Assembly: GCA_030065155.1 (NCBI GenBank)
Contig: JASJDI010000003.1
Coordinates: forward strand, 962-64,961
Reading direction: 5' to 3'
From: Xenococcaceae cyanobacterium MO_188.B29
GTDB taxonomy: Bacteria > Cyanobacteriota > Cyanobacteriia > Cyanobacteriales > Xenococcaceae
Length of the DNA stretch: 64,000 nucleotides
A model generated the notes under the pieces. It worked only from the letters and a program-made list of their open reading frames with translations, made no database searches and was not told where the DNA came from. Below are positions 1 to 64,000 of this stretch, piece by piece. Positions within the stretch are counted from its first letter, which is position 1, and the number at the start of each line of letters is the position of its first letter. The position numbers and the translations under genes are program-made.

Positions 1-118
1 TCGTACCGCTTGCTTTTCCATTAAGTGTAATTTTCAATAGAATTTTGCCATTACATTCAATACTTCTATCTATATTGGATAGAAAAAATAAAACTAATAA
101 TTAACAACTACAAATAAA

Positions 119-2359
119 GTGAACGCTAACAACATAATTCAACCCAAATTAGCTACTTTAATTCTTGCAGGAATTATGATCTTAGCAGCTTTTATTGTTG
201 CTCTTTGGGCTATTGGAGTAGGTCAAATCCAGGATATTTTTGCTTATCTTGATTTACTCCAAGAAAGTCCACCGATGTGGGTAGAAGCCCCAAGGGTTAT
301 GGGAGAATTTTTACTAACACCAACTATTTTATTGTTTTTACTAGGACTAATTATAGTTAAAGCTTATCCAGAACCCAAAGGTTGGATAAGAAGTTTAGTA
401 ATACTTATTTTATTAGGTTTAATTATTCGTTATTTGCTATGGCGATCGCTTTCTACTCTCAATCTTAGTAATCCTCTAGATGGTATATTTAGCATAGGTT
501 TATTTGGTTTGGAATTGCTAGTAATTTTTAGTAGTAGTTTGCAACTATTTTTAATGCTTAAAGTTAAAAATAGACAAAGAGAAGCAGATCGATTATCAAG
601 GCAAATTATCGAGGGTGAATTCAAACCTAATGTTGATATTTTCATCCCTACTTATGATGAGCCAGAATTTATTTTAAAAAGAACTGTAATTGGTTGCCAA
701 GCAATTAACTATGAAAACAAAAAAATATACCTATTAGATGATACCAGAAGATCACAAATCAAACAGTTGGCAGCAAAATTAGGTTGTGAATATCTCACTC
801 GCCCTGATAATCTTCATGCCAAAGCTGGCAATATTAATCATGCTATTCCTTTAACCACAGGGGAATTTATTGTTATTTTTGATGCCGATTTTGTACCAAC
901 ACGTAATTTTTTAGAGCAAACTTTAGGCTTTTTTCAAGATAAAAATATTGCTTTAGTCCAAACTCCACAAAGTTTTTATAATACCGATCCTATTGCCCGA
1001 AATTTAGGATTAGAAGACGTTTTAACGCCAGAAGAAGAAGTTTTTTATCGTCAGTTACAGCCAATTAAAGATGCTGCTGGGAGTGTAGTTTGTTCGGGTA
1101 CATCTTTTGTAGTTAGACGCAAAGCTTTAGAATCAATTGGTGGTTTTGCTACTGATTCTTTAAGTGAAGATTACTTCACAGGAATTAGATTATCTGCACA
1201 AGGATATCGTTTAGTTTATTTAGATGAAAAATTAAGTGCAGGTTTAGCAGCAGAAAATATATCTGCTCATGCTACTCAAAGATTGCGTTGGGCAAGGGGA
1301 ACTTTACAGGCATTTTTTATCAAGTCCAATCCACTGACTATTTCTGGATTAAATTTATTACAAAGATTAGCCCATTTAGAAGGCTTACTTCATTGGTTTA
1401 CGAGTATTGCTAGTGTCTTTTTCTTATTAATGCCTATCGCCTATGCTTTCCTAGACATTATTCCTGTTCGAGCTACTTTTGATGAATTTCTCTATTTCTT
1501 TTTACCCTACTATGTAACGCAAATAACAGTATTTTCTTGGTTAAATTATCGCTCTCGTTCAGCAATTTTGTCGGGTATTTATGGCTTAGTATTAGCTTTT
1601 CCTTTAGCTTTAACAGTCATTCAAGTAATGATTAATCCTTTTTCTAAAGGGTTTAAAGTAACTCCTAAAGGAACCAAGAGCGAGCGATTTTCTTTTAACT
1701 GGAAATTAGCTTCTCCTCTATTAGTTTTATTTGTCTTTACTGCTATCAGTTTGTGGTCAAATTTGTGTGCTTGTATCTTAGCAGAAATGGATGGTGGTTA
1801 TACTGAGCAATTGTATGGGCTAAGTTTAGGTTGGATATGGAGTACTTATAATCTAATTACTATTGGAGGTGCATTATTAATTTTATTAGATGTACCCAAA
1901 CCAGATTTACACGAATGGTTTAACCTGAGAAGATTAATCAAAATTCAACTTAATTATCCAGAAGATAAGCCTCAAATATTTTGGGGAGTCACGACAAGCA
2001 TATCGGAAGTTGGTGCAGATATTTCTTTAACCCAAACAGGAATGCCCAGGCTGAGTAAAGGTGAAACTCTTCCCATGGTATTATCCATATTGGAAGAAAA
2101 TATTGTTTTACCAGCTAAGATTATCGAAACTGGATTTGGTGAAGACTTTCCTAATATCAGGGTAAGATTTGAAGAGTTAACTTTAGAGCAAGAAAGACAA
2201 CTAGTAACACTTCTATTCTGTCGTTCAGGACAATGGCAAAAACGCAATAGCCCAGGAGAATTGCGCTCGCTTTGGCTGCTGTTGAAGATTTTACTACGAC
2301 CCAAAATCTTATTTGAACGCGATCCCAAAATTAATGCTATCAAAGTTGCTCAAGTTTAA
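119..2359 (+). CDS. BcsA-type cellulose-synthase-like processive GT2 glycosyltransferase with C-terminal PilZ-like domain
   Basis: 746-aa ORF (GTG start at 119; internal ATG alternatives exist). Multiple TM helices. GT2 motifs in the translation: LLDDT, FDADF, QTPQSF, SEDYFTG, QRLRWARG (QxxRW). The last ~120 aa are beta-rich with RRLIK ... SISEVGA, which is PilZ-like. Confidence 0.85.
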   Translation: MNANNIIQPKLATLILAGIMILAAFIVALWAIGVGQIQDIFAYLDLLQESPPMWVEAPRVMGEFLLTPTILLFLLGLIIVKAYPEPKGWIRSLVILILLGLIIRYLLWRSLSTLNLSNPLDGIFSIGLFGLELLVIFSSSLQLFLMLKVKNRQREADRLSRQIIEGEFKPNVDIFIPTYDEPEFILKRTVIGCQAINYENKKIYLLDDTRRSQIKQLAAKLGCEYLTRPDNLHAKAGNINHAIPLTTGEFIVIFDADFVPTRNFLEQTLGFFQDKNIALVQTPQSFYNTDPIARNLGLEDVLTPEEEVFYRQLQPIKDAAGSVVCSGTSFVVRRKALESIGGFATDSLSEDYFTGIRLSAQGYRLVYLDEKLSAGLAAENISAHATQRLRWARGTLQAFFIKSNPLTISGLNLLQRLAHLEGLLHWFTSIASVFFLLMPIAYAFLDIIPVRATFDEFLYFFLPYYVTQITVFSWLNYRSRSAILSGIYGLVLAFPLALTVIQVMINPFSKGFKVTPKGTKSERFSFNWKLASPLLVLFVFTAISLWSNLCACILAEMDGGYTEQLYGLSLGWIWSTYNLITIGGALLILLDVPKPDLHEWFNLRRLIKIQLNYPEDKPQIFWGVTTSISEVGADISLTQTGMPRLSKGETLPMVLSILEENIVLPAKIIETGFGEDFPNIRVRFEELTLEQERQLVTLLFCRSGQWQKRNSPGELRSLWLLLKILLRPKILFERDPKINAIKVAQV

Positions 2360-2387
2360 TAGCAATAGCTTGTGAATTCTATTCATA

Positions 2388-2418
2388 ATTAGGGGCAAGG
2401 CACTACCTTGCCCCTAAT
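2388..2418 (+). terminator. Perfect 13-bp inverted repeat hairpin downstream of the GT2 gene (possible terminator or small palindromic element)
   Basis: attaggggcaagg / cacta / ccttgcccctaat, 29 nt after the stop codon. No clean T-run follows, so terminator function is uncertain. Confidence 0.4.
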
Positions 2419-2637
2419 GTTTATTTAATTATTGGTTGACATTAGGATGTAGTGTAATAAAAAAGCGGAACTATGTATTAAACCTCTAGTCTTTAACAAT
2501 ATATTAGCTGTCACTAAGAACAAAATCGTATCTTGTTAGGATGGGATTGTGTGACAAAAAAGGTATATTGGCTAGTAATAAAAGCAAATGTGTATTCCCT
2601 TATATCTCTAGAGTCAATCTTTTGCAACTACTTAACT

Positions 2638-3714
2638 ATGTCAGATTTAGAGCCAAATTATAGCAACTTATTTCCTATTGTTACTCCTCAAGGAAATGGT
2701 TATATTAACAACACTGGACAAATTGTTATCAAACCTCAATTTACTTGGGTTGGTAATTTCTCTGAAGGGCTTGCTGCGGTAATGATGGATAATCGAATAG
2801 CATACATCGATCGCAAAGGTAAGATAGTTATTCCCCCTCAATTTGCCTATGATGAAGAAATAGATGGATTAGAATATTTTTCCGAAGGATTAGCTGTAGT
2901 ATCTTTTGGGGAGCAAGAATCAGATTTTTTTCGGAAAGGATATATTAATAAACAAGGAAAAATTGCGATCGCCCCTCAATTTTATCAAGCTTATCCATTT
3001 AGAGAAGGAATAGCAAGAGTACAATTATTCATCAAAAACCGTTTACGATTTGGTTTTATCGATCGAATGGGAAAAATAGTCTTTACTCATACTTACGCTT
3101 CTGAGGCTAGAGACTTTTCGGAAGGACTTGCTGCTGTGAAAATTGACCAAAAATGGGGCTATATTAATCGACAAGGCAACATCATCATTAAGCCTGAATT
3201 TATGGGGGCGCAGGATTTTTCGGAAGGACTTGCTGCCGTAATTGATGTAAGTGGTAAATGGGGTTATATTGATAAGACTGGTAATTTTGTGATTAAACCC
3301 AACTTTAACCATGTTTTAGAGTTTACTACTCCTCCAGGTAAATTTTCTCAAGGTTTAGCAGCAGTAGGCGCAGATAATGGTACGCGCAGATGGGGATACA
3401 TTAACAAAAGAGGAGAATTTGCTATTCAACCAAGATTTGATTCTGGCTATGCTGGATGTAGTGATTTTTCCGAAGGACTAGCTTGGGTAACAGTAGGCTG
3501 TGAACCAGAAAAACGAGATGTAACTCCAGGCAAATACGGTTATATTAATCTATCGGGAAAATTTGTAATTAAACCTATTTTTGATTTTGCTGCAGAATTT
3601 TGTGATGGATTAGCTAAAGTACAGATTGATGATTCGAGTATTTTCGATCGAGGAAAGTGGGGATATATTAATAAATCTGGTCAATTTGTTTGGGAATGGG
3701 TATATGTTAGTTAA
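2638..3714 (+). CDS. WG-repeat (KWG-type) protein
   Basis: About 9-10 repeats of the unit FSEGLAxV ... (K)WGYI(N/D)xxGxxVIxPxF. ATG at 2638 (MSDLEPNY) is preferred over the TTG at 2533 given in the ORF track. Confidence 0.8.
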   Translation: MSDLEPNYSNLFPIVTPQGNGYINNTGQIVIKPQFTWVGNFSEGLAAVMMDNRIAYIDRKGKIVIPPQFAYDEEIDGLEYFSEGLAVVSFGEQESDFFRKGYINKQGKIAIAPQFYQAYPFREGIARVQLFIKNRLRFGFIDRMGKIVFTHTYASEARDFSEGLAAVKIDQKWGYINRQGNIIIKPEFMGAQDFSEGLAAVIDVSGKWGYIDKTGNFVIKPNFNHVLEFTTPPGKFSQGLAAVGADNGTRRWGYINKRGEFAIQPRFDSGYAGCSDFSEGLAWVTVGCEPEKRDVTPGKYGYINLSGKFVIKPIFDFAAEFCDGLAKVQIDDSSIFDRGKWGYINKSGQFVWEWVYVS

Positions 3715-3760
3715 TATCTCCATTTGAACAATTAACAGAAACAGACAAAAAACAAAAGTA

Positions 3761-3790
3761 ACTCCCTACTCCCTACTCCCTACTCCCTAC
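3761..3790. repeat. Heptanucleotide tandem repeat (actccct x ~4.3), STRR-like
   Basis: actccct repeated head-to-tail at 3761-3788 plus a partial unit. Overlaps the stop codon and last codons of the minus-strand methyltransferase gene. Confidence 0.9.
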
Positions 3791-4580
3791 TTATCTGTTG
3801 TCTTCTGGCTTCATATAAAATTAGAGCAGCACATATAGCTACATTTAAAGACTCTACCCCCGACATTAAAGGGATTTTAATTTGTTCTTGAGCTAAAGCC
3901 GTTAGTTCTGTTGATAATCCTGCTCCTTCGTTACCCAATAAAATCAGCGTAGGGCGACTATAATCTATTGACCAATAAGTTTTGGTGGCTTGGGGTGAAG
4001 TAGCAATTATTTGTAATCCTTGTTGCTGATGGGCTGTAACTACCTGCTTTAGATTGCAATCGATCGCCATAGGCAATTTAAACCATTCTCCTACAGAAGC
4101 TCTTAAAACCTTAGGATTATCAAAACCTACACTATCCTCACTCAACCATAAACCATCTACACCACTAGCTACCGCAGTACGGATGATTGTACCCAAATTA
4201 CCAGGGTCTTGTAATTTTTCGATCGCCAATCCTAGTTTGGTTGTATTTACTTGGGGTGTTTGTCTGGTTTTTCTTGGTGCTGTAGCAACAATACCATCAG
4301 GATTAACCGTTGTCGCGATCGATTGCAGGACTTCTAGATTAACTAATTCTAATCTTTCTGCTTTATTCTCAATTTCCTGCCATAATTGGGGATGATTTTC
4401 TTGCCATTGAGGAGTATAACAAACTGTTTCGAGACTATAATCTGTTTCACAAGCAGCTTTAATCAAATTTGTTCCTTCTAATAGCAACAAATCTTGCTTC
4501 TGTCGTTCTTTGCTCCGATGCAGTTTACGTATTTTTTTAATGAGAGGATTTTTGTTGCTGGTTAAGATTTTGTTTGTCAC
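3780..4580 (-). CDS. SpoU/TrmH-family RNA 2'-O-methyltransferase (RlmB-like)
   Basis: 266 aa. SpoU motifs LQDPGNLGTIIRTA, LLGNEGAGLS, IPMSGVESLNVA. Confidence 0.85.
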   Translation of the reverse strand: MTNKILTSNKNPLIKKIRKLHRSKERQKQDLLLLEGTNLIKAACETDYSLETVCYTPQWQENHPQLWQEIENKAERLELVNLEVLQSIATTVNPDGIVATAPRKTRQTPQVNTTKLGLAIEKLQDPGNLGTIIRTAVASGVDGLWLSEDSVGFDNPKVLRASVGEWFKLPMAIDCNLKQVVTAHQQQGLQIIATSPQATKTYWSIDYSRPTLILLGNEGAGLSTELTALAQEQIKIPLMSGVESLNVAICAALILYEARRQQISRE

Positions 4581-4627
4581 TACCTATTGACGGATAAGGA
4601 ACAACAAGGTAATACTTAGTTGCTGAG

Positions 4628-4712
4628 TGCGGAACTCGGGACTTGAACCCGAAAGTTCTAAGTGAACACTAGAACCTGAATCTAGCGCGTCTACCAATTC
4701 CGCCAGTTCCGC
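4628..4712 (-). tRNA. tRNA-Leu (anticodon CAG), class II with long variable arm
   Basis: Reverse complement reads GCGGAAC-TG-GCG GAATTGGTAGA CGC-G-CTAGA TTCAGGT TCTAG-(variable arm GTTC..GAAC)-TCGGG TTCAAGT CCCGA-GTTCCGC-A. The 7-bp acceptor stem pairs perfectly. T-loop is GGTTCAAGTCC. CCA is not encoded. Confidence 0.9.
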
Positions 4713-4814
4713 TTTTATATTTACAAACACAAATTCCTATTATCGTTTTAGCTCTCGATTTTGTCAAGCAAAATCTAATATTTATTACCACGTTCATGTT
4801 GAGATTGTGAGGAT

Positions 4815-6149
4815 ATGACCATCAAAATTAACATAGCCGAAACCAGAACTAAATCATCAGAAGAGCCTCCCTTTTTAGAAATTCAGGGTCGTAAAAAATT
4901 GAGTGGAGAAGTAAAAATAAGTGGAGCCAAAAACTCTGCTCTAGCTATTATGGCTGCTTCTTTACTTTGCCAAGATGATTGTCGTCTACGCAACATTCCT
5001 TCCCTAGTAGATATTAACCGGATGAGTCAGCTTTTACAGGCTTTGGGGGTTAAAGTCCACAGACAAGGAGAAACATTAGATATTAATGCCATTAATATTA
5101 GTAGTTCTCAAGCTCCTTACGAAATAGTATCTCGGATGAGAGCTAGTTTTGATGTTATTGGTCCTTTATTAACTAGACTGGGAGTAGCTCGTGTTCCTTT
5201 ACCAGGAGGATGTGCTATTGGAGCTAGACCTGTAGACCTATATCTACAAGGTTTACAAGCAATGGGAGCTAGTGTCCAAATTGAATCTGGTGGTATTGTT
5301 TACGCTTGCGTCCCCAGCAAAAGCGGGAGACTACAAGGAGCAGAAATTTATCTCAACAAGCCTAGTGTTGGTGCTACTAAAACCATTATGACAGCAGCAA
5401 CTTTAGCAGAGGGAGAAACAAAAATTGAGAATGCAGCTCAAGAGCCAGAAATAGTCGATTTGGCTAACTTTTGTTGTCAGATGGGAGCAAAAATTAGTGG
5501 TGCAGGAACAAATACTATTGTTATTTCAGGAGTCGATCGCTTACAATCAGTAGACTATTCGATTATACCCGATCGCATCGAAGCAGGAACATTTTTGGTA
5601 GCAGGAGCAATTACCCACTCGGATATTTCCCTCTATCCAGTTATTCCTGAGCATTTGATGCCTGTGATTGCCAAACTTAACTCTATGGGTTGTCGTATCA
5701 TCACAGAAGGTAGCGATCGTTTGCGGATCATGCCTGGCAATTTAAAAGCGGTAGATATAGAAACTTTACCCTACCCTGGTTTCCCTACTGATATGCAAGC
5801 TCCCTTTATGGCACTACTTAGTATTAGTGAAGGAAATAGCATAATTAGCGAAACTATCTTTGAAAATCGTTTTCGGCATGTAGCTGAGTTAAATCGTATG
5901 GGAGCAGATATTCGAGCTAAAGGTAATCATGCTCTTATTCGCGGTGTCCCTAAGTTAGCTGGCGCGCCAGTAATGGCAACGGATTTACGGGCATCCGCTG
6001 CCTTAGTAGTAGCAGGTTTAGCAGCAGAAGGGACAACCATAGTTCAAGGGTTACATCATTTGGACAGGGGATACGACAATATCGAGAGCAAATTACAAAA
6101 ACTAGGAGCTAGCCTACAAAGAATTAACCCTGTTCAAGCAAAAAATTGA
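4815..6149 (+). CDS. murA: UDP-N-acetylglucosamine 1-carboxyvinyltransferase
   Basis: 444 aa. Typical MurA N-terminus ([21 protein letters not shown]) and the catalytic loop [13 protein letters not shown]. Confidence 0.95.
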
Positions 6150-6173
6150 AGCCTATAGCTTAGAATTTCAAAC

Positions 6174-6208
6174 CGTAACTCTAAGATTTCTTTTGAGTTA
6201 CGTTTTTT
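6174..6208 (+). terminator. Rho-independent terminator after murA
   Basis: Stem cgtaactc / gagttacg (8 bp) followed by tttttt. Confidence 0.7.
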
Positions 6209-6272
6209 GTTTTGGTAGCAATCTGCAACATTCTAGTTGTCGTAATTGGGTTTGAGAATCAACCCAGATTGA

Positions 6273-6306
6273 AACTAATAACTAATAACTAATAACTAAT
6301 AACTAC
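6273..6306. repeat. Heptanucleotide tandem repeat (aactaat x ~4.8), STRR-like
   Basis: aactaat repeated head-to-tail in the murA-rubA intergenic region. Confidence 0.9.
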
Positions 6307-6354
6307 TTTATGCCATAATTCTTAATATATATTTTAAGGTTTGCCTAACAAGCA

Positions 6355-6702
6355 ATGAGCGATCGAGATCAAGAAAAAACCCTAGCTGAACAGGCTCCAG
6401 CTAGTTATGAATGCCGCTCTTGTGGCTATGTATATGAACCAGCCAAAGGAGATAATAAAAGCAAGGTTCCCGCAGGGACTTTGTTTGAAGAGCTACCAAA
6501 TGATTGGCGTTGTCCTGTTTGTGGTGTTCGCAAAACCCAATTTATCAATATCGGTGCTACTGGTGCGCCCTCTGGATTTGCTTCAAATCTTGATTATGGC
6601 TTTGGTGTCAATCGTCTGACTCCAGGACAAAAAAATATTTTGATTTTCGGTAGTCTAGCCTTAGCTTTTCTGCTTTTCTTGAGCTTATATGGCTTAAATT
6701 AA
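6355..6702 (+). CDS. rubA: Membrane-anchored rubredoxin (PSII-associated RubA type)
   Basis: 115 aa. Two CxxC pairs (CRSCG, CPVCG) and a C-terminal TM helix. Sits in the conserved position directly upstream of ycf48-psbEFLJ. Confidence 0.9.
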   Translation: MSDRDQEKTLAEQAPASYECRSCGYVYEPAKGDNKSKVPAGTLFEELPNDWRCPVCGVRKTQFINIGATGAPSGFASNLDYGFGVNRLTPGQKNILIFGSLALAFLLFLSLYGLN

Positions 6703-6755
6703 CTATCTTTTCTTTGAGGAGCGATGTAGACGGCGTGCCTTTGTGCTGTTATAGG

Positions 6756-7766
6756 ATGTTTATGAATTTATTTCTGAAAAAAATCAAACAAATCTTAATA
6801 TTACTGTCAATTTCTTTACTCTGTATTAGTTGTAGCAATCTTCCTTCTACTAGCTCTAATCCCTGGCGCGTATTAACTCTGCCTACAGAAGCCATCTTCG
6901 CTGATGTAGCCTTTACTGACGATCCTGACCATGGTTGGCTTGTGGGTACACAAGCTACTATCTTTGAGACTAAAGATAGAGGAGATACCTGGCAGGAGAA
7001 AACTATTGATTTTGGAGACGAAAACGTATCCTTTAGCGCGATTAGTTTTAATGGACAAGAAGGATGGATAGTAGGTAAGCCTTCCGTCTTACTGCATACA
7101 GAAGATGGCGGTCAAACTTGGTCTCGTATTCCTTTGAGTGCTAAATTACCTGGTGCGCCCGCCAAAATTTTGGCTCTAGCACCATCATCAGCAGAAATGG
7201 CAACGGATCTTGGCGCGCTCTATAAAACTGTGGATGGTGGTAAAACCTGGCAAGCATTAGTAGAAGGAGCAGTAGGGGTAGCAAGAAATGTTACTCGTTC
7301 TAAGGATGGTAAATATGTAGCAGTGTCTGCTCGTGGTAATTTTTACTCAACCTGGGAACCTGGTCAAACAGAATGGACTCCTCATCAACGTACCTCTTCT
7401 CGTCGTCTGCAAAACATGGGATTTGGTACGGATGAACAGCTATGGCTAGTAGCCCGTGGGGGTCAAATTCAGTTTGGTGAACCAGAAGACTTTGAAAATT
7501 GGAGCGATCCTATATATCCTGAACCTTCTACTAGTTGGGGATTGTTAGACGTTGCTTTTCGCACACCAGAAGATATTTGGGTGACTGGCGGTAGTGCCAA
7601 CTTACTCTATAGTTCCGATGGTGGTCAAACTTGGCAAAAAGATAGAGATGTAGAAGATATTCCTTCTAATTTTTACAAAGTAATTTTCGTCAACCCCAAA
7701 CAAGGATTTATCTTGGGAGAAAGAGGAATTTTACTCAAATATGAGCCATCTGTAGATGCAGCTTAA
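6756..7766 (+). CDS. ycf48: Photosystem II assembly factor Ycf48/HCF136 (beta-propeller lipoprotein)
   Basis: Repeated DGGxTW propeller motifs (TEDGGQTW, TVDGGKTW, SSDGGQTW) and a lipobox-like LLCISC. ATG at 6756 is preferred over the upstream alternative start at 6714. Conserved synteny with rubA and psbE. Confidence 0.9.
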   Translation: MFMNLFLKKIKQILILLSISLLCISCSNLPSTSSNPWRVLTLPTEAIFADVAFTDDPDHGWLVGTQATIFETKDRGDTWQEKTIDFGDENVSFSAISFNGQEGWIVGKPSVLLHTEDGGQTWSRIPLSAKLPGAPAKILALAPSSAEMATDLGALYKTVDGGKTWQALVEGAVGVARNVTRSKDGKYVAVSARGNFYSTWEPGQTEWTPHQRTSSRRLQNMGFGTDEQLWLVARGGQIQFGEPEDFENWSDPIYPEPSTSWGLLDVAFRTPEDIWVTGGSANLLYSSDGGQTWQKDRDVEDIPSNFYKVIFVNPKQGFILGERGILLKYEPSVDAA

Positions 7767-7897
7767 AAGTTAGCAGTCATTGACAGAAAAATAACTAGTG
7801 GCAGATTTAAATTTGTCTTTTGCTTGTTTAGAAACCTGTTGGTTTCGTATTATGTAAACTATGCTTTGAGTTCTTTGTTTTAAGAGGAGAATAATTT

Positions 7898-8143
7898 ATG
7901 GCAGGTACAACTGGAGAACGTCCCTTTTCTGATATTGTTACTAGTATTCGTTACTGGGTAATTCATAGTATTACTATTCCTATGCTATTCATAGCAGGAT
8001 GGTTATTTGTGAGTACTGGACTTGCTTACGATATATTTGGTACTCCCCGTCCTAATGAGTATTACACTCAAGACAGATTAGAATTACCTATTCTTAACGA
8101 TCGCTATAGTGCTAAACAACAGATAGAAGAATTTAACCAATAA
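7898..8143 (+). CDS. psbE: Cytochrome b559 alpha subunit
   Basis: 81 aa, [32 protein letters not shown]-like aagaggag lies upstream. Confidence 0.97.
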
Positions 8144-8174
8144 AACTGTTTTCAAAAAAAAATAGGTGTAAAAA

Positions 8175-8309
8175 ATGACTAGTAATACCCCCAATCAACC
8201 AGTTTCATACCCCATTTTCACCATTAGATGGGTAGCAGTTCATACTCTAGCTGTTCCCACCGTTTTCTTTTTAGGTGCGATCGCAGCTATGCAATTTATT
8301 CAAAGATAG
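8175..8309 (+). CDS. psbF: Cytochrome b559 beta subunit
   Basis: Not in the ORF track (44 aa). Manual translation: [44 protein letters not shown]. Confidence 0.95.
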
Positions 8310-8317
8310 GAGAACCA

Positions 8318-8437
8318 ATGGATAGAAATACTAATCCTAATAAACAACCAGTAGAACTAAATCGTACTTCCTTATATCTAGGATTACTTCTGATTGCTGT
8401 TCTCGGTATCTTATTCTCTAGTTACTTCTTTAACTAA
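8318..8437 (+). CDS. psbL: Photosystem II protein L
   Basis: 39 aa, [39 protein letters not shown]. This is the 3' part of track ORF 8228..8437. Confidence 0.95.
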
Positions 8438-8487
8438 CTAGTTCTATATTCAGTCTAATTTGTAATAGCAAGTAGGAGGTTTTAAAA

Positions 8488-8607
8488 ATGTTTGCAGAAG
8501 GTAGAATTCCTTTATGGATTGTAGCTACAGTTGCAGGTTTAGGCGTGATTGCCGTTGTTGGTATCTTTTTCTATGGTGCTTATGCCGGTGTAGGTTCCGC
8601 AATGTAG
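8488..8607 (+). CDS. psbJ: Photosystem II protein J
   Basis: Not in the ORF track (39 aa). [41 protein letters not shown] aggagg lies upstream. Confidence 0.95.
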
Positions 8608-8652
8608 AATAATGTTTCGCTAAGCTATAGCTTATTAATTTCATTTAATTTG

Positions 8653-8688
8653 AAAACCGCCTGTTTTTATAACTGGCGGTATTTTTTT
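8653..8688 (+). terminator. Rho-independent terminator of the psbEFLJ operon
   Basis: accgcc ... ggcggt stem followed by atttttttt. Confidence 0.7.
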
Positions 8689-8740
8689 GGCTGTTTTTGG
8701 CGAGGGGTAGGCAACAGACAAAAAGTTTGGCGATCAATCT

Positions 8741-8770
8741 TGTAGGGGCGAACGGCGGTTCGCCCTTACA
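8741..8770. repeat. Small GC-rich palindromic element
   Basis: tgtaggggcgaac ggcg gttcgcccttaca. A 13-bp stem with one G-T pair, embedded in AT-rich intergenic DNA. Single copy in this window. Confidence 0.6.
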
Positions 8771-9036
8771 GAATTATATTTGTAGCCAATATCTAAGTAT
8801 TTCATATTAAGTACGGGAATCCACACTATCAGTAGTACCCATATATTAATCACAAAGGCTACGATGTCCAATAATTCTATATATAGGTGTTTAAAAAAGA
8901 AAAAATGAGTTGTGGACACTATATGTAGAGTTTAATACGCATTGAAAAAAAATAAAATCGACGCTAAGGGTTACTACTGATGTTTTATTTTTTTGAACCT
9001 AACTTACTAATGCAGACTACAAACAATGTTCTTTCC

Positions 9037-12000
9037 TTAATCCAAAACAGCACTACGATTTAAAGCAATCAATTCCTTAAACTTGTCATTATCCAACTCC
9101 GTTAACCAAGATTCATCTGAACCTACTACCGCTTCGGATAACTTTTTCTTATCCTCAATCATTCGATCGATCTTTTCTTCCAAAGAACCTAAAGTAACAA
9201 ACTTGTGGACAAAGACATTCTTTTGTTGCCCGATGCGAAATGCCCTATCTGTAGCCTGATCTTCTACCGCAGGATTCCACCAGCGATCGAAATGAAAGAC
9301 ATGATTAGCTTTAGTTAAAGTAATCCCGACACCCCCAGCTTTGAGGGAGAGAATAAACACTGCTGGTGGGGTATCAGGATCTTGAAATTCTGAGATCATC
9401 TTTTCTCTTTTGTGGCGATTTGTACCACCGTGAATATAGTAAGTTTGATAGTGGTAATTATGGCGGAGATGGTGTTCTAAAGCGTCACCAATTTCGCGGA
9501 ATTGGGTAAAGATAAGCAGACTTTCTTGTTCTGCTTGCACTTCTTCTATCATCTCTTGGAGACGGGAAAGTTTATGCGATCGATCTGGACTAAATTCGCT
9601 TTCATCTTGCAAGAATTGTCGGGGATGGTTGCAAATTTGCTTCAGTTTCATCAAAGTAGAAAGAATTAAGCCTTTACGCTGGATTCCTTCTGCTTCTTCT
9701 AGTTGGTTTTCTACATCTTTAACTACTGCTTCGTAGAGGGAGGCTTGTTCTTTGGTAAGGTTGCAATAAACCTTCTGTTCTACTTTATCGGGTAAATCTT
9801 TGATAATATTTTTATCAGTTTTGACTCGGCGGAGGATAAACGGTTCGACTAATTTTTTAAGAGTAGTTGCCTTAACGCGATCGCTATCTTTCTGAATGGG
9901 AATTTCAAAGGCTTTGCGGAATTGGGTTTGTTTACCGAGATAGCCAGGATTGAGAAAATTAAAAATAGACCATAAATCTAAGAGGCGGTTTTCTACAGGA
10001 GTACCTGTTAAAGCCAGGCGATGAGGGGAATTAAGTTTGAGGATCGCTTTAGTTTGGGCAGCTTTGGGGTTTTTAATGTTTTGTGCCTCATCTAAAACTA
10101 TCCGTTGCCACTCCACACTATTAAATAGTTTGGCATCTTTGCGAGCAAGGGTATAGGAAGTAATAACTACATCTTGTTCTAAACTAGTTTGTTTAAATTC
10201 TTTAACTTCATTATGTCTGCTATTACCATGATGAACAATGGTTTTGAGATGGGGAGCAAATTTAGCAACTTCTTTTTGCCAGTTACCTAATACAGAAGTA
10301 GGGGCAATTAAAAGGGTAGGGGCAACTGTATCAGTATTATTTCTTTCTTGTACGAGACGAGCAATTACCTGTACCGTTTTTCCTAAACCCATATCATCGG
10401 CTAAACAGCCATTAAGTCCCAATTTTTCGAGATAATCTAACCAAGAAACCCCTCTTTGCTGATATTCCCGTAATTTACCTTGGAAATTAGCTAAATCTTC
10501 AACTAATTGAAACTGACTTTTATCATTGAGTTTCGTCAGCATCTCTTCGAGGGTGTCATCTCGTTCAAATTCTAAGTCTTCTCCTGCTTCCGCTTCCCTT
10601 TGCAGTAATTCCAGCAAAGACATTTCGGGATTTTCTGACCCCTGTTTCTGCCAAAATTCCAACATTTGCTGCATCTTAGCTAAGTCTAGTTCTACCCACT
10701 CTCCCCTAAACTTAACTAGGGGGACTTTGGCATTAACTAGTTGTTCCCATTCTGCTTGAGTTACAGGTTCATCTCCTATGGCTAGTTGATACTGGTACTG
10801 CACTAAGGTATCTAGACTAAAATAACCTTTAGTTTCTGATTTACTAGCAGATTTACTACTTGACGAGACTCTCAGACGCAATTTTGCCCGTTTTCTGCCT
10901 GTAGGAGTCCACCAAGAAGGAATAATTACTTTGAATCCTGCATCTTCTAGTACCCATGCAGTTTCTTTGAGAAATTCAAAAGCACTATCAATATCCAGAA
11001 ATACCGCTACAGGTTCACTAGTTTCCAATCCTTGCCACAGTTTAGGATAAATACGGGCAGCATAACCGAGATTGAGGAGTAAATTCGTTTCAAACTCTTT
11101 ACCAAATTGTTTTTGTAGAGCTTTTTTTTGCTGAGAATCAAATCGCCAATAGTCTGAGAGATAGAGTTTTAAAGACAGATCGGTTTTCGGTGCAACTAAA
11201 AACTTGAGTTGCCAAGCTTCTTCTGGTTTATCTGGTGCTTGGAGTTGAAAATAAAGATAAAAAGGAATTGCTGTATCAGCGCGATCGATCTTATCTCGCC
11301 ATACTTGCCATTGTTGATAATCTTCTAAAGCAGAATCATTAGATTTAGCTAAATGAATACAGTCAGCATCAAAGCATCTTTCTAAAAGTGTCCCTTCTAA
11401 TTGCCGTTCAAATTTAGCAGTAGAAGGGGTATGAGTGACGATATCAGTTAATAAAGATTCAGAAAAATGACGCAGTAAAGTTTCTGGTTGGTAAAATTGA
11501 GGCGATTTAGCAGGGGAAGCAAAACCAGCCACACAAGCTAAAGGCATTGACTCTAAGTAATCCTGAATATCAGACTCATATTGTGCCGAAATAATTTCCC
11601 AGCCAGGATAAATAGCAAAAGCGGACTGTTTTCGTTTTCTTTTTCCCGTAGAAGTATTTAATTCCTGGTATTTTAGGGAGGGAATATATTGATCTTTGAG
11701 GATAATCTGTTTAAAAGCTTGGGTGTAGTAATACCAAAATAATAAATCTGAACCGAGTTGAACTTCCGCAATGTTGTTAATCGTTAAAAAATGAAGATCA
11801 TTGAGTAGTTTAATCGCATTATTGACTTGATTGTAATTGTAGGAACTAGTTTTAACTGAGGCAGTAGCCAAATAACAATCAACTTGCCAATACTGAAAGT
11901 CAAACTCTTCTGGTAGTTCGGTTTCTAAATAACGAGATATCTCTAGAGAAGGTAAAGGCTGAGAGTCTGCTGTGGGTAAAAGAAAATATTTTGTTTCGAT

Positions 12001-12213
12001 CGATTCTGCTAGTTGGGAATATGGTGCTGGTTTAATACCCAACTCTTGGCTGAGGAATAAATATAATGAGTCTTTTGGCAGTTGTCGAGGATGAATCTGC
12101 GTAGATTTCTTATTCTTTTTAGCTTGGGTTGTCTCTACCCAAAGGTAGAATCCCCCAGACTGAGTAAATTCAGCATCACTATCTGGAATCCAAGTTCCAT
12201 GAAGAATTTTCAT
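9037..12213 (-). CDS. SNF2-family DEAD/DEAH-box helicase with long N-terminal SNF2-associated region
   Basis: 1058 aa. Helicase motifs LADDMGLGKT (I), LDEAQNIKN (II), LTGTPVEN (III), C-terminal LSLKAGGVGITLT and QATDRAFRIGQ (VI). Confidence 0.9.
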   Translation of the reverse strand: MKILHGTWIPDSDAEFTQSGGFYLWVETTQAKKNKKSTQIHPRQLPKDSLYLFLSQELGIKPAPYSQLAESIETKYFLLPTADSQPLPSLEISRYLETELPEEFDFQYWQVDCYLATASVKTSSYNYNQVNNAIKLLNDLHFLTINNIAEVQLGSDLLFWYYYTQAFKQIILKDQYIPSLKYQELNTSTGKRKRKQSAFAIYPGWEIISAQYESDIQDYLESMPLACVAGFASPAKSPQFYQPETLLRHFSESLLTDIVTHTPSTAKFERQLEGTLLERCFDADCIHLAKSNDSALEDYQQWQVWRDKIDRADTAIPFYLYFQLQAPDKPEEAWQLKFLVAPKTDLSLKLYLSDYWRFDSQQKKALQKQFGKEFETNLLLNLGYAARIYPKLWQGLETSEPVAVFLDIDSAFEFLKETAWVLEDAGFKVIIPSWWTPTGRKRAKLRLRVSSSSKSASKSETKGYFSLDTLVQYQYQLAIGDEPVTQAEWEQLVNAKVPLVKFRGEWVELDLAKMQQMLEFWQKQGSENPEMSLLELLQREAEAGEDLEFERDDTLEEMLTKLNDKSQFQLVEDLANFQGKLREYQQRGVSWLDYLEKLGLNGCLADDMGLGKTVQVIARLVQERNNTDTVAPTLLIAPTSVLGNWQKEVAKFAPHLKTIVHHGNSRHNEVKEFKQTSLEQDVVITSYTLARKDAKLFNSVEWQRIVLDEAQNIKNPKAAQTKAILKLNSPHRLALTGTPVENRLLDLWSIFNFLNPGYLGKQTQFRKAFEIPIQKDSDRVKATTLKKLVEPFILRRVKTDKNIIKDLPDKVEQKVYCNLTKEQASLYEAVVKDVENQLEEAEGIQRKGLILSTLMKLKQICNHPRQFLQDESEFSPDRSHKLSRLQEMIEEVQAEQESLLIFTQFREIGDALEHHLRHNYHYQTYYIHGGTNRHKREKMISEFQDPDTPPAVFILSLKAGGVGITLTKANHVFHFDRWWNPAVEDQATDRAFRIGQQKNVFVHKFVTLGSLEEKIDRMIEDKKKLSEAVVGSDESWLTELDNDKFKELIALNRSAVLD

Positions 12214-12468
12214 CTTCCTACCAATTCTGTTATTTCTTTTAGAAAAATCTTACCAGATGCAGTTAAAAGCGATCACCTTCGGTGGCAGCGAAGCCGATCG
12301 GGTGTAGCCTAATCGCTTTTTCTCATTAGTCTTTGTGTCAGGCGATCTAATAATACTACCTAATACTAAGAATAGATTATCTAAGAATACTCATAATAAT
12401 TGACAGTTTTTAATTTTCGTTATTGGATTAATGACTACAATTTTTTATGTACGCTTTACTCTGAGTAA

Positions 12469-15435
12469 ATGAATCTATCACAGGTTTGGGGTTCTTTAAT
12501 TATTTTGCTAGGATGTCCTCTGCTAGGAGGATTGCCCTTAATCGAATGGATTACTTATGGAATTACTGGTCGTCAGTTGTCTAAACTAGGCACTGGAAAT
12601 ATTTCTGTATCGGCAGCTTTTTACCATGGCGGTAAATTAGTCGGAATTTTAGCTGTATTATCAGAAGCAAGCAAAGGAATTTTAGCTGTATTGCTCGCTC
12701 GCACCTTTTTTCCATTAGATTCAGTTTGGGAAATAATTGCTCTCATTGCCTTAGTAGTAGGACGTTACTGGATAGGGAAGGGAGCAGGAACAACTAATGT
12801 AGTATGGGGAGTTTTAGTGCATGATGCGATCGCTTTTGCCTTCGTTTTTTTTATTGGGGGTATTAGTTTTACCATCAATCGCGATCGTTTAGCAGGAAAG
12901 TTGGGAGTACTAGTTTTATTTGCTATTATTGTGGGGCTACGTCATGCCAGCCAACCAGAATATTTTGTGTCGGCTACCGCACTTTCTGCTTTGTTGGCGT
13001 GGATTTACCGACAAATACCTGATGATCTAGATTTACCCCCTAAGGGAGAAACAACGGATTCTCAAACTGTGTTTAGTTTTTTTCGCGGAGACAAAGCCAT
13101 TAGATCTTTAGATCGTCAATTAGATGCTACTAAAGTAGGGCAAAAAGCTGCTAATTTATCCTTCCTAAAACGCCTAGGCTATGCAGTTCCCGATGGTTGG
13201 GTAATTCCCCCGGGAGATGACCCTAAAACTGGTACTAGATTTTTACGACCTTCAGTTACAAATCCCTTGATTGTTCGCTCCTCTGCTATTGGCGAAGATT
13301 CAGCCAATGCTTCAGCAGCAGGACAATATTTAACTATTGCCAATGTTACTAGTCGTGAAGCTCTAATTTCAGCAATTATTGATTGCCAAGCTTCTTATAG
13401 TCAAGCTAACGCAGTAGATTATCGCCGTCTTACCCATAGTAATCTGAACAATTCAGAGAAAACCCAATCATCAGCAATGGCGGTAATAATCCAAAAACAG
13501 ATTAAGGGGTTATTTTCAGGAGTTGCTTTTAGCCGAGATCCCATTAATCAATTTACTCAAGCAGTAGCGATCGAAGTTTTACCAGGAGAAGCAGCCCAAG
13601 TAGTCTCAGGCAAGGTTACTCCTCAAAGATATTTAGTTAATCTACCTGAGTTTTCCTCTTCTGCTCAAGATCATGCCGATAGTAGTCAAATTGTTGTCAC
13701 CCCAGAAAATTCCAACTCTTCTTCTATTCTCATTCCTACGGAATTACTCGAATCTGTAGCTCTTATTGCTAGAGAATTGGAAGAACTTTTTCAAGGTATA
13801 CCCCAAGACATAGAATGGAGTTACGATGGCAAAAAATTGTGGTTACTGCAAACACGCTCTATTACTACGCTACAACCAATTTGGACACGCAAAATTGCAG
13901 CAGAAGTTATTCCTGGTCTGATTAAACCCTTAACTTGGTCAATTAATCAACCTCTAACGTGTGGGGTTTGGGGAGAGATTTTTCACCTAGTTTTGGGCAA
14001 AAAAGGACACGATCTCAATTTCCAACAAACCGCAACCCTACACTACAATCATGCCTATTTTAATGCAACCCTACTGGGAACAATATTTTTACGCATGGGT
14101 TTGCCCCCCGAAAGTTTAGAATTTTTAACTAGAGGAGAAAAATTCAGTAAACCATCCCTAAAATCTACCCTAAGCAACCTGCCTGGTTTATGGCGATTAT
14201 GCAAACGAGAATGGAATTTAGTTCAAGACTTCCAACAGGATTATGATAAATTATTTGCCTCAGCTTTAGCAGAAATTAAAGAAAAACCAGCTACAAAATT
14301 GGCTCCTAGCGAAATTTTATCTAGAATAGAGATTATCTTAGAACTCTTAGAACACGCAACTTACTATAGTATTCTGGCACCTTTAAGCTTTGCTCTCAGA
14401 CAAGCAATCTTCAAAATAGCAGATACAGAGTTAGATCAAAGCCAAACCCCAGAAATTGAATCAATGCGATCGCTCGCCGATTTAGCTGCTGATGCTCTTA
14501 AACTTCTTGCTCATGCAGAAATAAATACTGTTTCTAGTGCTTCTTTGTTTGCTCAGATAGCAGAAAATCCAGAGGGAGAATGCATTTTAGCCAGGTTTGA
14601 ACAATGGCTAGATAAATACGGTTATTTAAGTCAAGTAGCAACAGATATTTCTATTCCTCGTTGGCGAGATAATCCTCGTCCTGCCAGAGACATGTTTACC
14701 CGCTTTTTTAGCGATCCTGTACAAAGAAAACAAGCCCAATCTATTGCCCAAAAACAAATAACAGGGAATAGAGCTAAACTAGTCCAAACTAGGTTGAATT
14801 TAAAAGGTAAAGTTAGTGAGGTTTATAATCAGTTACTAGCTCATCTACGCTGGAGTTTCTTAGCATTAGAGGAACACTGGCTCAATGAAAAGAAATTAAA
14901 GGCATCAGGAGACATATTTTATCTGAAAATGCCAGAAATTAAGCATTTACAAGCAAATTATACCGAAAAACTTCAACAGGAGCTTTGGCAGTTAATTGCC
15001 CAAAGACAAGCAGAAACAGCAGCCAATAAAAAATTAGAGCATATTCCTTATCTTGTCTATGGCGATCGCACTCCTGTTATGTCAGCAACTAATACGCCTT
15101 TGATTGTTGATGCTCAAGTATTAAAAGGAATTGGTACAAGTCCAGGAAAAATAGAAGGCTCAGTTAAAATTTTGTCTGATTTTGCCAATATAGACCATAT
15201 AGATAAAAAGACAATTATCGTTGTTCCTTATACCGATGCAGGATGGTCGCCAGTATTAGCTCGCGCTGGTGGATTAATTGCAGAAGTGGGTGGTCGTTTA
15301 TCTCATGGAGCAATTATTGCTCGTGAATACGGTATTCCAGCAGTAATGGATATTCCTAACATTAATCAAATTTTACACAATGGTCAAAAAGTGAGAATAG
15401 ATGGTTTTTTAGGAGTAGTGGAAATTTTAGATTAA
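12469..15435 (+). CDS. Fusion protein: PlsY-like polytopic membrane domain + PEP-synthase/PPDK-type ATP-grasp + C-terminal PEP-utilizer swivel His domain
   Basis: 988 aa. N-terminal ~185 aa has multiple TM helices with GTGNISVSAAFYHGG...SKGILAVLLA (divergent PlsY GSGNxGATN..KG motif). The middle has VGQKAANL...VRSSAIGEDS...AAGQY (PPDK_N-like). The C-terminus has GGRLSHGAIIAREYGIPAV (phospho-His swivel). Confidence 0.75.
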   Translation: MNLSQVWGSLIILLGCPLLGGLPLIEWITYGITGRQLSKLGTGNISVSAAFYHGGKLVGILAVLSEASKGILAVLLARTFFPLDSVWEIIALIALVVGRYWIGKGAGTTNVVWGVLVHDAIAFAFVFFIGGISFTINRDRLAGKLGVLVLFAIIVGLRHASQPEYFVSATALSALLAWIYRQIPDDLDLPPKGETTDSQTVFSFFRGDKAIRSLDRQLDATKVGQKAANLSFLKRLGYAVPDGWVIPPGDDPKTGTRFLRPSVTNPLIVRSSAIGEDSANASAAGQYLTIANVTSREALISAIIDCQASYSQANAVDYRRLTHSNLNNSEKTQSSAMAVIIQKQIKGLFSGVAFSRDPINQFTQAVAIEVLPGEAAQVVSGKVTPQRYLVNLPEFSSSAQDHADSSQIVVTPENSNSSSILIPTELLESVALIARELEELFQGIPQDIEWSYDGKKLWLLQTRSITTLQPIWTRKIAAEVIPGLIKPLTWSINQPLTCGVWGEIFHLVLGKKGHDLNFQQTATLHYNHAYFNATLLGTIFLRMGLPPESLEFLTRGEKFSKPSLKSTLSNLPGLWRLCKREWNLVQDFQQDYDKLFASALAEIKEKPATKLAPSEILSRIEIILELLEHATYYSILAPLSFALRQAIFKIADTELDQSQTPEIESMRSLADLAADALKLLAHAEINTVSSASLFAQIAENPEGECILARFEQWLDKYGYLSQVATDISIPRWRDNPRPARDMFTRFFSDPVQRKQAQSIAQKQITGNRAKLVQTRLNLKGKVSEVYNQLLAHLRWSFLALEEHWLNEKKLKASGDIFYLKMPEIKHLQANYTEKLQQELWQLIAQRQAETAANKKLEHIPYLVYGDRTPVMSATNTPLIVDAQVLKGIGTSPGKIEGSVKILSDFANIDHIDKKTIIVVPYTDAGWSPVLARAGGLIAEVGGRLSHGAIIAREYGIPAVMDIPNINQILHNGQKVRIDGFLGVVEILD

Positions 15436-15556
15436 GTAAATAGGACAACACAAAAACAGCAATGTTAACAATTGTCAAATAGGGACTTAGCCTGAAATGT
15501 CCCTACTAACCACTAACTTAATAGATAATTTTAGAATCACAAATTCATAGATTTAT

Positions 15557-16609
15557 ATGCTAGCTCTTGTTATTGCTGTTGTTATAGTTATTTTGGGTTC
15601 AGCACTTTGTTCTGGCTCAGAAACTGCTCTTTTATCTGTTCCTTTAATTAAAGTTCGGCAACTAGCACAATCAAGAAAACCATCTGCTTTAGCACTCCTG
15701 GGAATTCGCAACAAAATTAATCGACCGATCGCGACGATTGTTATCCTCAATAATATTTTTAATATTGTTGGTAGTATTGTAATTGGCTCTTTGGCAGTAG
15801 AAGCATTAGGAGATACTTGGTTAGGAGTGTTTTCTGGCTTTCTTACTTTTTTAATTATTATTTTAGGCGAAATTATTCCTAAAACTTTAGGAGAACGTTA
15901 TGCAGAAAATATTTCCTTATTTATTGCTATACCGATTAAGTTTTTAACTATTTTATTCATTCCTTTAGTTTGGATAGTTGAAAGGGTAACTGCCCCAATT
16001 ACTCAAGGCAAACCAATTCCTACTACCAATGAAGCAGAAATTAAGTTTTTAACTAAAATTGGTTATCAAGAAGGAGTGATAGAAGATGACGAAGCCGAAA
16101 TGATTCAGCATGTCTTTCAACTGAATGATTTAACTGCATCTGACTTAATGACTCCTAGAATTATTGTTACTTATTTAAAAGGAAACTTAACTCTAACTGA
16201 ATGTAAACAAGAGATTATTTCTTCTCAACACACCCGTATTTTAGTGATTGAAAACTCTATTGATAATGTGATTGGTTTAGTCTTAAAAGATGAATTGCTT
16301 ACTGCCATGATTGAGGGGAATAAAGAACAAACAATCAATAATCTTGTACGTCAAGTGCGTTTTGTTCCTGAAACGATTAGAGCAGATAAATTATTAAAAG
16401 TTTTTCAAGAAACCAGAGAGCATTTAGCTGTGGTCTTAGATGAATATGGAGGGGTTGCAGGAGTAGTTACCTTAGAAGATGTTTTAGAAGTCTTAACAGG
16501 AGAAATTGTTGATGAAACCGATCGCAATGTCGATTTACAAGAAATTGCGCGCAAAAAAAGACAAAGACTATTGCAATCACAAGGAATTATTAACGAACAA
16601 AAACCCTAG
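15557..16609 (+). CDS. CNNM/DUF21 + CBS-pair membrane protein (hemolysin-family / CorC-type transporter-associated)
   Basis: 350 aa. N-terminal DUF21-type TM region (SGSETALLS) followed by tandem CBS-like repeats. Confidence 0.8.
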   Translation: MLALVIAVVIVILGSALCSGSETALLSVPLIKVRQLAQSRKPSALALLGIRNKINRPIATIVILNNIFNIVGSIVIGSLAVEALGDTWLGVFSGFLTFLIIILGEIIPKTLGERYAENISLFIAIPIKFLTILFIPLVWIVERVTAPITQGKPIPTTNEAEIKFLTKIGYQEGVIEDDEAEMIQHVFQLNDLTASDLMTPRIIVTYLKGNLTLTECKQEIISSQHTRILVIENSIDNVIGLVLKDELLTAMIEGNKEQTINNLVRQVRFVPETIRADKLLKVFQETREHLAVVLDEYGGVAGVVTLEDVLEVLTGEIVDETDRNVDLQEIARKKRQRLLQSQGIINEQKP

Positions 16610-16671
16610 ATAATATTTTTTAATCAGGAGTGAGTTAAATATTATCTAGAGTAATAATCAATTTTCTGTGC

Positions 16672-17067
16672 TTAATTTATTGGCTGAAATTCTTTGGCAA
16701 AATCTTGAACAACAACAGAATCGTAGAAAAGGCGTTCGTGAATGATGTAGCCTTCTTGCCAGGTTTGCATACTCAATTTTTCGATATTCATCAAATTTCC
16801 ATCTTGAGTGACAACATTAAGATTAATTTCCATTACCGAGCGATCGCTATCGAATAATACTGCACCAATATTAAAATCATGAACTTCTTTAATATTGGCA
16901 TTAATGTGCTGTTGTCGTTCAATGCTAAGGGCGCGTCCATATCGAGGAGGTAGCAAATTCTCTTGAAAAACCATATTATCGGCATAAAATCGCATATATA
17001 CTTCTTCTATTGGAGGATTGGTCTTTAAAAAATCCACCAGTTGTTCAACTCGTTCACGTACAGTCAT
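16672..17067 (-). CDS. Small NTF2/SnoaL-like fold protein (function unknown)
   Basis: 131-aa ORF with a pattern compatible with SnoaL-like proteins. Assignment is weak. Confidence 0.45.
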   Translation of the reverse strand: MTVRERVEQLVDFLKTNPPIEEVYMRFYADNMVFQENLLPPRYGRALSIERQQHINANIKEVHDFNIGAVLFDSDRSVMEINLNVVTQDGNLMNIEKLSMQTWQEGYIIHERLFYDSVVVQDFAKEFQPIN

Positions 17068-17509
17068 AATTACTTGAGGATGTAAGTCTGGTTATGTTCG
17101 ATTAAAAGCAAATCTGGTTTGTACTTTCACTACCTAAAATCAGAACCTAATCAATGAATTTCTTCATCTTCACTTTTAATAAGTGTTGCTTAAAAAATTA
17201 TTTAGATTAGATCCACTAATATATCAATATAAAAAATTTTAGCTACCTGTGTCTTGTCGATTATTGGGCAAAAATAGTTAAATATTGTGGATTTAGAGTA
17301 ATTATAGCCGTGTGCAGACTGCTTAAGCACAGCAACAGCAATAATATGTTTCCAATTAATACTTATTCTTATTAAGAGCTAGATAAATTATTTTTGTAAA
17401 TATTAATTATTGCAGCTATAACTTTTTCTTAACATTAATTTAATAATTTGCTTATTATCTTAGTTGATATGGGAACTCTATAAATATCAATTCATAAAAA
17501 TTTTAATTA

Positions 17510-17848
17510 ATGGAACTTGTAAATCCGTCAATAGAACAGCTAGTAACAGAAATCATAGCTGTAAATCACGCATGGAAAGAAGCAAAAGATTTATTTGAGG
17601 AAACTGCTTCACCATTAGTAAATTCACTGAGAGATTTAAAAACTCGTTTACAAATTCAACTTTTGCGTAATTATGCGCCAGAGTGGGTTTTTCTCATAGA
17701 AGATACTCAAGCAGAAAGTGATGAAACTCTTTATGGTTTGCAGCTTGTAAAAGCTATTGGAAGTTGGAGAGATGCTGCACATTTACCAGTTAGAGTCGCA
17801 CAAGAAAATTTATCGTCACAAGAATTAGAAGTATTTATCAAAAGCTAA
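17510..17848 (+). CDS. Hypothetical 112-aa acidic protein, first gene of the Zorya-like cassette
   Basis: ORF ends 28 nt upstream of the ZorA-like gene on the same strand. No recognisable motif, predicted helical, no TM. Confidence 0.55.
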   Translation: MELVNPSIEQLVTEIIAVNHAWKEAKDLFEETASPLVNSLRDLKTRLQIQLLRNYAPEWVFLIEDTQAESDETLYGLQLVKAIGSWRDAAHLPVRVAQENLSSQELEVFIKS

Positions 17849-17876
17849 TTTCAAATTTCAAATAAGGTAGTAACTA

Positions 17877-19478
17877 ATGATTAATAATATATTTTATTTA
17901 GTGATTTTTATTTTTGCATTTAGTATTGGTATTGTCGAAACGATATCTATCAATACTTATCAGAAAAAAGATTGTAAGATCGCTAAAAAAGCGATCGCAG
18001 AATTAAACAAATGCAAAATAGATAATCGTGACTATATTAAAGTAGCCAATCAAGAGTCAGAAATAATTAAATGGTTTTCTCAACATCTTAAAGGAGAATT
18101 TCAGCCATCAGCTTTTAAATTAGAACAAGATCAGAATGGTGATTTTATTTTACTTTCTTATCCTTCTATTTTAGGAAAACCAGTACCTCGAAGTCCTGTT
18201 AGTTTTGCTCCCGCTTTATTAACCGCAATCGGTATTTTGGGAACTTTTACTGGTATTTTCTTGGGTTTACAAGGAGTAGATTTGGGAAATATTAGTGAAA
18301 CTCAACAACTAATAGCAGCTAGTCAAAAATTATTAATGGGAATGAAAACATCGTTTTCTACTTCTTTATTTGGCTTGGGTGCTGCCATTACTTTTATTAT
18401 ATTCTTATCTTTAGGAGCACAGCAGCGTACTAGATTTCGCAATAGTTTGCGTAAAAAACTAAACGATATTGCTTTTCTAGAAAATCCTGCTCATCTTTTA
18501 TCTCGTCTAGATAATGAAGGAAATCTAGAAGTTGCTAAAACACTTCAAACTGTTGCTAATAATTTATCAGGTTTAAATGCTGATGTAATTGCTAATGCTA
18601 TTAAAAGTGCGATCGCCTCACCAGATAGCCCTTTAGTTTGGGAATTAAAACAACTTAGAGAGCTTCAAGAAAGTCAAGGAAAAACTGTAGAAAGTTTAGT
18701 AAAACAATTACGCACTGAATTAATTGAACCCGTAGTCACTAGATTAGATCAAAGTGCAGCATTAACGAAAGAAGCATCAGCAGCAGTAACGAATTTAAAA
18801 AATGAACTAGGCGGTATTAGTCAAAGTTTAGCAGGTGCGGTAACTACTATTCAAAGCTTTCAACAAGATACCTTAATTAAATTACAGGAATTTACTATTG
18901 AATTAAGAAATATTTTAGGAGAATTTCAAACAGATACTAAAGGTGTTTTAGAAGATGTAGCTTCAGAAATCAATCGTGCTGTAGAACAAAGTATTCAAGG
19001 TATGGAACAGCAGCGTACTATCTTTAAAGAAGATGTAGAGAGAAGAGAAAAACTTATTCAGCAGATAGAACAAAGCATGGATAAAATTCAGCAGACAGTT
19101 AAAGTAACTAGTAATTTAGCTAGTGCTATTGGTTTAAGTGATAGCCAGCGTCTTGCCGAACAACAAGCATTTTTCCGCGAAATTGGTCAAAGTGCTAACC
19201 AAGTGACTAAACAATATAGCACTATGATCGATCGCTTTAATGACGCTCTAAATATTGGTAATGAACAGCTAACTGACTACTTAAAACAAGCCAACGAAAC
19301 TTATAGCAAGAGTGTACAAGATGTAGATAAAGCTGCTGCTGATATTTGTAATAAGTTAAACGAAACTTCTCATGGTTTGATGAGTGCTGCTGAATTATTA
19401 GTTTCTGCTACTCACGAATTCAAACATAGTAGTAATGATAACGATTTAATTTTTGCTGGAAATAACAGGAGTAAATAA
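17877..19478 (+). CDS. ZorA-like MotA/ExbB/TolQ-family stator protein with ~340-aa coiled-coil tail
   Basis: 533 aa. TM1 (residues ~5-25), ~80-aa loop, then channel helices LLTAIGILGTFTGIFLGL and FSTSLFGLGAAITFIIFLSL. A long Q/E/K/L-rich helical C-terminus follows. Confidence 0.7.
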   Translation: MINNIFYLVIFIFAFSIGIVETISINTYQKKDCKIAKKAIAELNKCKIDNRDYIKVANQESEIIKWFSQHLKGEFQPSAFKLEQDQNGDFILLSYPSILGKPVPRSPVSFAPALLTAIGILGTFTGIFLGLQGVDLGNISETQQLIAASQKLLMGMKTSFSTSLFGLGAAITFIIFLSLGAQQRTRFRNSLRKKLNDIAFLENPAHLLSRLDNEGNLEVAKTLQTVANNLSGLNADVIANAIKSAIASPDSPLVWELKQLRELQESQGKTVESLVKQLRTELIEPVVTRLDQSAALTKEASAAVTNLKNELGGISQSLAGAVTTIQSFQQDTLIKLQEFTIELRNILGEFQTDTKGVLEDVASEINRAVEQSIQGMEQQRTIFKEDVERREKLIQQIEQSMDKIQQTVKVTSNLASAIGLSDSQRLAEQQAFFREIGQSANQVTKQYSTMIDRFNDALNIGNEQLTDYLKQANETYSKSVQDVDKAAADICNKLNETSHGLMSAAELLVSATHEFKHSSNDNDLIFAGNNRSK

Positions 19479-19480
19479 TC

Positions 19481-20200
19481 ATGAACGCTTTTGAACACTT
19501 TGAACCAGATACAGAAGTTGAGGAAGATAACGCAGGTATTTGGTTATCCATAAGTGACTTAATGTCTGGGTTATTAATGTTTTTTGCTTTGCTATTTATT
19601 GTAGTACAGGTTCAGCTTCAGCAGGAAATAATTAGAGCGCAAAGATTAGAAAAAGAACTAGAAACGTACAAAAAAGTGATCGATCAATTACCTTTAAGAA
19701 TAATTAGTGCAATTGAGGGTAAATTTGGTCAGGGAATTGTGGAGATCGATCCGAAAACAGGAGACGTAAAAATAGGAGATCGCATTCTATTTGATGAAGG
19801 AAGTGCGAAATTAAAACCCGTAGGAAAACAATTTCTTAAACAATTTATTCCTATATATAGTGATGTTATTTTCTCTGACACAGTTTTTGAAAATCAGATT
19901 ACTCGTGTTGTCATTGAAGGTCATACTAGTTCTAAAGGTTCAGATAAAGCTAACATGGACTTAAGCCTTAGACGGGCTTTATCTGTATCGAATTATATCT
20001 TTTCTCAACAAGTAAATTTTGATACCAAACAACAGTTTAAACAAAAAATATTAGCTTCTGGCAGAGGTGAAATAGATGCAGACAAGAGTAAAGATAATCC
20101 AATTGATCGCAAAGTGGTTTTCCGTTTCCAGTTCCGAAGAGAAGACTTTGGTGAATTACTCAAAAGAGCTAATACTGTAGAAAAATCTGTTACTAAATGA
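19481..20200 (+). CDS. ZorB-like MotB/OmpA-family protein
   Basis: 239 aa. Single TM with Asp (WLSISDLMSGLLMFFALLFIV) and an OmpA-type peptidoglycan-binding domain (FDEGSAKL..., VIEGHTSSKGSDKANMDLSLRRALSVSNYI). Starts 2 nt after the ZorA-like stop. Confidence 0.75.
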   Translation: MNAFEHFEPDTEVEEDNAGIWLSISDLMSGLLMFFALLFIVVQVQLQQEIIRAQRLEKELETYKKVIDQLPLRIISAIEGKFGQGIVEIDPKTGDVKIGDRILFDEGSAKLKPVGKQFLKQFIPIYSDVIFSDTVFENQITRVVIEGHTSSKGSDKANMDLSLRRALSVSNYIFSQQVNFDTKQQFKQKILASGRGEIDADKSKDNPIDRKVVFRFQFRREDFGELLKRANTVEKSVTK

Positions 20201-21684
20201 ATATTCAATTTCGTAGAATACACTTACCGCCATTGCCAACAGTTAATGCCCAAGCTTTAGTAAAGTTAGCAGGAAAAGAGCAAAATACTGGTTTAAAAAC
20301 CCCCTTTTTATCCGTAGATATACCTAAAAAACAAACTGTTTCGCGCTCTAATTTAGATGAAATTATTCGAGACATAGAAAGTGGTCAAATTGAAAAGATT
20401 ACTATCTTGGAGTGGATACACTGTCTTTACAATAAAGAAAAATGGGATATTAAACATCCTAATAGAATTAAACCCACATCTGAAGCAATTTGGAAAGCAG
20501 CAGGAAATAATTCTTGGTTAAAACAAAAATTATTCTGGAATTTAGTTCTCGATCTTAGTGGCAGAAACGTTTTAGCTTCATCTTTAGCAAAAAGCTACTC
20601 TATTTTTTCCCCTCAAGATTCGATCGATAGAAAAAGATTAGCCATAATCAAAGCTTTTCAAGCACAAAACCCCAAAGTTCAATTAATAGAACTCTGTTGG
20701 CAAGAGCTACTAACCCCTCGCGAACTTTTTTTTCAACATCAGCTTCCCAGCAAAATTCCTATCATTGAAAAATGCCTAACTGTTGTTGTTTCTCAATTTT
20801 CTCAAATTACTTCTCGTAATGATGAACAAATTGATTGGCTGTTAAGATGCTTTGAAGAAATGAATCAAGAACAGCAAGTAAAAGCTGTAGAATATCTACT
20901 TATTGAAAGTGATCCTAAACTTGGTGCAGAACGTCCAGAATTAATTAATTGGTTACATCAACATTATGGTTCTTCTTTACCAAATTCCCGTTGGAGTGAA
21001 CTTTCTTCAGAAGCAAAAGCAGCAATGCGAAAGTGGATTGGTGCAGTAAGTTATCAAGATTTCCAAAAACTAGTGAGTCTGATTTTAGAACGACTACATT
21101 TACAAGATTTTGAGCATAATCGATTGAGAAGTCGTAGCAAATTTTGGTCTAATTATAGCGATCACTTTGAACGAATTCGGATTTTATTACCTGAAAGTTC
21201 AGTCAATATTTTAGGTAATTATCTTAGTAATCAAGATATAAGTATTTTACTAAATGATGGCAGCGATCCCACAGAAGTATGTATTTTTGATTTTGGTGAT
21301 TGGTTTGTAATCGAGTTTTTTCGTGGTGATGGTAGTGAAACCTCTATTATTAGAAAAGACCCTGAGATTGAACAAAAACTTTTTCACTCTCAATTATCAG
21401 TTAAGCGTCTTCGTTGCCTCGATCGCAATATTCACGATCATGAGTTTTGCTGGCAGTATTTTTGCGAACAATTACTGAGAACCAAAAATATTTTTCCTAA
21501 TGAAAATATCCAGTATTTCAAAGGCTTATCCGATCGACATCGGAGATACAATCGACAAACAGGATTACCCAAACCATCTCCACAAAACTTACAAAAGCGA
21601 AGATATAAAGTAGAAAGATGGCAGCAAAAAATGGTTTGGTTAGAGAGAGAAGCCAAAGAATATTGTCAAAGACATTGCCTGTAG
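20197..21684 (+). CDS. ZorC-like protein (candidate EH-signature domain)
   Basis: 495 aa. ATGA overlap with the ZorB-like gene. Trp-rich helical protein. Candidate signature elements are FEHNRLRSRSKFWSNY (res ~304-320), and WFVIEFFRGDG (E373) followed ~40 aa later by IHDHEFCWQYF (H413/H415). Basic C-terminal tail. The assignment rests on operon context and needs an HMM search. Confidence 0.5.
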   Translation: MNIQFRRIHLPPLPTVNAQALVKLAGKEQNTGLKTPFLSVDIPKKQTVSRSNLDEIIRDIESGQIEKITILEWIHCLYNKEKWDIKHPNRIKPTSEAIWKAAGNNSWLKQKLFWNLVLDLSGRNVLASSLAKSYSIFSPQDSIDRKRLAIIKAFQAQNPKVQLIELCWQELLTPRELFFQHQLPSKIPIIEKCLTVVVSQFSQITSRNDEQIDWLLRCFEEMNQEQQVKAVEYLLIESDPKLGAERPELINWLHQHYGSSLPNSRWSELSSEAKAAMRKWIGAVSYQDFQKLVSLILERLHLQDFEHNRLRSRSKFWSNYSDHFERIRILLPESSVNILGNYLSNQDISILLNDGSDPTEVCIFDFGDWFVIEFFRGDGSETSIIRKDPEIEQKLFHSQLSVKRLRCLDRNIHDHEFCWQYFCEQLLRTKNIFPNENIQYFKGLSDRHRRYNRQTGLPKPSPQNLQKRRYKVERWQQKMVWLEREAKEYCQRHCL

Positions 21685-22196
21685 GCGTTTGGCAATGCCA
21701 AATCGTTTCATAGTATTTGAAATTCAGGAAGCCCAAATCAAGCACATAAAGTGCTCGCCCTCCTATCTCTACACTAGCAAAAACAGGAACTCCTGTAATG
21801 AAAGAAAGTTGCTACTTGTACAAAGTTTGTTACAGAAATCAACAAAGTATTAAGTATTTTCCGTCATCAGATCGGTCACTGTAGTGATGATTAATACTAT
21901 TAGTGGGTAATAAAAACTAATCAGGTGCAAAATAACCTGTCATGAAAGCGATACGATCTCCTCAAGAGTTCGTACCATTCAAGTCGGTGGTGCTTACAAA
22001 GGACGGACGCGGAACTCGTTGTCAACCTACTTCAAGAACTGTTCACCATCTCTCTGCTAAACACGCTAAATAACCCACCAAAACCAGAAAGTTTGCTTGC
22101 ACTTAGTCTGCTAGCAACTAAAATAATTAGTCAGCGTTACTAGCAAAAGAAACTAGGATCGATTGAAATCGAATAATGTTTTTGTACTATTATTAG

Positions 22197-23798
22197 ATGA
22201 ACACTCACGAACATAATAAAAATCAATTTGCTTTAACTACTCCCCTTTACTATGTTAATGATATTCCTCATATTGGTAGTGCCTATCCCACTATGGTAGC
22301 GGATGCGATCGCTCGTTTTCAGCGTTTGCAGGGTAAACCAGTTTTGTTTATTACGGGTGTAGACGAACACGGTCAAAAAATTCAACGTACGGCAGAAGAA
22401 AAAGGATTAGATCCGCAATCTTTCTGCGATAGCATTGTCCCAAGTTTTAAGTCTCTTTGGGATAAGCTCAATATTCAATACGATCGCTTTAGTCGTACTA
22501 ATGCAGCTAATCATGAACCAATAGTGAGAGAATTTTATCAAAGAGTATGGGATAAAGGAGATATCTACTTAGACCAACAGCAGGGTTGGTACTGTGTTTC
22601 TTGTGAAGAATTCAAAGAAGAACGAGAACTGCTAGAAGATGGCTGCTGTCCTCTTCATCCTAATAAAAAAGCTGAGTGGAGAGACGAAGAAAATTACTTT
22701 TTTAAACTATCTAAATATCAACAGCAACTAGAAGATCTTTATCGAGAAAAACCAGATTTCATTCAACCAGAAACTCGCCGAAATGAAGTCCTTAATTTTG
22801 TTAAACAAGGATTAAAAGATTTCTCCATTTCTCGTGTTAATTTAGACTGGGGTTTTACTGTTCCTCATGATCCCAAGCATACAATTTATGTTTGGTTTGA
22901 TGCTTTACTTGGTTATGTAACTGCTTTATTAGAACCAGAACAAGAACCAACTTTGGCTAATGCTGTATCTAAATGGTGGCCAATTAATTTGCATCTAATT
23001 GGCAAAGACATTTTGCGTTTTCATGCAGTGTATTGGCCGGCAATGTTAATGTCTGCGGAATTGCCATTGCCAGGCAGAGTTTTTGGTCATGGTTTCCTGA
23101 CTAAAGATGGCAGAAAAATGGGTAAAACTTTAGGCAATACGATCGATCCTTTTGCCTTAGTTGATAAATATGGTTCAGATGCTGTTCGCTATTACTTTCT
23201 CAAAGCAATTGAATTTGGTAAGGACGGAGATTTTAATGAAACTCGCTTCATTAATATTCTCAATGCAGATTTAGCTAACGATCTCGGCAACTTGCTCAAC
23301 CGTACCTTGGGTATGCTCAAAAAATACTGTCAGGGTAATGGTCCTCAGCTTACCGCAGCAGATTTAGATCGAGAACATCCCCTCAAAAAAATTGGTGATG
23401 GTTTGAGCGATCGCGTTGCCTTAGCTTACGATAACTTACAATTTAGCCAAGCTTGTGAAGAAATCTTTACGTTAGTCAGAGCTAGTAATAAGTACGTTGA
23501 TGAAAGCGCACCATGGTCTTTGTTCAAACAAAATCGAGAAAGTGAAGTAAAACAGATATTGTATGCTGTTCTAGAATCGGTTAGACTATCAGCTTACCTA
23601 TTGTCTCCTATTATTCCTGGTTTGAGCAGTGACATCTATCAACAATTAGGATTTTCTGTTGATTTTAATAATAAAACACAAAATTTAGAATCTGCTTTGT
23701 TTAAGCAACATTCCCAATATGGCAAACTAACTGCCAATCAAAATCTGGGCAAGGCTCGTCCCATCTTCTCCAAGCTAGAATTACCGTCAGAAAACTGA
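22197..23798 (+). CDS. metG: Methionyl-tRNA synthetase
   Basis: 533 aa. HIGH motif (PHIGSAY), Zn knuckle (CVSCEEF...CCPLH) and KMSKS variant (KMGKTLGN). Confidence 0.95.
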   Translation: MNTHEHNKNQFALTTPLYYVNDIPHIGSAYPTMVADAIARFQRLQGKPVLFITGVDEHGQKIQRTAEEKGLDPQSFCDSIVPSFKSLWDKLNIQYDRFSRTNAANHEPIVREFYQRVWDKGDIYLDQQQGWYCVSCEEFKEERELLEDGCCPLHPNKKAEWRDEENYFFKLSKYQQQLEDLYREKPDFIQPETRRNEVLNFVKQGLKDFSISRVNLDWGFTVPHDPKHTIYVWFDALLGYVTALLEPEQEPTLANAVSKWWPINLHLIGKDILRFHAVYWPAMLMSAELPLPGRVFGHGFLTKDGRKMGKTLGNTIDPFALVDKYGSDAVRYYFLKAIEFGKDGDFNETRFINILNADLANDLGNLLNRTLGMLKKYCQGNGPQLTAADLDREHPLKKIGDGLSDRVALAYDNLQFSQACEEIFTLVRASNKYVDESAPWSLFKQNRESEVKQILYAVLESVRLSAYLLSPIIPGLSSDIYQQLGFSVDFNNKTQNLESALFKQHSQYGKLTANQNLGKARPIFSKLELPSEN

Positions 23799-23897
23799 AT
23801 CTTTAATAAAAAGTAATCAATTATTAAGAAGGTAAACATAGCCAGGGAGGTACTTAAAACAAAAAAACACTTTTTCATATAAAAAGAGGCATAAAAA

Positions 23898-24503
23898 ATG
23901 TTAGATAATTTTGAAAGCGATCCGATTTTTACCCCGGAGCAAATATTAGAAAATAGAGGAAGAGTTGCTATCTTTATTGATGGCTCTAATCTGTTCTATG
24001 CAGCACTACAGTTGGGTATCGAAATCGACTATAGCAAACTACTGTCTCGCTTAACAGGGGGATCGCGTTTACTCCGTTCTTTCTTTTACACTGGTGTCGA
24101 TCGAACTAACGAAAAACAGCAAGGATTTTTACTCTGGATGCGCCGTAATGGGTACAGGGTAATAGCTAAAGATTTGGTGCAACTACCCGATGGCTCGAAA
24201 AAAGCTAATTTAGATGTAGAAATTGCTGTGGATATGATGGCATTGGTAGGAGCTTATGATACTGCTATTCTGGTTAGTGGTGATGGAGATCTAGCCTATG
24301 CTGTTGATGCAATTAGTTATCGCGGTGCTAGAGTAGAAGTAGTTAGCCTCCGCTCTATGACTAGTGATAGCTTAATTAATGTGGCCGATCGCTATATTGA
24401 CCTTGACCAAATTAAAGAAGATATTCAAAAAACAACTCGAACTAACGATCCCTATCGGAGTTTTTCCAGTTTTGGCATTTTGGACGCTGAGCATCCAAGA
24501 TGA
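23898..24503 (+). CDS. NYN-domain (LabA/DUF88-like) protein
   Basis: 201 aa. AIFIDGSNLFYAA ... ILVSGDGDLAYAV, typical of NYN/LabA ribonuclease-fold proteins. Confidence 0.8.
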   Translation: MLDNFESDPIFTPEQILENRGRVAIFIDGSNLFYAALQLGIEIDYSKLLSRLTGGSRLLRSFFYTGVDRTNEKQQGFLLWMRRNGYRVIAKDLVQLPDGSKKANLDVEIAVDMMALVGAYDTAILVSGDGDLAYAVDAISYRGARVEVVSLRSMTSDSLINVADRYIDLDQIKEDIQKTTRTNDPYRSFSSFGILDAEHPR

Positions 24504-25720
24504 AATCGAAGCAATTTATGACTAGCAAGGTACTACCTTTGGTAAAAAAAGTTAGGAAAAAGGCTGTTTTCTCTAATTCAGTTTTACTTTCTCACTCAGT
24601 TGCCAAAGGTTTATTCTTTTGTGTCTTGCTATGGAGTATGGCTGCTTGTCAACCTGCTTCAGTAGAAGAGCAACCATCAAGCGATAATGATAACTTAGAG
24701 CGATTAGAAACGCAATTTACCCTCGAAAACGCCATTCTAGAACAATCTAATACTCAAGGTAATATCCTCTGGAAAGTTAAATCTCGTAAGACAGTTTATA
24801 GTCAAGATAGACAAACAGCAAAGTTAGAACAAGTTACTGCTAATTTACTGGAAGATGGGCAAGTAATTCTGCAATTAAGCAGTAATAAAGGGGAAATAAA
24901 AGAAAATGGGTTAGTGATCTTGCTCCAAGGTCAAATTGTAGTAACCGATTCTCGAAATCAAGCTGTTGTTAGGAGTGAAGAAGCAGAATGGCGACCATCT
25001 GAACACATTTTGCTTGTTCATAAAAGAATTAGAGGTTCCAATGATAATTTAGAAATTGAAGCTGACAGGGGAAAATATTTAATTGATGTACAAAGTTTAG
25101 AGTTGGAAGGGAATATCGTTGCTAATACTCTTCAGCCTTCTATAAGATTAAAAACAGACCACCTCCTGTGGTTGATACCCCAACAAAAAGTTATCGGCAC
25201 TCGACCTCTAGAAATTGTCCGTTATCAAGATGATACTATTAGCGATCGCGTTGTTGCTAATCAGGGTGAAGTAGACTTACAACAAAATATCTTATATCTA
25301 CAACAAGACGTAGAAATGCGCTCCCTAGACCCTTCTTTGCATATCGCTACTAATTTTGTTGAGTGGAACTATCAAACTCGTGTTGCTACTTCAAATCAAC
25401 CAATTCACATTATAGATTTAGAGAATCAGTTAGATATTATTGGCAATCAAGGCACAATAGATTTAAATCAGCAAATTGCCACTCTGGATAAAGGCATTAA
25501 AGGCATTAATAATCGTAATCAATCGCAATTATATGCCCAGAATTTGATTTGGGATATCCCTACAGAACAAGTTGAAGCAACAGGTAATGTTATCTATCAA
25601 CAAGCTAATCCCCCATTAAACTTGACAGGAGATAAAGCCATCGGCAAATTACAAGATAATAGTGTAGTTGTGACTAGTAATAATCAACAAAATCGAGTTG
25701 TCACCGAGATTGTACCTTAA
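24500..25720 (+). CDS. Periplasmic lipoprotein with LptC/OstA-like beta-jellyroll repeats (possible cyanobacterial LptC)
   Basis: 406 aa. Lipobox-like LLWSMAAC. Repetitive beta-rich sequence. ATGA overlap with the NYN gene. The functional call is tentative. Confidence 0.4.
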   Translation: MKSKQFMTSKVLPLVKKVRKKAVFSNSVLLSHSVAKGLFFCVLLWSMAACQPASVEEQPSSDNDNLERLETQFTLENAILEQSNTQGNILWKVKSRKTVYSQDRQTAKLEQVTANLLEDGQVILQLSSNKGEIKENGLVILLQGQIVVTDSRNQAVVRSEEAEWRPSEHILLVHKRIRGSNDNLEIEADRGKYLIDVQSLELEGNIVANTLQPSIRLKTDHLLWLIPQQKVIGTRPLEIVRYQDDTISDRVVANQGEVDLQQNILYLQQDVEMRSLDPSLHIATNFVEWNYQTRVATSNQPIHIIDLENQLDIIGNQGTIDLNQQIATLDKGIKGINNRNQSQLYAQNLIWDIPTEQVEATGNVIYQQANPPLNLTGDKAIGKLQDNSVVVTSNNQQNRVVTEIVP

Positions 25721-25751
25721 ACTTATGGCAAAAATGTGTTATCCTATTTAT

Positions 25752-25845
25752 GACTCGGACTCATGCGATCTCAACGCCCAAACCTTGTCAGGACCGGAAG
25801 GTAGCAGCAATACGGGATGCTTATGATAGGCGTGAAATCCGGGTC
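25752..25845 (+). ncRNA. ffs: Signal recognition particle RNA (4.5S/ffs)
   Basis: Contains the conserved SRP domain IV core GTCAGGaCCGGAAGGtAGCAGC with a GGAA tetraloop. The terminal helix GACTCGGA (25752-25759) pairs with TCCGGGTC (25838-25845). Track ORF 25771..25968(-) overlaps it and is rejected. Confidence 0.75.
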
Positions 25846-26101
25846 ATTCTCTTCATAATTACTAGTTGTTAATAAAATTTTACAATCCAATAATATCCCC
25901 CCATGAAAAATGCGGGTTAATTGGTTGCACCAAAGTCGATTATGGGATAAATATTGAACTACTGCCAATACTGTGCGGATAAGCCTGAAAACTTAATGAA
26001 ATTAGGGATTGTAGGCAGCAATTTCTCCTTTATCTTCCTTGTCTTCCCTCTCTCTGCCTCAAAAGACAACCTTATTAACCGAACAGTATTGGAACTACCG
26101 C

Positions 26102-26950
26102 TTATCTACTAATATTGACTCGCCTCGTCACCATAGTAATACCGTCTCCCCTTACTAAAATAGCTGATAGCCAATGATTATCTGCAAGACGCGGTGCTGT
26201 TACCAATTTATAAATTCCTCCTGCTGGTAGAGGCTCTAATTCTAAAGTAGTAGGATTAATATAGCGATCGCTACCCGTTCTTTCTTCAATCACAGCACCT
26301 AACAGTAGCTTATCTTCTAGAGGTTCTGTGGCAATAACATCAAAATTATATTTTTCACCAACCTTAACCTGCTCTGGTATGATGACATTGACTTTTGGTG
26401 GATTAAGACCAGAAGTTAACTGAGTTTTTTCAGAGATTATCTCCTGATGAACTAACTGTTGGTTTTGGAAATATTGACGCGAGCGCAAAGTTGAATTTAA
26501 ACGAGATACTCTACCTTTATTCCTCTGAGTACCGCGAATATAAGTTACGGTATTAGCAACTTGTTGCTCTCCTACTTGTTCCCAGGATTCTATTTCGGTA
26601 GTGTAGCGTAGTTGAGCATAATTACTCCACATTTGGTTTAATGCTTCCGAAAGAGAAGTATGAGTCAAACCATCAGTATTGGTAAAATCCTCACTATAGT
26701 ATTCTAATAACTTGTCTAAATTTCTCTCATTAGCAGCTTTTTCTATCTCTGTGATTGCTTCAACTAATTCTTGAGGTGGATTTTCTCCAGTTTGAGCTTT
26801 AGTTATACTGCTCATAATGTTTAACATACTCATACTTAACAGTAGAGTAAGGGCATAATTAATTGATTTATTGTTCAGAAAATATTTTGAATAATTGTAA
26901 ACAACAGAGATGGTTTTAGAAACAGATAGAAATTTTTTCATAATTTTCAA
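26102..26950 (-). CDS. Hypothetical secreted/anchored protein with NTF2/DUF4440-like N-domain
   Basis: 282 aa. Hydrophobic N-terminal segment, then LDKLLEYYSEDFTNTDG, typical of SnoaL/NTF2-like folds. Confidence 0.5.
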   Translation of the reverse strand: MKIMKKFLSVSKTISVVYNYSKYFLNNKSINYALTLLLSMSMLNIMSSITKAQTGENPPQELVEAITEIEKAANERNLDKLLEYYSEDFTNTDGLTHTSLSEALNQMWSNYAQLRYTTEIESWEQVGEQQVANTVTYIRGTQRNKGRVSRLNSTLRSRQYFQNQQLVHQEIISEKTQLTSGLNPPKVNVIIPEQVKVGEKYNFDVIATEPLEDKLLLGAVIEERTGSDRYINPTTLELEPLPAGGIYKLVTAPRLADNHWLSAILVRGDGITMVTRRVNISR

Positions 26951-27242
26951 TCGAGGTTAAAGTTTTATTTATCAGATCTTTAACTTATCAAAACTAATCT
27001 TGATGTGATTTTTATGCTTGCTATTTTCAAAAAGTAGACAATAAAATAAACATAAGAAAAAACCTACTACTTTTGACTTAAGGATAATTCAGATTAAGTA
27101 TAAATAAAGACATCTTACATTTACCGAGTATTTACTTAGTAAATATTAAGTCGATCTTCATCAAGATCTGTATAAAGGTTATTCCTACCAGTCTAATTTA
27201 GTCATAATTTATCTTTTACTCTCTCTACTCCCCTCCAAATCA

Positions 27243-28619
27243 ATGAAAGCCATTGTAGCAGATTTGCTTTTAGGCAGTTTTATCTGCTTTCTTGCGATCG
27301 ATCGCCCAGCGCAAGGTAGTCCTGCCATTCAAAACCAACAACTTTCAGAGCAACCAGTATTTTTATCCTCAAAGGTACTGCAAAATAATTTGCTACCAAT
27401 TACTCCTTTAGATTTTACTTTTGAAGAAAAAAATCAAGACTTTTTTCTAGCGATCGAGAATACCGATTATCTTAATAATGTAATTAATTTAGATAATTGG
27501 CTATTTAGTGATAATAGTTTATCTTCTAATCTTGAGCTCGTAAAACAACATAATTTGTCTTTAGGAAAAAAACCTTTCTCCCACCAACAGGAAGACACAA
27601 ACTTGATTTTGGGTTTCCATCCTACTTTTTGGCCAAGCAGTAACGGTAAATACTGGGGTTTAACTACTGTTGAACAATGGGGAAAAAACGAGACTCAACC
27701 TGTAAAACTTCAACTAGAAAAAAATAATCCTTATCCAATTTTACCAGCAGGAAGATCTACTTTAACGGTTTCTGGTGGGGGCGGTAAAAATTTAGTCCAA
27801 AAAGACAACTTATTGGGAGAGTTTAAAGATTTTCGTGGTGGTGTTGCTTTTCATAGTGGTGTATCACAAGATATTACTCTAGGAATGGGTTTTGTCTACG
27901 ACAGCTTTCTACTAGGGTTTAGTGAAATATCTTTTCAGCCCAAAGATATTCCGCTCAAAACAACTTTTTCTCTACTGAGTAGAGATCAAGGTTTAGAATT
28001 TCACTCTCATGTTCGTTTTCAACCTGCCCAAAATTTTGTCTTTAATTTTCACAGTAAGGATGCCGAACAGAAATTTGATTTAAATTGGGGAATTATTTCT
28101 GGCTTAACGTTGACTGCCAAAGGCAATACGGAAAAAGAATCTCTGAATGCAGGAGTTAAAGTTGCCTTTAAAATTGATTACTTTTCTTTTGCTGCTAGTG
28201 CCAATTTAGACAATAATGATAATTTGCAATGGAATATAAATTCTAAGTTTGGTAATTTTCAGCTAAAGCATACCAACAAGCCTCTCAAAACTAATTCTGA
28301 ATTAAGTTATGCTTTTCTCTCTTCTCAAGATGTAGGTTTTCAGTGTTCTCTCTTCTTCAAATATGCAACTCGTGAACTTAAACACAGCGAAGAACATTTA
28401 AATATTTGGGGTTGGAGAGTAAACTCAGGCAAAAAATTAGACAAAAATAAATATCGCTGGACATTGGATTTAGGCTATGGTTTTGGATCTCAAGGCAATG
28501 GCATGGTAGTTTCTGCCTCTACAGCCATCCAGCCCAATGTTTTGCTTAAACTTAGTTATGAAGAAATCTCTGTGACTTCTGACGAACCAAAATTAAAGCT
28601 AGAAATTGGTTCTAAATAA
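27243..28619 (+). CDS. Hypothetical exported beta-rich protein (possible outer-membrane protein)
   Basis: 458 aa. Signal-peptide-like N-terminus and alternating beta-strand pattern in the C-terminal half. No recognised motif. Confidence 0.5.
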   Translation: MKAIVADLLLGSFICFLAIDRPAQGSPAIQNQQLSEQPVFLSSKVLQNNLLPITPLDFTFEEKNQDFFLAIENTDYLNNVINLDNWLFSDNSLSSNLELVKQHNLSLGKKPFSHQQEDTNLILGFHPTFWPSSNGKYWGLTTVEQWGKNETQPVKLQLEKNNPYPILPAGRSTLTVSGGGGKNLVQKDNLLGEFKDFRGGVAFHSGVSQDITLGMGFVYDSFLLGFSEISFQPKDIPLKTTFSLLSRDQGLEFHSHVRFQPAQNFVFNFHSKDAEQKFDLNWGIISGLTLTAKGNTEKESLNAGVKVAFKIDYFSFAASANLDNNDNLQWNINSKFGNFQLKHTNKPLKTNSELSYAFLSSQDVGFQCSLFFKYATRELKHSEEHLNIWGWRVNSGKKLDKNKYRWTLDLGYGFGSQGNGMVVSASTAIQPNVLLKLSYEEISVTSDEPKLKLEIGSK

Positions 28620-28724
28620 GTTATCACTGTCATAAATGTTAAGTTTTGTTGTATGCTTTTAACAAGCGCAAATTAAAATTAATCACAATTTGTAAATTTA
28701 TAATCACATAAGAGGTTTTAATAT

Positions 28725-28904
28725 ATGCCATATACAACAGAAGAAGGGGGAAGGCTAAACAACTTCGCAGCCGAACCAAAAATGTACACAGCAGAACCAC
28801 CAACTAAAGCAGAGAAACGGAATTATCTTATTTTTGGTACATTGGGTGCTTTAGTAATTGGAGGAACAATCGCGGTAGCTGTGTTCGCTTCCAATATAAG
28901 CTAA
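28725..28904 (+). CDS. Ssl1498-family light-harvesting-like small membrane protein (Psb34-like)
   Basis: Not in the ORF track (59 aa). MPYTTEEGGRLNNFAAEPKMYTAEPP... followed by one TM (LIFGTLGALVIGGTIAVAVFA). The N-terminal motif matches my memory of this family. SD-like agagg lies upstream. Confidence 0.6.
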   Translation: MPYTTEEGGRLNNFAAEPKMYTAEPPTKAEKRNYLIFGTLGALVIGGTIAVAVFASNIS

Positions 28905-29020
28905 AAATAAAAATAAGTTAGTAATTAGCACTCTTCCGCCAAATTTGCTTGTCTGAACTAGTGACTCTTGTTCTAGTAAAAGGATGTTAAAAGAGTGTGT
29001 AAGATGATATTTCCTTGCCT

Positions 29021-29590
29021 TTAAGTCAACAAATAAAAACGGAAGTAGCCAAATAAATAGATTAAGTCAATAGCAATAACAATTCCTTTGGTGATAGGTG
29101 AATTGAGTAGTCCTAGTACCAAAGGATTAGCTATTAATACTAGCAAAAGTTCGATCGCTGCCACAACTCGCCCATAATGATTGATATCCCAATAAGAAAA
29201 TGGGCTGATAAAACGATAATTACTTAAGGGAAAAAAATGACGATGAGCGTCATCATGATGCACTGGTAAATCGAGTAAACAGTGGCAAATTATACTTACA
29301 CAGAATACCACACCAGTTTGCCAGTCAAGATAAATAAAAATAATCAACCCAATTAACGCTACAGGAATTGAATGAGAAAGAGCAATAATATTTTGCCAAA
29401 CAGTCTGATAGTAAGCTTCTGACCAAATTTTGGATTCTGGTAATTTGTAAATAAATTTGGCAACTAAATAAAATAAGAAAATCGGTATATCTGGCAAAAT
29501 TGCACCAACGGTGATGGCTATATTATCGTTTGGGGCAATGCTTTTACCAAGTAATGCCAGATTGAGAATATAGTGGCTGGGGGTATTCAT
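29021..29590 (-). CDS. Membrane-bound metal-dependent hydrolase-like protein (YdjM/DUF457-like)
   Basis: 189 aa, polytopic, with His-rich motifs (HCLLDLPVHHDDAHRHF). Confidence 0.55.
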   Translation of the reverse strand: MNTPSHYILNLALLGKSIAPNDNIAITVGAILPDIPIFLFYLVAKFIYKLPESKIWSEAYYQTVWQNIIALSHSIPVALIGLIIFIYLDWQTGVVFCVSIICHCLLDLPVHHDDAHRHFFPLSNYRFISPFSYWDINHYGRVVAAIELLLVLIANPLVLGLLNSPITKGIVIAIDLIYLFGYFRFYLLT

Positions 29591-29629
29591 TTTGAATTTC
29601 GATAGCGTAATTTAGAAATTTCCTTGTCT

Positions 29630-30238
29630 CTAATATCCTTCCCAGCGATTTAAAGGCACACAATCGATATCTAGTTGATCTAAAACACGAGCAACTACGA
29701 AATCAACCAAATCTTCAACTGTTTGAGGATTGTGATACCAAGCGGGAATAGCAGGCACAATTCTAACACCTGTTTCTGCTAAAGAAGTTAAATTACGCAA
29801 ATGAATCAAACTGAAGGGGGTTTCTCTAGGTACAACAACTAAAGGACGACCTTCTTTAATTTGTACGTCTGCTGCCCTTTCCAACAAATCGGAACTTAAC
29901 CCAGCAGTAATTTTAGCTACAGTACTCATACTACAGGGAATAATAATCATACCCTCAGTGCGAAATGAGCCACTAGCAATATTGGCACCAACATCTCCCC
30001 AATGGTGACAAAATAGTTTACCTTTATCTAATACTCCTGCTTGTTCTCTCCAGAAATTTTCTTGTCGATCTGGTTCAGTAGGCATACGAGTATTTTGTTC
30101 TGCTTGCCATACCATATGACTAGCACGAGAAGCGACTAATTCGATCGCATAATCTGCTTCCAGCAAAAATTTGAGGGCGCGTACAGCATAAATTAAGCCA
30201 GAAGCACCACTTACACCAATAATTAAAGGTTTTGTCAT
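29630..30238 (-). CDS. ubiX: Flavin prenyltransferase UbiX
   Basis: 202 aa. IGVSGASGLIYAVRAL..., IIPCSMSTVAKI, typical of the UbiX/Pad1 family. Confidence 0.9.
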   Translation of the reverse strand: MTKPLIIGVSGASGLIYAVRALKFLLEADYAIELVASRASHMVWQAEQNTRMPTEPDRQENFWREQAGVLDKGKLFCHHWGDVGANIASGSFRTEGMIIIPCSMSTVAKITAGLSSDLLERAADVQIKEGRPLVVVPRETPFSLIHLRNLTSLAETGVRIVPAIPAWYHNPQTVEDLVDFVVARVLDQLDIDCVPLNRWEGY

Positions 30239-30264
30239 CCAGTATTTTTTAGCTAATAGCTAGT

Positions 30265-31020
30265 TTAAATTAATCCTTCAAATTCTAATTCTTCGATCAT
30301 TTGTAAGCCTCTAGGATCGCCTACTTTGAGAATAGCGACTCTAGCATCGTCTTTAACACCAAGGTCTTCATCTTCTACTAAAGATTCTATCAGAGAATCG
30401 ATCGCCGTCGCATAAACCACATTAGAGGGTAATTCTCGACATAACTGACCGATCGACCAAGCACAGTTGCTACGTACCGCAGCAATAGGATCTCTTCTTA
30501 AACCTTCAATCAGAGGAGGGATAGCAATAATAACATCTTCATAATTTAGTTTGGCGATTTGAGCTACACTGCTAGCAGCCCAAAGACGTACAGCAGAAAT
30601 ATCTGTTTTTAAAGCATTAATCAACGGTTGTAAGGCTCGGCGATCGCCACTATTCCCCAAAGCCCAAACCACTCCTTTTCTAACATAGCCATTCCAATCA
30701 TATTTAAGTAATTCAATCAAGGGTTCTACCGCTTCAGAACTAGTGTTGCGTCCTAAAGCATAGCTGGCACTGACTCTCACCAGGGGACACTCATCTTTAA
30801 GGAGTTGGATCAACAGAGGTATGGAGCGAGATTCTTCTAATTCACAAAAAACTCTTGCTGCCAGCATTCTCTGAGATGCTTCTGGATCAGACAGCAGCAC
30901 CAGCATTTGTTCTATATCAGGGGGAGGAATAGCTGATTCTGACTCTACAGGCTCTAGCCGATCTAGAGGACTGCTTAGTTCCTCGTCCGTATCCAATAAA
31001 ATTAATTCATCATCTTGCAT
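30265..31020 (-). CDS. HEAT-repeat (PBS-lyase HEAT-like) protein
   Basis: 251 aa. Repeated VRxxAxxALG units (VRVSASYALGRN, VRKGVVWALGNSGD, VRLWAASSVAQI, VRSNCAWSIGQL). Confidence 0.8.
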   Translation of the reverse strand: MQDDELILLDTDEELSSPLDRLEPVESESAIPPPDIEQMLVLLSDPEASQRMLAARVFCELEESRSIPLLIQLLKDECPLVRVSASYALGRNTSSEAVEPLIELLKYDWNGYVRKGVVWALGNSGDRRALQPLINALKTDISAVRLWAASSVAQIAKLNYEDVIIAIPPLIEGLRRDPIAAVRSNCAWSIGQLCRELPSNVVYATAIDSLIESLVEDEDLGVKDDARVAILKVGDPRGLQMIEELEFEGLI

Positions 31021-31031
31021 AATTGAATAAG

Positions 31032-31562
31032 TTATCTTATCTTCGGAAATTTCTCAAATGTTTGGGCTGGAGAATTGGGAATTGCGAATAAAGGTTTAAT
31101 CATTGATATAGACTGAGTTTGAAAACCTAGATGATGATATAAATTTAGGGCTGGCTTGTTTTTAGTAAATACTTGTAGTCCTATTTGTCGATCGCCTCTA
31201 GCTTTTGCCCAATTCTCGGCGACGGAGATTAGCTTAGTGCCTATTCCTTGTTTTCTATACTCTGGCAAAACGAATATCAAAAAAATATGTGCATACCGCT
31301 CTCCTGTCACTTGATCTATGGCGTTTCCCATCCATAAGCAAGCAACAGTTAAATCGACCGATTCTTGGTGTTCTTCTCTATCTACAAACCAGACAGGAGT
31401 AAGAGTTGAAAAATATTTGTTTACTGTTTCTGTCAAATGGGAAAAATCAGTTTGCTGAGGAAATAGTTCTTGATAAGTTAAGTACATAAATTTACTTAAC
31501 AGAGATCTATCTTTAGTTGTGCCCATTTTTAACTGATAGTCCATCTGTGCATTATTATTCAT
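31032..31562 (-). CDS. GNAT-family N-acetyltransferase
   Basis: 176 aa. Acetyl-CoA motif YRKQGIGTKL and a C-terminal NxxALxLYxxLGF-type helix. Confidence 0.85.
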   Translation of the reverse strand: MNNNAQMDYQLKMGTTKDRSLLSKFMYLTYQELFPQQTDFSHLTETVNKYFSTLTPVWFVDREEHQESVDLTVACLWMGNAIDQVTGERYAHIFLIFVLPEYRKQGIGTKLISVAENWAKARGDRQIGLQVFTKNKPALNLYHHLGFQTQSISMIKPLFAIPNSPAQTFEKFPKIR

Positions 31563-32184
31563 CCAGTTCTTATACCCAAATATTCTTCAAAATCGACTAA
31601 AATCTATTTAATTAATTTTTACTCCCACATGTTTAAAATTAACATTTACAATCCAATTTTTGCATCGTAAACATTGAAATTTGGCTTAAAAACGGGAGTA
31701 AATCAAAAAGACTCCTACTAGGGTAAAATTTAGGTTGATTAGGCAGCAGCTAATTTAACTTACAGTTAGACAAAGGGCTGGGGTAGATACGAACTTGAAT
31801 TTTCGACAGAAATAGGAGCAGGGGCTACCATGTCTGAAGGTAAGAAAATGCGAGCACTTACTGCTACTAAAGCCAGCAGGAAGATTAAGAATATTAATAG
31901 GGGACTAATATATTGACGAAAAAACTGCATTTTAATTTCCGTAAGTTTGAAGAGTTGACAGACTAGGATTATACAATAGTTGAATATTGAAGATGTTATC
32001 TTAAATTTGTCCCTTTTGATTAATAAAATTAGTAAAGCTTTTTTATTCCTAATTTTCTCAATCGCACTTTTGTTGCATGGGTTATGACTTAATTCTCAAG
32101 GATTTTTGGTAACGTATTTAAACTTGGCAAATAACTTGGAGTTGATCTTCGCTAAAATTTAAAAATCTTGATTCAAGATAGGAT

Positions 32185-34746
32185 ATGTCAGATCCAGACT
32201 ACACTATACCAATTTCTAGTTCCCAAGAATATACTCCAGACCAGAAAGTTGACTATGGATACAAAATACTCAATTCTGGAGAAATAGTTGGCGGGCAATA
32301 TCGCATAGTTAAAGAATTAGGTAGTGGCGGTTTTTCCACTACTTATTTAGCTGTGGATATAGCATCAGAAGGAACAATTTATGTAGTTAAACAACTACAA
32401 CCAAGATTTAACAGTCCAGCTATTTGGGAAAATGCCAAAGCAAGATTTGCTACCGAAGCAACAGTGTTGCAATGGTTAGGTAATCATCAGCAAATTCCTC
32501 AACTACTGGCTCATTTTGAAGAAAAGAAGCAATTTTATCTGGTTCAAGAATTTATTGAGGGAGAAGAATTTGAGCAGGAAGTAAATCGGCAGGTTTTAAA
32601 AGAAGAAGAATTGATTTATTTCCTTTGTGATGTACTGGAGATTCTCGACTTTGTTCATCGTCAGGGAGTTATCCATCGCGACATCAAACCATCTAATTTA
32701 ATTAGACGCAAGATAGATAACAAGATTGTTTTAATTGATTTTGGTGCAGTCAAAGAGATTGGTACTTTTGTGCTAGATCCTGCTCGCGATCAAACACAAG
32801 TTATTGGCACTCCTGGCTATATGTCTCCAGAGCAAAATCATGGTAGACCAGTATATAGTAGCGATATATATGCTTTGGGTAAAACTGCTATTTTTGCCTT
32901 AACTGGTCGATCGCCCATAGAATGGGAGCAAACATCCACAGAGGATACTACTACCTGGACTAATCTAGTTTCCGTATCTAACCAGTTAGTACGAGTAATC
33001 AAAAAGATGATTAATCCTCAATCTTTGGAGCGTTACGGCTCGGCAACGGAAGTGCTGCAAGACCTCAAGCCTTTGCTAAGAATAGGGACTACCATTCAGG
33101 AAGAGTATCAAATTATTAGATATTTAGGTGGAGAACAAGGAATTTGTACTTATGTTGTCAAAAATTTAAAACATGAACAACAGCCCTTATACGTTTTAAA
33201 AATTTTAACTCTAGAAAATAATCAAGCTGTCAGTGTAGAAACAGCAGAAGCTAGATTGAAACTAATCATAGCAGAGTTAGCGAAACTGAATAAACTTGAG
33301 TATATACCAAAAATTCTCGAATATTTTGTTGATCGAAAAAATTTATATATTGTCCAAGAGTTTGTGGACGGAGAAGATTTACAACAGATAATTAATCGAG
33401 AAATAAGCTTGAATGAAGAAGAAGTAATTGCCTTTTTAAAAGATACAACTAAAATTTTAATTTCTGTCCATAAACAAAAAATTATTCATCAAAATATTCA
33501 GCCTTCTAGTTTGATCAGAGGTCAAAACAATGAAAATATATCTCTGGTCAATTTTGGCGCGATCGCTGAAGCTGCTAATATTATTCCCGATAGTCAGAGC
33601 GGATATTTTCCCCCTGAACAAATTGCGCAAAGACCTGTAGCAGCAAGTGATTTATATTCTTTGGGCATGACTGCCATATATGCCTTAACGGGAATTGCAC
33701 CGAAATATCTAGAGCAGAATAACCAGACAGGAGAAGTTATTTGGCAAAATAAAGCTAGGGTTAGCCCACAGTTAAAGGCTATCATCGACCGCATGGTCAA
33801 ATTGGATTTACGACAACGTTACCAATCCGCCTCTCAAGTTTTAAGAGACTTAAAGAAAATCCGCAACCCCTCAAAATTGAGACCTTGGTATACCAAATAC
33901 GCAGTTATGATAGCTGTAACAGCGTTAGGTTCTATAGCTTTAGTTTTTGGTAGATATCTGTGGCTACAATACGAAGCAATAGTTTTATTTGCTCAGGCTG
34001 ATGCTCAATTAGAATCTAGACAGTACGAAAAAGCCATTCAATACTATAACCAAGGTTTTCAAAAAGTTGGGGAAAACAGCAAACATTTTCAGATAGCATG
34101 GCTGAGAAAAGCAACTGCCTTAAGTCATCTTAAACGTTATGACGAAATGTTAGCAACTTGCCAACGAGGCTTAGAAGTTCATCAAAGTTTTTATTTTTGG
34201 AACTGTAAAGGTTTAGCTTTAGAAGGATTACAAGAATATCAACAAGCGGTAGAAGCCTACGATCGAGCAATTCAACTAAAACCAGAATTCTTTGAAGCCT
34301 GGAATAATCGAGGTGAGGCTTATATGGAGATGAATCAACCTAATCAAGCCAAAGCTAACTTTGGACAAGCTATTCAATTGAATGAAGAAAAAAGTTTTGT
34401 ACCTTGGAATAACCTAGGCAAACTTTACTTTAAACAAGGAGAATATCAACAAGCTATTGAAGCTTATCAGCAAGCCATCAAAGTTAAAGAAGACTATATT
34501 CCTGCTCTAATTGGACTAGGTAATGCTCAAAAATCTGAGAAACTGTATTATGATGCCCTAGAATCTTATGAAAGAGCAATTGAAGTAAATCGTAATTCTT
34601 ACGAAGCATGGTTTGGCAAAGGTCTAGTCGAAGAGAGTTTGCAACAAAATCGAGAAGCAATTAGGTCTTACGAAAGGGCTATTTCTCTTAAACCAAATTG
34701 GGATGCCCCCATTAATGCTCTAAGGAGATTAGAGAGTAGGAATTAA
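32185..34746 (+). CDS. Tandem Ser/Thr kinase + pseudokinase, TM helix, C-terminal TPR repeats
   Basis: 853 aa. Domain 1 carries GSGGFSTTY, VVKQL, HRDIKPSNL, DFG, GTPGYMSPE. Domain 2 carries YVLKIL, HQNIQPSSL (no catalytic Asp), NFG, GYFPPE. A TM helix lies at ~res 565-590, followed by ~7 TPR-like repeats. Confidence 0.9.
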   Translation: MSDPDYTIPISSSQEYTPDQKVDYGYKILNSGEIVGGQYRIVKELGSGGFSTTYLAVDIASEGTIYVVKQLQPRFNSPAIWENAKARFATEATVLQWLGNHQQIPQLLAHFEEKKQFYLVQEFIEGEEFEQEVNRQVLKEEELIYFLCDVLEILDFVHRQGVIHRDIKPSNLIRRKIDNKIVLIDFGAVKEIGTFVLDPARDQTQVIGTPGYMSPEQNHGRPVYSSDIYALGKTAIFALTGRSPIEWEQTSTEDTTTWTNLVSVSNQLVRVIKKMINPQSLERYGSATEVLQDLKPLLRIGTTIQEEYQIIRYLGGEQGICTYVVKNLKHEQQPLYVLKILTLENNQAVSVETAEARLKLIIAELAKLNKLEYIPKILEYFVDRKNLYIVQEFVDGEDLQQIINREISLNEEEVIAFLKDTTKILISVHKQKIIHQNIQPSSLIRGQNNENISLVNFGAIAEAANIIPDSQSGYFPPEQIAQRPVAASDLYSLGMTAIYALTGIAPKYLEQNNQTGEVIWQNKARVSPQLKAIIDRMVKLDLRQRYQSASQVLRDLKKIRNPSKLRPWYTKYAVMIAVTALGSIALVFGRYLWLQYEAIVLFAQADAQLESRQYEKAIQYYNQGFQKVGENSKHFQIAWLRKATALSHLKRYDEMLATCQRGLEVHQSFYFWNCKGLALEGLQEYQQAVEAYDRAIQLKPEFFEAWNNRGEAYMEMNQPNQAKANFGQAIQLNEEKSFVPWNNLGKLYFKQGEYQQAIEAYQQAIKVKEDYIPALIGLGNAQKSEKLYYDALESYERAIEVNRNSYEAWFGKGLVEESLQQNREAIRSYERAISLKPNWDAPINALRRLESRN

Positions 34747-34801
34747 GTAAAGGTGCAGAGGTGCGGAGGAAGATTGTGAGTACTTCACTCAAACCTATTA
34801 G

Positions 34802-37597
34802 CTATTCCCTATTCTCTTGAATATCTTCAGAGTGGATATCTTTATTCTGCGGATAACTTAAACTAGCTTCCATTAACTGATTTAAGGAATTAGAGAATAC
34901 TTGAGATTGCTCTGAATTTTGAGGCACAAGACTTTTAGTTCCCAGCATTGCCTGACTAGCAGAGGTAGAGGTTTGAACTTTTTCCGCAGCACTAATAATA
35001 TTGCTCAAGAGGACATTCATTTGACTGGTAACAGTATCGATTTGATCGAGCTTTTGTCGAGTCTTTTCTGCTAAATCAGTACCTTTAACCACCTTTTCTG
35101 TTCTAGATTTGATGGCAGTACTTAAGTCTTGAACTTCTGTTTCTATTTTGCCGACAAAGGATTGAATTTCTGCTTTTGCCTCTGCTAGATCTCCTCTTAA
35201 AGATTCCATAGTTTGAGACAAAGGAGAAGCAGCAGGATTGTGAGAAATATCGTCTGTTTTACTTGCTTGAATAAGCATATTCATCCCTTGAAGATTAATC
35301 TGTGTTGCTAAATGATCGATAAAGTTGACTAATTGAGATATTTTTTGGGAGGATTGAGCTAAATGTCCGATCCTCGTGATGGTTTGATCGAGATCTCCTT
35401 GAATATTGGAGAAATCGTACACAGTTTGGCTAGCAACTTCAGAGCCAGATTTGATAGTTTGACTGGTTTGCTGGACTTGAATTTGAGCTTGTCTAGCATT
35501 AGCGATCGCAGCTTGGGCAAAATTAGTTACGGAGGGAAGTTGTTTCAGAAAGGTTTGAGATAGCTGAGATACTTCGCTTAATAAACTTACGTTATCAATA
35601 GCAAAGCCAATTTGTTTGGCAATTTGAGTCATCACATCAATTTCTGATTGCTGCCAAACGTGGGGCGCTGAACAATGGTGGGCAATGAGTAAGCCGATTA
35701 TTTTGCCTTTGGTAAGAATAGGAACAACTAAATTAGCTTTAACAGCAAAAGGTTCTAGTTGAGCTAAATGACAAGGAGTCAAATTAGCTTGATAAATATC
35801 ATTGGTAGCTTTAACGCGACCATTTTGATATTTTTCTAGGTAAAAAGTACTAAAACAAGGATCATCGATAATTACGCCTAAAGATTGAGGATAGCGGGAA
35901 TCAACTGATTCAGCGATCATTTTGCCCTGAGACTGCTCATCGAGACTATAGACTACTACTCGATCGGCAGATATGGCTTTGCGGGCTTCTTGAACGGCGG
36001 TTTGCAATATATCCTCTTGATTAAGGGAAGCACGAATGTGATCCGTAGCTTTAGTTAAAGATTGTATTCTTCTCGTTTCTGTTTCTTTCTGCTGTCGAAG
36101 ATCGGCAGAAGTAGTTAGAAGCTCAATATTGTCTAAAGTTAAACCTATCTGTGTGGCAATTTGAGTCATTACATCAATTTCTGATTGTTGCCAAACATGA
36201 GGTGCTGCACAATGATGGGCAATCAATAAACCGATTAGCTTTCCTCGATTGAGAATAGGGGTAACTAAATTAGCTTTGACGGCAAAAGGTTCTAATTGAG
36301 ATATATGACAGGCAGTTAGATTAGCTTGATAAATATCATTAGTAGCTTTAACACGACCGTTTTGATATTGTTCTAAATAGTAAGCATTAAAACAGGGGTC
36401 ATCGATATTTGCGCCTAGAGCTTGAGGATAGCGAGCATCAACTGATTCCGCAATTACTTCACCCTGAGACTGCTCATCGAGACTATAGACTACTACTCGA
36501 TCGGCAGATATGGCTTGTCGAGCTTCTTCAACGGCGGTTTGAAAAATGTCCTCTTGATTGAGGGAGGCACGAATGTTATCCGTAGCTTTAGTTAGGGATT
36601 GTATTCTTCTCGTTTCTGTTTCTTTCTGCTGTCGAAGATCGGCAGAAGTAGTTAAGAGCTTAATATTGTCTAAAGCCAAACCTATCTGTATGGCAATTTG
36701 AGTTACTACATCAATTTCTGATTGTTGCCAAGCATGAGGTGCTGCACAATGATGGGCAATCAATAAACCGATTAGCTTCCCTTGATTGAGAATAGGGGTA
36801 ACTAAATTAGCTTTGACGGCAAAAGGTTCTAATTGAGAGATATGACAGGCAGTTAGATTAGCTTGATAAATATCATCAGTAGCTTTAACACGACCATTTT
36901 GATATTTTTCTAGGTAATGAATACTAAAACAAGGGTCATCTATGATTGCTCCTAAAGCTTGAGGATAGAGATAATCAACTGATTCCGCAATCACTTCGCC
37001 CTCAGACTGCTCGTTTAAGCTATAAACTAATACTCGATCGGCAGATATGGCTTTGCGGGCTTCTTGAACAGCAATTTGAAAAATATCTTCTTGGGTAAGA
37101 GCGTTACGAATTTTCTCGGCAGCCTTGGTTAATAACTGTATTTGCTCTGTCAACTCCTGTCTGATTTTTGCTTCCTGGGTAGTCTTCTTATTAGTTTTGG
37201 TTGAGTTAAGAATACGATTAATCCACAGTGCAGCTAAAGCACCTGATACTGTTGCTCCAACACCCATTAACAGGATAGGTATTAACAGTTCTAGTGGTTT
37301 TGGCTCAGTTGACTCTCTGTCGTCAATTTGCTTGAAAGACGACTGACTAGCATGGTAGTAAGTAGTTACTTCTATTGCCAACACTGCCAAAGGAATAATT
37401 GAGATAGCCAAAACCTTGGCTAGAGTCTTAAAATCTACTTTTGGTTTCTTTGAGCTTTGTCGATCTCGATCGGACTCTTTCTGTAGTTGAAGTTTGATTA
37501 ATTTACCTGATTCGGCAAATACAGTTTCTTCAGAGGAAACTTTGTTGCCGTTAAGCTGAGGAGGAACATTGTTCGTCATAGATACTTCCCAAGACAA
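34802..37597 (-). CDS. PixJ-like methyl-accepting chemotaxis (phototaxis) protein with three tandem DXCF-type cyanobacteriochrome GAF domains
   Basis: 931 aa. Two N-terminal TM helices. Three ~180-aa repeats each carry DDPCF (DXCF Cys) and the canonical chromophore Cys-His (LTACH, LTACH, LTPCH). The C-terminus is an MCP signalling domain (LVNFIDHLATQINLQGMNMLIQA). Confidence 0.85.
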   Translation of the reverse strand: MSWEVSMTNNVPPQLNGNKVSSEETVFAESGKLIKLQLQKESDRDRQSSKKPKVDFKTLAKVLAISIIPLAVLAIEVTTYYHASQSSFKQIDDRESTEPKPLELLIPILLMGVGATVSGALAALWINRILNSTKTNKKTTQEAKIRQELTEQIQLLTKAAEKIRNALTQEDIFQIAVQEARKAISADRVLVYSLNEQSEGEVIAESVDYLYPQALGAIIDDPCFSIHYLEKYQNGRVKATDDIYQANLTACHISQLEPFAVKANLVTPILNQGKLIGLLIAHHCAAPHAWQQSEIDVVTQIAIQIGLALDNIKLLTTSADLRQQKETETRRIQSLTKATDNIRASLNQEDIFQTAVEEARQAISADRVVVYSLDEQSQGEVIAESVDARYPQALGANIDDPCFNAYYLEQYQNGRVKATNDIYQANLTACHISQLEPFAVKANLVTPILNRGKLIGLLIAHHCAAPHVWQQSEIDVMTQIATQIGLTLDNIELLTTSADLRQQKETETRRIQSLTKATDHIRASLNQEDILQTAVQEARKAISADRVVVYSLDEQSQGKMIAESVDSRYPQSLGVIIDDPCFSTFYLEKYQNGRVKATNDIYQANLTPCHLAQLEPFAVKANLVVPILTKGKIIGLLIAHHCSAPHVWQQSEIDVMTQIAKQIGFAIDNVSLLSEVSQLSQTFLKQLPSVTNFAQAAIANARQAQIQVQQTSQTIKSGSEVASQTVYDFSNIQGDLDQTITRIGHLAQSSQKISQLVNFIDHLATQINLQGMNMLIQASKTDDISHNPAASPLSQTMESLRGDLAEAKAEIQSFVGKIETEVQDLSTAIKSRTEKVVKGTDLAEKTRQKLDQIDTVTSQMNVLLSNIISAAEKVQTSTSASQAMLGTKSLVPQNSEQSQVFSNSLNQLMEASLSYPQNKDIHSEDIQENRE
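35590..37150. repeat. Three in-frame tandem ~540-nt coding repeats (GAF modules); copies 1 and 2 (protein order) nearly identical
   Basis: Long near-identical strings at 36121-36360 and 36661-36900 (period 540 nt). A third, more diverged copy lies at ~35590-36100. Confidence 0.9.
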
Positions 37598-37721
37598 AAT
37601 ATAATCGGAGACTATACACTAAATCTACCTTAAAAATCACCCAAGTATAGTAAAACTTAATTGACATTTTAAAAGTATTTTGCTGTACACACCTAGATTT
37701 TGCTGAAGTACTTATAATAAT

Positions 37722-39290
37722 TTAGCTTTCTGATGCTTTTGCCATAATTTCTTGTAAAACAGGAGAGAGATTTTCATTCAACTTTCCTGCCCGAATGAAT
37801 TCTGCATAGGTATCGGCTTCTATATCTAAAAGTTGTTCTTTTAGTTGTTCGATAGTTAGCGATCGCAAATTATCATGATCTTTTTGTAGCTTCTCAATTT
37901 TGTCTTCAATACTTTGTAATTCTCCTTTGACTAATCCTTGTTGGTAGCGATAAAATTCTGGATCTATTTCCTGATAAATATCGCTATTAGCTAGATAATC
38001 TAGTACTCTTTTTAGAGCAACACGACGAGCTAATAATTCTGAATATTCTTGACGGAGAGGTTGATCTCCAACCAAATCCAATTTTCCTAAAAACCACTGA
38101 GTAGTTAACCCTTGGACTAATAGGGTAAATAGAACAACTCCAAATACTGTATCAATAATTTCTTGCCTACCAGACAAGAATACAGGGACACTTAAAGCCA
38201 AAGCAATAGAAACAGAACCCCGTAATCCTCCCCACCACAAAATAGTTTGTTCTCGGAAATTAAGCTTAACCTTACTAACTAGATTGCTCAGGTTTCCTAA
38301 GCCATAAATTACAATTGCTCTCGTAACCAAGACAGAGATAATAGCAATAATAATTAAATCTAAATTATCAAGTAGACTAGTGAAATTAATTTGATCGCCA
38401 ATTAATAAAAATACGATCGAATTAACAAAAAAGGCGAGAAAATCCCAGAATTCTGATACTAATAATCTGGTACGAGGATTCATGCCAATACGAGAACCAA
38501 AGTTACCCAAAATGATCCCGACGGTAACTACCCCAATTACGCCAGAACCTCCCAATTCTTCTGTGATTAAATATGTTCCATAAGCAGAAACCAAAGTTAA
38601 AGATTGTTCTACTAAAGGCAAATCAAATCTTTGCGTTAAATAAGAAATACCAAACCCAATTATGCTTCCAACACCCAAACCAATTCCCACAAAGGTAAAG
38701 AATTTAACCAGCGTAGTAGTTAGAGAAAATTCTTCAATACCTAAAGGAATGCCTACTAACAAAAGAAAAGCGACTACTGCCACTCCATCGTTAAATAAAC
38801 TTTCCCCTTCCATAACTATTGTTAGGCGTTTGCTTGCCCCTAGTTCTCTAAATAATGCCACTACAGAAACGGGATCGGTAGCTGCTAAACTAGCCCCTAC
38901 CAGTAAAGCAGTAGCAACAGATAGAGTAGTAAAACTACTTAAGGCAAAAGCAACCCCAAGCACAGAAATAACCACACCAATTACGGCAAAAAGGGTAACA
39001 GGTATTAAATTGTCTTTTAAGCTACGCCAGCGAATATTCCAAGCAGCTTCAAATAATAATGGAGGCAGAAAAATTTCGAGAATTAATTCAGGAGAGAGAT
39101 TAACTAGACGAATATCGACAAAAGCTAGTGCCAGCCCGACAATTACTAATAGTAGGGTGTAAGGAATTTGTCTAAACCAGCTAAAAATACGGGAAATAGT
39201 AGCAACACTTAAAGAAACACTTAATACAATTAAAAATTGCTCTAAATTACCTTTAATAGAAACTTCAGCAATAGCAGCATCTACGGTCAT
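37722..39290 (-). CDS. CPA1-family Na+/H+ antiporter (NhaP type) with cytoplasmic C-terminal tail
   Basis: 522 aa, polytopic. Contains the ATDPVSV motif and FNDG. Confidence 0.85.
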   Translation of the reverse strand: MTVDAAIAEVSIKGNLEQFLIVLSVSLSVATISRIFSWFRQIPYTLLLVIVGLALAFVDIRLVNLSPELILEIFLPPLLFEAAWNIRWRSLKDNLIPVTLFAVIGVVISVLGVAFALSSFTTLSVATALLVGASLAATDPVSVVALFRELGASKRLTIVMEGESLFNDGVAVVAFLLLVGIPLGIEEFSLTTTLVKFFTFVGIGLGVGSIIGFGISYLTQRFDLPLVEQSLTLVSAYGTYLITEELGGSGVIGVVTVGIILGNFGSRIGMNPRTRLLVSEFWDFLAFFVNSIVFLLIGDQINFTSLLDNLDLIIIAIISVLVTRAIVIYGLGNLSNLVSKVKLNFREQTILWWGGLRGSVSIALALSVPVFLSGRQEIIDTVFGVVLFTLLVQGLTTQWFLGKLDLVGDQPLRQEYSELLARRVALKRVLDYLANSDIYQEIDPEFYRYQQGLVKGELQSIEDKIEKLQKDHDNLRSLTIEQLKEQLLDIEADTYAEFIRAGKLNENLSPVLQEIMAKASES

Positions 39291-39537
39291 TAAATTTACT
39301 CCTAATAAGAAATTATCAGAAAATGTCTACTTTGGTGCTTATTGAGATTAGAAGTCAGCAAAAAATCCCTGGATGATAAATCCCGCTCTAGAAATTAGTT
39401 ATTTGCCAATCCCCTAAGAAAAATTTACAATTAATTTATAATTTGGTGTTAATAATAAAATTATTTAATATTATCAACTAGGATCAGCGTAAAACATAAG
39501 GTAGGATTTGGCTATCTTGTTTCTTTAGGTTTACTCA

Positions 39538-40542
39538 ATGATTCGTATATTACTAGTAGACGATCAAGCCCTTCTCTGTGAAGTTTTAAAGACTTGGTTA
39601 GAAGTAGAAAAAGACTTTGAGGTTGCAGGAGTTGCCCACAATGGCGAAGAAGCGATCGTTAAAGCAGAAAAACTAAGACCAGATATCATTTTGATGGATG
39701 TTGATATGCCTAAAATGGATGGCTTAGAGGCTACCAAGGTCATATCTGAGCGGTTTCCCAAAGCAAAAGTAATCTTTTTGAGTGCCCATGACGATGATAT
39801 GTATTTGGGTAAATCTCTACGAGCAGGAGCAAAAGGTTATCTATTAAAAAATACAACGGCAGAAGAGCTAGCCGAGAAAATTCGCTCCGTCTATTTTGAG
39901 ACTAAACCAACTCTACCAGTCAGCGAAGAGGATACCTCTGCTTTTCAAAGACAACTGGAAGACTTGCTTCAAACCTATGAAACTAAATTTCAACAGCAAT
40001 TAGAAAAAGTACAAGCGTCTGTTAACAATCTCAACCCTAAAGCCATTGACTCAAATTATGAAAAACGCTTCCAAGAATTAGAAAAGGTGACTAAAAAAAG
40101 TTGGGAATCATTACGTAGCGAACTTTTTAATGTCCAAAATCAATTTAGTGAGGCAAATCGTACCCTTGATTCTCAATTAACTAAACAACTAATTAATATC
40201 AAAACCGAATTAGATTCTCAGCTACATACTGCTTTAGCAGATTGGTCTCGTCAAAGAGCAGCATTACAAGAATGGGCGGTACAAAGAGATGAAATGCGTA
40301 ATACGCCAGAAGATCTTGAATCTAAGTATCGTAGTGAGTTGATGACTTTAATTAATCCCCTCAGAGCTTCTATTAAAGATTTAGATAGAAGATTACAGAT
40401 AATGCGAAACGCGGTGATCTCTGCCCTTTTAGTTGCTGCTATGGCTCTAAGTTTCGCAGGTTGGTTATATTTATTCAATCGTAGCGAAAATAGTAATAGT
40501 GCTAAGCAGTTTAATGAGCAAATCGAAAGTTCTCAAAGGTAA
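39538..40542 (+). CDS. Response regulator: receiver domain + coiled coil + C-terminal TM anchor
   Basis: 334 aa. REC motifs LLVDDQ, DVDMPKMDG, LSAHDD, GAKGYLLK. Then a Q/E-rich helical region and a terminal hydrophobic helix AVISALLVAAMALSFAGWLYLF. Confidence 0.8.
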   Translation: MIRILLVDDQALLCEVLKTWLEVEKDFEVAGVAHNGEEAIVKAEKLRPDIILMDVDMPKMDGLEATKVISERFPKAKVIFLSAHDDDMYLGKSLRAGAKGYLLKNTTAEELAEKIRSVYFETKPTLPVSEEDTSAFQRQLEDLLQTYETKFQQQLEKVQASVNNLNPKAIDSNYEKRFQELEKVTKKSWESLRSELFNVQNQFSEANRTLDSQLTKQLINIKTELDSQLHTALADWSRQRAALQEWAVQRDEMRNTPEDLESKYRSELMTLINPLRASIKDLDRRLQIMRNAVISALLVAAMALSFAGWLYLFNRSENSNSAKQFNEQIESSQR

Positions 40543-40679
40543 TCTTAGCTTGAATTTGTAAGCTTTTGATAATTTAGTCTAGAGTTTATCTCGATCGCTT
40601 GGCTCAAACGCGCTAAAATCAGAAAAAAGAGAGAGAGGAGTAATACACACTGTACCTTTTCTAAATTCAGTTCTATATA

Positions 40680-42362
40680 GTGGAAACACCTCAAAACAAT
40701 TCATTTAACTCATTTACTTTTGATTCTATTGATACTGCCCTAGCAGATATTAAGTCTGGTCGCGCTGTTGTTGTTGTTGATGATGAAAATCGGGAAAATG
40801 AGGGCGATTTAATTTGTGCAGCCCAATTTGCCACCCCTGATATGATCAATTTTATGGCAGTAGAGGCTAGGGGGTTGATTTGTCTGGCAATGACTCCAGA
40901 AAGGCTGGATGCTCTCGATCTACCTTTGATGGTGAGTAAAAATACTGACAGCAACCAAACAGCATTTACCGTTAGTATTGATGCAGGAACTCATCTGGGA
41001 GTAACTACAGGAATCTCGGCTGACGATCGCGCTCGGACTATTCAAGTAGCTATTAATCCTGCCTCTAAACCAGAAGATTTAGCTCGTCCTGGTCATATTT
41101 TTCCTTTAAGAGCAAGAAAGGGCGGAGTTCTAAAACGGGCAGGACATACAGAAGCATCAGTAGACTTAGCCAGATTAGCAGGTTTATATCCAGCAGGGGT
41201 GATTTGCGAAATTCAAAACCCGAATGGCTCGATGGCACGATTGCCAGAGTTATTCAAGTATGCTAGAAAACATAAACTTAAACTAATTAGCATTGCCGAT
41301 CTGATCGGTTATCGCCTCCAACACGATCGTTTTGTCTATCGAGAAACGGTTTGTCATTTCCCTAGTCAATTTGGCAACTTTCAAATCTATGCTTACCGTA
41401 ATACCCTAGATGATACAGAGCATCTTGCCATAGTTAAGGGGAATCTTAGTGATTTTCCCGACCAACCTGTGATGGTACGGATGCACTCTGAATGTCTGAC
41501 AGGGGACGCTTTAGGCTCTCTTCGTTGTGATTGTCGTATGCAACTACAAGCTGCCTTAAACATGATTGAAGGAGCAGAGTTAGGAGTAGTGGTCTATTTA
41601 CGGCAGGAAGGACGGGGTATTGGTTTAGTTAATAAACTCAAGGCATATACCTTACAAGATTTGGGTTTAGATACGGTAGAAGCTAACGAGCGTTTAGGTT
41701 TTCCTGCGGACTTACGGGACTATGGTATGGGAGCGCAAATACTCAATGATTTGGGAGTTAAAAAAATTCGTCTCATCACCAACAATCCGCGTAAAATTGC
41801 TGGGTTGAAAGGTTATGGTTTAGAAGTAGTCGATCGCCTTCCTCTCTTAATTGAAACTAACGATCACAATTCTGAATATTTAGCCACCAAAGCTAAAAAA
41901 TTAGGTCATTTACTCCTACAAACTTATCTGATTACCGTAGCCATTACTTGGTCACAAGAAATTACTTCGGTTACGGCACGCTACGAAAAATTAGATAAAA
42001 TACGCCATCTGGCCAAATCTCATGATTTTTTACTACAAGAAGAAGCTAGGCCAGTAGCGATCGCTCTTTTTAGCCGACCATCGCTTATTTTCCATCTTGG
42101 TTTCGATCAACCCCACTTAGCTTCTTCAGACTGGTATCGAGATTGTAATCATCCCTATCTTAGTGGTATTACTAAAATTTTAGACCACATATCTACTTGG
42201 CAAGAAATTGAGCGTTTAGAATTTTTGATTGCTGGAGGAGAAGATTCGATGATGGGTTTACAAATGAAGCTCGATCGACAAACTTTTCCTCTCAGTAAAA
42301 AACCTTCTGAACTCTGTGCCAATTTAGAAAGTCAAACTATCTATAGTTTTGGTGACAACTAA
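40680..42362 (+). CDS. ribBA: Bifunctional 3,4-dihydroxy-2-butanone-4-phosphate synthase / GTP cyclohydrolase II with ~150-aa C-terminal extension
   Basis: 560 aa (GTG start). DHBPS motif [13 protein letters not shown] Zn motif [15 protein letters not shown] and EGRGIGL. Confidence 0.92.
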
Positions 42363-42528
42363 ACATAAATCTTGATAATTTTGCTCTGCCCCTCCTAGAA
42401 CAAGCTAAAATCTAGGGTGATTACGTGCAATTAAATTATTAATCTATTTAAGATTTAGTGATAAATTGGTAATTCTGGTGCTCTGCCAAGAAACACCGTA
42501 CTTAAAATTACACTTTCCCTAAGCCAAC

Positions 42529-44316
42529 ATGAGAACTAACTATTGTGGAGAACTACGAGCAGAACATATTGATAAAACCGTTACTCTGTATGGTTGGGTA
42601 AATCGTCGCCGAGATCACGGTGGCGTAATTTTTATCGATTTACGCGATCGCACTGGCACAGTGCAAATTGTTAGCGATCCTCAACGTACTCCCGAATCTT
42701 ATCAGGATGCGGGTTGTTTACGTAGTGAATATGTAGTTAGAATTAGTGGCAATGTAAGTCAGCGTCCTGAAGAATCTCTTAATCCTAAACTACCTACTGG
42801 GGAGGTAGAGATTTATGCTGATTCGATCGAAATTTTGAATAGTGTTAATAAACAGTTGCCTTTTCAGGTATTTACGACAGATACAGAATCCGTTAGGGAA
42901 GATTTACGCTTAAAATATCGTTACTTAGATTTAAGGCGCGATCGCATGGCGAAAAATCTACAACTGCGCCATGAAGTAGTCAAAGCGATGCGTCGTTTCC
43001 TTGAAGATGAACATAATTTTATTGAAGTGGAAACCCCCATCCTAACTCGCTCTACTCCTGAAGGAGCAAGGGATTATCTTGTCCCCTCCCGTGTTAATCC
43101 TGGGGAATGGTATGCTTTGCCTCAATCACCACAGTTATTTAAACAATTGTTAATGGTATCGGGATGCGATCGCTACTATCAAATTGCCCGTTGTTTCCGG
43201 GATGAAGATTTACGCGCCGACAGACAGCCAGAATTTACTCAGCTGGATATGGAAATGAGTTTCCTATCTCAAGATGAAATTATCGAACTGAATGAGCAGT
43301 TAATTTCTCACATCTTCAAAGAGGTTAAAAATACTGATTTACCTCGTCCCTTTCCCCGTCTTACCTATACTGAAGCGATGGAAAAGTACGGCACAGATAG
43401 ACCAGATACTCGCTTTGGTTTAGAGTTAGTTGATGTAGCTGAAATAGTTAAAGATTCTGGATTTAAAGTTTTTTCTGGGGCAGTGAAAAGTGGAGGAACT
43501 GTCAAGGTTTTACCTATTCCTGGGGGTAATGATGCTATCTCCAATGTCAGAATTAAACCGAAAGGAGATATCTTTAATGAAGCTGTAGCAGCAGGCGCTA
43601 AAGGTATTGCTTACATCCGCGTTCGAGAGAATAATGAAATTGATACTATTGGCGCAATTAAAGATAATTTAACCGAAGAAAAGAAACAAGAATTATTAAC
43701 TAAAACTGGTGCTAAACCAGGTCATTTATTATTATTTGGGGCTGGAGATATAGCTACAGTTAATAAATCCCTCGATCGCCTACGTCAAGTCATAGGCAAA
43801 GAACTAGGTTTAATTGATGAAAACAAAATTAATCTAGTGTGGGTGACAGAATTTCCTATGTTTGAATGGAATGCAGACCAAAAAAGATTAGAAGCTCTCC
43901 ATCACCCTTTTACTGCACCCTACCCAGAAGATATTCAAGATTTAAAAACAGCCAGAGCGCAAGCCTACGACTTGGTTTACAACGGTGTAGAAGTAGGTGG
44001 TGGCAGCTTAAGAATTTATCAAAAGGATATCCAACAAAAAGTATTTGAAACTATTGGATTTTCTCCAGAAGAAGCCCAAGATAAATTTGGTTTTTTATTA
44101 GAAGCTTTTGAATATGGAACTCCTCCTCACGGTGGTATTGCTTACGGCTTAGATCGTTTGGTAATGCTACTAGCTGGAGAAGAGTCTATTCGAGATGTAA
44201 TTGCCTTTCCGAAAACACAACAAGCAAGTTGTTTATTAACTGATGCTCCAGCACTAGTTAATAAATCGCAGCTAAAAGAACTTTATATTTCTTCTACTTA
44301 CAAACCGAGAGAGTAA
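42529..44316 (+). CDS. aspS: Aspartyl-tRNA synthetase
   Basis: 595 aa. Class II motifs ([44 protein letters not shown]). Confidence 0.95.
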
Positions 44317-44317
44317 A

Positions 44318-44857
44318 ATGAACAGACCAACCAGCTTAATCCGTTATTACTCTTTGCTTCTGAGTTGTTTTATCTTACTCACTTCTATTAGTTGCGCGCA
44401 AAATCCAGTCGAGCGTTCTGAGGAATGGAAACAAGAAAGAATTGAAACTTTATATGGTCAGTACGCTCGTAAATTTCCTGGAGTAAAGGATATTTCTGCT
44501 CAAGAAGTACAGCAATTACAACAAGAAGAAAGGGTAATTTTAGTGGATGTTCGTACCCGTAAGGAAATGAAAATTTCTATGATTATGGGGGCAATTTCTC
44601 AAGAAGAATTTGAACTAGATCGGGAAAAATATCGAAACTATACCATTATTACTTACTGCACTATCGGTTCTCGTAGTGGGATTTATGCTAAAAAACTACA
44701 AGAGCAAGGCTTTAGAGTATTTAACTTTAAAGGTAGTATTTTGTCTTGGTCTCATGCAGGGGGAAAATTAGTTAACAACAAAGGAATAACTAATAGAATA
44801 CATATCTATGGCAAGAAATGGGACTTAGCAGCTAAAAATTATCAGGAAATCTGGTAA
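44318..44857 (+). CDS. Rhodanese-domain lipoprotein/sulfurtransferase-like protein
   Basis: 179 aa. Lipobox-like TSISC and a rhodanese active-site loop YCTIGSRS. Confidence 0.7.
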   Translation: MNRPTSLIRYYSLLLSCFILLTSISCAQNPVERSEEWKQERIETLYGQYARKFPGVKDISAQEVQQLQQEERVILVDVRTRKEMKISMIMGAISQEEFELDREKYRNYTIITYCTIGSRSGIYAKKLQEQGFRVFNFKGSILSWSHAGGKLVNNKGITNRIHIYGKKWDLAAKNYQEIW

Positions 44858-44993
44858 GGCAAACCTACAAGTTGTAAGCTATAGCAATCCTGTTTGAGTC
44901 ATGAAAGTTTAAAAAAATGAAAGGCAGTTGAATTTTCTGGCATAGTGTCTTTGACTTCTCCAGCCTTTGAAAAAGCTAGATTCTAAACGGATG

Positions 44994-46190
44994 CTACGAA
45001 ACAAGCTGAAGCGTTGTTTCTGCGCGTTTACGATATGATTTAGATAAGCAAGTTAAATCATATCGTTTGGGAACAGCCAAGCATTCCCTCCCGACCTCGG
45101 CTAGAGACATCCCTAGCTGTGTCGCTACCTTTTTTAGACAATTAATTGCACCAAGAGCATCAGCCGAAATTAAACCGAATTTGCTTTTGTAAGTACCTCT
45201 AGTTATTCTTCTTCCTGAGAATTTATAGTCCTTGGGTTTTTCACCAAATTTGAATAGAAAATCCCCTGCAAGAAAATCACTTTTCGAGGTGTAGGCTTCC
45301 TCGGTTTCTGTAAATACAATTCCTACTGATTCGGCTAACTGTTTGATTTTTTCCTTGAGCCTAGCAGTAGGAATTTGCACAAAATTCTGATTATTTTGGT
45401 CGCCAAGATTAGACTTAGTTTTAATACCTTGACCCCAGCCAAAAACTATATTGCCAATACCATGATTTAGGCAGTAGCTTATTACAAAGCGAGCAGCTTT
45501 TGAGCAAGCATCGCGCATTTGGCAATTTCGTTTATGCGCTAAATTAGCTAAATAATCATCCCAATACTGTTGAGGTTTCCCCTGTTTATATTTAGCTACT
45601 TTCTTGTTATATCTCTGGTTAATTGACTTTATTTTTCTACCACAGATAATAAAGCTTTTACCTTGAGATGTAGTAGCAGCAAGCCAATTCGACACCCCAG
45701 GATCGATACCAATACCTTGAGAATAATCCAAGCTTGTAGCTTGTTTTGACTCCACCTTGTAGACATATTCAGCCCAGAGTTTACCTAAGAGGGGAACAAT
45801 CCTAAGTTCAGACAATTGTTCTGATTTAAAGCCAGAGCCAGGAATTATAGTAACAACTGGATTAACTAGTTCTGGCTTGTTGACCTTGGATATTGATAAA
45901 CGGCAATATCTTTCCGCATCATCATAATTAATATTTTGACTAGTAAAAGCAACTTGATAAACACCTCCTGATTTCCTGTAATTAGGAATTTTAGGTCGGT
46001 TTTCCAGTTCTCCCTGCCACCATGATTTTAATAGCCCGTTATAACTTCTGATAGCTTCTACAACTGACTTAATACACTGTTGTCCTTGCTGACCCCCTAA
46101 AGCTATATAGTGTTTATTTGACTTGAACTGCTTGCACAGTTGAGCGTTAATAAAAATCTCAACAAATCTATTGAGTCGTAATCCTAACGG
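44994..46190 (-). pseudogene. tnpB: IS605/IS1341-type TnpB (RuvC-like, Zn-finger-less SFLD-type clade), 5'-truncated
   Basis: The reading frame is open from 46190 to 44994 (398 codons) with no ATG or GTG before the TTG at 45815. RuvC motifs GIDPGVSN, TEEAYTSKSDFLAGD, ISADALGAINCL. The N-terminal ~35-40 aa expected for the family are missing where the neighbouring IS remnant abuts. Confidence 0.7.
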
Positions 46191-46213
46191 TTAGATTACT
46201 AGCCTTCGGGTTT

Positions 46214-47647
46214 TCACCGAATTCTTGAAGCGCGTTTCCGCTTGTGGGAAAACCCCTTCTTAGCTATTGCCAAAAATTCATCTTCCAACATAACCTCAAG
46301 CTCTCTGTTAGAGAGGCTAAAATAGCTATGCCGTCTTAAACATAGCTGTTTATTCAGTTTTTTATTGAGCGTGTGCCATGCATTCCAGACGTGCTTTCCC
46401 ATCGTCATGATAGGATAGGCGACCTGAAGAGGCACACGCTCTGATAGTCTCATCGCCCTACGAGCGAGAACAAGTGCTGCTGCTGTATCAGAACTCATTC
46501 CGTACAGTTTAAGATATTTTACTAATCCCATCAAAGAACTATATGCTGGTGAAACAAATATTATTTCTACTCCCACATTTTGTGCTTTTTGGGTTAATAA
46601 TTCTGTTATCTTGCCGTAGCTAAAATTAGAGAGCATACGGCACGTAGCAGTTCCTTTCTCTCTCATTTGTGCCTTCTTAGCCGTAAAATCTAATTTTTCT
46701 ACCACTAAAGGACATTTATTTTTAACGCAAAGATTAACAATTTTTAGGCAGACATTATGAAGTATTGCTAACTGTTGATTTTGGCTTTTTGAGTGCAGAT
46801 TAAACTTGATTTGTCCTTTTTCTCTTAGATTCCCATCTCTATCTATTCTGGCATAACCAATCACATTTGGATTTATATCTATCCCCATGCAACCATAATA
46901 TCTGGAATAGCTAATCTTCTCTGGTTCTGGCACTTCTGTGGAACAAGCAATAAACCATCTCAAATTTTTGGCATAGATCCGATAAGTTAATGCTCGATTA
47001 TGTTTAATCGCATCTTCTATCCATTCTGGTTTGTATGGGAAACTTAGAGGGGCATGAATATATTTTCCATACTTGGCTTCTAAAGCATAAGGCACTCTAA
47101 AAATTATCTTACTGCCATCATATTGGGCTATTTGATTGCCAAAACTTTCATCTTTGCTACCAACAGTTAAATATTGAGTTTTCTTTTGCCCAATTTTTAC
47201 TTTCAATGGAGCATCTTTAAGATGGTCAAGCTTATTCTCTAATAAATATAATCTGCGTTTTTTATTATGGATAGCAAACTTTTTATTTTGACGACAACTT
47301 CTTCTCGTTCTTAGGTCACAAGCTACGGGAATAGTTTTTATTTTTTTCTGCTGTTTCTTTAGCCAAGATTTAGTAGATTTTATTTGGTCTTTAATTTTCT
47401 TGATATGTTCTTGTCTACACTCATTAGCCGATTTTATACTAGCTTTTGCTTCTATTCTAATCCCGTTAGCTTGTCGTTTATTTATCCCATATTTGGGCTG
47501 AATCTCTTTAATTATTAGGCGTTCTTTCTCTCCTACTAATAGTCTATTTATATATTCACAACGGGCAGGATATACTAACCGCGCTACATCAGCCATGAAT
47601 TGATGTAGATGCCTTGGTAGTTCTGTCACGGTAGTTCTTTGAGACAT
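46214..47647 (-). CDS. TnpB-related IS200/IS605-family accessory protein (RuvC-like, no Zn finger)
   Basis: 477 aa. GIDINPN (RuvC-I), VVEKLDF (RuvC-II), VSPAYSSLMG...SSDTAAALVLARRA (RuvC-III). Immediately downstream of a serine-recombinase fragment, the IS607 gene order. Confidence 0.7.
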   Translation of the reverse strand: MSQRTTVTELPRHLHQFMADVARLVYPARCEYINRLLVGEKERLIIKEIQPKYGINKRQANGIRIEAKASIKSANECRQEHIKKIKDQIKSTKSWLKKQQKKIKTIPVACDLRTRRSCRQNKKFAIHNKKRRLYLLENKLDHLKDAPLKVKIGQKKTQYLTVGSKDESFGNQIAQYDGSKIIFRVPYALEAKYGKYIHAPLSFPYKPEWIEDAIKHNRALTYRIYAKNLRWFIACSTEVPEPEKISYSRYYGCMGIDINPNVIGYARIDRDGNLREKGQIKFNLHSKSQNQQLAILHNVCLKIVNLCVKNKCPLVVEKLDFTAKKAQMREKGTATCRMLSNFSYGKITELLTQKAQNVGVEIIFVSPAYSSLMGLVKYLKLYGMSSDTAAALVLARRAMRLSERVPLQVAYPIMTMGKHVWNAWHTLNKKLNKQLCLRRHSYFSLSNRELEVMLEDEFLAIAKKGFSHKRKRASRIR

Positions 47648-47648
47648 T

Positions 47649-47921
47649 TTATTCTTGACTTAGACTCGCAATTATTCTATCACCTTCTGCTTGTAAACTT
47701 TCCATTAGTTTACGATTTTTCTTGCTTCTACTTCCGTAAAGTCTTGCACTAAATACTGTTATTATTTCTAAGACATCAGCAGCTAATTCTTCTTCAAAAC
47801 TCGGCTGTTCTCCTTGATGAATTATTACTATTTCTATTCCTTGTATTTCACATAATGCAAACACCAATTCTGAGCCAAATCTAAGCAGTCTATCTTTAGC
47901 TGTTAAAACTAATCTTTTCAT
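47649..47921 (-). pseudogene. tnpA: IS607-type serine recombinase TnpA, C-terminal fragment only
   Basis: 90 aa. KDRLLRFGSELVFALCEIQGIEIVII...EEELAADVLEIITVFSARLYGSRS matches the C-terminal part of IS607 TnpA. The N-terminal HTH and catalytic Ser region are absent (in-frame stop 5 codons upstream of the ATG). Confidence 0.65.
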
Positions 47922-48151
47922 TTGGCGATGTAGATGCTAATTCAATTTTGCTTTGATAGATATCTGCATAAGTCCACTTTAACTAAACCTATATAAATCA
48001 AAGAGCTAGCTGGAAATATATATGTAAGATTACATTTTGTTTCTTCTGTCAAGCTTAAGTTTGTCTTTCAAAATCACTTTTTTCTACTTATCTCGAACGG
48101 TTTTTTGAGCATGAGATGTATCTATTTAGTTTTAAGTTTTAAGTGACATTA

Positions 48152-49678
48152 ATGAAACCAAAAACAAGCAGAAGAAGCAGGGGTGTAATTCTCACCCTCG
48201 AAGGCTGGGATAAACTTCAAGCAGCCAAAAGTGAAGCCGAGTTTGAGGATAATACTGGGGGTGAACGATTTTCTTTGGAAGAACTTAGCGATCGCATGAG
48301 TTTATCACTGCACACTGTCTCCAGAATATTGGGGCGATCGGAACCAGTAGATAAAGGTTCGTTGCAAAAAGCCTTCGCTGCCTTTGGATTGGAATTGTCT
48401 AAAAGCTATTATACTCAACCTACTCCCCCATGTGACGATTTAGAAACCCGACAGGCTTCTCCAATGTATGACTGGGGAGAAGCACCCGATACTTCTATAT
48501 TTTACAATCGCTATGAGGAAATATCGCAATTACGACATTGGGTCTTAGAAGAAAGGTGTCGTTTAATAACATTGCTGGGAATTGGTGGTATTGGCAAAAG
48601 TACTCTAGCAGTAAAATTGGGGTTGCAAATTCAAGATGAATTTGAGGTAGTGGTGTGGCGAAGTCTGCAAAATGCACTACCAGTCGAAGATAAGCTTACA
48701 GATATACTGCAATTTTTGCTGTGGGCATTGCGAAAAGAAATGGTAATACCCCAGAACTTTGAGGGAAAACTATCGAAGCTGATAGAGTGTTTGGTAAATC
48801 ACCGTTGTCTGCTGATTTTAGATAATTTCGAGACAATTTTATCTAGGAAGAGTCAAGTAGGACAATGTCGTCTTGGCTACGAAGGATATGGTCAATTAAT
48901 CAAACTGATTGGAGAAGTACCTCATAACAGTTGTGTTTTCCTGACTTCCAGAGAAAAACCAAGAGCAATTTTACCTTTAGAAGGAGAAAGAACAAAAGTT
49001 AAATGTTTGCAGCTAGGAGGGTTAAATTCTCACGACGGACGGGAGTTATTCGAGCAAAAAGGACATTTTACAGGTACAGAACAAGAATGGAAAGTACTCA
49101 TAAAGCACTATGGTGGTAATCCCCTGGCGTTGAAGATAGTAGCAGCAGGGGCAAAGGAGCTTTTCAATGGTAAAATTTCCTCGGTTTTAGACTATTTGGA
49201 ACAGGGGGCATTTATTTTTGAGGAAATAGGCGACTTATTAGAATACCAGTTCCAACGTTTATCGGTAGTGGAAAAAGAGGTAATATATTGGCTGGCAATT
49301 AATCGAGAACCAGTATCCCTAGATGAATTAGCTGCCGACCTAGTTACATTTTCGTCCAAACATCAGTTACTCCACGCCATTAAATCATTATTGCAAAGGT
49401 CGTTGGTTAATAAGAACGGTGAGCATTTCTTTCTCCAACCAGTAGTACTAGAATACACTACACAGCGATTGGTCGATCGAATTTGTCAAGAATTAGTAGA
49501 AAAAAAGCGGATATCTTTACGCTTGTTTAAAAACCATGCCTTAATTAAGACAACATCTAAAGACCACATTCGGGAGACACAAAAGCAACATATTATACAG
49601 CCATTACTCGAAAAACTGTTAGTAGAGTTGGGCAGCCAGAAGACACATATAATCTTTCTTAGAAATTACTTAAGTTGA
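48152..49678 (+). CDS. HTH + NB-ARC (STAND) NTPase, apparently 3'-truncated (no repeat sensor domain)
   Basis: Track ORF starts at GTG 48143; ATG 48152 (MKPKTSRR) is preferred. N-terminal HTH-like region (LSLEELSDRMSLSLHTVSRIL), Walker A LLGIGGIGKSTLA, Walker B LLILDNFE. The ORF stops about where WD40/TPR arrays usually begin in this family. Confidence 0.7.
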   Translation: MKPKTSRRSRGVILTLEGWDKLQAAKSEAEFEDNTGGERFSLEELSDRMSLSLHTVSRILGRSEPVDKGSLQKAFAAFGLELSKSYYTQPTPPCDDLETRQASPMYDWGEAPDTSIFYNRYEEISQLRHWVLEERCRLITLLGIGGIGKSTLAVKLGLQIQDEFEVVVWRSLQNALPVEDKLTDILQFLLWALRKEMVIPQNFEGKLSKLIECLVNHRCLLILDNFETILSRKSQVGQCRLGYEGYGQLIKLIGEVPHNSCVFLTSREKPRAILPLEGERTKVKCLQLGGLNSHDGRELFEQKGHFTGTEQEWKVLIKHYGGNPLALKIVAAGAKELFNGKISSVLDYLEQGAFIFEEIGDLLEYQFQRLSVVEKEVIYWLAINREPVSLDELAADLVTFSSKHQLLHAIKSLLQRSLVNKNGEHFFLQPVVLEYTTQRLVDRICQELVEKKRISLRLFKNHALIKTTSKDHIRETQKQHIIQPLLEKLLVELGSQKTHIIFLRNYLS

Positions 49679-49782
49679 AATTAACTTGCTAAAGTTGCCT
49701 GGTACAAATAGAAAAAATTTGGCAACTTTAAATAATTAAGGGGAAATATTATCAATCTTTGGTGAAGAGTTTGCCGTAACTA

Positions 49783-52700
49783 ATGTTAAAGTTAACCAGA
49801 TATAGATTAAATATTGTTTTTGCATTAGGGTTAATCGCGCTCATTCCCTTTCCTGGAATGGCTCAGATTACGCCTGATGATACGTTGGGGAATGAAAGAT
49901 CGCAGGTCAACCGCAATGTCCAGGTCAGGGGCGGGAATGCCGATCGAATTGAGGGTGGAGCGACACGAGGCGCGAATCTGTTCCACAGTTTTCGAGAGTT
50001 TAACGTGAATGAGGGGCAGCGGGTTTATTTTGGCAATCCCTCTGGAATTGCTAATATTCTCGGTCGGGTGACGGGCAGGGATGTATCTGACATTATGGGT
50101 ACGCTGGGTGTGGATGGGGATGCGAATCTGTTTTTGCTCAATCCCAATGGCATTATTTTTGGACCAGATGCCCGTTTAGATATTAGTGGATCGTTTGTTT
50201 CCAGTACGGCAAATAGTTTTACGTTTTCCGATGGGACTGAGTTTAGTGCGACCAATCCAGGAAACTCGTCTCTGTTAAGTGTGAATGTGCCGTTGGGGGT
50301 GCAGTATGGACCGAATGCTCCAGGAGCGATCGCCAATGCTGGAACTCTATCTGTAGGACAGAACTTTACGTTGTCTGGGGGTAGCGTCACCAGTACGGGT
50401 CAATTGGCTGTACCGTCAGGGCAGCTTCTAATCGAAGGCGTTGCGGGAGATGTGCGGGTTAGGAATGCCAGCGCACAGACTGCGACTTTCTCGGCTAGTA
50501 ATAACCTGATTTTACAGGATAGTCAGCTTCAGACGGCAGGAGATTTGAACCTGTTGGCAGGTAATACGGTGCAGGTGCGGGATAGCGTGGCAAATCCCTT
50601 CGTTGCTTACTCTGGGGGGAATTTAACGGTTCAAGGCAATCAGGGTATTGATATTTTTGCATTGAATCATCCTTCTAGTGGGCTGGTTTCTGGTGGGGAT
50701 ATGGTGTTGCGATCGGCTAACACGGTAGGAGGAGATGCTCACTATTGGACGGGCGGTAACTTTCGGATCGAGCAATTGAATGGTGAGTTGGGTAGTCTGT
50801 TCAGTCCTTACGATCCTGTAATCCGTTCTATTGGAGATGTCAGTTTTGAGAGTTACGAAGGAGCTTCCTTGCATATTTTTGCGGGAGGAAGTGTGACTAT
50901 CGGTGGTAATGTAAGGATTACAGGTGTGGATGCAATGAATGGAATTTCTGATTCATTCAGTTTGGTAGACCCAAGCGATCCCACTGTTACAGTACCAGTA
51001 GATATTGATGGCGCATCTTTTCCAACACTCGATATCCGAGCAGGGATTACTGACAGCTCATTACTCACACCATCCCTGACACCAGAGACTAACTTTCCAG
51101 GGACAGGTACTCTCTCCCCTAATAATACACCTTCTTTAAATGAAGACCCTATTGGCTCAACTATTAGGATAGGTAGTATTACGAATCGTTCTCCTGGTGG
51201 TAGAGGACAAGTTCTTCTTACAAATCAGTATAGAAGTGATGGCTCAGTTCCAGGTTTAATTGAAATTACAAGTGGAATCATAGATCCACAAGCTACTAAT
51301 TTAGGTTCTCAATCTATTAGTGCCTATGGTAGTGATGTCATGATCGTATCTAGCGGTAATGTCAGAATTGCTAATGGTGCGATTACTGGTTCTGGTGGTA
51401 GTGACGGTGGTAGTATTCAAATCTATAGTGGTGATAGCATTACAACCGACAGCTTGCAATCGCTAGCTAATAATGGAAATGGTGGTAGTGTTACTCTTAG
51501 TTCGCTTGGCACTATTATGGCGGGCAATATAGTTTCTGTCACTACCGCCAACGGAGAAGCTGGCGGAGAAATCACCATCACAGCTAATGGCGGAGATATT
51601 AGGACAGGAGCTATTCGATCATTTGTCGGAAATTATGATAATGACACAGATGTATCAACTGGAGGTACTGGCAACGCAGGCGATATCAGATTAGATGCTC
51701 CCAATGGTCTCATTGATGTCAATGGTCGAATTGCCTCTTTTACAGGCAGTGGTAATGCCGGTAATATAAGCCTTAATGCTAGAGGTAATGTTGAAATCTT
51801 TTCTGCTCGATCGTTTGTAGGAAGCTATGATCCATCTAAAAATACAGATGAAAATCCCAGCGGTGGGGTTGAAACTGGAATTGGAAGTGCAGGAAACATT
51901 ACTATCAGCTCTTCAATCGGAGATATTACGTTAGATCCTAACGGTCCAAGAGATTTATTAGCCTTTAGCCGTGACTCTACTGAATTTAGTACGATTAGAC
52001 TTGATGCAGAACAAGGCTCTGTAACTCTAGATAGAGCAACATTTAATACCACAAATGAGGGTTCTGGTAATGCAGGTGATATTTATATTGGTGCTGAAGA
52101 TGAAATCAGGATTGTTAATAATAGCACAATCTCAACTGATGGAAACTTCGGACGAGTTTTTCTCGGACCAAACAGCGATGAACCAGACATTACATCCCCT
52201 CAGAGGATCACCATCACTGATAGTAGGATTACTGCGACTGAAAACATTGATACTGAGGATATTGTGGCAGGTGATATTTATATTGGTGCTGATGATGAAA
52301 TTCAACTTAACAACAGCGAAATCTCAACTGATGGAAACTTAGGGCGAATTTTTCTCGGACCAAACAGCGAAGAGCCAAACATCACCTCACCTCAGAGGAT
52401 CGCCATCACCAATAGTAGGATTACAACAAGATTAGAAGAAGAAGCAACTGGCACCAGTGGCGATATTAAAATCACTGCCGACTCATTTCGCCTCACAGAT
52501 GGTGCTCAATTATCTAGCAGTACTTTTGGAAATGGAGATGCTGGTGCGATCGAGATTAATGCTGAATATGAGGTGCTTATCACTGGAGCTGACACAGACA
52601 TCTTCAATCAAATTACGAGAAATGCAACTGGAGACGGCGGTAGTATTACAATCACTACAAACTCATTTGAACTCTCTGAAGGTGCCGAATTATCTGCCAG

Positions 52701-53973
52701 TACTTTTGGAACTGGAAATGCTGGTGCGATCGACATTAATGCTGAAGATGAGGTGGTTCTCTCTGGAGCGACTATTTTTAACAATGTGGAAGAAGGGGGA
52801 GTCGGTAACGCAGGAGATATTGATATTGATACCCCATCACTTACATTAAGCGATGGTGCTGAAATCCAATCTCTTGTGCGTGCGGGGAACATTAATACTC
52901 AAGAAGAAAGAGAAAGTCGTGTAAATGGAGGCACGATTACTGTTAAAGCTCGTGACATCGTCCTAAAGGATAAGAGCCAGTTTTTCACCCGTATAGAAGA
53001 GAATTCGGTAGGTACTGGTGGTAATATTAAAATTAATGCAAACTCACTTCGTATCAAAAATAACCTCACAGATACGGATAATAAAATATTTACAGTTTTG
53101 GATGCTCAAGCATTTAATGACTCAAGTAGTGCTGGAAGCATAACGATCGATGCTGACCAATTTAATCTCCAAAACAGCGGAGTGACAGTCAGCAATACAC
53201 AAGGAAAGGCAGGTAGTTTAAGCATTACAGCCAATTCTATTGAACTAGATAAAAGTGAACTATCGGCGATCGCTGGCGAGGGTGATTTAGGCAATATCGA
53301 AATAGAACTGTTAGGAACGCTGCTCCAGCTTTATGACAATAGCCTAATCTCAGCAGGCGCTGAGGGGGTAGGCAGTGGGGGTGACCTCACCATCAATGCA
53401 GAAAATGGTTTTGTGCTAGCCAATCCATATGGTAACAGCGATATCCTTGCTAATGCCTTTGAAGGAAACGGTGGTAACATCACCATCACAACCAACGCTA
53501 TTTTCGGTCTAGAAGAACGCAATCCTTTAACTGATTTAAGCGATATTAATGCTGACTCAGAATTTAATACACCAGGCAATATTGTCATCGATACGCTGAA
53601 CATCGATCCCACCCGAGGACTCAGTGAACTGCCGATCGAAATTGTTAATGCTGCCGATCTCGTTGCTGAAGGGTGCATTGGCAGCAACCGCAGTGGCGTT
53701 GAGTCTCAAGGAGAATTTACCCGCACCGGGCGAGGTGGGCTATCTCCCGATCCGACTGGCACCCTCACCGATGAATCGTTAATCGAGCGCTCTACCCCAG
53801 CGGATACAGACAATCGCTCTGGTACCGTTCCCTCAGAAACCTCCCCTCAGCCTTTGGTCGAAGCCCAGGGGTTAGCCCGCGATGCCAGCGGCAAAGTTTC
53901 CCTTGTCACCTATTCTACCAATCCCACAGTGCCCTCGCCCCTATTCAGCCCCAATACTTGCGATGCTCCCTAA
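49783..53973 (+). CDS. Two-partner-secretion exoprotein (TpsA) with filamentous-haemagglutinin N-terminal TPS domain and beta-helical repeats
   Basis: 1396 aa. Signal peptide. TPS domain motifs GANLFHSFREFNV, NILGRVTG, ANLFLLNPNGIIFG. Then hundreds of residues of G/N/S/T-rich beta-helix repeats with internal tandem duplications. Confidence 0.9.
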   Translation: MLKLTRYRLNIVFALGLIALIPFPGMAQITPDDTLGNERSQVNRNVQVRGGNADRIEGGATRGANLFHSFREFNVNEGQRVYFGNPSGIANILGRVTGRDVSDIMGTLGVDGDANLFLLNPNGIIFGPDARLDISGSFVSSTANSFTFSDGTEFSATNPGNSSLLSVNVPLGVQYGPNAPGAIANAGTLSVGQNFTLSGGSVTSTGQLAVPSGQLLIEGVAGDVRVRNASAQTATFSASNNLILQDSQLQTAGDLNLLAGNTVQVRDSVANPFVAYSGGNLTVQGNQGIDIFALNHPSSGLVSGGDMVLRSANTVGGDAHYWTGGNFRIEQLNGELGSLFSPYDPVIRSIGDVSFESYEGASLHIFAGGSVTIGGNVRITGVDAMNGISDSFSLVDPSDPTVTVPVDIDGASFPTLDIRAGITDSSLLTPSLTPETNFPGTGTLSPNNTPSLNEDPIGSTIRIGSITNRSPGGRGQVLLTNQYRSDGSVPGLIEITSGIIDPQATNLGSQSISAYGSDVMIVSSGNVRIANGAITGSGGSDGGSIQIYSGDSITTDSLQSLANNGNGGSVTLSSLGTIMAGNIVSVTTANGEAGGEITITANGGDIRTGAIRSFVGNYDNDTDVSTGGTGNAGDIRLDAPNGLIDVNGRIASFTGSGNAGNISLNARGNVEIFSARSFVGSYDPSKNTDENPSGGVETGIGSAGNITISSSIGDITLDPNGPRDLLAFSRDSTEFSTIRLDAEQGSVTLDRATFNTTNEGSGNAGDIYIGAEDEIRIVNNSTISTDGNFGRVFLGPNSDEPDITSPQRITITDSRITATENIDTEDIVAGDIYIGADDEIQLNNSEISTDGNLGRIFLGPNSEEPNITSPQRIAITNSRITTRLEEEATGTSGDIKITADSFRLTDGAQLSSSTFGNGDAGAIEINAEYEVLITGADTDIFNQITRNATGDGGSITITTNSFELSEGAELSASTFGTGNAGAIDINAEDEVVLSGATIFNNVEEGGVGNAGDIDIDTPSLTLSDGAEIQSLVRAGNINTQEERESRVNGGTITVKARDIVLKDKSQFFTRIEENSVGTGGNIKINANSLRIKNNLTDTDNKIFTVLDAQAFNDSSSAGSITIDADQFNLQNSGVTVSNTQGKAGSLSITANSIELDKSELSAIAGEGDLGNIEIELLGTLLQLYDNSLISAGAEGVGSGGDLTINAENGFVLANPYGNSDILANAFEGNGGNITITTNAIFGLEERNPLTDLSDINADSEFNTPGNIVIDTLNIDPTRGLSELPIEIVNAADLVAEGCIGSNRSGVESQGEFTRTGRGGLSPDPTGTLTDESLIERSTPADTDNRSGTVPSETSPQPLVEAQGLARDASGKVSLVTYSTNPTVPSPLFSPNTCDAP

Positions 53974-56086
53974 ATATTTTGCCTCTACTATCCATCTCTT
54001 AACCATCACTCTTGCCCTAGTCACCCTGAACTCGGTCTGCAAATCCCTGGAAGTGCAAGCCACCGAGTTAATGGACGGGTCTGACTATTCCCCACGACAG
54101 CCAACCCAGTCATCGGCAGGTAAATTTGCCGTTACCACCTCTCCTATCTTAGTTGCTCAAGCTTTTCCCAATCTTTCTCAAGATCTTCCCCGCGATATCC
54201 CGCCTCAGAGCATTCCCCGCGATCCCTCTCCAGACACAGAACCCCTGCCCACAGAACCTCCAACTCCTTTACCGCCTCCCGAACAACTACTTCAACCCTC
54301 TGAATCATCTCCTATTGCCCCTGACGTTACACCTAGCACAGCACCCCAAACCGTTTTTGTTGAAGAGTTTAGCGTCGTAGACAGCACTGTATTTGATGCC
54401 GATGAACTCGCTACCCTGGCTTGGCAAGCCACCACTTTAGACTCAGACACCGCGATCCCCGATTTAATTCGCTCTTATTTAGATTCAGATGCTGCGATCC
54501 CCGATTTTTGTAAAGATGATTCACGCTCTGACTCTTCAGAAACACCTGCCGAAGCATCTCAAGACACAGAAGATTCAGAAGACAGAGCAAGTACAATAGA
54601 CGCTCGAGCTTCCCCATCGCAGGAAACCACTGCTACCAATATAACCAATGTGTCTAGTACCCCAAAAAAAGGATGGGAACTCAGCTTCGAGCAACTCCTG
54701 CGGGCACGGTCTACTATTACTCAGCTTTATATCAAATGCGGTTACATTACCTCAGGCGCGATCCTGCCTCCGCAAACGCCAGAAGCTGAAAACAATGTAG
54801 TAGAGATTAAGATAGTTGAAGGTAGACTGGAAGACATTGAAGTTACAGGGTTACGACGACTCAATCCTGGCTATGTTCGCAGTCGCCTCGCCATTGCTGG
54901 ATCGGAACCACTTAACCGAAAACAGTTAGTGCGAGGATTGCAACTGCTGCAACTGAACCCGCTGATTCGCCGTATCTCCGCCGACTTGCAAACAGGAACT
55001 CGTCCTGCTACCAGTATTTTACGTGTAGAGGCTACCGAAGCTGATTCCTTTGATGTTACATTTGATTTAAATAACAATCGATCGCCCAGTGTTAGCAGTT
55101 TCCAACGGGGCATCACCTTCAACCAGGCAAACCTGTTAGGTTTTGGGGATGGCTTAAGTGTCACCTACGATAACACTGACGGTAGTAACAAGATTAGCAG
55201 CAGATATATCATCCCAGTCAATCCTCGCAATGGCACCCTGGCTTTTAGATATGACTACATCAACAGCGATGTGGTTGAATCCCCCTTTGACGTTTTAGAT
55301 ATTGAAGCAGAGTCTTCTTACTACGAAGTTACCTTTAGGCAACCAGTCTTCCAGATTCCCACTGAAGAATTTGTGCTGGGGCTGACCTTCTCGCGCCAAG
55401 AAAGCCAGACTGAGGTTGGATTCGACGATATTGGACCTTTTCCCCTCTCTCTAGGTGCAGATGAAGAAGGACGAACTAAAGTTTCCGCGATTCGCTTCAC
55501 CCAAGAATGGCTCAAGCGTACTCCCAGACAAGTACTGGCAGCTCGCTCTGAATTCAGCCTGGGACTCGATTTATTTGATGCTACTATCAATGATGACCCT
55601 TTACCAGATGGTCGCTTTTTTGTGTGGAGAGGACAAGGGCAATGGGTGCGTCAATTGAATGATTCAGGACTGCTGTTGCTGGTGCGTGGCAATGTACAAC
55701 TCACAGGGGATTCTCTGGTTCCTTTTGAGCAGTTTGCACTAGGAGGACAAGACACGATTCGTGGTTATCGTCAGGATGAATTAACAAGCGACAATGGAGT
55801 CTATGGTTCGGTTGAAGTCCGATTTCCAGTTTTACGTTTTAGCCAGAGGCAGGGCATATTCTACCTAATTCCTTTTTTCGATGTCGGTACGGGTTGGAAT
55901 AATGAATTCTCAGATAATCTGGAAGATACAACATTGGTAAGCACGGGGATCGGTTTGGGCTTGGACATCGGCGATGACCTGAGGGCACGAGTAGATTGGG
56001 GAATTCCACTAGTTTCTATAGATAGAGAGGAGCAAACATGGCAAGAAAACGGAGTATATTTTTCCATTCAATATTCACCTTTTTAA
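53963..56086 (+). CDS. ShlB/FhaC/HecB-family TpsB outer-membrane transporter with long Pro-rich N-terminal extension
   Basis: ATG 53963 (MLPKYFAST..., signal-like) is preferred over the track start 53882 and overlaps the tpsA stop by 11 nt. POTRA-like region (VVEIKIVEGRLEDIEVTG). C-terminal beta-barrel ending ...YFSIQYSPF. Confidence 0.85.
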   Translation: MLPKYFASTIHLLTITLALVTLNSVCKSLEVQATELMDGSDYSPRQPTQSSAGKFAVTTSPILVAQAFPNLSQDLPRDIPPQSIPRDPSPDTEPLPTEPPTPLPPPEQLLQPSESSPIAPDVTPSTAPQTVFVEEFSVVDSTVFDADELATLAWQATTLDSDTAIPDLIRSYLDSDAAIPDFCKDDSRSDSSETPAEASQDTEDSEDRASTIDARASPSQETTATNITNVSSTPKKGWELSFEQLLRARSTITQLYIKCGYITSGAILPPQTPEAENNVVEIKIVEGRLEDIEVTGLRRLNPGYVRSRLAIAGSEPLNRKQLVRGLQLLQLNPLIRRISADLQTGTRPATSILRVEATEADSFDVTFDLNNNRSPSVSSFQRGITFNQANLLGFGDGLSVTYDNTDGSNKISSRYIIPVNPRNGTLAFRYDYINSDVVESPFDVLDIEAESSYYEVTFRQPVFQIPTEEFVLGLTFSRQESQTEVGFDDIGPFPLSLGADEEGRTKVSAIRFTQEWLKRTPRQVLAARSEFSLGLDLFDATINDDPLPDGRFFVWRGQGQWVRQLNDSGLLLLVRGNVQLTGDSLVPFEQFALGGQDTIRGYRQDELTSDNGVYGSVEVRFPVLRFSQRQGIFYLIPFFDVGTGWNNEFSDNLEDTTLVSTGIGLGLDIGDDLRARVDWGIPLVSIDREEQTWQENGVYFSIQYSPF

Positions 56087-58824
56087 GAACTATTTCACAA
56101 CGAGCGATTGGGTCATGGACAAGAGTATTTTCCGTTGCCCATCGCTCCACTCTGGCGATTTATGTTTTGCTGGCAGTTTTGACCGCCTTGATTTGTACAA
56201 CGGCTTTACCTGGGTTTGCCAGAATCACAATCGCCCAAACTACTGTTCGAGCTGCGCCAGCGCAAACTGAAGCCCAGAAGTTGGAGAAACAAGGCAGAGA
56301 GTATTATAAGACTGGGCATTTTAGTGAAGCTGCTGCAGTTTTTAAACAAGCTGCCATCCTGTATCAACGGTTAGGCAGTATAGAGCAATCCGCAGAGAGT
56401 AGGATTAACCAGGCGAGGGCACTCCAGGCTTTGGGGCTATACAACCAGGCGATCGCGGTTTTGCAGAAAGTGTTGCAAGACCCAGAGCAACCCACCCCCC
56501 TATTACAAGATTTGAATGTTGAAGTAAGGTGTTCGGAGGACAATCTTGTTCTCAATCCATTGCGGGGACGGCTAGAAGCTTTACCCGTCTCATCCAACAA
56601 TGCTGCAATTACTGCTGCTGCCCTACGAGGTTTAGGAGATGCCCTACAAGTGGCAGGAAATTTGGAGGAGTCTTGTACGATTTTGCGTTACAGTCTAGAA
56701 CTTGCCAAAACCCAGTCACTGACTGATGCTATTGCTCCGACCTACTTGAGCCTGGGTAACTTGGCTCGCACCCAGGCGATCGAAAATCTGCGATTAAATA
56801 ATTTGACCACCGAGCAGGCAATTGCCCAACTCCAGAGACAACTGAGTCCAATTCAGCAAGAATTACAGCGTCGTCAGACCGAAGCTGCTCAACAGTTTAT
56901 GAACCAAACGGGAACGGCTCTGGACTACTATCAGCAAGCTGCTAACGATTCCACAAGACTAATTCAAGCCCAAGCCCAACTCAATACCCTAAGCTTACTT
57001 CTAGACAGGCAAGAGTGGTCAGAAGCCACTAACGCTATTCCGCCACTCTATCCCCTGCTTAACAGTCTTCCTCTCAGTCGCTCGGCGATCAAAGCTAAAA
57101 TTAATCTTGCCCACAGCCTGATGCGAATGGCAGAGGGACAATTGGAACCTGCTGCTCGTTCTCCTTCATCCGATTACATGGGGCAAGCTGCCCAACTGCT
57201 AGCGATCGCTCGGCAACAGGCGAGCGATTTGGACATTGCCCAGACCGAATCCTATGCCTTGGGAAGCCTGGGAGAGCTATATGAACGCACACAACAGTGG
57301 TCGGAAGCAAAAGCCTTGACCCAGCAGGCTTTGGAGAAGGTCAACTCCGTTTCGGTCACAAACTTACCTCATACCGTCAGTGATGCCGACCTGACCTACC
57401 GTTGGTACCGTCAGTTAGGTCGAATTCTCATTGCCCAAGGTGATAGAGAGGGGGCGATCGAAGCCTACGAAACGGCAGTAAAGGTGCTGCAAGAGCGTCT
57501 GCGGTTGGATATAGCCTCTAGCAATCTGAACTACCAATTATCCTTCAATCAGAAGGCTCAAGAACCCGTACATTTAGAATTGATGGATTTGCTGTTGCAA
57601 CCAGAGGAACCAAGCCAGCAGAATTTACAGCAGGTACGTGAGATCGTTTCCGCATTACTTGAAGCAGAATTGACAAGCTTTCTGAACGAACCTTGTGCTA
57701 TTGCAACGCCCGATCAACTTGACACAATCGTTCGAGAAAAGGCACAGCGAACCGCTATTTTCTATCCCCTTATTTTACCCGATCGTTTGGAAACGATCGT
57801 TAAGTTACCTGACGATCAGGAACTTATTCACTACCGTCATTTTATTCCCAAGGATCGGCTGTTGGAAAAGCTCAACAAACTTCAACTTGCCCTTGAGGAA
57901 GACTATACCTTTGAGGCAGTAGAAAATCTTTCTCAACAATTTTACGCCTGGATTGTTCAACCAGCAGAAGAGCTACTAAAAACCAACCAGGTAGACACGC
58001 TCGTTTTCACGCTCGGTCGCCAACTCCAGACGATTCCGATGGCAGCTCTGTATGATGGTGAAACCTATCTAATCGATAAATATGCGGTCTCTGAGTTTTT
58101 GGGGTTGAGTGTAGGCGGTTCGGTCGAGCGACTACAGCAGGAAGGGTTAAAAGTAATCGCAGCAGGGCTTTCAGATCTGCCTCCCTCGCTTCCAGAAGAG
58201 AGCGAAAACAACTTTCTGCCACTTACCTATGTCAGTAGAGAATTAGACGCGATCAACACCCTTCAAGAAAATGGAATTCCTGTTACTATTCTTAAAGGCG
58301 AGCAATTTGACCTCACGAACTTCAGGACTCTAATGAATGAAGACGAGTTTCCAGTGGTTCACTTAGCAACTCATGGACAGTTCAGTGTCGATCCTCAAAA
58401 GACCTTTTTGCTGACCAGCAATGTCTTGATTAGAGTGAATGACTTGGCTGCCCTGTTTCGGACAAGAGGACAAATTCGACTAGATTCGATCGAGCTACTG
58501 GTACTTAACGCCTGCGAAACAGCTGCTGGAGATAAGTTAGCCACGCTGGGACTAGCTGGTATTACCGTGCGGGCAGGGGCAAGTAGCGCGATCGCTTCTC
58601 TCTGGACGCTGGATGATAGATCCAGTGTTACCTTCACGCGAGAGCTGTACAAAAACCTGCAAATAGCTGATGTCAGCAAAGCAGAGGCACTGCGTCAAGC
58701 TCAACTGAAACTGATGCGCGACCCCCAATATCGACATCCTCGCTATTGGTCGCCCTACATTTTAGTAGGCAACTGGTTGCCTTTAATTTCTTCTCGATCG
58801 GTTGGCTCCGCAGACTCTAGATAG
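56038..58824 (+). CDS. Signal-anchored TPR-repeat CHAT-domain (caspase-like) protease
   Basis: 928 aa. N-terminal hydrophobic helix (LAIYVLLAVLTALICTTALPGFA), TPR-like repeats, and a C-terminal CHAT with His (VVHLATHGQF) and Cys (LVLNACETA) dyad motifs, ending HPRYWSPYILVGNW. Confidence 0.85.
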   Translation: MARKRSIFFHSIFTFLRTISQRAIGSWTRVFSVAHRSTLAIYVLLAVLTALICTTALPGFARITIAQTTVRAAPAQTEAQKLEKQGREYYKTGHFSEAAAVFKQAAILYQRLGSIEQSAESRINQARALQALGLYNQAIAVLQKVLQDPEQPTPLLQDLNVEVRCSEDNLVLNPLRGRLEALPVSSNNAAITAAALRGLGDALQVAGNLEESCTILRYSLELAKTQSLTDAIAPTYLSLGNLARTQAIENLRLNNLTTEQAIAQLQRQLSPIQQELQRRQTEAAQQFMNQTGTALDYYQQAANDSTRLIQAQAQLNTLSLLLDRQEWSEATNAIPPLYPLLNSLPLSRSAIKAKINLAHSLMRMAEGQLEPAARSPSSDYMGQAAQLLAIARQQASDLDIAQTESYALGSLGELYERTQQWSEAKALTQQALEKVNSVSVTNLPHTVSDADLTYRWYRQLGRILIAQGDREGAIEAYETAVKVLQERLRLDIASSNLNYQLSFNQKAQEPVHLELMDLLLQPEEPSQQNLQQVREIVSALLEAELTSFLNEPCAIATPDQLDTIVREKAQRTAIFYPLILPDRLETIVKLPDDQELIHYRHFIPKDRLLEKLNKLQLALEEDYTFEAVENLSQQFYAWIVQPAEELLKTNQVDTLVFTLGRQLQTIPMAALYDGETYLIDKYAVSEFLGLSVGGSVERLQQEGLKVIAAGLSDLPPSLPEESENNFLPLTYVSRELDAINTLQENGIPVTILKGEQFDLTNFRTLMNEDEFPVVHLATHGQFSVDPQKTFLLTSNVLIRVNDLAALFRTRGQIRLDSIELLVLNACETAAGDKLATLGLAGITVRAGASSAIASLWTLDDRSSVTFTRELYKNLQIADVSKAEALRQAQLKLMRDPQYRHPRYWSPYILVGNWLPLISSRSVGSADSR

Positions 58825-59741
58825 AGCTGATTATCTGGAATATGAAAATAAGCTAATAAATTTCTCCAGGTACTCCGATTGATAATTGAAAACTGGCGCT
58901 GAGTTTTGACTAGCGAATTTACGGTATCAAACCAAATTCCGTTCTCGGCATAAACCATATACTGCTCAAAAAGAGGCGCATTTTTCAGGGCGGTTTGTAA
59001 TTCTTCCGTAGGTTCTATCCGTTGCACCCATCCCCGTACCACAGGATTTTTAGAAAGTTTTTCAGCATCACAAATCACAGAGAAGTACCAGCTATAAAGC
59101 TTATCTGTCTCCAAGGTATAGGGCAACAGATACTCAACCAAACGCGGATTCTCTAACAGATCGACAGACATCAGCTCATTCCAAACTGGATGCTCGGTTT
59201 CGTCTAACAGAACAAATTGGGCAACGATGCGATTTGGTGGTGTTTCAGGAGTTGAGATGTAAGGCAGATAAAACCAGAAAGTTGGCTGTGCTTCCAGGGT
59301 TAAACCTCCGACAGCTCCAACATCAGCATCTAAATCGGTCTGTTGCAGCTGTTCCTCATCTTCTGTTGTCTGGAGAGCTACTAGGGCTGTAACAGATTGA
59401 TTGAGCTCAGTTTGCCGATCTCGATCGTCTGGATCGATCTGAGTCAATGCACAAATCGGTCCCCGTCCTGCGCCTCCTACTCTTCGACCTATAGGTGCTG
59501 TACCACGCTGGGGAGGGCTGTACAATCCAGTTCGTTCGAGTAGCTGTTTGAAGACAGAAACAATATCTTGAGCGTGAGCAACTGGAATTAACCTATGGGT
59601 AAGCGTATTATTTTGAGAAACGGGAAATAAAGGAAACAAAAGAAAGCTTGTAACTATAAAAGCGAGTGTCCAGGACAGCATTTTTGCCCTAATTAATCCT
59701 TTAAGCCAAGTCATCATAAGTGTAAAAACCTTAATCATCAT
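58755..59741 (-). CDS. DUF928-family exported protein
   Basis: 328 aa. N-terminal hydrophobic signal, then the family-typical PPQRGTAPIGRRVGGAGRGPIC motif. Confidence 0.7.
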   Translation of the reverse strand: MMIKVFTLMMTWLKGLIRAKMLSWTLAFIVTSFLLFPLFPVSQNNTLTHRLIPVAHAQDIVSVFKQLLERTGLYSPPQRGTAPIGRRVGGAGRGPICALTQIDPDDRDRQTELNQSVTALVALQTTEDEEQLQQTDLDADVGAVGGLTLEAQPTFWFYLPYISTPETPPNRIVAQFVLLDETEHPVWNELMSVDLLENPRLVEYLLPYTLETDKLYSWYFSVICDAEKLSKNPVVRGWVQRIEPTEELQTALKNAPLFEQYMVYAENGIWFDTVNSLVKTQRQFSIINRSTWRNLLAYFHIPDNQLYLESAEPTDREEIKGNQLPTKM

Positions 59742-59751
59742 TTGTTTATTG

Positions 59752-61875
59752 CTATTTCACATTAGGATTTAGCTTGAGGCGTTGATTAGCCCACCAAATA
59801 TAGCTACTGGTTGCCGACTGTGCTAAAAAATGAGGCATTAGGGGTACCCAACCATTAAAGTGAAAAAACACCATGCTAATAACCACAACGGTACCACCGC
59901 TAATAACAATCAAAATTCCTAACTCCGGCAACGATGTCAACCACCATCCGACTCCACCTCCTACAAGTGCAAAAATAAAAATTAACAAGAGATCTACTCT
60001 TCTAGGTAAAACCCAGATTAAGGTATCCTTCTTTTCCGCAACATCAATAATTTGCTCGATCATCTGAGCCTGTACGATAACTCCTGGTGTGACTTCGTCA
60101 TGACCTTGGTCGTAAGGGGTTCTCCAATTATCACTAATGCCATCTGAGCGATCGATACCAATCATCACAATGGGTTTATTGAAGTCTTTAGCTGGAAAAT
60201 CTGGCTTCAAGAATTCTTCTAAGGTTACGGCTTTATATTCTTGGTCTTTTTTTTGTTCTCGATATTTCAAAAGTATCTGACATCCATTGAACAGATCGCT
60301 GGCACTACCAGAATAACCTTGGTATCCCCCTGTATTAGGTTGTAGGTTTGTCAAAACTACACCATTACTAAATTGGATTTGGCAAGTTTCTTTGGAAACC
60401 TTGTCTTCAGGGTTAATCTTTTTTTTCCTTTGCAGATAGCGTTCTGCTAATAATAAACTAAAAGACTTGGTTGATGAACACCTTGGATGAGTTTTAGGAT
60501 CGTTATAAAAAGCTAAAAGCTGACGCCGAAGAATGCCGTCCTTGTCCTGTGAAAAGTCGCTAAATCCCACCCGAGCTGGTGTCACACCAGGTGGTGGCGA
60601 GATTCCTTCAGGGTCTTTCTCGTCTCCTGCTTTACAAACAGCAAATAGATTGGGTTGCTGAAAAAGAGTACTCAAAGTTTGCTTGGCGATTCGATCTTTT
60701 TCGGTAGCTGACGCCGATCGAGCAACTGGGGTTTGTCCAGCAGAAGCCGTGGGTTGAACATTTAAAGTTTGCTCACGATAAATATCTAAGCCGATTGCAA
60801 TTGGCTCAAGCTTCTGCACCTTTTGTAGCAAATTAACAAGCGTTACATTCGAGAGTGAATAAGTCATCACCTCCCCTCGTTTTTCCTGTGCCTCAGCATC
60901 CTGCTTCGTAATCTTGATAATTAAAAAGCGATCGCTTGGCTTTGGTGGATTGAATTGGTTCCGCATCAAAGAATCATAGAAACCGAGTTCAAAGGGTTGA
61001 AAGACTTGAAAAGCCCGAATCAGGATAACCAGAGCCGTCATACCTATGCTTGCAAAGAGAACTGTACGAGGTTTACAGCGAACCAGAGGAAGAAGACTAC
61101 TCCAGTCACGATTCTTTTGATGAAATTTTGCCTGTTTATCTTTCAGGTTACTTATTTTCGCCAGGATGGTGACAGCAGAGATTGCTTCTCCCCCCGATGT
61201 ATTGTTAGAATCACGTGTAAACTTGACGATGCCACAAACTTTACAAGTTTGTTTATTTAACAAGGGTGAACTTCTTAAAAGGGGCAAATCATCTTGATTC
61301 GATCTAAATTTAATGATGGTTAGGTCATCTTCAGTCCGATCTTGGCTCACTTCTTCAACAACGTAGCTCCCCTCTTTAGAATTCCCGTCTGAATAGCCAT
61401 AAGTATAAAGTTCGTCCTTTGGCTGAACTGCTTTATTATCCAAATAAACGCAGGGATGGTTAGAATTAGCAGGAAGGTCGAACTTTAATATTGCTAAATC
61501 GACCGAGTTAAACCTATCGTATACAGCGGCTTTAGCAAAGTTTTCTTGATTTTGACAACATACAACGATGTTATAGATGTTATCGTCTGCTCCTTTTACC
61601 TCATGAGCACAGGTCAGAATCAATCCAGGAGCAATAAAAAATCCTGTAACCCATCCAGACTTACCTGGAATGCTCAGCTTGACTGTACAGGATTTCAGCA
61701 ATTCGTTCAGCTTTGCCTTGTTTTCATCTGTCGAAATCTGCTGAACAATTGTGGGCTGGTTTACAGTAACAGATGTTCCCTGGATGACATTTAATTTGTT
61801 GTCATGTCCTTGTATCTCAATATCGCCAAAGCTTTGCCACTGATTCTGCTGCCGATCCTCATGATCTTGGTTCAT
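59752..61875 (-). CDS. CHASE2 sensor protein with N-terminal cytoplasmic trypsin-fold domain and no C-terminal output domain
   Basis: 707 aa. Residues ~60-250 are trypsin-like (LILTCAHEV His, SVDLAILKF Asp, degenerate Ser motif LLRSSPLLN). TM at ~271-289. CHASE2 hallmarks (FELGFYDSLMR, FLIIKITKQD, IAIGLDIYRE, DKDGILRRQLL). Three C-terminal TM helices, then the stop. Confidence 0.8.
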   Translation of the reverse strand: MNQDHEDRQQNQWQSFGDIEIQGHDNKLNVIQGTSVTVNQPTIVQQISTDENKAKLNELLKSCTVKLSIPGKSGWVTGFFIAPGLILTCAHEVKGADDNIYNIVVCCQNQENFAKAAVYDRFNSVDLAILKFDLPANSNHPCVYLDNKAVQPKDELYTYGYSDGNSKEGSYVVEEVSQDRTEDDLTIIKFRSNQDDLPLLRSSPLLNKQTCKVCGIVKFTRDSNNTSGGEAISAVTILAKISNLKDKQAKFHQKNRDWSSLLPLVRCKPRTVLFASIGMTALVILIRAFQVFQPFELGFYDSLMRNQFNPPKPSDRFLIIKITKQDAEAQEKRGEVMTYSLSNVTLVNLLQKVQKLEPIAIGLDIYREQTLNVQPTASAGQTPVARSASATEKDRIAKQTLSTLFQQPNLFAVCKAGDEKDPEGISPPPGVTPARVGFSDFSQDKDGILRRQLLAFYNDPKTHPRCSSTKSFSLLLAERYLQRKKKINPEDKVSKETCQIQFSNGVVLTNLQPNTGGYQGYSGSASDLFNGCQILLKYREQKKDQEYKAVTLEEFLKPDFPAKDFNKPIVMIGIDRSDGISDNWRTPYDQGHDEVTPGVIVQAQMIEQIIDVAEKKDTLIWVLPRRVDLLLIFIFALVGGGVGWWLTSLPELGILIVISGGTVVVISMVFFHFNGWVPLMPHFLAQSATSSYIWWANQRLKLNPNVK

Positions 61876-61882
61876 GATTAAT

Positions 61883-62974
61883 CTACCCTACCCAAGCTTT
61901 TACTATAAGAGCCTCTACCTTTGCTACTGGTTCTGCCAAAGTCAATAATTCCTGCAATCCCTGCTTTAGAGCATCAACTACCTCATTAATAAAACTCTTG
62001 TCTGGCTTCGGTTTCTGTAACTCCTCCTCAAGCATCTCGATCTTTGATTCCGTATCCTTCTTCGTAAAGGTACTTAGCCCATCCGTTGCTGCAACCTGCT
62101 TTTTTAGCTTTGCCAATGCGTCCAATGCGGCTTCCAAGTCCGTATTTCCGCCTGTGGTTTGAGTGTTAGTTTGAGTCACGTTGACATTCCCCGTCGATTG
62201 GATCGCGTTCAATGGATTGTTACTACCGCTGAATGTAATGTTGCCAAAGGTTTGCGACTGTTTAACTGGTGGTTTTGGTTGCGGTGCAGGTACAGTCACT
62301 GGCGGATCTGAATCCGGGGGGGGTGTCTTGATATTAAAAGGATCGTCGCTTCCTCTCCTATTATCAAGAACCGGGGTTAACGATTCTGGAATGCTATGGA
62401 GATCGAGACTATTCCGAGCTAATTGATAGGCAAAATTAAAAGAATCTCCCCGCGCCAATGCTTGATAAAATACTCTGGCAAACTCGATCGCTGCTCGATC
62501 GCCGATCGCTTTATTCATTCCCACCACGCAATCAATATGTTGATGAATTGCCTTGGCTTGCATCTCGGAATAACAGGCATTCAACACCACACATTTCACA
62601 TCGTTCTCCAATAGCTTAAATAAACCAGCCAGAGCATCGGTGCTCACCAGTGTTGCTCGTCCCTGGTCATCCTCAAGCACCAATCCCTCTGGTTCAGGAG
62701 CGTCTTCTGGAAATGGACTCAGCTTTCGAGTTGTGCTATCGTCCTGAGAGCCAGTACCATGACCAGAGAAATGAACAATATGCGGTTTGTGGTCTAGTAG
62801 AGCGCGGGACAAGTCCCTCACCCGAACCGCCCATTGGCTGATAAGTTCAAAGCGATCGCGGTATTTAGCTCGTTCCAGTTCTTCCTGAATCGAACGAACC
62901 TCCTCATCCAATCGTAGTTGAGAGGTATTCACTGGATTTACTGCAAGAACCAAAATTTTTATCTTAGAGTTCAT
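61883..62974 (-). CDS. Small cytoplasmic CHAT/caspase-like protease with Pro-rich linker and helical C-terminal extension
   Basis: 363 aa. His motif HIVHFSGHG, Cys motif VVLNACYS, linker PPPDSDPPVTVPAPQPKPP, then FGNITFSGSNNPLNAIQSTGNVNVTQ and an amphipathic helical tail. Stop lies 7 nt upstream of the CHASE2 gene. Confidence 0.8.
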   Translation of the reverse strand: MNSKIKILVLAVNPVNTSQLRLDEEVRSIQEELERAKYRDRFELISQWAVRVRDLSRALLDHKPHIVHFSGHGTGSQDDSTTRKLSPFPEDAPEPEGLVLEDDQGRATLVSTDALAGLFKLLENDVKCVVLNACYSEMQAKAIHQHIDCVVGMNKAIGDRAAIEFARVFYQALARGDSFNFAYQLARNSLDLHSIPESLTPVLDNRRGSDDPFNIKTPPPDSDPPVTVPAPQPKPPVKQSQTFGNITFSGSNNPLNAIQSTGNVNVTQTNTQTTGGNTDLEAALDALAKLKKQVAATDGLSTFTKKDTESKIEMLEEELQKPKPDKSFINEVVDALKQGLQELLTLAEPVAKVEALIVKAWVG

Positions 62975-63471
62975 AAAGCACCTCTCTGTTCTCTTGTTTG
63001 GGAATAAAAATGATATCTGAATTGGGTTTTATATCCGAAAGCTTAATTGAACTCCCCAAACAAATATGAATATTCTTTTACAATAATACTTATCAAAAGG
63101 TTAGCAAAAAATACGTATTTTAAAAGGATTTTTATTGAATAAATTTGCCCACCCTACGAAGGCGCGATCGAACTTTTTGTTGATTATTGGAATTTTTATT
63201 AGAAAATAACATGGCAATCTCTTACTAGATAATTTCATTCTGTAATGTATCCCTGAATTACACCAGACAACTTTGACAAGTTAATTTCAACTTAAGACTT
63301 TTGAAAAAAATAGTGATACCTTTTGTGCAACATTCACTAGATCGCCTATACTAACCCCATCATCCAAGCGATCGCATTTGCCAGAAAATCAAGCCTCTGG
63401 AACTCCCGCCTTCCTTCTCATTATCTAAATACTTTAAGATTGAGACATACAATTTCAGGAGATTGACTTTC

Positions 63472-64000
63472 ATGACGTATATCTCCCCAAAAAACCTTAC
63501 CAAAGAAGATTTTCTCTCCCAATATTGGGATAATCCCCGCTATGAATTAGCAGATGGAGAACTAATTGACATGGAACCCACTGGTCCTCACGAAACAGTG
63601 AGTGGTAAAGTTGCAACCCACATTGGTATACATCTTGTTGCAGAACAACTTCCTTGGTTTATTCCTCGTACTTGTTTAATTTATCCCTTTGCAGATGCAG
63701 CCACAGTTCGTCGTCCTGATGTCGTAGTTCTAGATGAAACTGTTCTCGATCGCGAACCCCTTTGGGAGCGAGAACCCTTAATTACAATGGGTCGATCGAT
63801 AAAATTGGTGGTAGAGGTTGTTAGTAGCAACTGGGAAACCGATTATGCTCGCAAAGTCGAAGAGTATGCGCTTTTGGGTATTCCTGAATATTGGATTGTG
63901 GATTATCGAGGATTGGGTGGTGTGGCATTTATTGGTAAACCAAAACAACCTACTTTTACCGTCTGTCAACTAGTTGAAGATACTTATATTCAAAAACAAT
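63472..64000 (+). CDS. Uma2-family (DUF820) endonuclease, partial (runs off the window)
   Basis: Manual translation MTYISPKNLTKEDF...YELADGELIDMEPTGPHE...RRPDVVVL...LVVEVVSSNWETDYARKVEEYALLGIPEYWIVD shows the PD-(D/E)xK-like Uma2 pattern. No stop before 64000. Confidence 0.8.
   Translation, partial: MTYISPKNLTKEDFLSQYWDNPRYELADGELIDMEPTGPHETVSGKVATHIGIHLVAEQLPWFIPRTCLIYPFADAATVRRPDVVVLDETVLDREPLWEREPLITMGRSIKLVVEVVSSNWETDYARKVEEYALLGIPEYWIVDYRGLGGVAFIGKPKQPTFTVCQLVEDTYIQKQ

What the first reader, a model, noticed from the sequence alone, without database searches (positions are those of the whole stretch)
17510..21684. Zorya-like ZorA/ZorB/ZorC cassette with no ZorD/ZorE effector and an extra unknown leader gene, in a cyanobacterium
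Four co-directional ORFs are separated by 28 nt, 2 nt and a 4-nt ATGA overlap. ORF2 has the MotA/ExbB channel helices plus a ~340-aa coiled-coil tail, which is the ZorA architecture. ORF3 has a TM helix with Asp plus an OmpA peptidoglycan-binding domain, which is the ZorB architecture. ORF4 is a 495-aa Trp-rich protein with candidate EH-signature elements, making it ZorC-like. From established knowledge, type I Zorya is ZorABCD (ZorD is a SNF2-type helicase/nuclease) and type II is ZorAB plus the HNH protein ZorE. Here the operon ends after the ZorC-like gene, with a 510-nt gap before metG, and begins with an unrecognisable 112-aa protein. Cyanobacteria have no flagellar motor, so a MotAB-type stator needs another explanation. 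The locus is AT-rich (17 G+C of 60 at 18001-18060, against 23-27 of 60 in two housekeeping spot checks). It is bracketed by 440- and 510-nt non-coding gaps, like an inserted defence islet, yet it carries HIP1 sites (e.g. ~17988, ~18612). It could be a minimal or new Zorya subtype, or a variant that recruits an effector in trans.
Basis: partly seen in the sequence, partly recalled or inferred. Interest (0 to 1): 0.85.

Follow-up and report, generated by a model that had tools for sequence, protein, structure and literature searches.

The report
ZorD-less Zorya variant with extra gene
This cyanobacterial four-gene operon is a real relative of the Zorya anti-phage system that always lacks the known DNA-cutting component and always starts with an uncharacterised small protein, so it looks like an undescribed Zorya subtype found in at least three bacterial phyla.

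Summary
ORF2, ORF3 and ORF4 are ZorA, ZorB and ZorC. PADLOC gives 526, 267 and 650 bits, ZorB has Asp26, Pfam EH_Signature scores 3.6e-23, and the ZorC model's only significant PDB match is E. coli ZorC.

No ZorD or ZorE is present. The 1058-aa SNF2 gene 5 kb upstream scores on ZorD models but is a generic SNF2/DUF3670 helicase that is not linked to the cassette elsewhere.

This is not decay. The ORF1-ZorA-ZorB-ZorC order holds in 62 of 63 evaluable cyanobacterial loci, with no downstream SNF2 in any of 80 loci. Distant ORF1 relatives in Myxococcales, Vibrio and metagenomic contigs head the same module.

ORF1 is acidic. Its model is confident (pLDDT 90), but it has no sequence or fold match to anything known. 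All four genes are under purifying selection.

The window's ZorA tail is about 175 residues shorter than in its relatives. Comparable truncations abolish defence in E. coli.

Verdict: an undescribed ZorD-less Zorya subtype, a new variant of a known kind. Its defence role and its effector are inferred, not shown.

The parts
17429..17458 (+). Candidate sigma-70-type promoter (TTAACA, 18 nt, TATTAT) in the 442-nt, 25% GC upstream gap
   Evidence: Consensus scan only, 10 of 12 matches. Promoter-like sites are not enriched over shuffles, so this is weak evidence.
17510..17848 (+). ORF1: 112-aa acidic (pI 4.65) leader protein, the signature gene of this Zorya lineage, function unknown
   Evidence: It lies directly upstream of ZorA in 62 of 63 evaluable loci, and its identity tracks that of ZorC (r = 0.84). 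It has 99 homologues by word search and 149 representative clusters by exhaustive HMMER, nearly all standalone proteins of 100-140 aa. The AF2 model has pLDDT 90.2 and the order alpha-alpha-beta-beta-beta-alpha-alpha. It has no Foldseek, PDB-sequence, Pfam, NCBIfam, PADLOC or PHROGs match. Family-wide invariant residues are I15, Q48, H91 and P93. dN/dS is 0.21-0.29.
17877..19478 (+). ZorA: MotA/ExbB-type membrane head with three hydrophobic helices plus a helical cytoplasmic tail of about 340 aa, shortened mid-tail
   Evidence: PADLOC ZorA1 PDLC00597 scores 526 bits. Pfam MotA_ExbB scores 21.6 bits, just under the 22.9 cut-off. PDB sequence hits are 8vvn_C (a MotA/TolQ/ExbB-domain chain, 2.4e-6) and E. 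coli ZorA 8qyh (0.006). Relatives are 595-708 aa, and the alignment shows an in-frame loss of about 175 aa, mainly mid-tail. The exact sequence occurs on 4 contigs. dN/dS is 0.14-0.32.
19481..20200 (+). ZorB: N-terminal TM helix with Asp26 plus an OmpA-type peptidoglycan-binding domain
   Evidence: PADLOC ZorB1 PDLC00609 scores 267 bits over its full length. Pfam OmpA scores 5.4e-14. PDB sequence hits are 8vvi, 8qyd (E. coli ZorB) and 8vvn at 1e-9 to 8e-8. 'WLSISD26LM' is read from the translation. dN/dS is 0.12-0.19.
20197..21684 (+). ZorC: basic (pI 8.98), Trp-rich EH-signature protein, highly divergent from E. coli ZorC
   Evidence: PADLOC ZorC1 PDLC00618 scores 650 bits, covering 1-491 against 1-495 of 495. 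Pfam EH_Signature scores 3.6e-23. The AF2 model has pLDDT 85.3. Its only significant Foldseek PDB hit is 8r68, E. coli ZorC (E 2.1e-5, probability 1.00, 351 columns, 16% identity). Invariant residues include E373, E381, H413, D414 and H415. There is no sequence-level PDB hit, even with a profile.
21685..22196 (.). 512-nt non-coding gap after ZorC, where ZorD would lie in a type I system; a metG-like ORF follows
   Evidence: It contains no ORF of 60 aa or more with similarity to SNF2, and tblastn of the SNF2 protein finds only its own gene in the window. No + strand terminator was called, and there is no Rfam hit.

Best explanation
The locus is an intact four-gene operon of a distinct, conserved Zorya lineage: ORF1-zorA-zorB-zorC. 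It never has ZorD and almost always begins with a small acidic protein of unknown fold.

Shown here: ZorA, ZorB and ZorC are true family members. The four-gene order is conserved across cyanobacterial orders, and recurs in Myxococcales, Vibrio and other metagenomic lineages. The genes are under purifying selection.

Inferred by analogy with E. coli type I Zorya (PMC11946911): ZorA5B2 forms a proton-driven, peptidoglycan-anchored rotary sensor in the inner membrane that responds to envelope perturbation during phage entry. It signals through the ZorA tail to the DNA-binding ZorC.

Inferred, weakest step: because no SNF2 nuclease is present, the effector step must differ. My preferred reading is that ORF1 is a lineage-specific adaptor or regulator that takes over part of ZorD's role. 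An acidic protein could dock on the basic ZorC or on the tail. Either ZorC's conserved alpha/beta EH core itself acts on DNA, or the pair recruits a host nuclease.

The copy in this window has a tail about 175 residues shorter than those of its relatives, so its activity may be altered or reduced.
For: Family membership. Conserved synteny: 62 of 63 loci have ORF1 directly upstream of ZorA, and there is no downstream SNF2 in any of 80 loci. The same cassette heads loci in the complete genomes of Gloeothece PCC 7424, Stanieria PCC 7437 and Halothece PCC 7418, on a Nostoc plasmid, and outside cyanobacteria in a Myxococcales MAG, Vibrio neonatus and three metagenomic contigs. Defence-like traits: it lies next to a DISARM/Dpd/Druantia-like system on the Nostoc plasmid, inside a conjugative element in PCC 7424, and near UvrD/DUF4145 and AAA_11/12 helicases in L094 and L095. 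Close relatives carry it in different contexts, and decayed copies are frequent (L071, L097 with an IS66 insertion, several Nostoc loci). Purifying selection acts on all four genes. ORF1 is acidic and ZorC is basic. In L095, ZorC carries an extra S1/cold-shock nucleic-acid-binding domain. Published surveys kept only canonical zorABCD, zorABE or zorFABG orders, which explains why this form has gone undescribed.
Against: No experiment links this lineage to phage defence. In E. coli and Shewanella type I systems, deleting ZorD abolishes defence, so a ZorD-less system needs an effector that I could not identify. ORF1's role is pure inference: it has no homologue of known function, and no complex modelling was possible. 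In this window the flanks are housekeeping genes. In Nostoc the cassette sits at a conserved chromosomal site between housekeeping genes, and HIP1 density is host-like; both fit a long-resident, possibly non-defence function. All ZorA tail truncations tested in E. coli were inactive, so this particular copy may be impaired. Whole genomes could not be scanned for an unlinked ZorD.
Confidence: 0.6

Rival explanations
1. It is a canonical type I Zorya whose ZorD is encoded in trans: the 1058-aa SNF2 helicase at 9037-12213 (- strand), 5.3 kb upstream.
For: The SNF2 protein hits PADLOC ZorD1 PDLC00633 at 450 bits. Like E. coli ZorD, it has a non-helicase N-terminal region of about 575 aa. One other locus, L034 from Nostoc sp. 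WHI, has an SNF2 orthologue about 5.5 kb upstream.
Against: The ZorD hits cover only the helicase core, and DpdE models score equally well at 440 bits. The best PDB match is the Sulfolobus SNF2/Rad54 core 1z63 (481 bits), while E. coli ZorD 8qy7 scores 254 bits, no better than INO80 or ISWI. The N-terminal half belongs to the PF12419 'SNF2 helicase-associated' family, which also occurs in Chloroflexota, Beggiatoa, Marithrix and Spirochaetota. The gene sits beside murA, rubredoxin, ycf48 and psbEFLJ. No SNF2 lies within 10 kb in 79 of 80 loci or in the ORF1-anchored contexts. In the close relative L097 the cassette is decayed with no SNF2 within 10 kb, although an SNF2 orthologue sits on a contig of the same length.
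Confidence: 0.07
2. It is a decayed remnant of a type I Zorya that lost ZorD, and ORF1 is an unrelated neighbouring gene.
For: Decayed copies exist in close relatives (L071, L097) and in several Nostoc loci. This copy's ZorA tail is shortened.
Against: The ZorD-less, ORF1-headed architecture is the rule, not an accident: 62 of 63 loci, several cyanobacterial orders, and at least two further phyla. All four ORFs are intact, appear translationally coupled, and are under purifying selection with dN/dS 0.12-0.42. ORF1 divergence tracks ZorC divergence (r = 0.84).
Confidence: 0.03
3. The cassette is a ZorAB-type envelope motor and sensor domesticated for a non-defence cellular function, such as envelope-stress signalling or DNA handling at the membrane, rather than an anti-phage system.
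For: It has housekeeping flanks here and in Stanieria and Halothece. It occupies a conserved chromosomal position between a TerC-like gene, arginine decarboxylase and a nucleotidyltransferase across about 20 Nostoc loci. HIP1 density is host-like. It is absent from viral contigs. No recognisable nuclease effector is present.
Against: It has patchy distribution, frequent decay and IS disruption. It is carried on a plasmid next to another defence system and inside a conjugative element. Close relatives have it in different genomic contexts. All characterised ZorABC homologues are anti-phage (PMC11946911, PMC11890865).
Confidence: 0.15
4. The lineage is a functional defence system, but this particular copy is inactive because of its shortened ZorA tail.
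For: ZorA here is 533 aa against 704-708 aa in Pleurocapsales relatives, with an in-frame loss of about 175 aa, mainly mid-tail. In E. coli, deletions at the beginning, middle and tip of the tail all abolished defence. The nearest relatives include decayed copies.
Against: The reading frame is intact, and the head and tail tip are conserved. dN/dS for ZorA against the 595-aa L087 copy is 0.14. Tail length varies widely across the lineage, with a median of 668 aa in an ATG-only ORF call that underestimates some lengths, so length may be tunable. The sequence was recovered on 4 contigs.
Confidence: 0.2

Closest known systems
Type I Zorya (zorABCD; E. coli NCTC9026, Shewanella ANA-3; PMC11946911, PMC11890865)
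   Same: It has a ZorA with a MotA-like head and a long helical tail. Its ZorB has the essential TM aspartate at position 26 and a peptidoglycan-binding domain. Its ZorC has the EH-signature domain and the same fold. The gene order zorA-zorB-zorC and the tight coupling are the same. PADLOC files the three proteins under its type I models.
   Different: There is no ZorD (SNF2-type helicase-nuclease), which is essential in the characterised systems. An extra conserved small acidic protein is encoded upstream of zorA. ZorC is so divergent that neither sequence nor profile search finds E. coli ZorC (16% identity in the structural alignment). In the model it ends in a single long helix, whereas E. 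coli ZorC is reported to end in a globular domain (PMC11946911). Some members carry two ZorB paralogues.
Type II Zorya (zorABE) and type III Zorya (zorFABG/zorGABF)
   Same: They share the ZorAB core and the principle that ZorAB pairs with subtype-specific soluble partners. In the published type III gene orders (zorFABG/zorGABF), an accessory gene precedes zorA.
   Different: There is no HNH protein ZorE and no DUF3348 (ZorF) or DUF2894 (ZorG) protein. ORF1 matches none of the PADLOC Zor models. ZorC is present, unlike in types II and III.
MotAB / ExbBD / TolQR 5:2 ion-driven motors
   Same: The TM2 and TM3 motifs (LTAxGxxGTFxG and KTxFxTSxxG) and the single-TM partner with a conserved Asp plus an OmpA-like domain are shared.
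   Different: It has a tail of about 340 aa and is associated with an EH-signature protein. Cyanobacteria lack flagella (established knowledge). Pfam MotA_ExbB scores just below its gathering threshold.

Membership tests
Zorya (any type) | ZorA: MotA/ExbB-like membrane head with a long cytoplasmic helical tail | tested here: met
   PADLOC ZorA1 PDLC00597 scores 526 bits. PDB hits are 8vvn_C (2.4e-6) and 8qyh (0.006). Pfam MotA_ExbB scores 21.6 bits against a 22.9 cut-off. The tail of about 340 aa gives coiled-coil-type weak hits. It is shorter than in relatives.
Zorya (any type) | ZorB: single TM helix with the essential aspartate (Asp26 in E. coli ZorB) plus a peptidoglycan-binding domain | tested here: met
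   Asp26 lies in 'WLSISDLM'. Pfam OmpA scores 5.4e-14. PADLOC PDLC00609 scores 267 bits. E. coli ZorB 8qyd scores 9.1e-9.
Zorya (any type) | ZorA5B2 stoichiometry and proton-driven rotation | not testable with these tools
   This needs complex modelling or cryo-EM. No multimer prediction was available.
Zorya (any type) | Confers anti-phage defence | not testable with these tools
   Only contextual support exists: a plasmid defence island, a conjugative element, and patchy distribution with decay.
Type I Zorya | ZorC with an EH-signature domain | tested here: met
   Pfam PF15611 scores 3.6e-23. PADLOC PDLC00618 scores 650 bits over its full length. Foldseek's only significant PDB hit is 8r68, E. 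coli ZorC (E 2.1e-5, probability 1.00). Invariant E373, E381, H413 and H415 are present.
Type I Zorya | ZorD: SNF2-related helicase-nuclease encoded in the operon after zorC | tested here: not met
   A 512-nt gap and then a metG-like ORF follow ZorC. There is no SNF2 within 10 kb downstream in any of 80 related loci, nor in 8 ORF1-anchored contexts. The SNF2 gene at 9037-12213 is generic.
Type II Zorya | ZorE HNH endonuclease next to zorAB | tested here: not met
   None of the four cassette proteins matches a ZorE model, and none of the nine large window ORFs lists one among the 25 best families shown. The neighbours are a metG-like ORF and a 131-aa ORF with no PHROGs match.
Type III Zorya | ZorF (DUF3348) and ZorG (DUF2894) flanking zorAB | tested here: not met
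   ORF1 has no PADLOC, Pfam or NCBIfam match, and no DUF3348 or DUF2894 hit occurs in the cassette.

The most novel reading that the evidence does not exclude
ORF1 and the divergent ZorC together form a new effector module that replaces the SNF2 nuclease ZorD. ZorC's conserved alpha/beta EH core (invariant D365, E373, R376, E381, K403, H413-D414-H415; helix-strand order reminiscent of PD-(D/E)xK nucleases) would be the catalytic element. The acidic ORF1 would be its inhibitor or tail adaptor, released by ZorAB rotation. That would define a fourth Zorya type with a different killing mechanism, spread over at least three phyla.
Probability: 0.3. Interest if true: 0.8.

Novelty: new variant of a known kind. 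Interest (0 to 1): 0.66.

Why it matters
Zorya is one of the most widespread and mechanistically unusual anti-phage systems, because a rotary motor acts as the sensor. How the ZorA tail couples to effectors is still open. A natural, widely conserved lineage that keeps ZorABC, drops the 'essential' ZorD nuclease and adds a novel 112-aa protein offers a minimal comparison system. It asks directly what ZorC does on its own, and what the minimal signalling output of the motor is.

It also shows a blind spot in current surveys. PADLOC-based studies filtered for canonical gene orders, so more than 150 cyanobacterial loci, plus myxobacterial and Vibrio ones, would not be counted. Generic SNF2 helicases can also score as ZorD. 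For cyanobacteria, where phage defence is little studied experimentally, it nominates a testable candidate system that is present in culturable strains (Stanieria PCC 7437, Gloeothece PCC 7424, Halothece PCC 7418, Chlorogloeopsis PCC 6912, Nostoc).

Tried and rejected
1. ZorD in trans: I tested the SNF2 protein at 9037-12213 against PADLOC, Pfam and PDB, and searched homologues of its N-terminal half. I rejected it as a generic SNF2/DUF3670 helicase.

2. ORF1 function: Pfam, NCBIfam, PADLOC and PHROGs on the single sequence, and Pfam on all 31 members. I also ran a PDB sequence-profile search at E <= 10 and Foldseek against PDB and BFVD with a pLDDT-90 model. Nothing matched. The helix-helix-sheet order recalled RelE/ParE-type toxins to me, but neither Foldseek nor Pfam supports that, and the protein is acidic, so I dropped the idea.

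3. Phage carriage: the ZorC profile found no relative in viral contigs.

4. Insertion scars: there are no meaningful flanking direct or inverted repeats and no adjacent tRNA.

5. RNA elements: Rfam found nothing in 15000-24000.

6. Literature: I searched for a type IV Zorya, ZorD-less variants, ZorA-like families and cyanobacterial Zorya. Nothing describes this form. The Doron et al. 2018 paper was not held.

8. My ATG-only ORF calling underestimated some gene lengths, for example Nostoc ZorC. I did not use those lengths as evidence of truncation.

Full report
OBSERVATION

I read the junctions from the sequence:
- a 28-nt gap containing AAGG before the ORF2 ATG;
- a 2-nt gap preceded by AGGAG;
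- an ATGA stop/start overlap.

This is the layout of a translationally coupled operon. The flanking non-coding gaps are 442 and 512 nt. HIP1 octamers lie at 17991 and 18609. The window holds 31 HIP1 sites against 0.29 expected by chance, so the cassette has the same HIP1 density as its host. The spot check of 17 G+C in 18001-18060 is correct.

The compositional bias is real but modest. Cassette genes have GC 0.327-0.348 and GC3 0.174-0.229. For 26 other genes below 49 kb the values are 0.377+-0.025 and 0.268+-0.029. The window derives from a MAG, Xenococcaceae cyanobacterium MO_188.B29. NCBI annotates the four products as hypothetical, hypothetical, OmpA family and EH-signature-domain proteins.

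WHAT THE PROTEINS ARE

ORF2 matches PADLOC ZorA1 model PDLC00597 at 526 bits. ORF3 matches ZorB1 PDLC00609 at 267 bits over its full length. ORF4 matches ZorC1 PDLC00618 at 650 bits, covering 1-491 against 1-495 of 495. In Pfam, OmpA scores 5.4e-14, EH_Signature scores 3.6e-23, and MotA_ExbB scores 21.6 bits, just under its 22.9 cut-off.

ZorB carries Asp26 in 'WLSISDLM'. This is the same position as the essential Asp26 of E. coli ZorB (PMC11946911). It hits E. coli ZorB 8qyd at 9e-9. ZorA hits 8vvn_C, a MotA/TolQ/ExbB-domain chain of 696 residues, at 2.4e-6, and E. coli ZorA weakly. The TM2 and TM3 motifs are conserved.

ZorC is very divergent. Neither phmmer nor a 33-sequence profile finds E. 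coli ZorC among PDB sequences. An AlphaFold2 model (pLDDT 85.3) nevertheless has exactly one significant Foldseek match in the PDB, and that is E. coli ZorC, 8r68 (E 2.1e-5, probability 1.00, 351 columns, 16% identity). Invariant E373, E381, H413, D414 and H415 fit the EH signature. ZorC is basic (pI 8.98) and has 15 Trp.

IS ZorD REALLY ABSENT?

A 1058-aa SNF2 protein lies at 9037-12213 on the - strand, 5.3 kb upstream. It scores 450 bits on PADLOC ZorD1 PDLC00633. I examined it as a possible ZorD acting in trans and rejected it for these reasons:
- The hit covers only the helicase region, and DpdE models score equally well.
- Its best solved relative is the Sulfolobus SNF2/Rad54 core 1z63 (481 bits). 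E. coli ZorD 8qy7 scores 254 bits, which is no better than INO80 or ISWI.
- Its N-terminal half belongs to the PF12419 'SNF2 helicase-associated' family, which also occurs in Chloroflexota, Beggiatoa, Marithrix and Spirochaetota.
- It sits beside murA, rubredoxin, ycf48 and psbEFLJ.
- No SNF2 gene lies within 10 kb in 79 of 80 related loci.
- In a close relative whose cassette has decayed, no SNF2 lies within 10 kb, although an SNF2 orthologue sits on a contig of the same length.

No ZorE, ZorF or ZorG model matches anything in the cassette.

COMPARATIVE GENOMICS

A ZorC-profile scan of one genome per species confirmed 154 encoding stretches. The 80 best are all cyanobacterial or cyanobacteria-binned. 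They span Pleurocapsales, Chroococcales-type unicells, Oscillatoriales and Nostocales.

tblastn mapping shows the order ORF1-ZorA-ZorB-ZorC in essentially every locus with enough sequence. Of 63 loci with the ZorA N-terminus and at least 600 nt upstream, 62 have an ORF1 homologue directly upstream. The single exception is Microseira wollei, L050. ORF1 identity tracks ZorC identity with r = 0.84.

Flanking genes are not conserved between lineages. Within Nostoc they are housekeeping genes: a TerC-like gene, arginine decarboxylase and a sugar nucleotidyltransferase. The nearest intact relative (89% identical ZorC) has the cassette in a different context.

ORF1 homologues in three complete genomes all head the same cassette. 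In Gloeothece PCC 7424 the cassette lies inside a conjugative element with TraG, a relaxase and NikA. On Nostoc sp. HK-01 plasmid2 it directly abuts a DpdE/DrmD-like helicase, a DrmMI-like methyltransferase and a DruE-like helicase. That is a separate defence system, not a ZorD. No viral contig carries a ZorC relative.

Decayed copies are common. Examples are L071, L097 (IS66 insertion and a split ZorC), and several Nostoc loci lacking most of ZorA.

THE LEADER PROTEIN AND THE REACH OF THE LINEAGE

ORF1 is acidic, with pI 4.65. Its AlphaFold2 model is confident (pLDDT 90.2, pTM 0.83). It has two long helices, a three-stranded sheet and two short helices. It matches nothing:
- Pfam, NCBIfam, PADLOC and PHROGs give no hit.
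- A Pfam scan of all 31 aligned members gives no recurrent family.
- A PDB sequence-profile search at E <= 10 gives nothing.
- Foldseek against PDB and BFVD gives only hits with E > 0.1 and TMq <= 0.41.

An exhaustive HMMER search of 1.84 billion representatives found 149 clusters. Nearly all are standalone proteins of 100-140 aa, and none is fused to a large protein.

The distant members are not cyanobacterial. P0400 comes from a marine Myxococcales/Deltaproteobacteria MAG, and P0454 comes from Vibrio neonatus, V. ezurae and V. breoganii. Their contexts repeat the module:
- Myxococcales: 111 aa, a 673-aa ZorA (PDLC00597), a 234-aa ZorB (PDLC00609) and a 498-aa EH_Signature protein, followed by unrelated genes.
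- Vibrio: 119 aa, then an 818-aa ZorA, a 213-aa ZorB and a 473-aa ZorC, best matched by the same three PADLOC models. A second ZorA/ZorB-like set follows.
- Three further metagenomic members show the same pattern. One has a ZorC fused to an S1/cold-shock-type domain.

Across the whole family I15, Q48, H91 and P93 are invariant. N19, W22, K44, L62, D65 and A89 are at least 90% conserved.

STATE OF THIS COPY

dN/dS against the two nearest intact relatives is 0.12-0.42 for all four genes, including ORF1 at 0.21-0.29. That means purifying selection.

ZorA, however, is 533 aa. Its closest relative has 595 aa, and other Pleurocapsales have 704-708 aa. The alignment shows a conserved head and tail tip with an in-frame loss of about 175 residues, mainly from mid-tail. 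The exact sequence occurs on four contigs from NCBI, ENA and Logan sources, so an assembly artefact is unlikely. In E. coli, every tail truncation tested, including a middle deletion, abolished defence. This copy may therefore be impaired, or tail length may be tunable in this lineage.

HOW IT MOST LIKELY WORKS

Shown: this is a genuine, conserved, selected ZorABC operon with a lineage-specific fourth gene and no ZorD.

Inferred from E. coli type I (PMC11946911): ZorA5B2 is a proton-driven, peptidoglycan-anchoring motor that senses envelope perturbation at phage entry. It signals through its tail to the DNA-binding ZorC.

Inferred, weakest step: the effector. I favour ORF1 as an adaptor or regulator that acts with ZorC, since an acidic protein could dock on a basic one. 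Either ZorC's conserved alpha/beta core acts on DNA, or the pair recruits a host nuclease. I could not test complexes or catalysis.

COMPARISON AND NOVELTY

The system passes the ZorA, ZorB and ZorC tests and fails the ZorD test, so it should not be filed as type I. It also fails the type II (ZorE) and type III (ZorF, ZorG) tests.

The held literature describes only three subtypes. It contains no ZorD-less form, no 'type IV' and no ORF1-like component. Published surveys kept only canonical gene orders, which would exclude these loci. PADLOC's models were built from the Doron et al. locus lists, and three of them match this lineage over their full length. So the proteins are in databases under 'type I' labels, but the architecture has not been described.

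I rate it a new variant of a known kind. Its defence role and mechanism are still to be shown.

Noticed in passing
window 9037-12213 (-): A 1058-aa SNF2/DUF3670 helicase next to psbEFLJ scores 450 bits on PADLOC ZorD1 and 440 bits on DpdE models, although it is a generic SNF2 protein. This could cause a false 'ZorD' call in automated defence annotation.
   Followed up: yes
window 12469-15435 (+): A 988-aa ORF combines an N-terminal G3P_acyltransf (PlsY-like) membrane domain with PPDK_N and PEP-utilizers domains. This is an unusual fusion.
   Followed up: no
window 49783-62974: This block has clearly higher GC (0.41-0.48 against about 0.37 elsewhere). It encodes a TPS-domain exoprotein (1396 aa), a ShlB/POTRA transporter, a TPR-CHAT protein and a trypsin-CHASE2 protein. 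Successive ORFs overlap (53882 against 53973; 56038 against 56086). It may be a foreign or separately evolving two-partner-secretion/CHAT island.
   Followed up: no
window 32185-34746 (+): An 853-aa Ser/Thr kinase with TPR repeats scores 518 bits on PADLOC PD-T4-6 models. This probably reflects generic kinase similarity and was not examined further.
   Followed up: no
L008 8362-9827; also L021, L026, L038: Some Oscillatoriales-type cassettes carry two tandem ZorB paralogues (252 and 215 aa in L008) between ZorA and ZorC. This suggests a possible ZorB heterodimer.
   Followed up: partly
L090 10001-19471 (Vibrio neonatus AP024886.1): The ORF1-ZorABC module is followed directly by a second set: a ZorA-like protein (630 aa, PF28082 ZorA-like_t1), a ZorB (246 aa), an unknown 321-aa protein and another ZorB-like protein (322 aa). 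The region further downstream could not be fetched.
   Followed up: partly
L095 13096-14925: In one metagenomic member, ZorC (609 aa) carries an additional C-terminal S1CSD-TOTE-2 domain, an S1/cold-shock nucleic-acid-binding fold. This is consistent with ZorC acting on nucleic acid.
   Followed up: no
L081 (Gloeothece citriformis PCC 7424, CP001291.1) 5902-16546: The cassette lies between a TraG-type coupling protein with a RelB-like gene and a relaxase/NikA pair, so it is inside a conjugative or mobilisable element. ZorA there is called as two ORFs of 456 and 220 aa.
   Followed up: partly
L097 6309-10822 and L071 8267-10525: The closest Xenococcaceae-type relatives carry decayed cassettes. 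L097 has an IS66 transposase upstream, a 220-aa ZorA remnant and a ZorC split into 175 and 273 aa. L071 retains ZorA residues 1-177 and 468-527 only.
   Followed up: partly
window 20197-21684, residues about 326-430 of ZorC: The modelled alpha/beta core (helix, three to four strands, helix, strand) carries invariant D365, E373, R376, E381, K403 and H413-D414-H415. The order is reminiscent of PD-(D/E)xK nucleases.
   Followed up: no

Follow-up and report, generated by a model that had tools for sequence, protein, structure and literature searches.

Gene content of the locus

The window, the 64,000-nt stretch of DNA analysed here, originates from a Xenococcaceae cyanobacterium MAG. All seven ORFs that a preliminary description of this DNA had proposed are present, and independent gene calling in two public assemblies gave identical genes. 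The plus strand carries genes encoding a STAND NTPase (48143-49678), found where it had been placed beforehand, TpsA (49783-53973; 1396 aa), TpsB (707 aa as called from an ATG at 53963 to 56086, with the ORF opening at 53882), and a TPR-CHAT protein (56038-58824; 928 aa). The minus strand carries genes encoding a DUF928 protein (58755-59741; 328 aa), a trypsin-fold-CHASE2 receptor (59752-61875; 707 aa), and a small CHAT protein (61883-62974; 363 aa). Each named Pfam family scored above its curated cut-off in a Pfam scan. The spacing given earlier is also exact: tpsA and tpsB overlap by 11 nt and tpsB and the TPR-CHAT gene by 49 nt, and gaps of 7 nt and 10 nt separate the small CHAT gene from the receptor gene and the receptor gene from the DUF928 gene, respectively. 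The topology proposed for these products fits as well, with an N-terminal hydrophobic export segment in TpsA, TpsB, TPR-CHAT, and DUF928. Topology analysis found zero hydrophobic segments in the small CHAT.

TpsA starts with a hydrophobic Sec signal peptide (ending PGMA/Q), followed by a TPS domain (aa 27-279; Pfam 1.9e-47) with an NPNGI motif, which also matches NCBIfam adhes_NPXG, and by beta-helix repeats. Its C-terminal module of ~140 aa (F-x-x-TGRGG-L-x-P ... VEAQG ... C, with two Cys) is common to TpsA proteins of related loci. The TPS domain is the only domain matched by Pfam in TpsA, and no toxin domain was found in this search. TpsB is an Omp85-type outer-membrane transporter (Pfam ShlB 3.8e-23, POTRA_2 1.9e-10, Omp85 1e-14). 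A TPS domain with a signal peptide and an adjoining POTRA/ShlB TpsB gene are the features of two-partner secretion (type Vb), and TpsA is predicted to be an exoprotein secreted via TpsB.

The TPR-CHAT gene starts with an ATG preceded by GGAG. Its product contains TPRs and a CHAT domain (aa 631-912; Pfam CHAT 3.7e-50) with an intact dyad, His in VHLATHG and Cys in LNACET, both invariant in 27 relatives. The hydrophobic segment at aa 39-57 is read as a signal anchor, and an N-terminal hydrophobic segment occurs in 97 of 109 TPR-CHAT relatives. The name of this architecture is shared with Csx29 of the type III-E CRISPR 'Craspase', in which a CHAT protease comes after the TPR repeats and is activated by a partner. 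Csx29 resides in the cytoplasm in complex with a Cas effector, whereas the window's protein bears an export signal and lacks a CRISPR context, and the roles of the two are unrelated.

The DUF928 protein (Pfam 1.1e-36) has a signal peptide ending ..VAHA/QD and a linker with an R-G-x-x-C motif that is invariant in the alignment. Its AF2 model (pLDDT 80.7) shows a beta-sandwich at aa 141-241, followed by a helical bundle at aa 246-298. Foldseek returned no significant structural match for this fold, only weak CBM/Ig-like ones. The receptor (AF2 model pLDDT 81.7) has its N-terminal part in the cytoplasm, crosses the membrane at TM1 (aa ~269-289), and continues with a periplasmic CHASE2 domain (aa 281-640; Pfam CHASE2 6.9e-46) and three TM helices on the C-terminal side (aa 625-701). 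As in other CHASE2 receptors, the domain lies between an N-terminal TM and C-terminal TMs and is hence predicted to face the periplasm.

The two operons are convergent and their 3' ends overlap by 70 nt. Within this overlap lies a 16-nt palindrome, AGGCAACTGGTTGCCT (58767..58782, unstranded), with a terminator-like hairpin score. It codes GNWLP at the TPR-CHAT C-terminus on the plus strand and GNQLP at the DUF928 C-terminus on the minus strand.

The STAND gene encodes an HTH-NB-ARC/NACHT protein of 511 aa without C-terminal repeats (Pfam). It had been described as truncated, which gains indirect support from a WD40 protein end at the equivalent position in a related locus (L083). It is not conserved in related loci: among the matches listed in our first set (81 loci), only the window's own contigs have a STAND gene at the equivalent position. 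The STAND gene is outside the module.

Conservation of the gene set in cyanobacteria

Locus sets were built from three anchors (DUF928, TPR-CHAT, and CHASE2). They comprise the best 80 matches of longer lists and therefore lean toward close relatives. Domain calls in these loci come mostly from jackhmmer, with samples checked against Pfam. Among the matches listed in the DUF928-anchored set (79 species genomes), a same-strand CHASE2 gene lies immediately upstream in 61 of the 66 loci with at least 2.5 kb of upstream sequence. The 36 DUF928-anchored loci with full flanks among these matches contain CHASE2 in 34 cases, TPR-CHAT in 22, TpsA in 17, and TpsB in 7, and only ~20% of the listed full-flank loci have TpsB within 10 kb. 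Over all listed loci, DUF928-CHASE2 pairs are on the same strand in 105 of 106 cases and within 500 nt in 102 of 106, with a median gap of 16 nt. The best 80 TPR-CHAT-anchored metagenome loci contain TpsA (49/80), DUF928 (43/80), and CHASE2 (43/80). In these best 80 loci, the distance to TPR-CHAT is at most 500 nt for DUF928 in 30 of 43 cases and for TpsA in 36 of 49, with p ~2e-29 and p ~2e-36, respectively, against uniform placement. A CHASE2-anchored sample gave a similar picture, with DUF928 directly downstream in five of six loci and DUF928, TPS, or TPR-CHAT nearby in all six.

The adjacency recurs in Nostocales, Oscillatoriales, Leptolyngbyales, and Synechococcales, with gene order differing among loci. 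The proposed co-occurrence of six families is thus borne out in part: it is far above chance from three anchors, but the conserved unit differs from the six families originally listed. The conserved core pairs CHASE2 with DUF928; TPR-CHAT and TpsA are often found with it, and TpsB less often. By predicted topology, the conserved parts all lie outside the cytoplasm.

The distance matrices of DUF928 and CHASE2 correlate with r = 0.91, with a partial correlation of 0.80 when CHAT is controlled, against 0.21 for DUF928 and CHAT when CHASE2 is controlled; such a correlation may arise simply through joint inheritance of adjacent genes. From this co-variation and the adjacency, we read DUF928 as a putative periplasmic cognate partner of the CHASE2 receptor.

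Approximately one quarter to one third of the CHASE2-DUF928 pairs among the matches listed have neither TPR-CHAT nor TpsA within 10 kb, and certain DUF928-TPR-CHAT-TpsA sets have no CHASE2. Each half is found alone, and therefore the two halves can work apart. This separability would also be expected if the locus held two unrelated modules gathered in a mobile island, namely a TPS adhesin operon with a CHAT protease and a CHASE2-DUF928-small CHAT conflict module, with no functional link between the strands. The setting is compatible with such an origin: the cluster is a high-GC island (45% vs 37%) flanked by IS and resolvase fragments and toxin-antitoxin genes, and such regions tend to gather unrelated accessory genes. 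However, the adjacency recurs in four taxonomic orders with differing gene order and is seen from each of the three anchors, and DUF928 is close to TPR-CHAT in the 30 of 43 loci noted above. Moreover, the convergent 3' overlap and the shared palindrome are kept in the closest relatives, with an identical palindrome in the overlap of L003 and a variant in that of L082. We consider two unlinked modules improbable.

TPS and CHAT occur in a single protein in two loci, L014 (Pfam) and L051 (jackhmmer call only), and the CHAT domain there occupies the toxin position of CdiA-type proteins. L014 contains two separate DUF928-CHAT pairs, so that there is one DUF928 gene per CHAT gene. These arrangements would suit contact-dependent competition, in which TpsA or a TPS-CHAT fusion delivers a protease to neighbours and DUF928 is a periplasmic immunity protein. 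The window's TpsA, however, has no recognisable toxin domain and its C-terminus is conserved rather than polymorphic. The gene order also departs from the layout of CDI or polymorphic toxins, with tpsB directly downstream of tpsA, and DUF928 is tied to CHASE2 instead of following tpsA on the same strand. DUF928-CHASE2 pairs are also found without a nearby exported CHAT. A competition system is the least probable of the explanations considered, slightly behind that of unlinked modules.

Receptor outputs and the shared motif

The cytoplasmic part of the window's receptor contains a trypsin/HtrA-fold domain (61156..61728, minus strand; receptor aa ~50-240; Pfam Trypsin_2 1e-09), which matches MucD, MarP, HtrA (HtrA1), and DegS in Foldseek (TM ~0.75, E ~1e-10). 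His91 and Asp126 are retained. The nucleophile motif reads LLRSSP instead of GxSGxP, with Ser201 replaced by Arg, Gly199 by Leu, and Gly202 by Ser. G-x-S-G is retained in 18 of 18 aligned family members, and His, Asp, or Ser has been widely lost in the closest trypsin-CHASE2 clade. The domain therefore has the fold of S1/PA serine proteases and lacks the complete His-Asp-Ser triad. Because its Ser is Arg and the active sites of the whole clade are decayed, it is probably not a protease and probably a pseudoprotease serving as a scaffold. The term 'multi-protease' used earlier for this locus was an overstatement, as this trypsin fold lacks the catalytic Ser and the triads of its nearest clade are decayed. 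A trypsin-type receptor was found in 2 of the 79 DUF928-anchored loci among the matches listed. Loci that combine a trypsin-CHASE2 receptor with a separately encoded small CHAT are a rare variant.

The small CHAT has a CHAT domain at aa 1-200 (Pfam CHAT 3e-13) with an intact dyad (VHFSGHG and LNACYS). Both CHAT proteins of the window have the domain and the catalytic His and Cys of clan CD caspase-fold peptidases. Against PADLOC it matches 'chat' (4.8e-18) and PDC-M14B (3.2e-08), and its C-terminal half contains a motif shared with the receptor and a helical region resembling the PADLOC candidate PDC-M14B. No complete PADLOC defence system was recognised in the window; the matches are all at the domain level, namely 'chat' and PDC-M14B together with protease portions of LmuA, Avs1b, and RT-protease. 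The small CHAT is the probable cytoplasmic effector of the receptor.

The shared motif spans about 30 residues. In the receptor it forms an adaptor-like N-terminal segment, QWQSFGDIEIQGHDNKLNVIQGTSVTVNQ (61756..61842, minus strand; aa 12-40), and the homologous segment in the small CHAT is QSQTFGNITFSGSNNPLNAIQSTGNVNVTQ (62171..62260, minus strand; aa 239-268). Local alignment of the two gave a score of 62, which was reached by 0 of 2000 shuffles. In the receptor model, aa 1-48 have a pLDDT below 50 and the motif is disordered. Sharing between CHAT and the receptor N-terminus was also detected in L003 (score 87, 0/1000 shuffles), in L083 (score 62, 1/1000 shuffles), and in L171, where it extends over an 87-aa domain (score 244). 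The motif matches no Pfam EAD or other family, even at E up to 5. Its presence in the window and three other loci fits an effector docked on the receptor, and the small CHAT would be expected to be recruited to the receptor through the same motif on both proteins.

The cytoplasmic domains of related receptors are diverse, including CHAT, TIR, nSTAND1, AAA_35, trypsin, and EAD10, as well as His kinase, adenylate cyclase, GGDEF, Ser/Thr kinase, and PP2C. Some relatives' CHASE2 receptors adjoin sigma-factor and DUF1822 genes. CHAT is fused N-terminally to CHASE2 in 46 of 65 related receptors, whereas in the window it is a separate gene 7 nt upstream. The locus had been described as having proteolysis as its only output, with no cyclase, kinase, or DNA-binding component. 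This is correct for the locus itself but does not extend to relatives, which have cyclase, kinase, GGDEF, PP2C, TIR, or sigma-factor/DUF1822 outputs. Because the constant periplasmic set accompanies receptors with such varied outputs, the module is a general sensor input, and the caspase-like executioner is one among many outputs.

These outputs also bear on a further explanation, in which the locus is a secretion and maturation system. TPR-CHAT and DUF928 would process or quality-control TpsA, CHASE2 would only monitor or regulate, and TpsA would be the product and not an antenna. In Bordetella, the FhaB prodomain is processed by proteases. The window resembles FhaB/FhaC-type two-partner secretion with periplasmic processing in the TPS domain and beta-helix of TpsA, in the POTRA and ShlB barrel of TpsB, and in adjacent, overlapping genes with a protease encoded alongside. 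It differs in its protease, a caspase-fold CHAT and not a subtilisin or tail-specific protease, and in the association of the operon with a CHASE2 receptor and DUF928; no adhesin or toxin function is evident. The closeness of TpsA to TPR-CHAT (36/49 of the best 80 loci), the TPS-CHAT fusions, the CHASE2-less DUF928-TPR-CHAT-TpsA sets, and the conserved TpsA C-terminal module, which could be bound by the TPR domain, are in line with a maturation role. However, TIR, PP2C, Ser/Thr kinase, a docked caspase-like protease, and EAD adaptors would be odd as feedback on a single adhesin operon. DUF928 also co-varies far more with CHASE2 than with CHAT, and many CHASE2-DUF928 pairs have no neighbouring TPS genes. 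We regard a maturation system as unlikely, although it is the strongest of the alternatives.

Proposed sensing module and comparison with known systems

The reading we prefer, with a probability of roughly 0.55, is that the region is a copy of a conserved cyanobacterial envelope-spanning sensing module with an exchangeable receptor output. The constant extracytoplasmic parts would be a CHASE2 inner-membrane receptor and DUF928, usually with an exported TPR-CHAT and TpsA, and the cytoplasmic end of the receptor would be the exchangeable output. In the window this output would consist of two parts, the decayed trypsin fold with its 30-residue docking motif and the small CHAT carrying the same motif. 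A surface or periplasmic event involving TpsA would alter TPR-CHAT activity; TPR-CHAT would act on DUF928, or DUF928 would change state otherwise; and the CHASE2 domain would read DUF928 or a DUF928 fragment. The receptor would then activate the docked small CHAT, leading to cleavage of cytoplasmic targets. The island-like and defence-like surroundings suggest growth arrest, death, or a regulatory response as possible outcomes. We infer the direction of the signal, the physical contacts, the substrates, the trigger, and the phenotype. The order suggested in the preliminary description, from filament through periplasmic proteolysis and CHASE2 to cytoplasmic CHAT, is plausible, and the flow could also be opposite, with the receptor regulating secretion genes.

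More tentatively, TpsA, the exported TPR-CHAT, and DUF928 might form a general extracytoplasmic signal-generating apparatus for CHASE2 receptors, in which a secreted filament on the surface is coupled to the periplasmic caspase-like protease and the action of that protease on DUF928 yields the natural CHASE2 ligand. If so, the envelope would be crossed by a proteolytic relay of a new type, which cyanobacteria connect to cyclases, kinases, c-di-GMP enzymes, sigma factors, TIR domains, and docked death proteases. The gene set offers a testable lead to what CHASE2 receptors sense.

No experimentally defined function for this gene combination was found in the literature searched, as had been proposed. 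Nor was a published interpretation of the full set found there, the nearest item being one uninterpreted neighbourhood string in the searched part of a supplement (PMC8195603). This string includes a 'TM+beta_rich+TPRs' gene, which we read as DUF928, and a 'TPRs+CASPASE' gene. The same study (Kaur, Iyer, Burroughs, Aravind 2021, eLife, PMC8195603) described EACC2-caspase-CHASE2 systems that include an ECF sigma factor and DUF1822. In these, as in the window, a caspase-fold protease of cyanobacteria is linked to a transmembrane sensor of the CHASE2 type. Many relatives of the window locus have a sigma factor, DUF1822, and CHAT-CHASE2 as in EACC2 systems, followed by DUF928. In contrast to EACC2 systems, the window has a separate CHAT and a receptor with a dead trypsin fold, and tblastn with DUF1822 and sigma-like queries found nothing in the window better than E = 1. 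CHASE2 is treated in that study as one among many variable sensor ends (PMC8195603). The main-text passages searched contain no mention of DUF928 and no discussion of an exported TPR-CHAT or TPS, and the periplasmic set with cyclase, kinase, or GGDEF receptors was not found in those passages or in the part of the supplement searched.

Among experimentally studied CHASE2 pathways, the literature searched yielded only that of Sinorhizobium meliloti NsrA with CyaK/CyaD1/CyaD2 (PMC7529298, PMC13001267). According to the parts of these reports consulted, NsrA is an outer-membrane beta-barrel whose gene adjoins a CHASE2 cyclase gene and which is required to perceive an external protein-type signal (PMC7529298, PMC13001267). 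Here, too, a signal route thus leads across the envelope to a CHASE2 receptor. Unlike the window module, the NsrA route uses a single large outer-membrane protein, and no DUF928, TPS exoprotein, or separate CHAT is reported in the parts consulted. Sequence searches revealed no link between the NsrA system and the window module.

The shared motif recalls the way in which bacterial conflict systems use effector-associated domains (EADs; Kaur et al. 2020, eLife, PMC7159879), a paper with no mention of CHASE2 or TPS. As in EAD pairs, the window's sensor and adjacent effector carry the same non-enzymatic segment, which suggests homotypic recruitment. It differs from EAD pairs in that the segment is 30 residues long, disordered in the model, and outside the described EAD families, and in that the sensor is a membrane receptor and not an NTPase. 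EAD10 (Pfam) is present on some CHASE2 relatives, and a Trypco1 gene lies upstream of one trypsin-CHASE2 relative.

Gene content and genomic setting of the cluster

All seven ORFs reported in the preliminary description were recovered in place at 48143-62974, and independent gene calls match them. The Pfam scan it had proposed placed every named domain above the curated threshold. On the plus strand these are NB-ARC/NACHT in the STAND NTPase, a TPS domain in TpsA, POTRA_2 and ShlB in TpsB, and TPR and CHAT in the exported protease; on the minus strand they are DUF928 in the DUF928 protein, Trypsin_2 and CHASE2 in the 707-aa receptor, and CHAT in the small protease. The reported overlaps on the plus strand (11 nt between tpsA and tpsB, 49 nt between tpsB and the TPR-CHAT gene) and gaps on the minus strand (7 and 10 nt) are exact, and the two convergent operons overlap at their 3' ends by 70 nt. 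A downstream start of the TPR-CHAT gene, which would abolish the 49-nt overlap, was rejected: its codon is GTA, which is no start, and the ATG at 56038 is preceded by GGAG. Promoter and terminator scans did not exceed the shuffle expectation and are uninformative on operon structure. Hydrophobicity analysis predicted a topology that fits the envelope-spanning picture first drawn, with export segments in TpsA, TpsB, TPR-CHAT and DUF928, one transmembrane helix N-terminal and three C-terminal to the CHASE2 domain of the receptor, and no hydrophobic export or transmembrane segment in the small CHAT. Both CHAT proteins retain the His-Cys dyad. No DUF1822 or sigma-like gene was found in the window.

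A 16-nt palindrome, AGGCAACTGGTTGCCT, lies at 58767-58782 within the 70 nt shared by the two convergent genes, and encodes GNWLP at the TPR-CHAT C-terminus on one strand and GNQLP at the DUF928 C-terminus on the other. It scores as a terminator-like hairpin and is present at the same junction in two related loci (L003 and, as a variant, L082). Conservation of the two C-termini may be coupled through the palindromic DNA.

The G+C content of the cluster (49783-62974) is 45.4% vs 36.7% elsewhere in the window (1-48142), where 13-kb windows have a standard deviation of 1.0 and a maximum of 38.4, suggesting recent horizontal acquisition. Mobile-element debris lies immediately to the left (44994-47921): an IS605 OrfB-like fragment (44994-45815) is followed by an ORF of 477 aa that no Pfam family matches (46214-47647) and by a 90-aa fragment (47649-47921) whose weak similarity to resolvases falls short of the Pfam cut-off. 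To the right, just past the window end, Uma2 and HicAB genes are found on a longer public contig. The cluster looks like an acquired island within an otherwise housekeeping region. It is present on two public assemblies, including the Xenococcaceae cyanobacterium MAG GCA_029979705.1. Chromosomal neighbours at 119-2359 and 34802-37597, neither tied to the cluster, include a cellulose-synthase-like glycosyltransferase with PilZ and a protein that combines GAF domains with an MCP signalling domain.

The STAND gene (48143-49678) had been described as a truncated neighbour of the module. It is without WD40 repeats, unlike its counterpart upstream of tpsA in L083 (positions 6-1043), the closest metagenomic relative among the matches listed, which terminates in such repeats. 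This ending is compatible with truncation of the window gene, the N-terminus of the L083 gene itself being lost at the contig end. A STAND gene is not conserved at that position in relatives and is not part of the module.

A CHASE2-DUF928 core with frequent partners

Co-occurrence was analyzed from three anchors, the locus sets being the best-matching 80 of longer lists, with flank domains called by jackhmmer and samples checked against Pfam. An alignment of DUF928 homologues retrieved at least 581 loci in species-representative genomes, and the best 79 of these, from cyanobacterial or unclassified MAGs, were used. Among the 66 loci with enough upstream DNA, 61 have a CHASE2 gene immediately upstream in the same orientation. 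In the 36 loci whose flanks are complete, the families present are CHASE2 (34), DUF1822 (26), exported TPR-CHAT (22), TpsA (17) and TpsB (7). The second anchor, the CHAT end of TPR-CHAT, was searched in metagenomes and yielded 80 loci, with TpsA in 49 and DUF928 and CHASE2 in 43 each. The distance to TPR-CHAT is at most 500 nt for DUF928 in 30 of its 43 loci (p ~2e-29) and for TpsA in 36 of its 49 (p ~2e-36), where the null is uniform placement within the flanks, not a whole-genome background. We consider it quite improbable that the cluster consists of two unrelated modules within one island. Six CHASE2 proteins of differing architecture served as the third anchor: DUF928 is immediately downstream in five, and DUF928, TPS or TPR-CHAT is nearby in all six. 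Of the 106 DUF928-CHASE2 pairs over all loci, 105 share a strand and 102 are separated by at most 500 nt; the median gap is 16 nt.

The preliminary reading of a six-family module therefore holds for the genes, the topology and the co-occurrence, which is real from all three anchors, but not for the six families as the conserved unit. The conserved core is CHASE2 plus DUF928, with TPR-CHAT and TpsA as frequent partners; TpsB is mostly encoded away from the core, and few relatives combine a trypsin-CHASE2 protein with a small CHAT encoded separately. Distance matrices of 62 triplets correlate strongly between DUF928 and CHASE2 (r = 0.91), with a partial correlation of 0.80 when CHAT is controlled and of 0.21 for DUF928 vs CHAT when CHASE2 is controlled. 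These values support a tight cognate DUF928-CHASE2 pair, although joint inheritance of adjacent genes would give part of the signal. DUF928 is a candidate near-obligate cognate partner of CHASE2.

The recurrent parts are all extracytoplasmic: the CHASE2 domain, DUF928, exported TPR-CHAT (an N-terminal hydrophobic segment is present in 97 of 109 relatives) and TpsA/TpsB. Between relatives, the cytoplasmic part of the receptor varies freely. Among the outputs are CHAT, usually preceded by sigma-factor and DUF1822 genes, TIR domains (one or three), nSTAND1 together with trypsin, AAA_35 and EAD10; histidine kinase, adenylate cyclase, GGDEF, Ser/Thr kinase and PP2C phosphatase domains occur at the C-terminus. 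A constant periplasmic set with a variable cytoplasmic end is the signature of a common input module with exchangeable outputs, which argues against a sensor that merely regulates the neighbouring adhesin operon. A system for TpsA maturation and secretion stress, the reading that centres on the secreted protein, is considered unlikely.

Related gene sets occur on plasmids of two laboratory strains. In Nostoc sp. PCC 7120, plasmid alpha (record 335694-344129) carries, in this order, genes for a TpsA-like protein, DUF1822, a sigma factor of the sigma-70 family, CHASE2 and DUF928. In N. punctiforme PCC 73102, pNPUN03 (record 50659-70127) carries DUF928, CHAT, TpsA, CHASE2, DUF1822 and sigma factor genes.

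Properties of the component proteins

A single protein with an N-terminal TPS and a C-terminal CHAT domain is encoded in L014, a Caldora MAG locus (Pfam), and the same arrangement was called by jackhmmer in another relative, L051. Judged from domain architecture, this fusion is a Rosetta-stone link of TpsA to CHAT. L014 (97-16778) has two distinct pairs of DUF928 and CHAT: the CHAT of one is a TPR-CHAT beside a TpsA gene, and that of the other is the C-terminal part of the 1755-aa TPS protein. About 140 aa at the TpsA C-terminus (53560-53970 in the window) form a conserved module that the TpsA of L006, L009, L028, L039, L071 and other related loci have in common. It contains the motifs DPxRGL..LP, Cys, F-x-x-TGRGGLPPxP, VEAQGW and a terminal Cys, matches no Pfam family, and may contact the TPR-CHAT protein.

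A hydrophobic segment at the N-terminus and the invariant linker motif R-G-x-x-C are found in each of the 34 aligned DUF928 members, and a second Cys is near-invariant. A common 'GRG' cleavage site, shared by this motif and the TpsA TGRGGLP, was rejected because many TpsA proteins of Nostoc have Ser, His or Ala in place of the Arg, and because the contexts differ. In the AlphaFold model of DUF928 (pLDDT 80.7), a beta-sandwich precedes a helical bundle; Foldseek against the PDB returned weak beta-sandwich matches (CBM, Ig, UNC119), none with E ≤0.001. The modelled fold fits a binding module and names no ligand. That DUF928 is the immunity protein of a contact-dependent toxin system appears very improbable.

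The trypsin domain of the receptor has a true HtrA/MarP-like fold (Foldseek TM ~0.75), and with the whole receptor model only trypsin-fold matches were obtained and none for the CHASE2 fold. His91 and Asp126 are retained, but GxSGxP reads LLRSSP and Ser201 is replaced by Arg; G-x-S-G is kept in all 18 family members of the trypsin-domain alignment. Trypsin-CHASE2 proteins form two groups, with one subgroup having an intact triad. In the clade of the window protein His, Asp or Ser is widely lost, and the L003 domain lacks both His and Asp. Because the nucleophile motif is lost and the triad has decayed across the clade, the domain is most likely a pseudoprotease. The fold first described is thus present, and protease activity is unlikely. 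At L166, a locus with an intact-triad trypsin-CHASE2 gene, a Trypco1 (trypsin-co-occurring domain) gene is located directly upstream (9607-10014), the position of the small CHAT in the window.

A 30-residue motif in the C-terminal half of the small CHAT recurs at the receptor N-terminus (aa 12-40), in a stretch that is disordered in the model (score 62; 0 of 2000 shuffles as high). Motif sharing was also found in L003 (score 87; 0/1000 shuffles) and L083 (score 62; 1/1000), and in L171 (Aetokthonos) the two proteins have an 87-residue domain in common (score 244). Neither the receptor motif nor the C-terminal half of the small CHAT matches a Pfam family. The arrangement resembles that of effector-associated domains, where one and the same adaptor is present on a sensor and on the effector next to it (PMC7159879). 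In PADLOC, the small CHAT C-terminal region resembles the defence candidate PDC-M14B and the trypsin domain resembles protease parts of Avs1b, LmuA and RT-protease; none of the known defence systems was matched in full. The short common motif is a possible route by which a membrane receptor recruits a caspase-like effector, and such recruitment would connect sensing at the envelope with the toolkits that multicellular bacteria have for cell death and defence.

Proposed pathway and relation to known CHASE2 systems

The preferred reading, to which we assign a probability of about 55%, is that the gene set is an input module for a CHASE2 receptor, with DUF928 as cognate partner of the receptor and the small CHAT as a recruited effector. 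From the observed anatomy and comparative patterns we infer the following steps. TpsA would be exported by TpsB and act as a surface element, coupled to the exported TPR-CHAT via its conserved C-terminal module, or by covalent fusion in some relatives. TPR-CHAT would act on DUF928, or DUF928 would change state otherwise; the CHASE2 domain would read DUF928, and the receptor would control the cytoplasmic output, in the window the docked small CHAT. A specific proteolytic relay from TpsA through TPR-CHAT and DUF928 to CHASE2 is a tentative proposal.

CHASE2 was described in 2003 as an extracellular sensor domain. The locus belongs with trans-envelope CHASE2 signalling and caspase-type effector systems. 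In Leptolyngbya, the CHASE2-GGDEF protein Dgc2 controls motility and biofilm formation (2023; PMC10581220); that study states that CHASE2 ligands are unknown and urges a search for binding partners. A computational study (PMC8195603) describes EACC2-caspase proteins with variable C-terminal sensors, including CHASE2, and with ECF sigma and DUF1822 neighbours. DUF928 is not mentioned in its main text, and its supplement has one uninterpreted neighbourhood string with 'TM+beta_rich+TPRs' and a TPR-caspase gene, of which we read the former as DUF928. In the literature searched, the name DUF928 appears in a single paper, which places it next to a CHASE2 gene in N. punctiforme. Searches for combinations of CHAT with TPS, hemagglutinin or CHASE2 returned nothing relevant, and no interpretation of the recurrent CHASE2-DUF928-TPR-CHAT-TpsA association was found in that literature.

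In the literature searched, the only experimental CHASE2 pathway found is that of S. meliloti, which is a functional parallel and not a demonstrated relative. No Sinorhizobium record was among the matches listed when the CHAT and CHASE2 domains were searched against plasmids by tblastn, and two alphaproteobacterial CHAT loci examined lack TPS, CHASE2 and DUF928 genes.

The association makes the question of what CHASE2 senses testable, with DUF928 as one candidate and the exported caspase-fold protease and the secreted filament protein, both frequent upstream components, as others. Since the periplasmic set also occurs with cyclase- and GGDEF-type receptors, it can be tested by second-messenger read-outs.

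What the first reader, a model, noticed from the sequence alone, without database searches (positions are those of the whole stretch)
59752..61875. CHASE2 receptor wired backwards: output is an N-terminal cytoplasmic trypsin-fold domain
CHASE2 is established as an extracytoplasmic sensor normally followed by C-terminal cyclase, GGDEF or kinase outputs. Here the protein ends right after the three C-terminal TM helices. The only other domain is a ~200-aa trypsin-fold module at the N-terminus, before TM1, with no signal peptide, so it should be cytoplasmic. That would make proteolysis or protease-like binding the signalling output of a CHASE2 sensor.
Basis: partly seen in the sequence, partly recalled or inferred. 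Interest (0 to 1): 0.65.

Follow-up and report, generated by a model that had tools for sequence, protein, structure and literature searches.

The report
CHASE2 receptor with dead protease domain
The gene is a real cyanobacterial membrane receptor with its trypsin-like domain on the cytoplasmic side, but that domain has lost its catalytic serine, and the receptor most likely signals through a short motif it shares with a caspase-like protease encoded immediately upstream.

Summary
ORF 59752..61875 (-) encodes 707 aa: an N-terminal trypsin-fold domain with no signal peptide, one TM helix, a CHASE2 domain and three C-terminal TM helices. Nothing follows. No output domain is missing: 37 homologues end the same way, and a DUF928 gene starts 10 bp downstream in all 12 loci that extend past the gene's end.

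Cytoplasmic N-terminal modules on CHASE2 are already published, including a metacaspase-CHASE2 protein with this topology (2012). The trypsin domain here is a pseudo-protease (His91, Asp126, Arg201 in place of Ser). Only 1 of its 19 closest relatives keeps the triad; all 18 proteins of a sister clade keep it.

New here: residues 14-40 form a Q/N/G-rich motif that recurs in the cytoplasmic CHAT protease encoded 7 bp upstream. Three motif types co-vary between neighbouring genes in ten loci. Close relatives insert an nSTAND1 NTPase after the motif, giving an NLR-like layout.

The gene sits in a conserved, apparently undescribed six-gene cassette: TpsA, TpsB, exported TPR-CHAT, DUF928, the receptor and the small CHAT. 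The likely output is motif-mediated recruitment and activation of that CHAT protease. This is inferred, not shown. It is a new variant of known kinds.

The parts
59752..61875 (-). Receptor gene, 707 aa: motif, pseudo-trypsin domain, TM1, CHASE2, three TM helices
   Evidence: ORF; Pfam; AF2 model
61756..61836 (-). Receptor-side motif, aa 14-40: QSFGDIEIQGHDNKLNVIQGTSVTVNQ. It is 74% Q/N/G/V/I/T/S and lies in a region of pLDDT below 50.
61096..61725 (-). Trypsin-fold (PA clan) domain plus conserved C-terminal helix, aa 51-260. His91 is at 61603-61605, Asp126 at 61498-61500, and Arg201 at 61273-61275 in the catalytic Ser column.
   Evidence: codon AGA read
61003..61071 (-). TM helix 1, aa ~269-291, preceded by a K/R-rich segment
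59956..61035 (-). CHASE2 domain, Pfam aa 281-640, predicted periplasmic. Cys414, Cys466, Cys498 and Cys532 are invariant in the close clade.
59770..60003 (-). TM helices 2-4, aa ~625-702, followed by a basic tail (NQRLKLNPNVK)
61883..62974 (-). Small cytoplasmic CHAT (caspase-like) protease, 363 aa, with His72 and Cys134 present. Its stop codon lies 7 bp before the receptor start codon.
62171..62254 (-). Effector-side motif, aa 241-268 of the small CHAT: QTFGNITFSGSNNPLNAIQSTGNVNVTQ
61889..62143 (-). Conserved four-helix C-terminal module of the small CHAT, aa 278-362, pLDDT above 90. No Pfam family matches; it hits the PADLOC candidate PDC-M14B.
58755..59741 (-). DUF928 protein, 328 aa, with an N-terminal signal or anchor segment. 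It starts 10 bp after the receptor stop codon.
   Evidence: synteny
56038..58824 (+). TPR-CHAT protease, 928 aa, with an N-terminal hydrophobic segment, so probably exported or anchored. It is convergent with DUF928.
53882..56086 (+). TpsB transporter (POTRA_2, ShlB and Omp85 domains)
49783..53973 (+). TpsA exoprotein, 1396 aa, with a TPS secretion domain and a signal peptide

Best explanation
The gene encodes a four-TM inner-membrane receptor. Its CHASE2 domain faces the periplasm. Its N-terminal 260 residues face the cytoplasm.

The cytoplasmic part has two elements. The first is a 27-residue Q/N/G-rich, beta-prone motif that is disordered in the monomer model. The second is a trypsin-fold domain that has lost its nucleophile and is a pseudo-protease.

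The receptor's own domain therefore does not cut anything. The motif is a homotypic coupling element. The same motif sits in the cytoplasmic CHAT protease encoded 7 bp upstream, between its protease domain and a conserved four-helix module.

Proposed mechanism (inferred): a periplasmic event changes the receptor's conformation or oligomeric state. The event is probably linked to the co-conserved TpsA/TpsB secretion pair, the exported TPR-CHAT or DUF928. The N-terminal motifs are then exposed or clustered and pair with, or template, the motif of the CHAT protein. This concentrates and activates the caspase-like protease.

Close relatives insert an nSTAND1 NTPase between the motif and the pseudo-trypsin domain. 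The window's protein is thus an NTPase-less version of an NLR-like receptor.

Shown here: the architecture, the loss of catalytic residues, motif sharing and co-variation, and the conserved gene order.

Inferred: the topology, the physical motif-motif contact, CHAT activation and the nature of the signal.
For: Architecture and topology.

Pseudo-protease: the window protein has H91, D126 and R201. Of 19 close relatives, only P0015 keeps H-D-S. All 18 sister-clade proteins keep it. Catalytic columns were anchored on PDB 9s74.

Motif sharing: local alignment of each receptor N-terminus with its neighbour's C-terminal region scores 57-87, which is z = 5.2-11.5 against shuffles, in 9 loci.

Co-variation across three motif types:
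- Type A receptors score 43-92 with type A partners and 23-53 with partners from type B or C loci. The overlap is with the L001 and L090 partners, which carry an A-like copy as well as type B.
- Type B receptors score 56-92 with type B partners and 22-39 with others.
- The type C receptor scores 87 with its own partner and 35-44 with others.

A tenth pair (L085, type A) was seen by eye.

The two motif-coding DNA segments are only 49/85 identical, so this is not a recent duplication. In the 64-kb window a motif HMM hits only these two genes.

The same pairing occurs outside this receptor family. Proteins of 172-180 aa carrying the motif and helical module lie directly upstream of motif-nSTAND1 NTPases, and the motifs match in detail, for example NFAPVQN against TFAPTQN.

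The motif-plus-helical module forms a family of 88 representative clusters. Among 60 members scanned, 11 carry CHAT and 2 carry TRADD-N at the N-terminus.

Long relatives have the order motif, nSTAND1, pseudo-trypsin, CHASE2. Direct CHAT-CHASE2 fusions exist, which are the all-in-one form.

The small CHAT keeps its His/Cys dyad. Its closest solved fold is the SAVED-CHAT activated filament 8tl0 (E 1e-11), consistent with activation by assembly.

The cassette order is conserved in the window, L001, L002, L003, L005, L062, L088, L089, L090, L091 and L083.

The layout matches published bacterial amyloid signalling pairs: a motif of about 25 aa rich in Q/N/G/V/I, adjacent collinear genes, and CHAT noted among effectors (bioRxiv 10.1101/2020.01.06.895854).
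Against: No experiment or complex model shows that the two motifs touch.

The effector-side motif is not at the extreme C-terminus as in described BASS pairs. A 95-residue helical module follows it.

The window's receptor lacks the NTPase that normally drives oligomerisation in NLR-type systems.

The type A motif does not match the BASS3-10 example sequences (z mostly below 2).

One type B receptor locus (L089) has no adjacent partner.

The window protein, unlike most of its clade, keeps His91 and Asp126 and has Ser202 next to Arg201. Residual or altered catalysis is not strictly excluded.

The CHASE2 ligand is unknown. The link to the TPS genes rests on synteny alone.
Confidence: 0.55

Rival explanations
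1. One reading: the N-terminal trypsin-fold domain is itself the catalytic output, and CHASE2 ligand binding switches on cytoplasmic proteolysis.
For: The fold is an S1/PA protease fold. His91 and Asp126 are retained. The sister clade (18 of 18) keeps a complete triad, and one locus has a Trypco1 gene upstream as in known trypsin effector systems (PMC7159879). For those proteins this reading is probably correct.
Against: Arg replaces the nucleophile Ser and Leu replaces the oxyanion-hole Gly in the window protein. Eighteen of its 19 closest relatives have lost at least one triad residue, with varied substitutions (His to Q/P/S/R/E/T; Ser to Q/E/I/M/N/V/G/R). This is the pattern of relaxed selection on catalysis.
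Confidence: 0.1
2. The pseudo-trypsin domain is the output, acting as a binding or scaffold module or as a cytoplasmic ligand sensor. The N-terminal Q/N-rich stretch is a linker. Its similarity to the neighbour reflects shared ancestry, not contact.
For: Degenerate S1 domains serve as non-catalytic modules elsewhere. Fold matches include the RsgI9 S1C domain and MamO (their non-catalytic roles are from my own knowledge). The domain is well conserved despite losing catalysis, with invariant G78, F79, F80, C142, K212, V213 and G215.
Against: Three distinct motif types track between partners. This includes partners that lack CHAT and receptors that lack CHASE2. DNA identity between the two motif segments is low. 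A linker would not be expected to co-vary in this way.
Confidence: 0.15
3. The protein is mainly an accessory of the two-partner secretion cassette, for example a membrane anchor or checkpoint for DUF928, TPR-CHAT or TpsA maturation, rather than a signal transducer.
For: There is strict synteny with DUF928, TPR-CHAT, TpsB and TpsA in at least 10 loci. All four neighbours carry export signals. CHAT-CHASE2 and trypsin-CHASE2 relatives also sit beside TPS and CHAT genes.
Against: This does not explain the cytoplasmic motif, the cytoplasmic CHAT partner or the NTPase in relatives. All of these are typical of signalling or conflict systems. The rival is compatible with the best explanation if the TPS system supplies the signal.
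Confidence: 0.15

Closest known systems
Metacaspase-CHASE2 and CHAT/caspase-CHASE2 receptors of cyanobacteria (Trichodesmium protein in PMC2853523 and PMC3501461; EACC2-caspase-CHASE2 in PMC8195603)
   Same: An N-terminal cytoplasmic protease-fold domain, one TM helix, CHASE2, three TM helices and no C-terminal output. The host group is also cyanobacteria.
   Different: The fold here is trypsin-like, not caspase-like, and it is catalytically dead. The protease activity appears to be supplied in trans by a separate CHAT protein coupled through a shared motif.
Bacterial amyloid signalling sequence (BASS) pairs, effector plus NLR (Dyrka et al., bioRxiv 10.1101/2020.01.06.895854)
   Same: A motif of about 27 aa rich in Q/N/G/V/I. 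It lies at the receptor N-terminus and in the C-terminal part of an effector encoded by the adjacent collinear gene. Partners match. CHAT occurs among the effectors. The hosts are cyanobacteria.
   Different: The receptor is a transmembrane CHASE2 protein without NB-ARC or NACHT; relatives use nSTAND1. The effector-side motif is followed by a helical module rather than being terminal. The type A motif is not assignable to BASS3-10. Amyloid formation is untested.
Trypsin-STAND/NACHT/TPR effector modules with Trypco1/2 (Kaur et al. 2020, PMC7159879); protease modules of Avs1b, LmuA and RT-protease defence proteins
   Same: The same trypsin module and its C-terminal helix, at 43-51% identity over aa ~55-262, is the N-terminal module of NACHT, TPR, GUN4, TIR and kinase proteins. 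It also gives PADLOC hits.
   Different: In those proteins the triad is intact and the partner domains are soluble. Here the module is degenerate and fused to a membrane sensor.
SAVED-CHAT of type III CRISPR systems (PDB 8tl0)
   Same: It is the best structural match of the small CHAT protease (E 1e-11, 25% identity). The matched entry is titled an activated filament, which is a precedent for activation by assembly.
   Different: The regulatory part there is a SAVED domain. Here it would be a short motif plus a helical module.
Effector-associated domain (EAD) coupling in multicellular-bacterial conflict systems (PMC7159879)
   Same: The same adaptor is present on an effector and on a core protein in adjacent genes, and neighbouring copies are the most alike.
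   Different: No EAD family of Pfam was detected. The element here is a short beta-prone motif with no Pfam family.

Membership tests
CHASE2 (PF05226) receptors | Match to the family profile above the curated threshold | tested here: met
   157.3 bits against a cut-off of 26.3, aa 281-640
CHASE2 (PF05226) receptors | [quoted passage not shown] | tested here: met
   Hydropathy and AF2 helices at 269-288, 625-645, 649-672 and 680-702
CHASE2 (PF05226) receptors | Extracytoplasmic location of the core and ligand binding | not testable with these tools
   Only indirect support: there is no signal peptide, K/R residues cluster before TM1 and in the C-terminal tail, and the core has four invariant Cys
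Active S1/PA-clan serine peptidases (Trypsin_2) | Double beta-barrel trypsin fold | tested here: met
   Pfam Trypsin_2 E 1e-9; Foldseek to MarP, HtrA and DegS, E down to 3e-10
Active S1/PA-clan serine peptidases (Trypsin_2) | His-Asp-Ser catalytic triad with a GxSG oxyanion-hole motif | tested here: not met
   H91 and D126 are present, but the Ser column holds R201 and the Gly column holds L199. The domain is therefore filed as a pseudo-protease.
Protease-CHASE2 receptors (metacaspase/CHAT-CHASE2 type) | N-terminal protease-fold domain, then TM, CHASE2 and 3 TM, with no C-terminal output | tested here: met
   compared with PMC3501461
Protease-CHASE2 receptors (metacaspase/CHAT-CHASE2 type) | Catalytically competent fused protease | tested here: not met
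BASS-type amyloid signalling pairs | Short motif (about 20-40 aa) shared by a receptor N-terminus and the effector encoded by the adjacent collinear gene | tested here: met
   (z = 5.2-11.5; type-specific pairing). The genes are 7 bp apart.
BASS-type amyloid signalling pairs | Composition enriched in Q/N/G/V/I and poor in K/P/L | tested here: met
   74% and 82% Q/N/G/V/I/T/S; at most one K, P or L each
BASS-type amyloid signalling pairs | Receptor is an NLR (NB-ARC/NACHT NTPase with repeats) | tested here: not met
   The window protein has no NTPase. Relatives of 47-58% identity carry nSTAND1.
BASS-type amyloid signalling pairs | Motif belongs to one of the families BASS1-10 | tested here: inconclusive
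   Only example sequences of BASS3-10 from the paper's Table S2 were compared. Type A gives z mostly below 2. Type B against BASS6 gives z 2.4-3.6. Type C against BASS4 gives z up to 4.1. The published HMMs were not available.
BASS-type amyloid signalling pairs | Forms cross-beta fibrils and templates its partner | not testable with these tools
   The motif region has pLDDT below 50 in both AF2 models, which is uninformative
STAND / NLR-like NTPases | P-loop STAND NTPase domain | tested here: not met
   Absent from the window protein. It is present (GASGSGKSS, PF20703) in P0004-6, 8, 9, 11 and 17-19 between the motif and the pseudo-trypsin domain.

The most novel reading that the evidence does not exclude
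A prion-like or amyloid-type signalling motif, so far tied to cytosolic NLR receptors, is used here by a transmembrane CHASE2 receptor that has no NTPase. The receptor would template and activate a caspase-like CHAT protease. This would couple an envelope event, linked to a two-partner-secreted exoprotein, DUF928 and a periplasmic CHAT protease, directly to a cytoplasmic death or differentiation protease in a colonial cyanobacterium. The dead trypsin domain would be the remnant of an effector swap from a fused protease to a recruited one.
Probability: 0.3. Interest if true: 0.8.

Novelty: new variant of a known kind. Interest (0 to 1): 0.55.

Why it matters
CHASE2 is a widespread sensor domain with no known ligand, and its outputs are thought of as cyclases and kinases. 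This locus suggests three testable ideas.

First, a whole branch of cyanobacterial CHASE2 receptors may signal through proteases, either fused or recruited.

Second, short partner-matched motifs of the kind used in NLR amyloid signalling may also serve membrane receptors.

Third, CHASE2 is genetically tied to a two-partner secretion cassette and to DUF928. This gives a first concrete lead to what CHASE2 senses.

The locus also offers a natural series: active trypsin-CHASE2, then dead trypsin with a recruited CHAT, with or without an NTPase. The series can be used to study how effectors are swapped in bacterial death and defence pathways.

Tried and rejected
- Frameshift or lost output domain: rejected. 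The gene order and protein end are conserved.
- I first read the 1170-1200 aa relatives as carrying a C-terminal NTPase. The alignment showed the nSTAND1 domain is N-terminal, between the motif and the pseudo-trypsin domain.
- Assigning the motif to a published BASS family: inconclusive.
- Pfam search of the motif and of the helical module, even at E <= 1: only chance-level matches below threshold for the module, none for the motif.
- Word-indexed homologue search with the C-terminal module gave only 2 hits. The exhaustive HMMER search was needed.
- The genome-contig scan used a trypsin-domain pattern. It mostly returned trypsin-X proteins; only 6 loci were full-length trypsin-CHASE2.
- The metagenome scan gave only 6 loci.
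- Foldseek of the whole receptor returned only trypsin-domain matches in the rows shown, so the fold relatives of the CHASE2 core were not determined.
- The small helical module could not be searched separately from the CHAT domain.
- Literature searches for DUF928, CHASE2 plus hemagglutinin, and CHASE2 plus two-partner secretion found no description of the cassette.
- Recent duplication or gene conversion as the source of motif similarity: rejected, because DNA identity is 58%.
Full report
**1. Observation**

The window holds a 707-codon ORF at 59752..61875 on the minus strand.

- Pfam detects Trypsin_2 at aa 77-181 (E 1e-9) and CHASE2 at aa 281-640 (E 6.9e-46).
- Hydropathy shows four hydrophobic segments: aa ~272-293, 627-647, 651-673 and ~677-697. 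There are none in the first 260 residues.
- An AlphaFold2 model built on 28 homologues has mean pLDDT 78 and pTM 0.65. It shows a disordered N-terminus (aa 1-49), a beta-rich domain (aa 51-260), a TM helix (269-288), an alpha/beta CHASE2 core (293-613) and three closing helices.
- Foldseek matches the N-terminal domain to MarP/Rv3671c, MucD, HtrA1 and DegS.

The ORF stops 5-10 residues after the last helix, and the next gene starts 10 bp later.

**2. No missing output domain**

All 19 close relatives and all 18 sister-clade proteins end just after the last TM helix. The downstream gene is DUF928 in all 12 loci that extend past the gene's end. A frameshift that hid a C-terminal domain is excluded.

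**3. 'Wired backwards' is not new**

- Cyanobacterial Ser/Thr kinases with CHASE2 were catalogued in 2007 (PMC2176072).
- A Trichodesmium metacaspase-CHASE2 was listed in 2010 (PMC2853523).
- That protein was discussed in 2012 as a protein with an N-terminal metacaspase, CHASE2 and 1+3 TM helices. [quoted passage not shown]
- Caspase-CHASE2 fusions appear again in PMC8195603.

In my homologue search, CHAT+CHASE2 is the commonest architecture among more distant hits. Peptidase_C14+CHASE2 and Pkinase+CHASE2 also occur, and about 25 clusters carry Trypsin_2+CHASE2. Trypsin-CHASE2 is thus a rare, cyanobacterial member of a known class. I found no paper that describes it.

**4. The trypsin domain is dead in this protein**

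Aligning the N-terminal regions separates two clades.

- The sister clade is 620-680 aa long and has no N-terminal extension. It keeps TCAH...DLALL...GLSGSP in 18 of 18 proteins.
- I aligned one sister-clade member (P0024) to the solved S1B protease Jep (9s74). This confirmed that these are the catalytic His, Asp and Ser.
- The window's clade has 19 proteins and has lost them. Only P0015 keeps all three.
- The window protein has His91, Asp126 and Arg201 in the Ser column, and Leu199 in place of the oxyanion-hole Gly (codon AGA at 61273-61275).
- The replacements differ among relatives. That is the signature of relaxed constraint on catalysis within an otherwise well-conserved domain.

It does not hold for this gene.

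**5. A shared, co-varying motif**

The window's clade has an extra ~45 N-terminal residues. Residues 14-40 read QSFGDIEIQGHDNKLNVIQGTSVTVNQ.

The gene 7 bp upstream encodes a 363-aa CHAT protease with no hydrophobic segment and an intact His72/Cys134 dyad. After a proline-rich linker it contains QTFGNITFSGSNNPLNAIQSTGNVNVTQ, followed by a four-helix module.

I compared receptor N-termini with neighbour C-terminal regions in nine loci.

- Cognate scores are 57-87, which is z = 5.2-11.5 against shuffles.
- The score matrix falls into blocks that define three motif types.
- Type A occurs in the window, L002, L003, L005 and L091, and also in L085.
- Type B occurs in L001, L088 and L090. The receptor reads '..IAIGTSVAGSAVVAGDGNTITVT' and the partner reads '..ISIGGSVTGSAITSGDGNTVSVTFQ'.
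- Type C occurs in L062: 'TIGDITITGNIQGSSLLTFNQ' against 'TFGNISIGGNVNDSNILTFNQ'.
- Each receptor type scores highest with partners carrying its own type. Type B and C receptors score 22-44 with the others. Type A receptors score 23-53 with partners from B or C loci; the upper values come from the two partners that also carry an A-like copy.

Further checks:

- In L088 the partner has no CHAT domain at all. It is only motif B plus a helical module.
- The two motif-coding DNA segments in the window are 58% identical, so the similarity is not a recent duplication.
- A motif HMM finds nothing else in the window's six frames.

**6. The wider family**

An exhaustive HMMER search with the CHAT protein's C-terminal 139 residues found 88 representative clusters.

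- Most are 170-180-aa proteins with a short N-terminal helix, the motif and the four-helix module.
- Of 60 scanned, 11 carry CHAT and 2 carry TRADD-N at the N-terminus.
- Two such small proteins lie directly upstream of motif-nSTAND1 NTPases, and the motifs match in detail.
- The module hits the PADLOC candidate defence protein PDC-M14B (E 3e-8). The trypsin module resembles the protease modules of LmuA, RT-protease and Avs1b.
- The 1170-1200-aa relatives of the window's receptor are 47-58% identical to it. They read motif, nSTAND1 NTPase, pseudo-trypsin, TM, CHASE2, 3 TM.

The window's protein is therefore the NTPase-less form of an NLR-like receptor whose sensor part is a membrane CHASE2 domain.

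This layout matches bacterial amyloid signalling pairs (bioRxiv 10.1101/2020.01.06.895854). Those pairs have motifs of about 25 aa rich in Q/N/G/V/I, lie in adjacent collinear genes, and include CHAT among their effectors. It also parallels the EAD-coupling principle of PMC7159879.

The motifs could not be assigned to BASS3-10 from the example sequences available. Type B is BASS6-like and type C is BASS4-like at modest z. Type A matches neither.

**7. Conserved cassette**

Around the receptor, the same genes recur in the window and in at least ten other loci from filamentous or colonial cyanobacteria. The order is:

small CHAT -> receptor -> DUF928 <- TPR-CHAT <- TpsB <- TpsA

- TpsA, TpsB, TPR-CHAT and DUF928 each have a single N-terminal hydrophobic segment, so they are envelope proteins. 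The small CHAT has none.
- Sister-clade loci and a CHAT-CHASE2 locus also lie beside TPS and CHAT genes.
- I found no paper describing this cassette. DUF928 is mentioned in only one paper of the searched library.

**8. Mechanism proposed**

Shown:
- the domain order;
- the loss of the nucleophile;
- the partner-specific motif;
- the conserved neighbours.

Inferred:
- the N-in topology;
- that a periplasmic cue connected with the TPS/DUF928/TPR-CHAT proteins alters the receptor;
- that the exposed or clustered N-terminal motifs pair with or template the CHAT protein's motif;
- that the resulting assembly activates the caspase-like protease.

The closest solved relative of this CHAT domain is the SAVED-CHAT activated filament 8tl0. 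That is a precedent for the last step.

The pseudo-trypsin domain may transmit the conformational change or bind a peptide. The rivals are an active trypsin output, a scaffold-only role, and a secretion accessory. They are weighed in the report sections.

**9. Verdict**

Three points raise it to a new variant of known kinds, of moderate interest:
- the dead protease;
- the co-varying motif that links a membrane CHASE2 receptor to a separate CHAT protease;
- the undescribed TPS/DUF928 cassette.

The host is a cyanobacterium. The window's RibBA protein falls in the same 90% cluster as a protein named from a Xenococcaceae MAG.

Noticed in passing
window 49783..62974: A six-gene cassette (TpsA, TpsB, exported TPR-CHAT, DUF928, CHASE2 receptor, small CHAT) is conserved in order and orientation in at least ten other cyanobacterial loci. 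It appears to be undescribed; DUF928 is mentioned in only one paper of the searched library.
   Followed up: partly
window 17877..21684 and 9037..12213: Zorya type I defence genes are present: ZorA (17877..19478, E 5e-158) and ZorC with an EH signature (20197..21684, E 6e-196). A ZorD/DpdE-like SNF2 helicase lies on the other strand at 9037..12213 (E 2.5e-135). A second 533-aa ORF at 22197..23798 has no match.
   Followed up: partly
window 48143..49678 (+): A stand-alone STAND NTPase (NB-ARC/NACHT, E 1e-9, with weak nSTAND1 similarity) lies directly upstream of tpsA. This is notable because relatives of the receptor carry a fused nSTAND1 domain. Whether it works with the cassette is unknown.
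   Followed up: no
window 46214..47647 (-): A 477-aa ORF has a weak Cas12f1-like/TnpB TNB-domain match (E 0.002), suggesting a mobile-element remnant next to the cassette.
   Followed up: no
window ~50000..60000: G+C rises from about 0.33-0.40 over most of the window to 0.44-0.48 across the TPS/CHAT/CHASE2 cassette. This is compatible with horizontal acquisition of the cassette.
   Followed up: no
L001 6823..7989 and L090 1242..2411: In loci whose receptor carries motif type B, the CHAT partner holds two motifs in tandem: a degenerate type A copy followed by type B. It also has a different helical module ending in a hydrophobic 'WYKLLPLVGLAI'. This resembles the pseudo-repeats reported for some amyloid signalling effectors.
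   Followed up: partly
L093 8607..9014: A Trypco1 (PF19493) gene overlaps the start of an active-site-intact trypsin-CHASE2 gene of the sister clade. This links that clade to the trypsin/Trypco pairs of conflict systems.
   Followed up: no
window 58755..58824: The 3' ends of the convergent DUF928 and TPR-CHAT ORFs overlap by 70 bp. Similar overlaps (46-82 bp) are seen in the related loci.
   Followed up: no
window 119..2359 (+): A cellulose-synthase-like GT2 protein with a C-terminal PilZ domain (BcsA-like) is present. Elsewhere in the window there is a GAF-MCP protein (34802..37597) and a Ser/Thr kinase-TPR protein (32185..34746).
   Followed up: no
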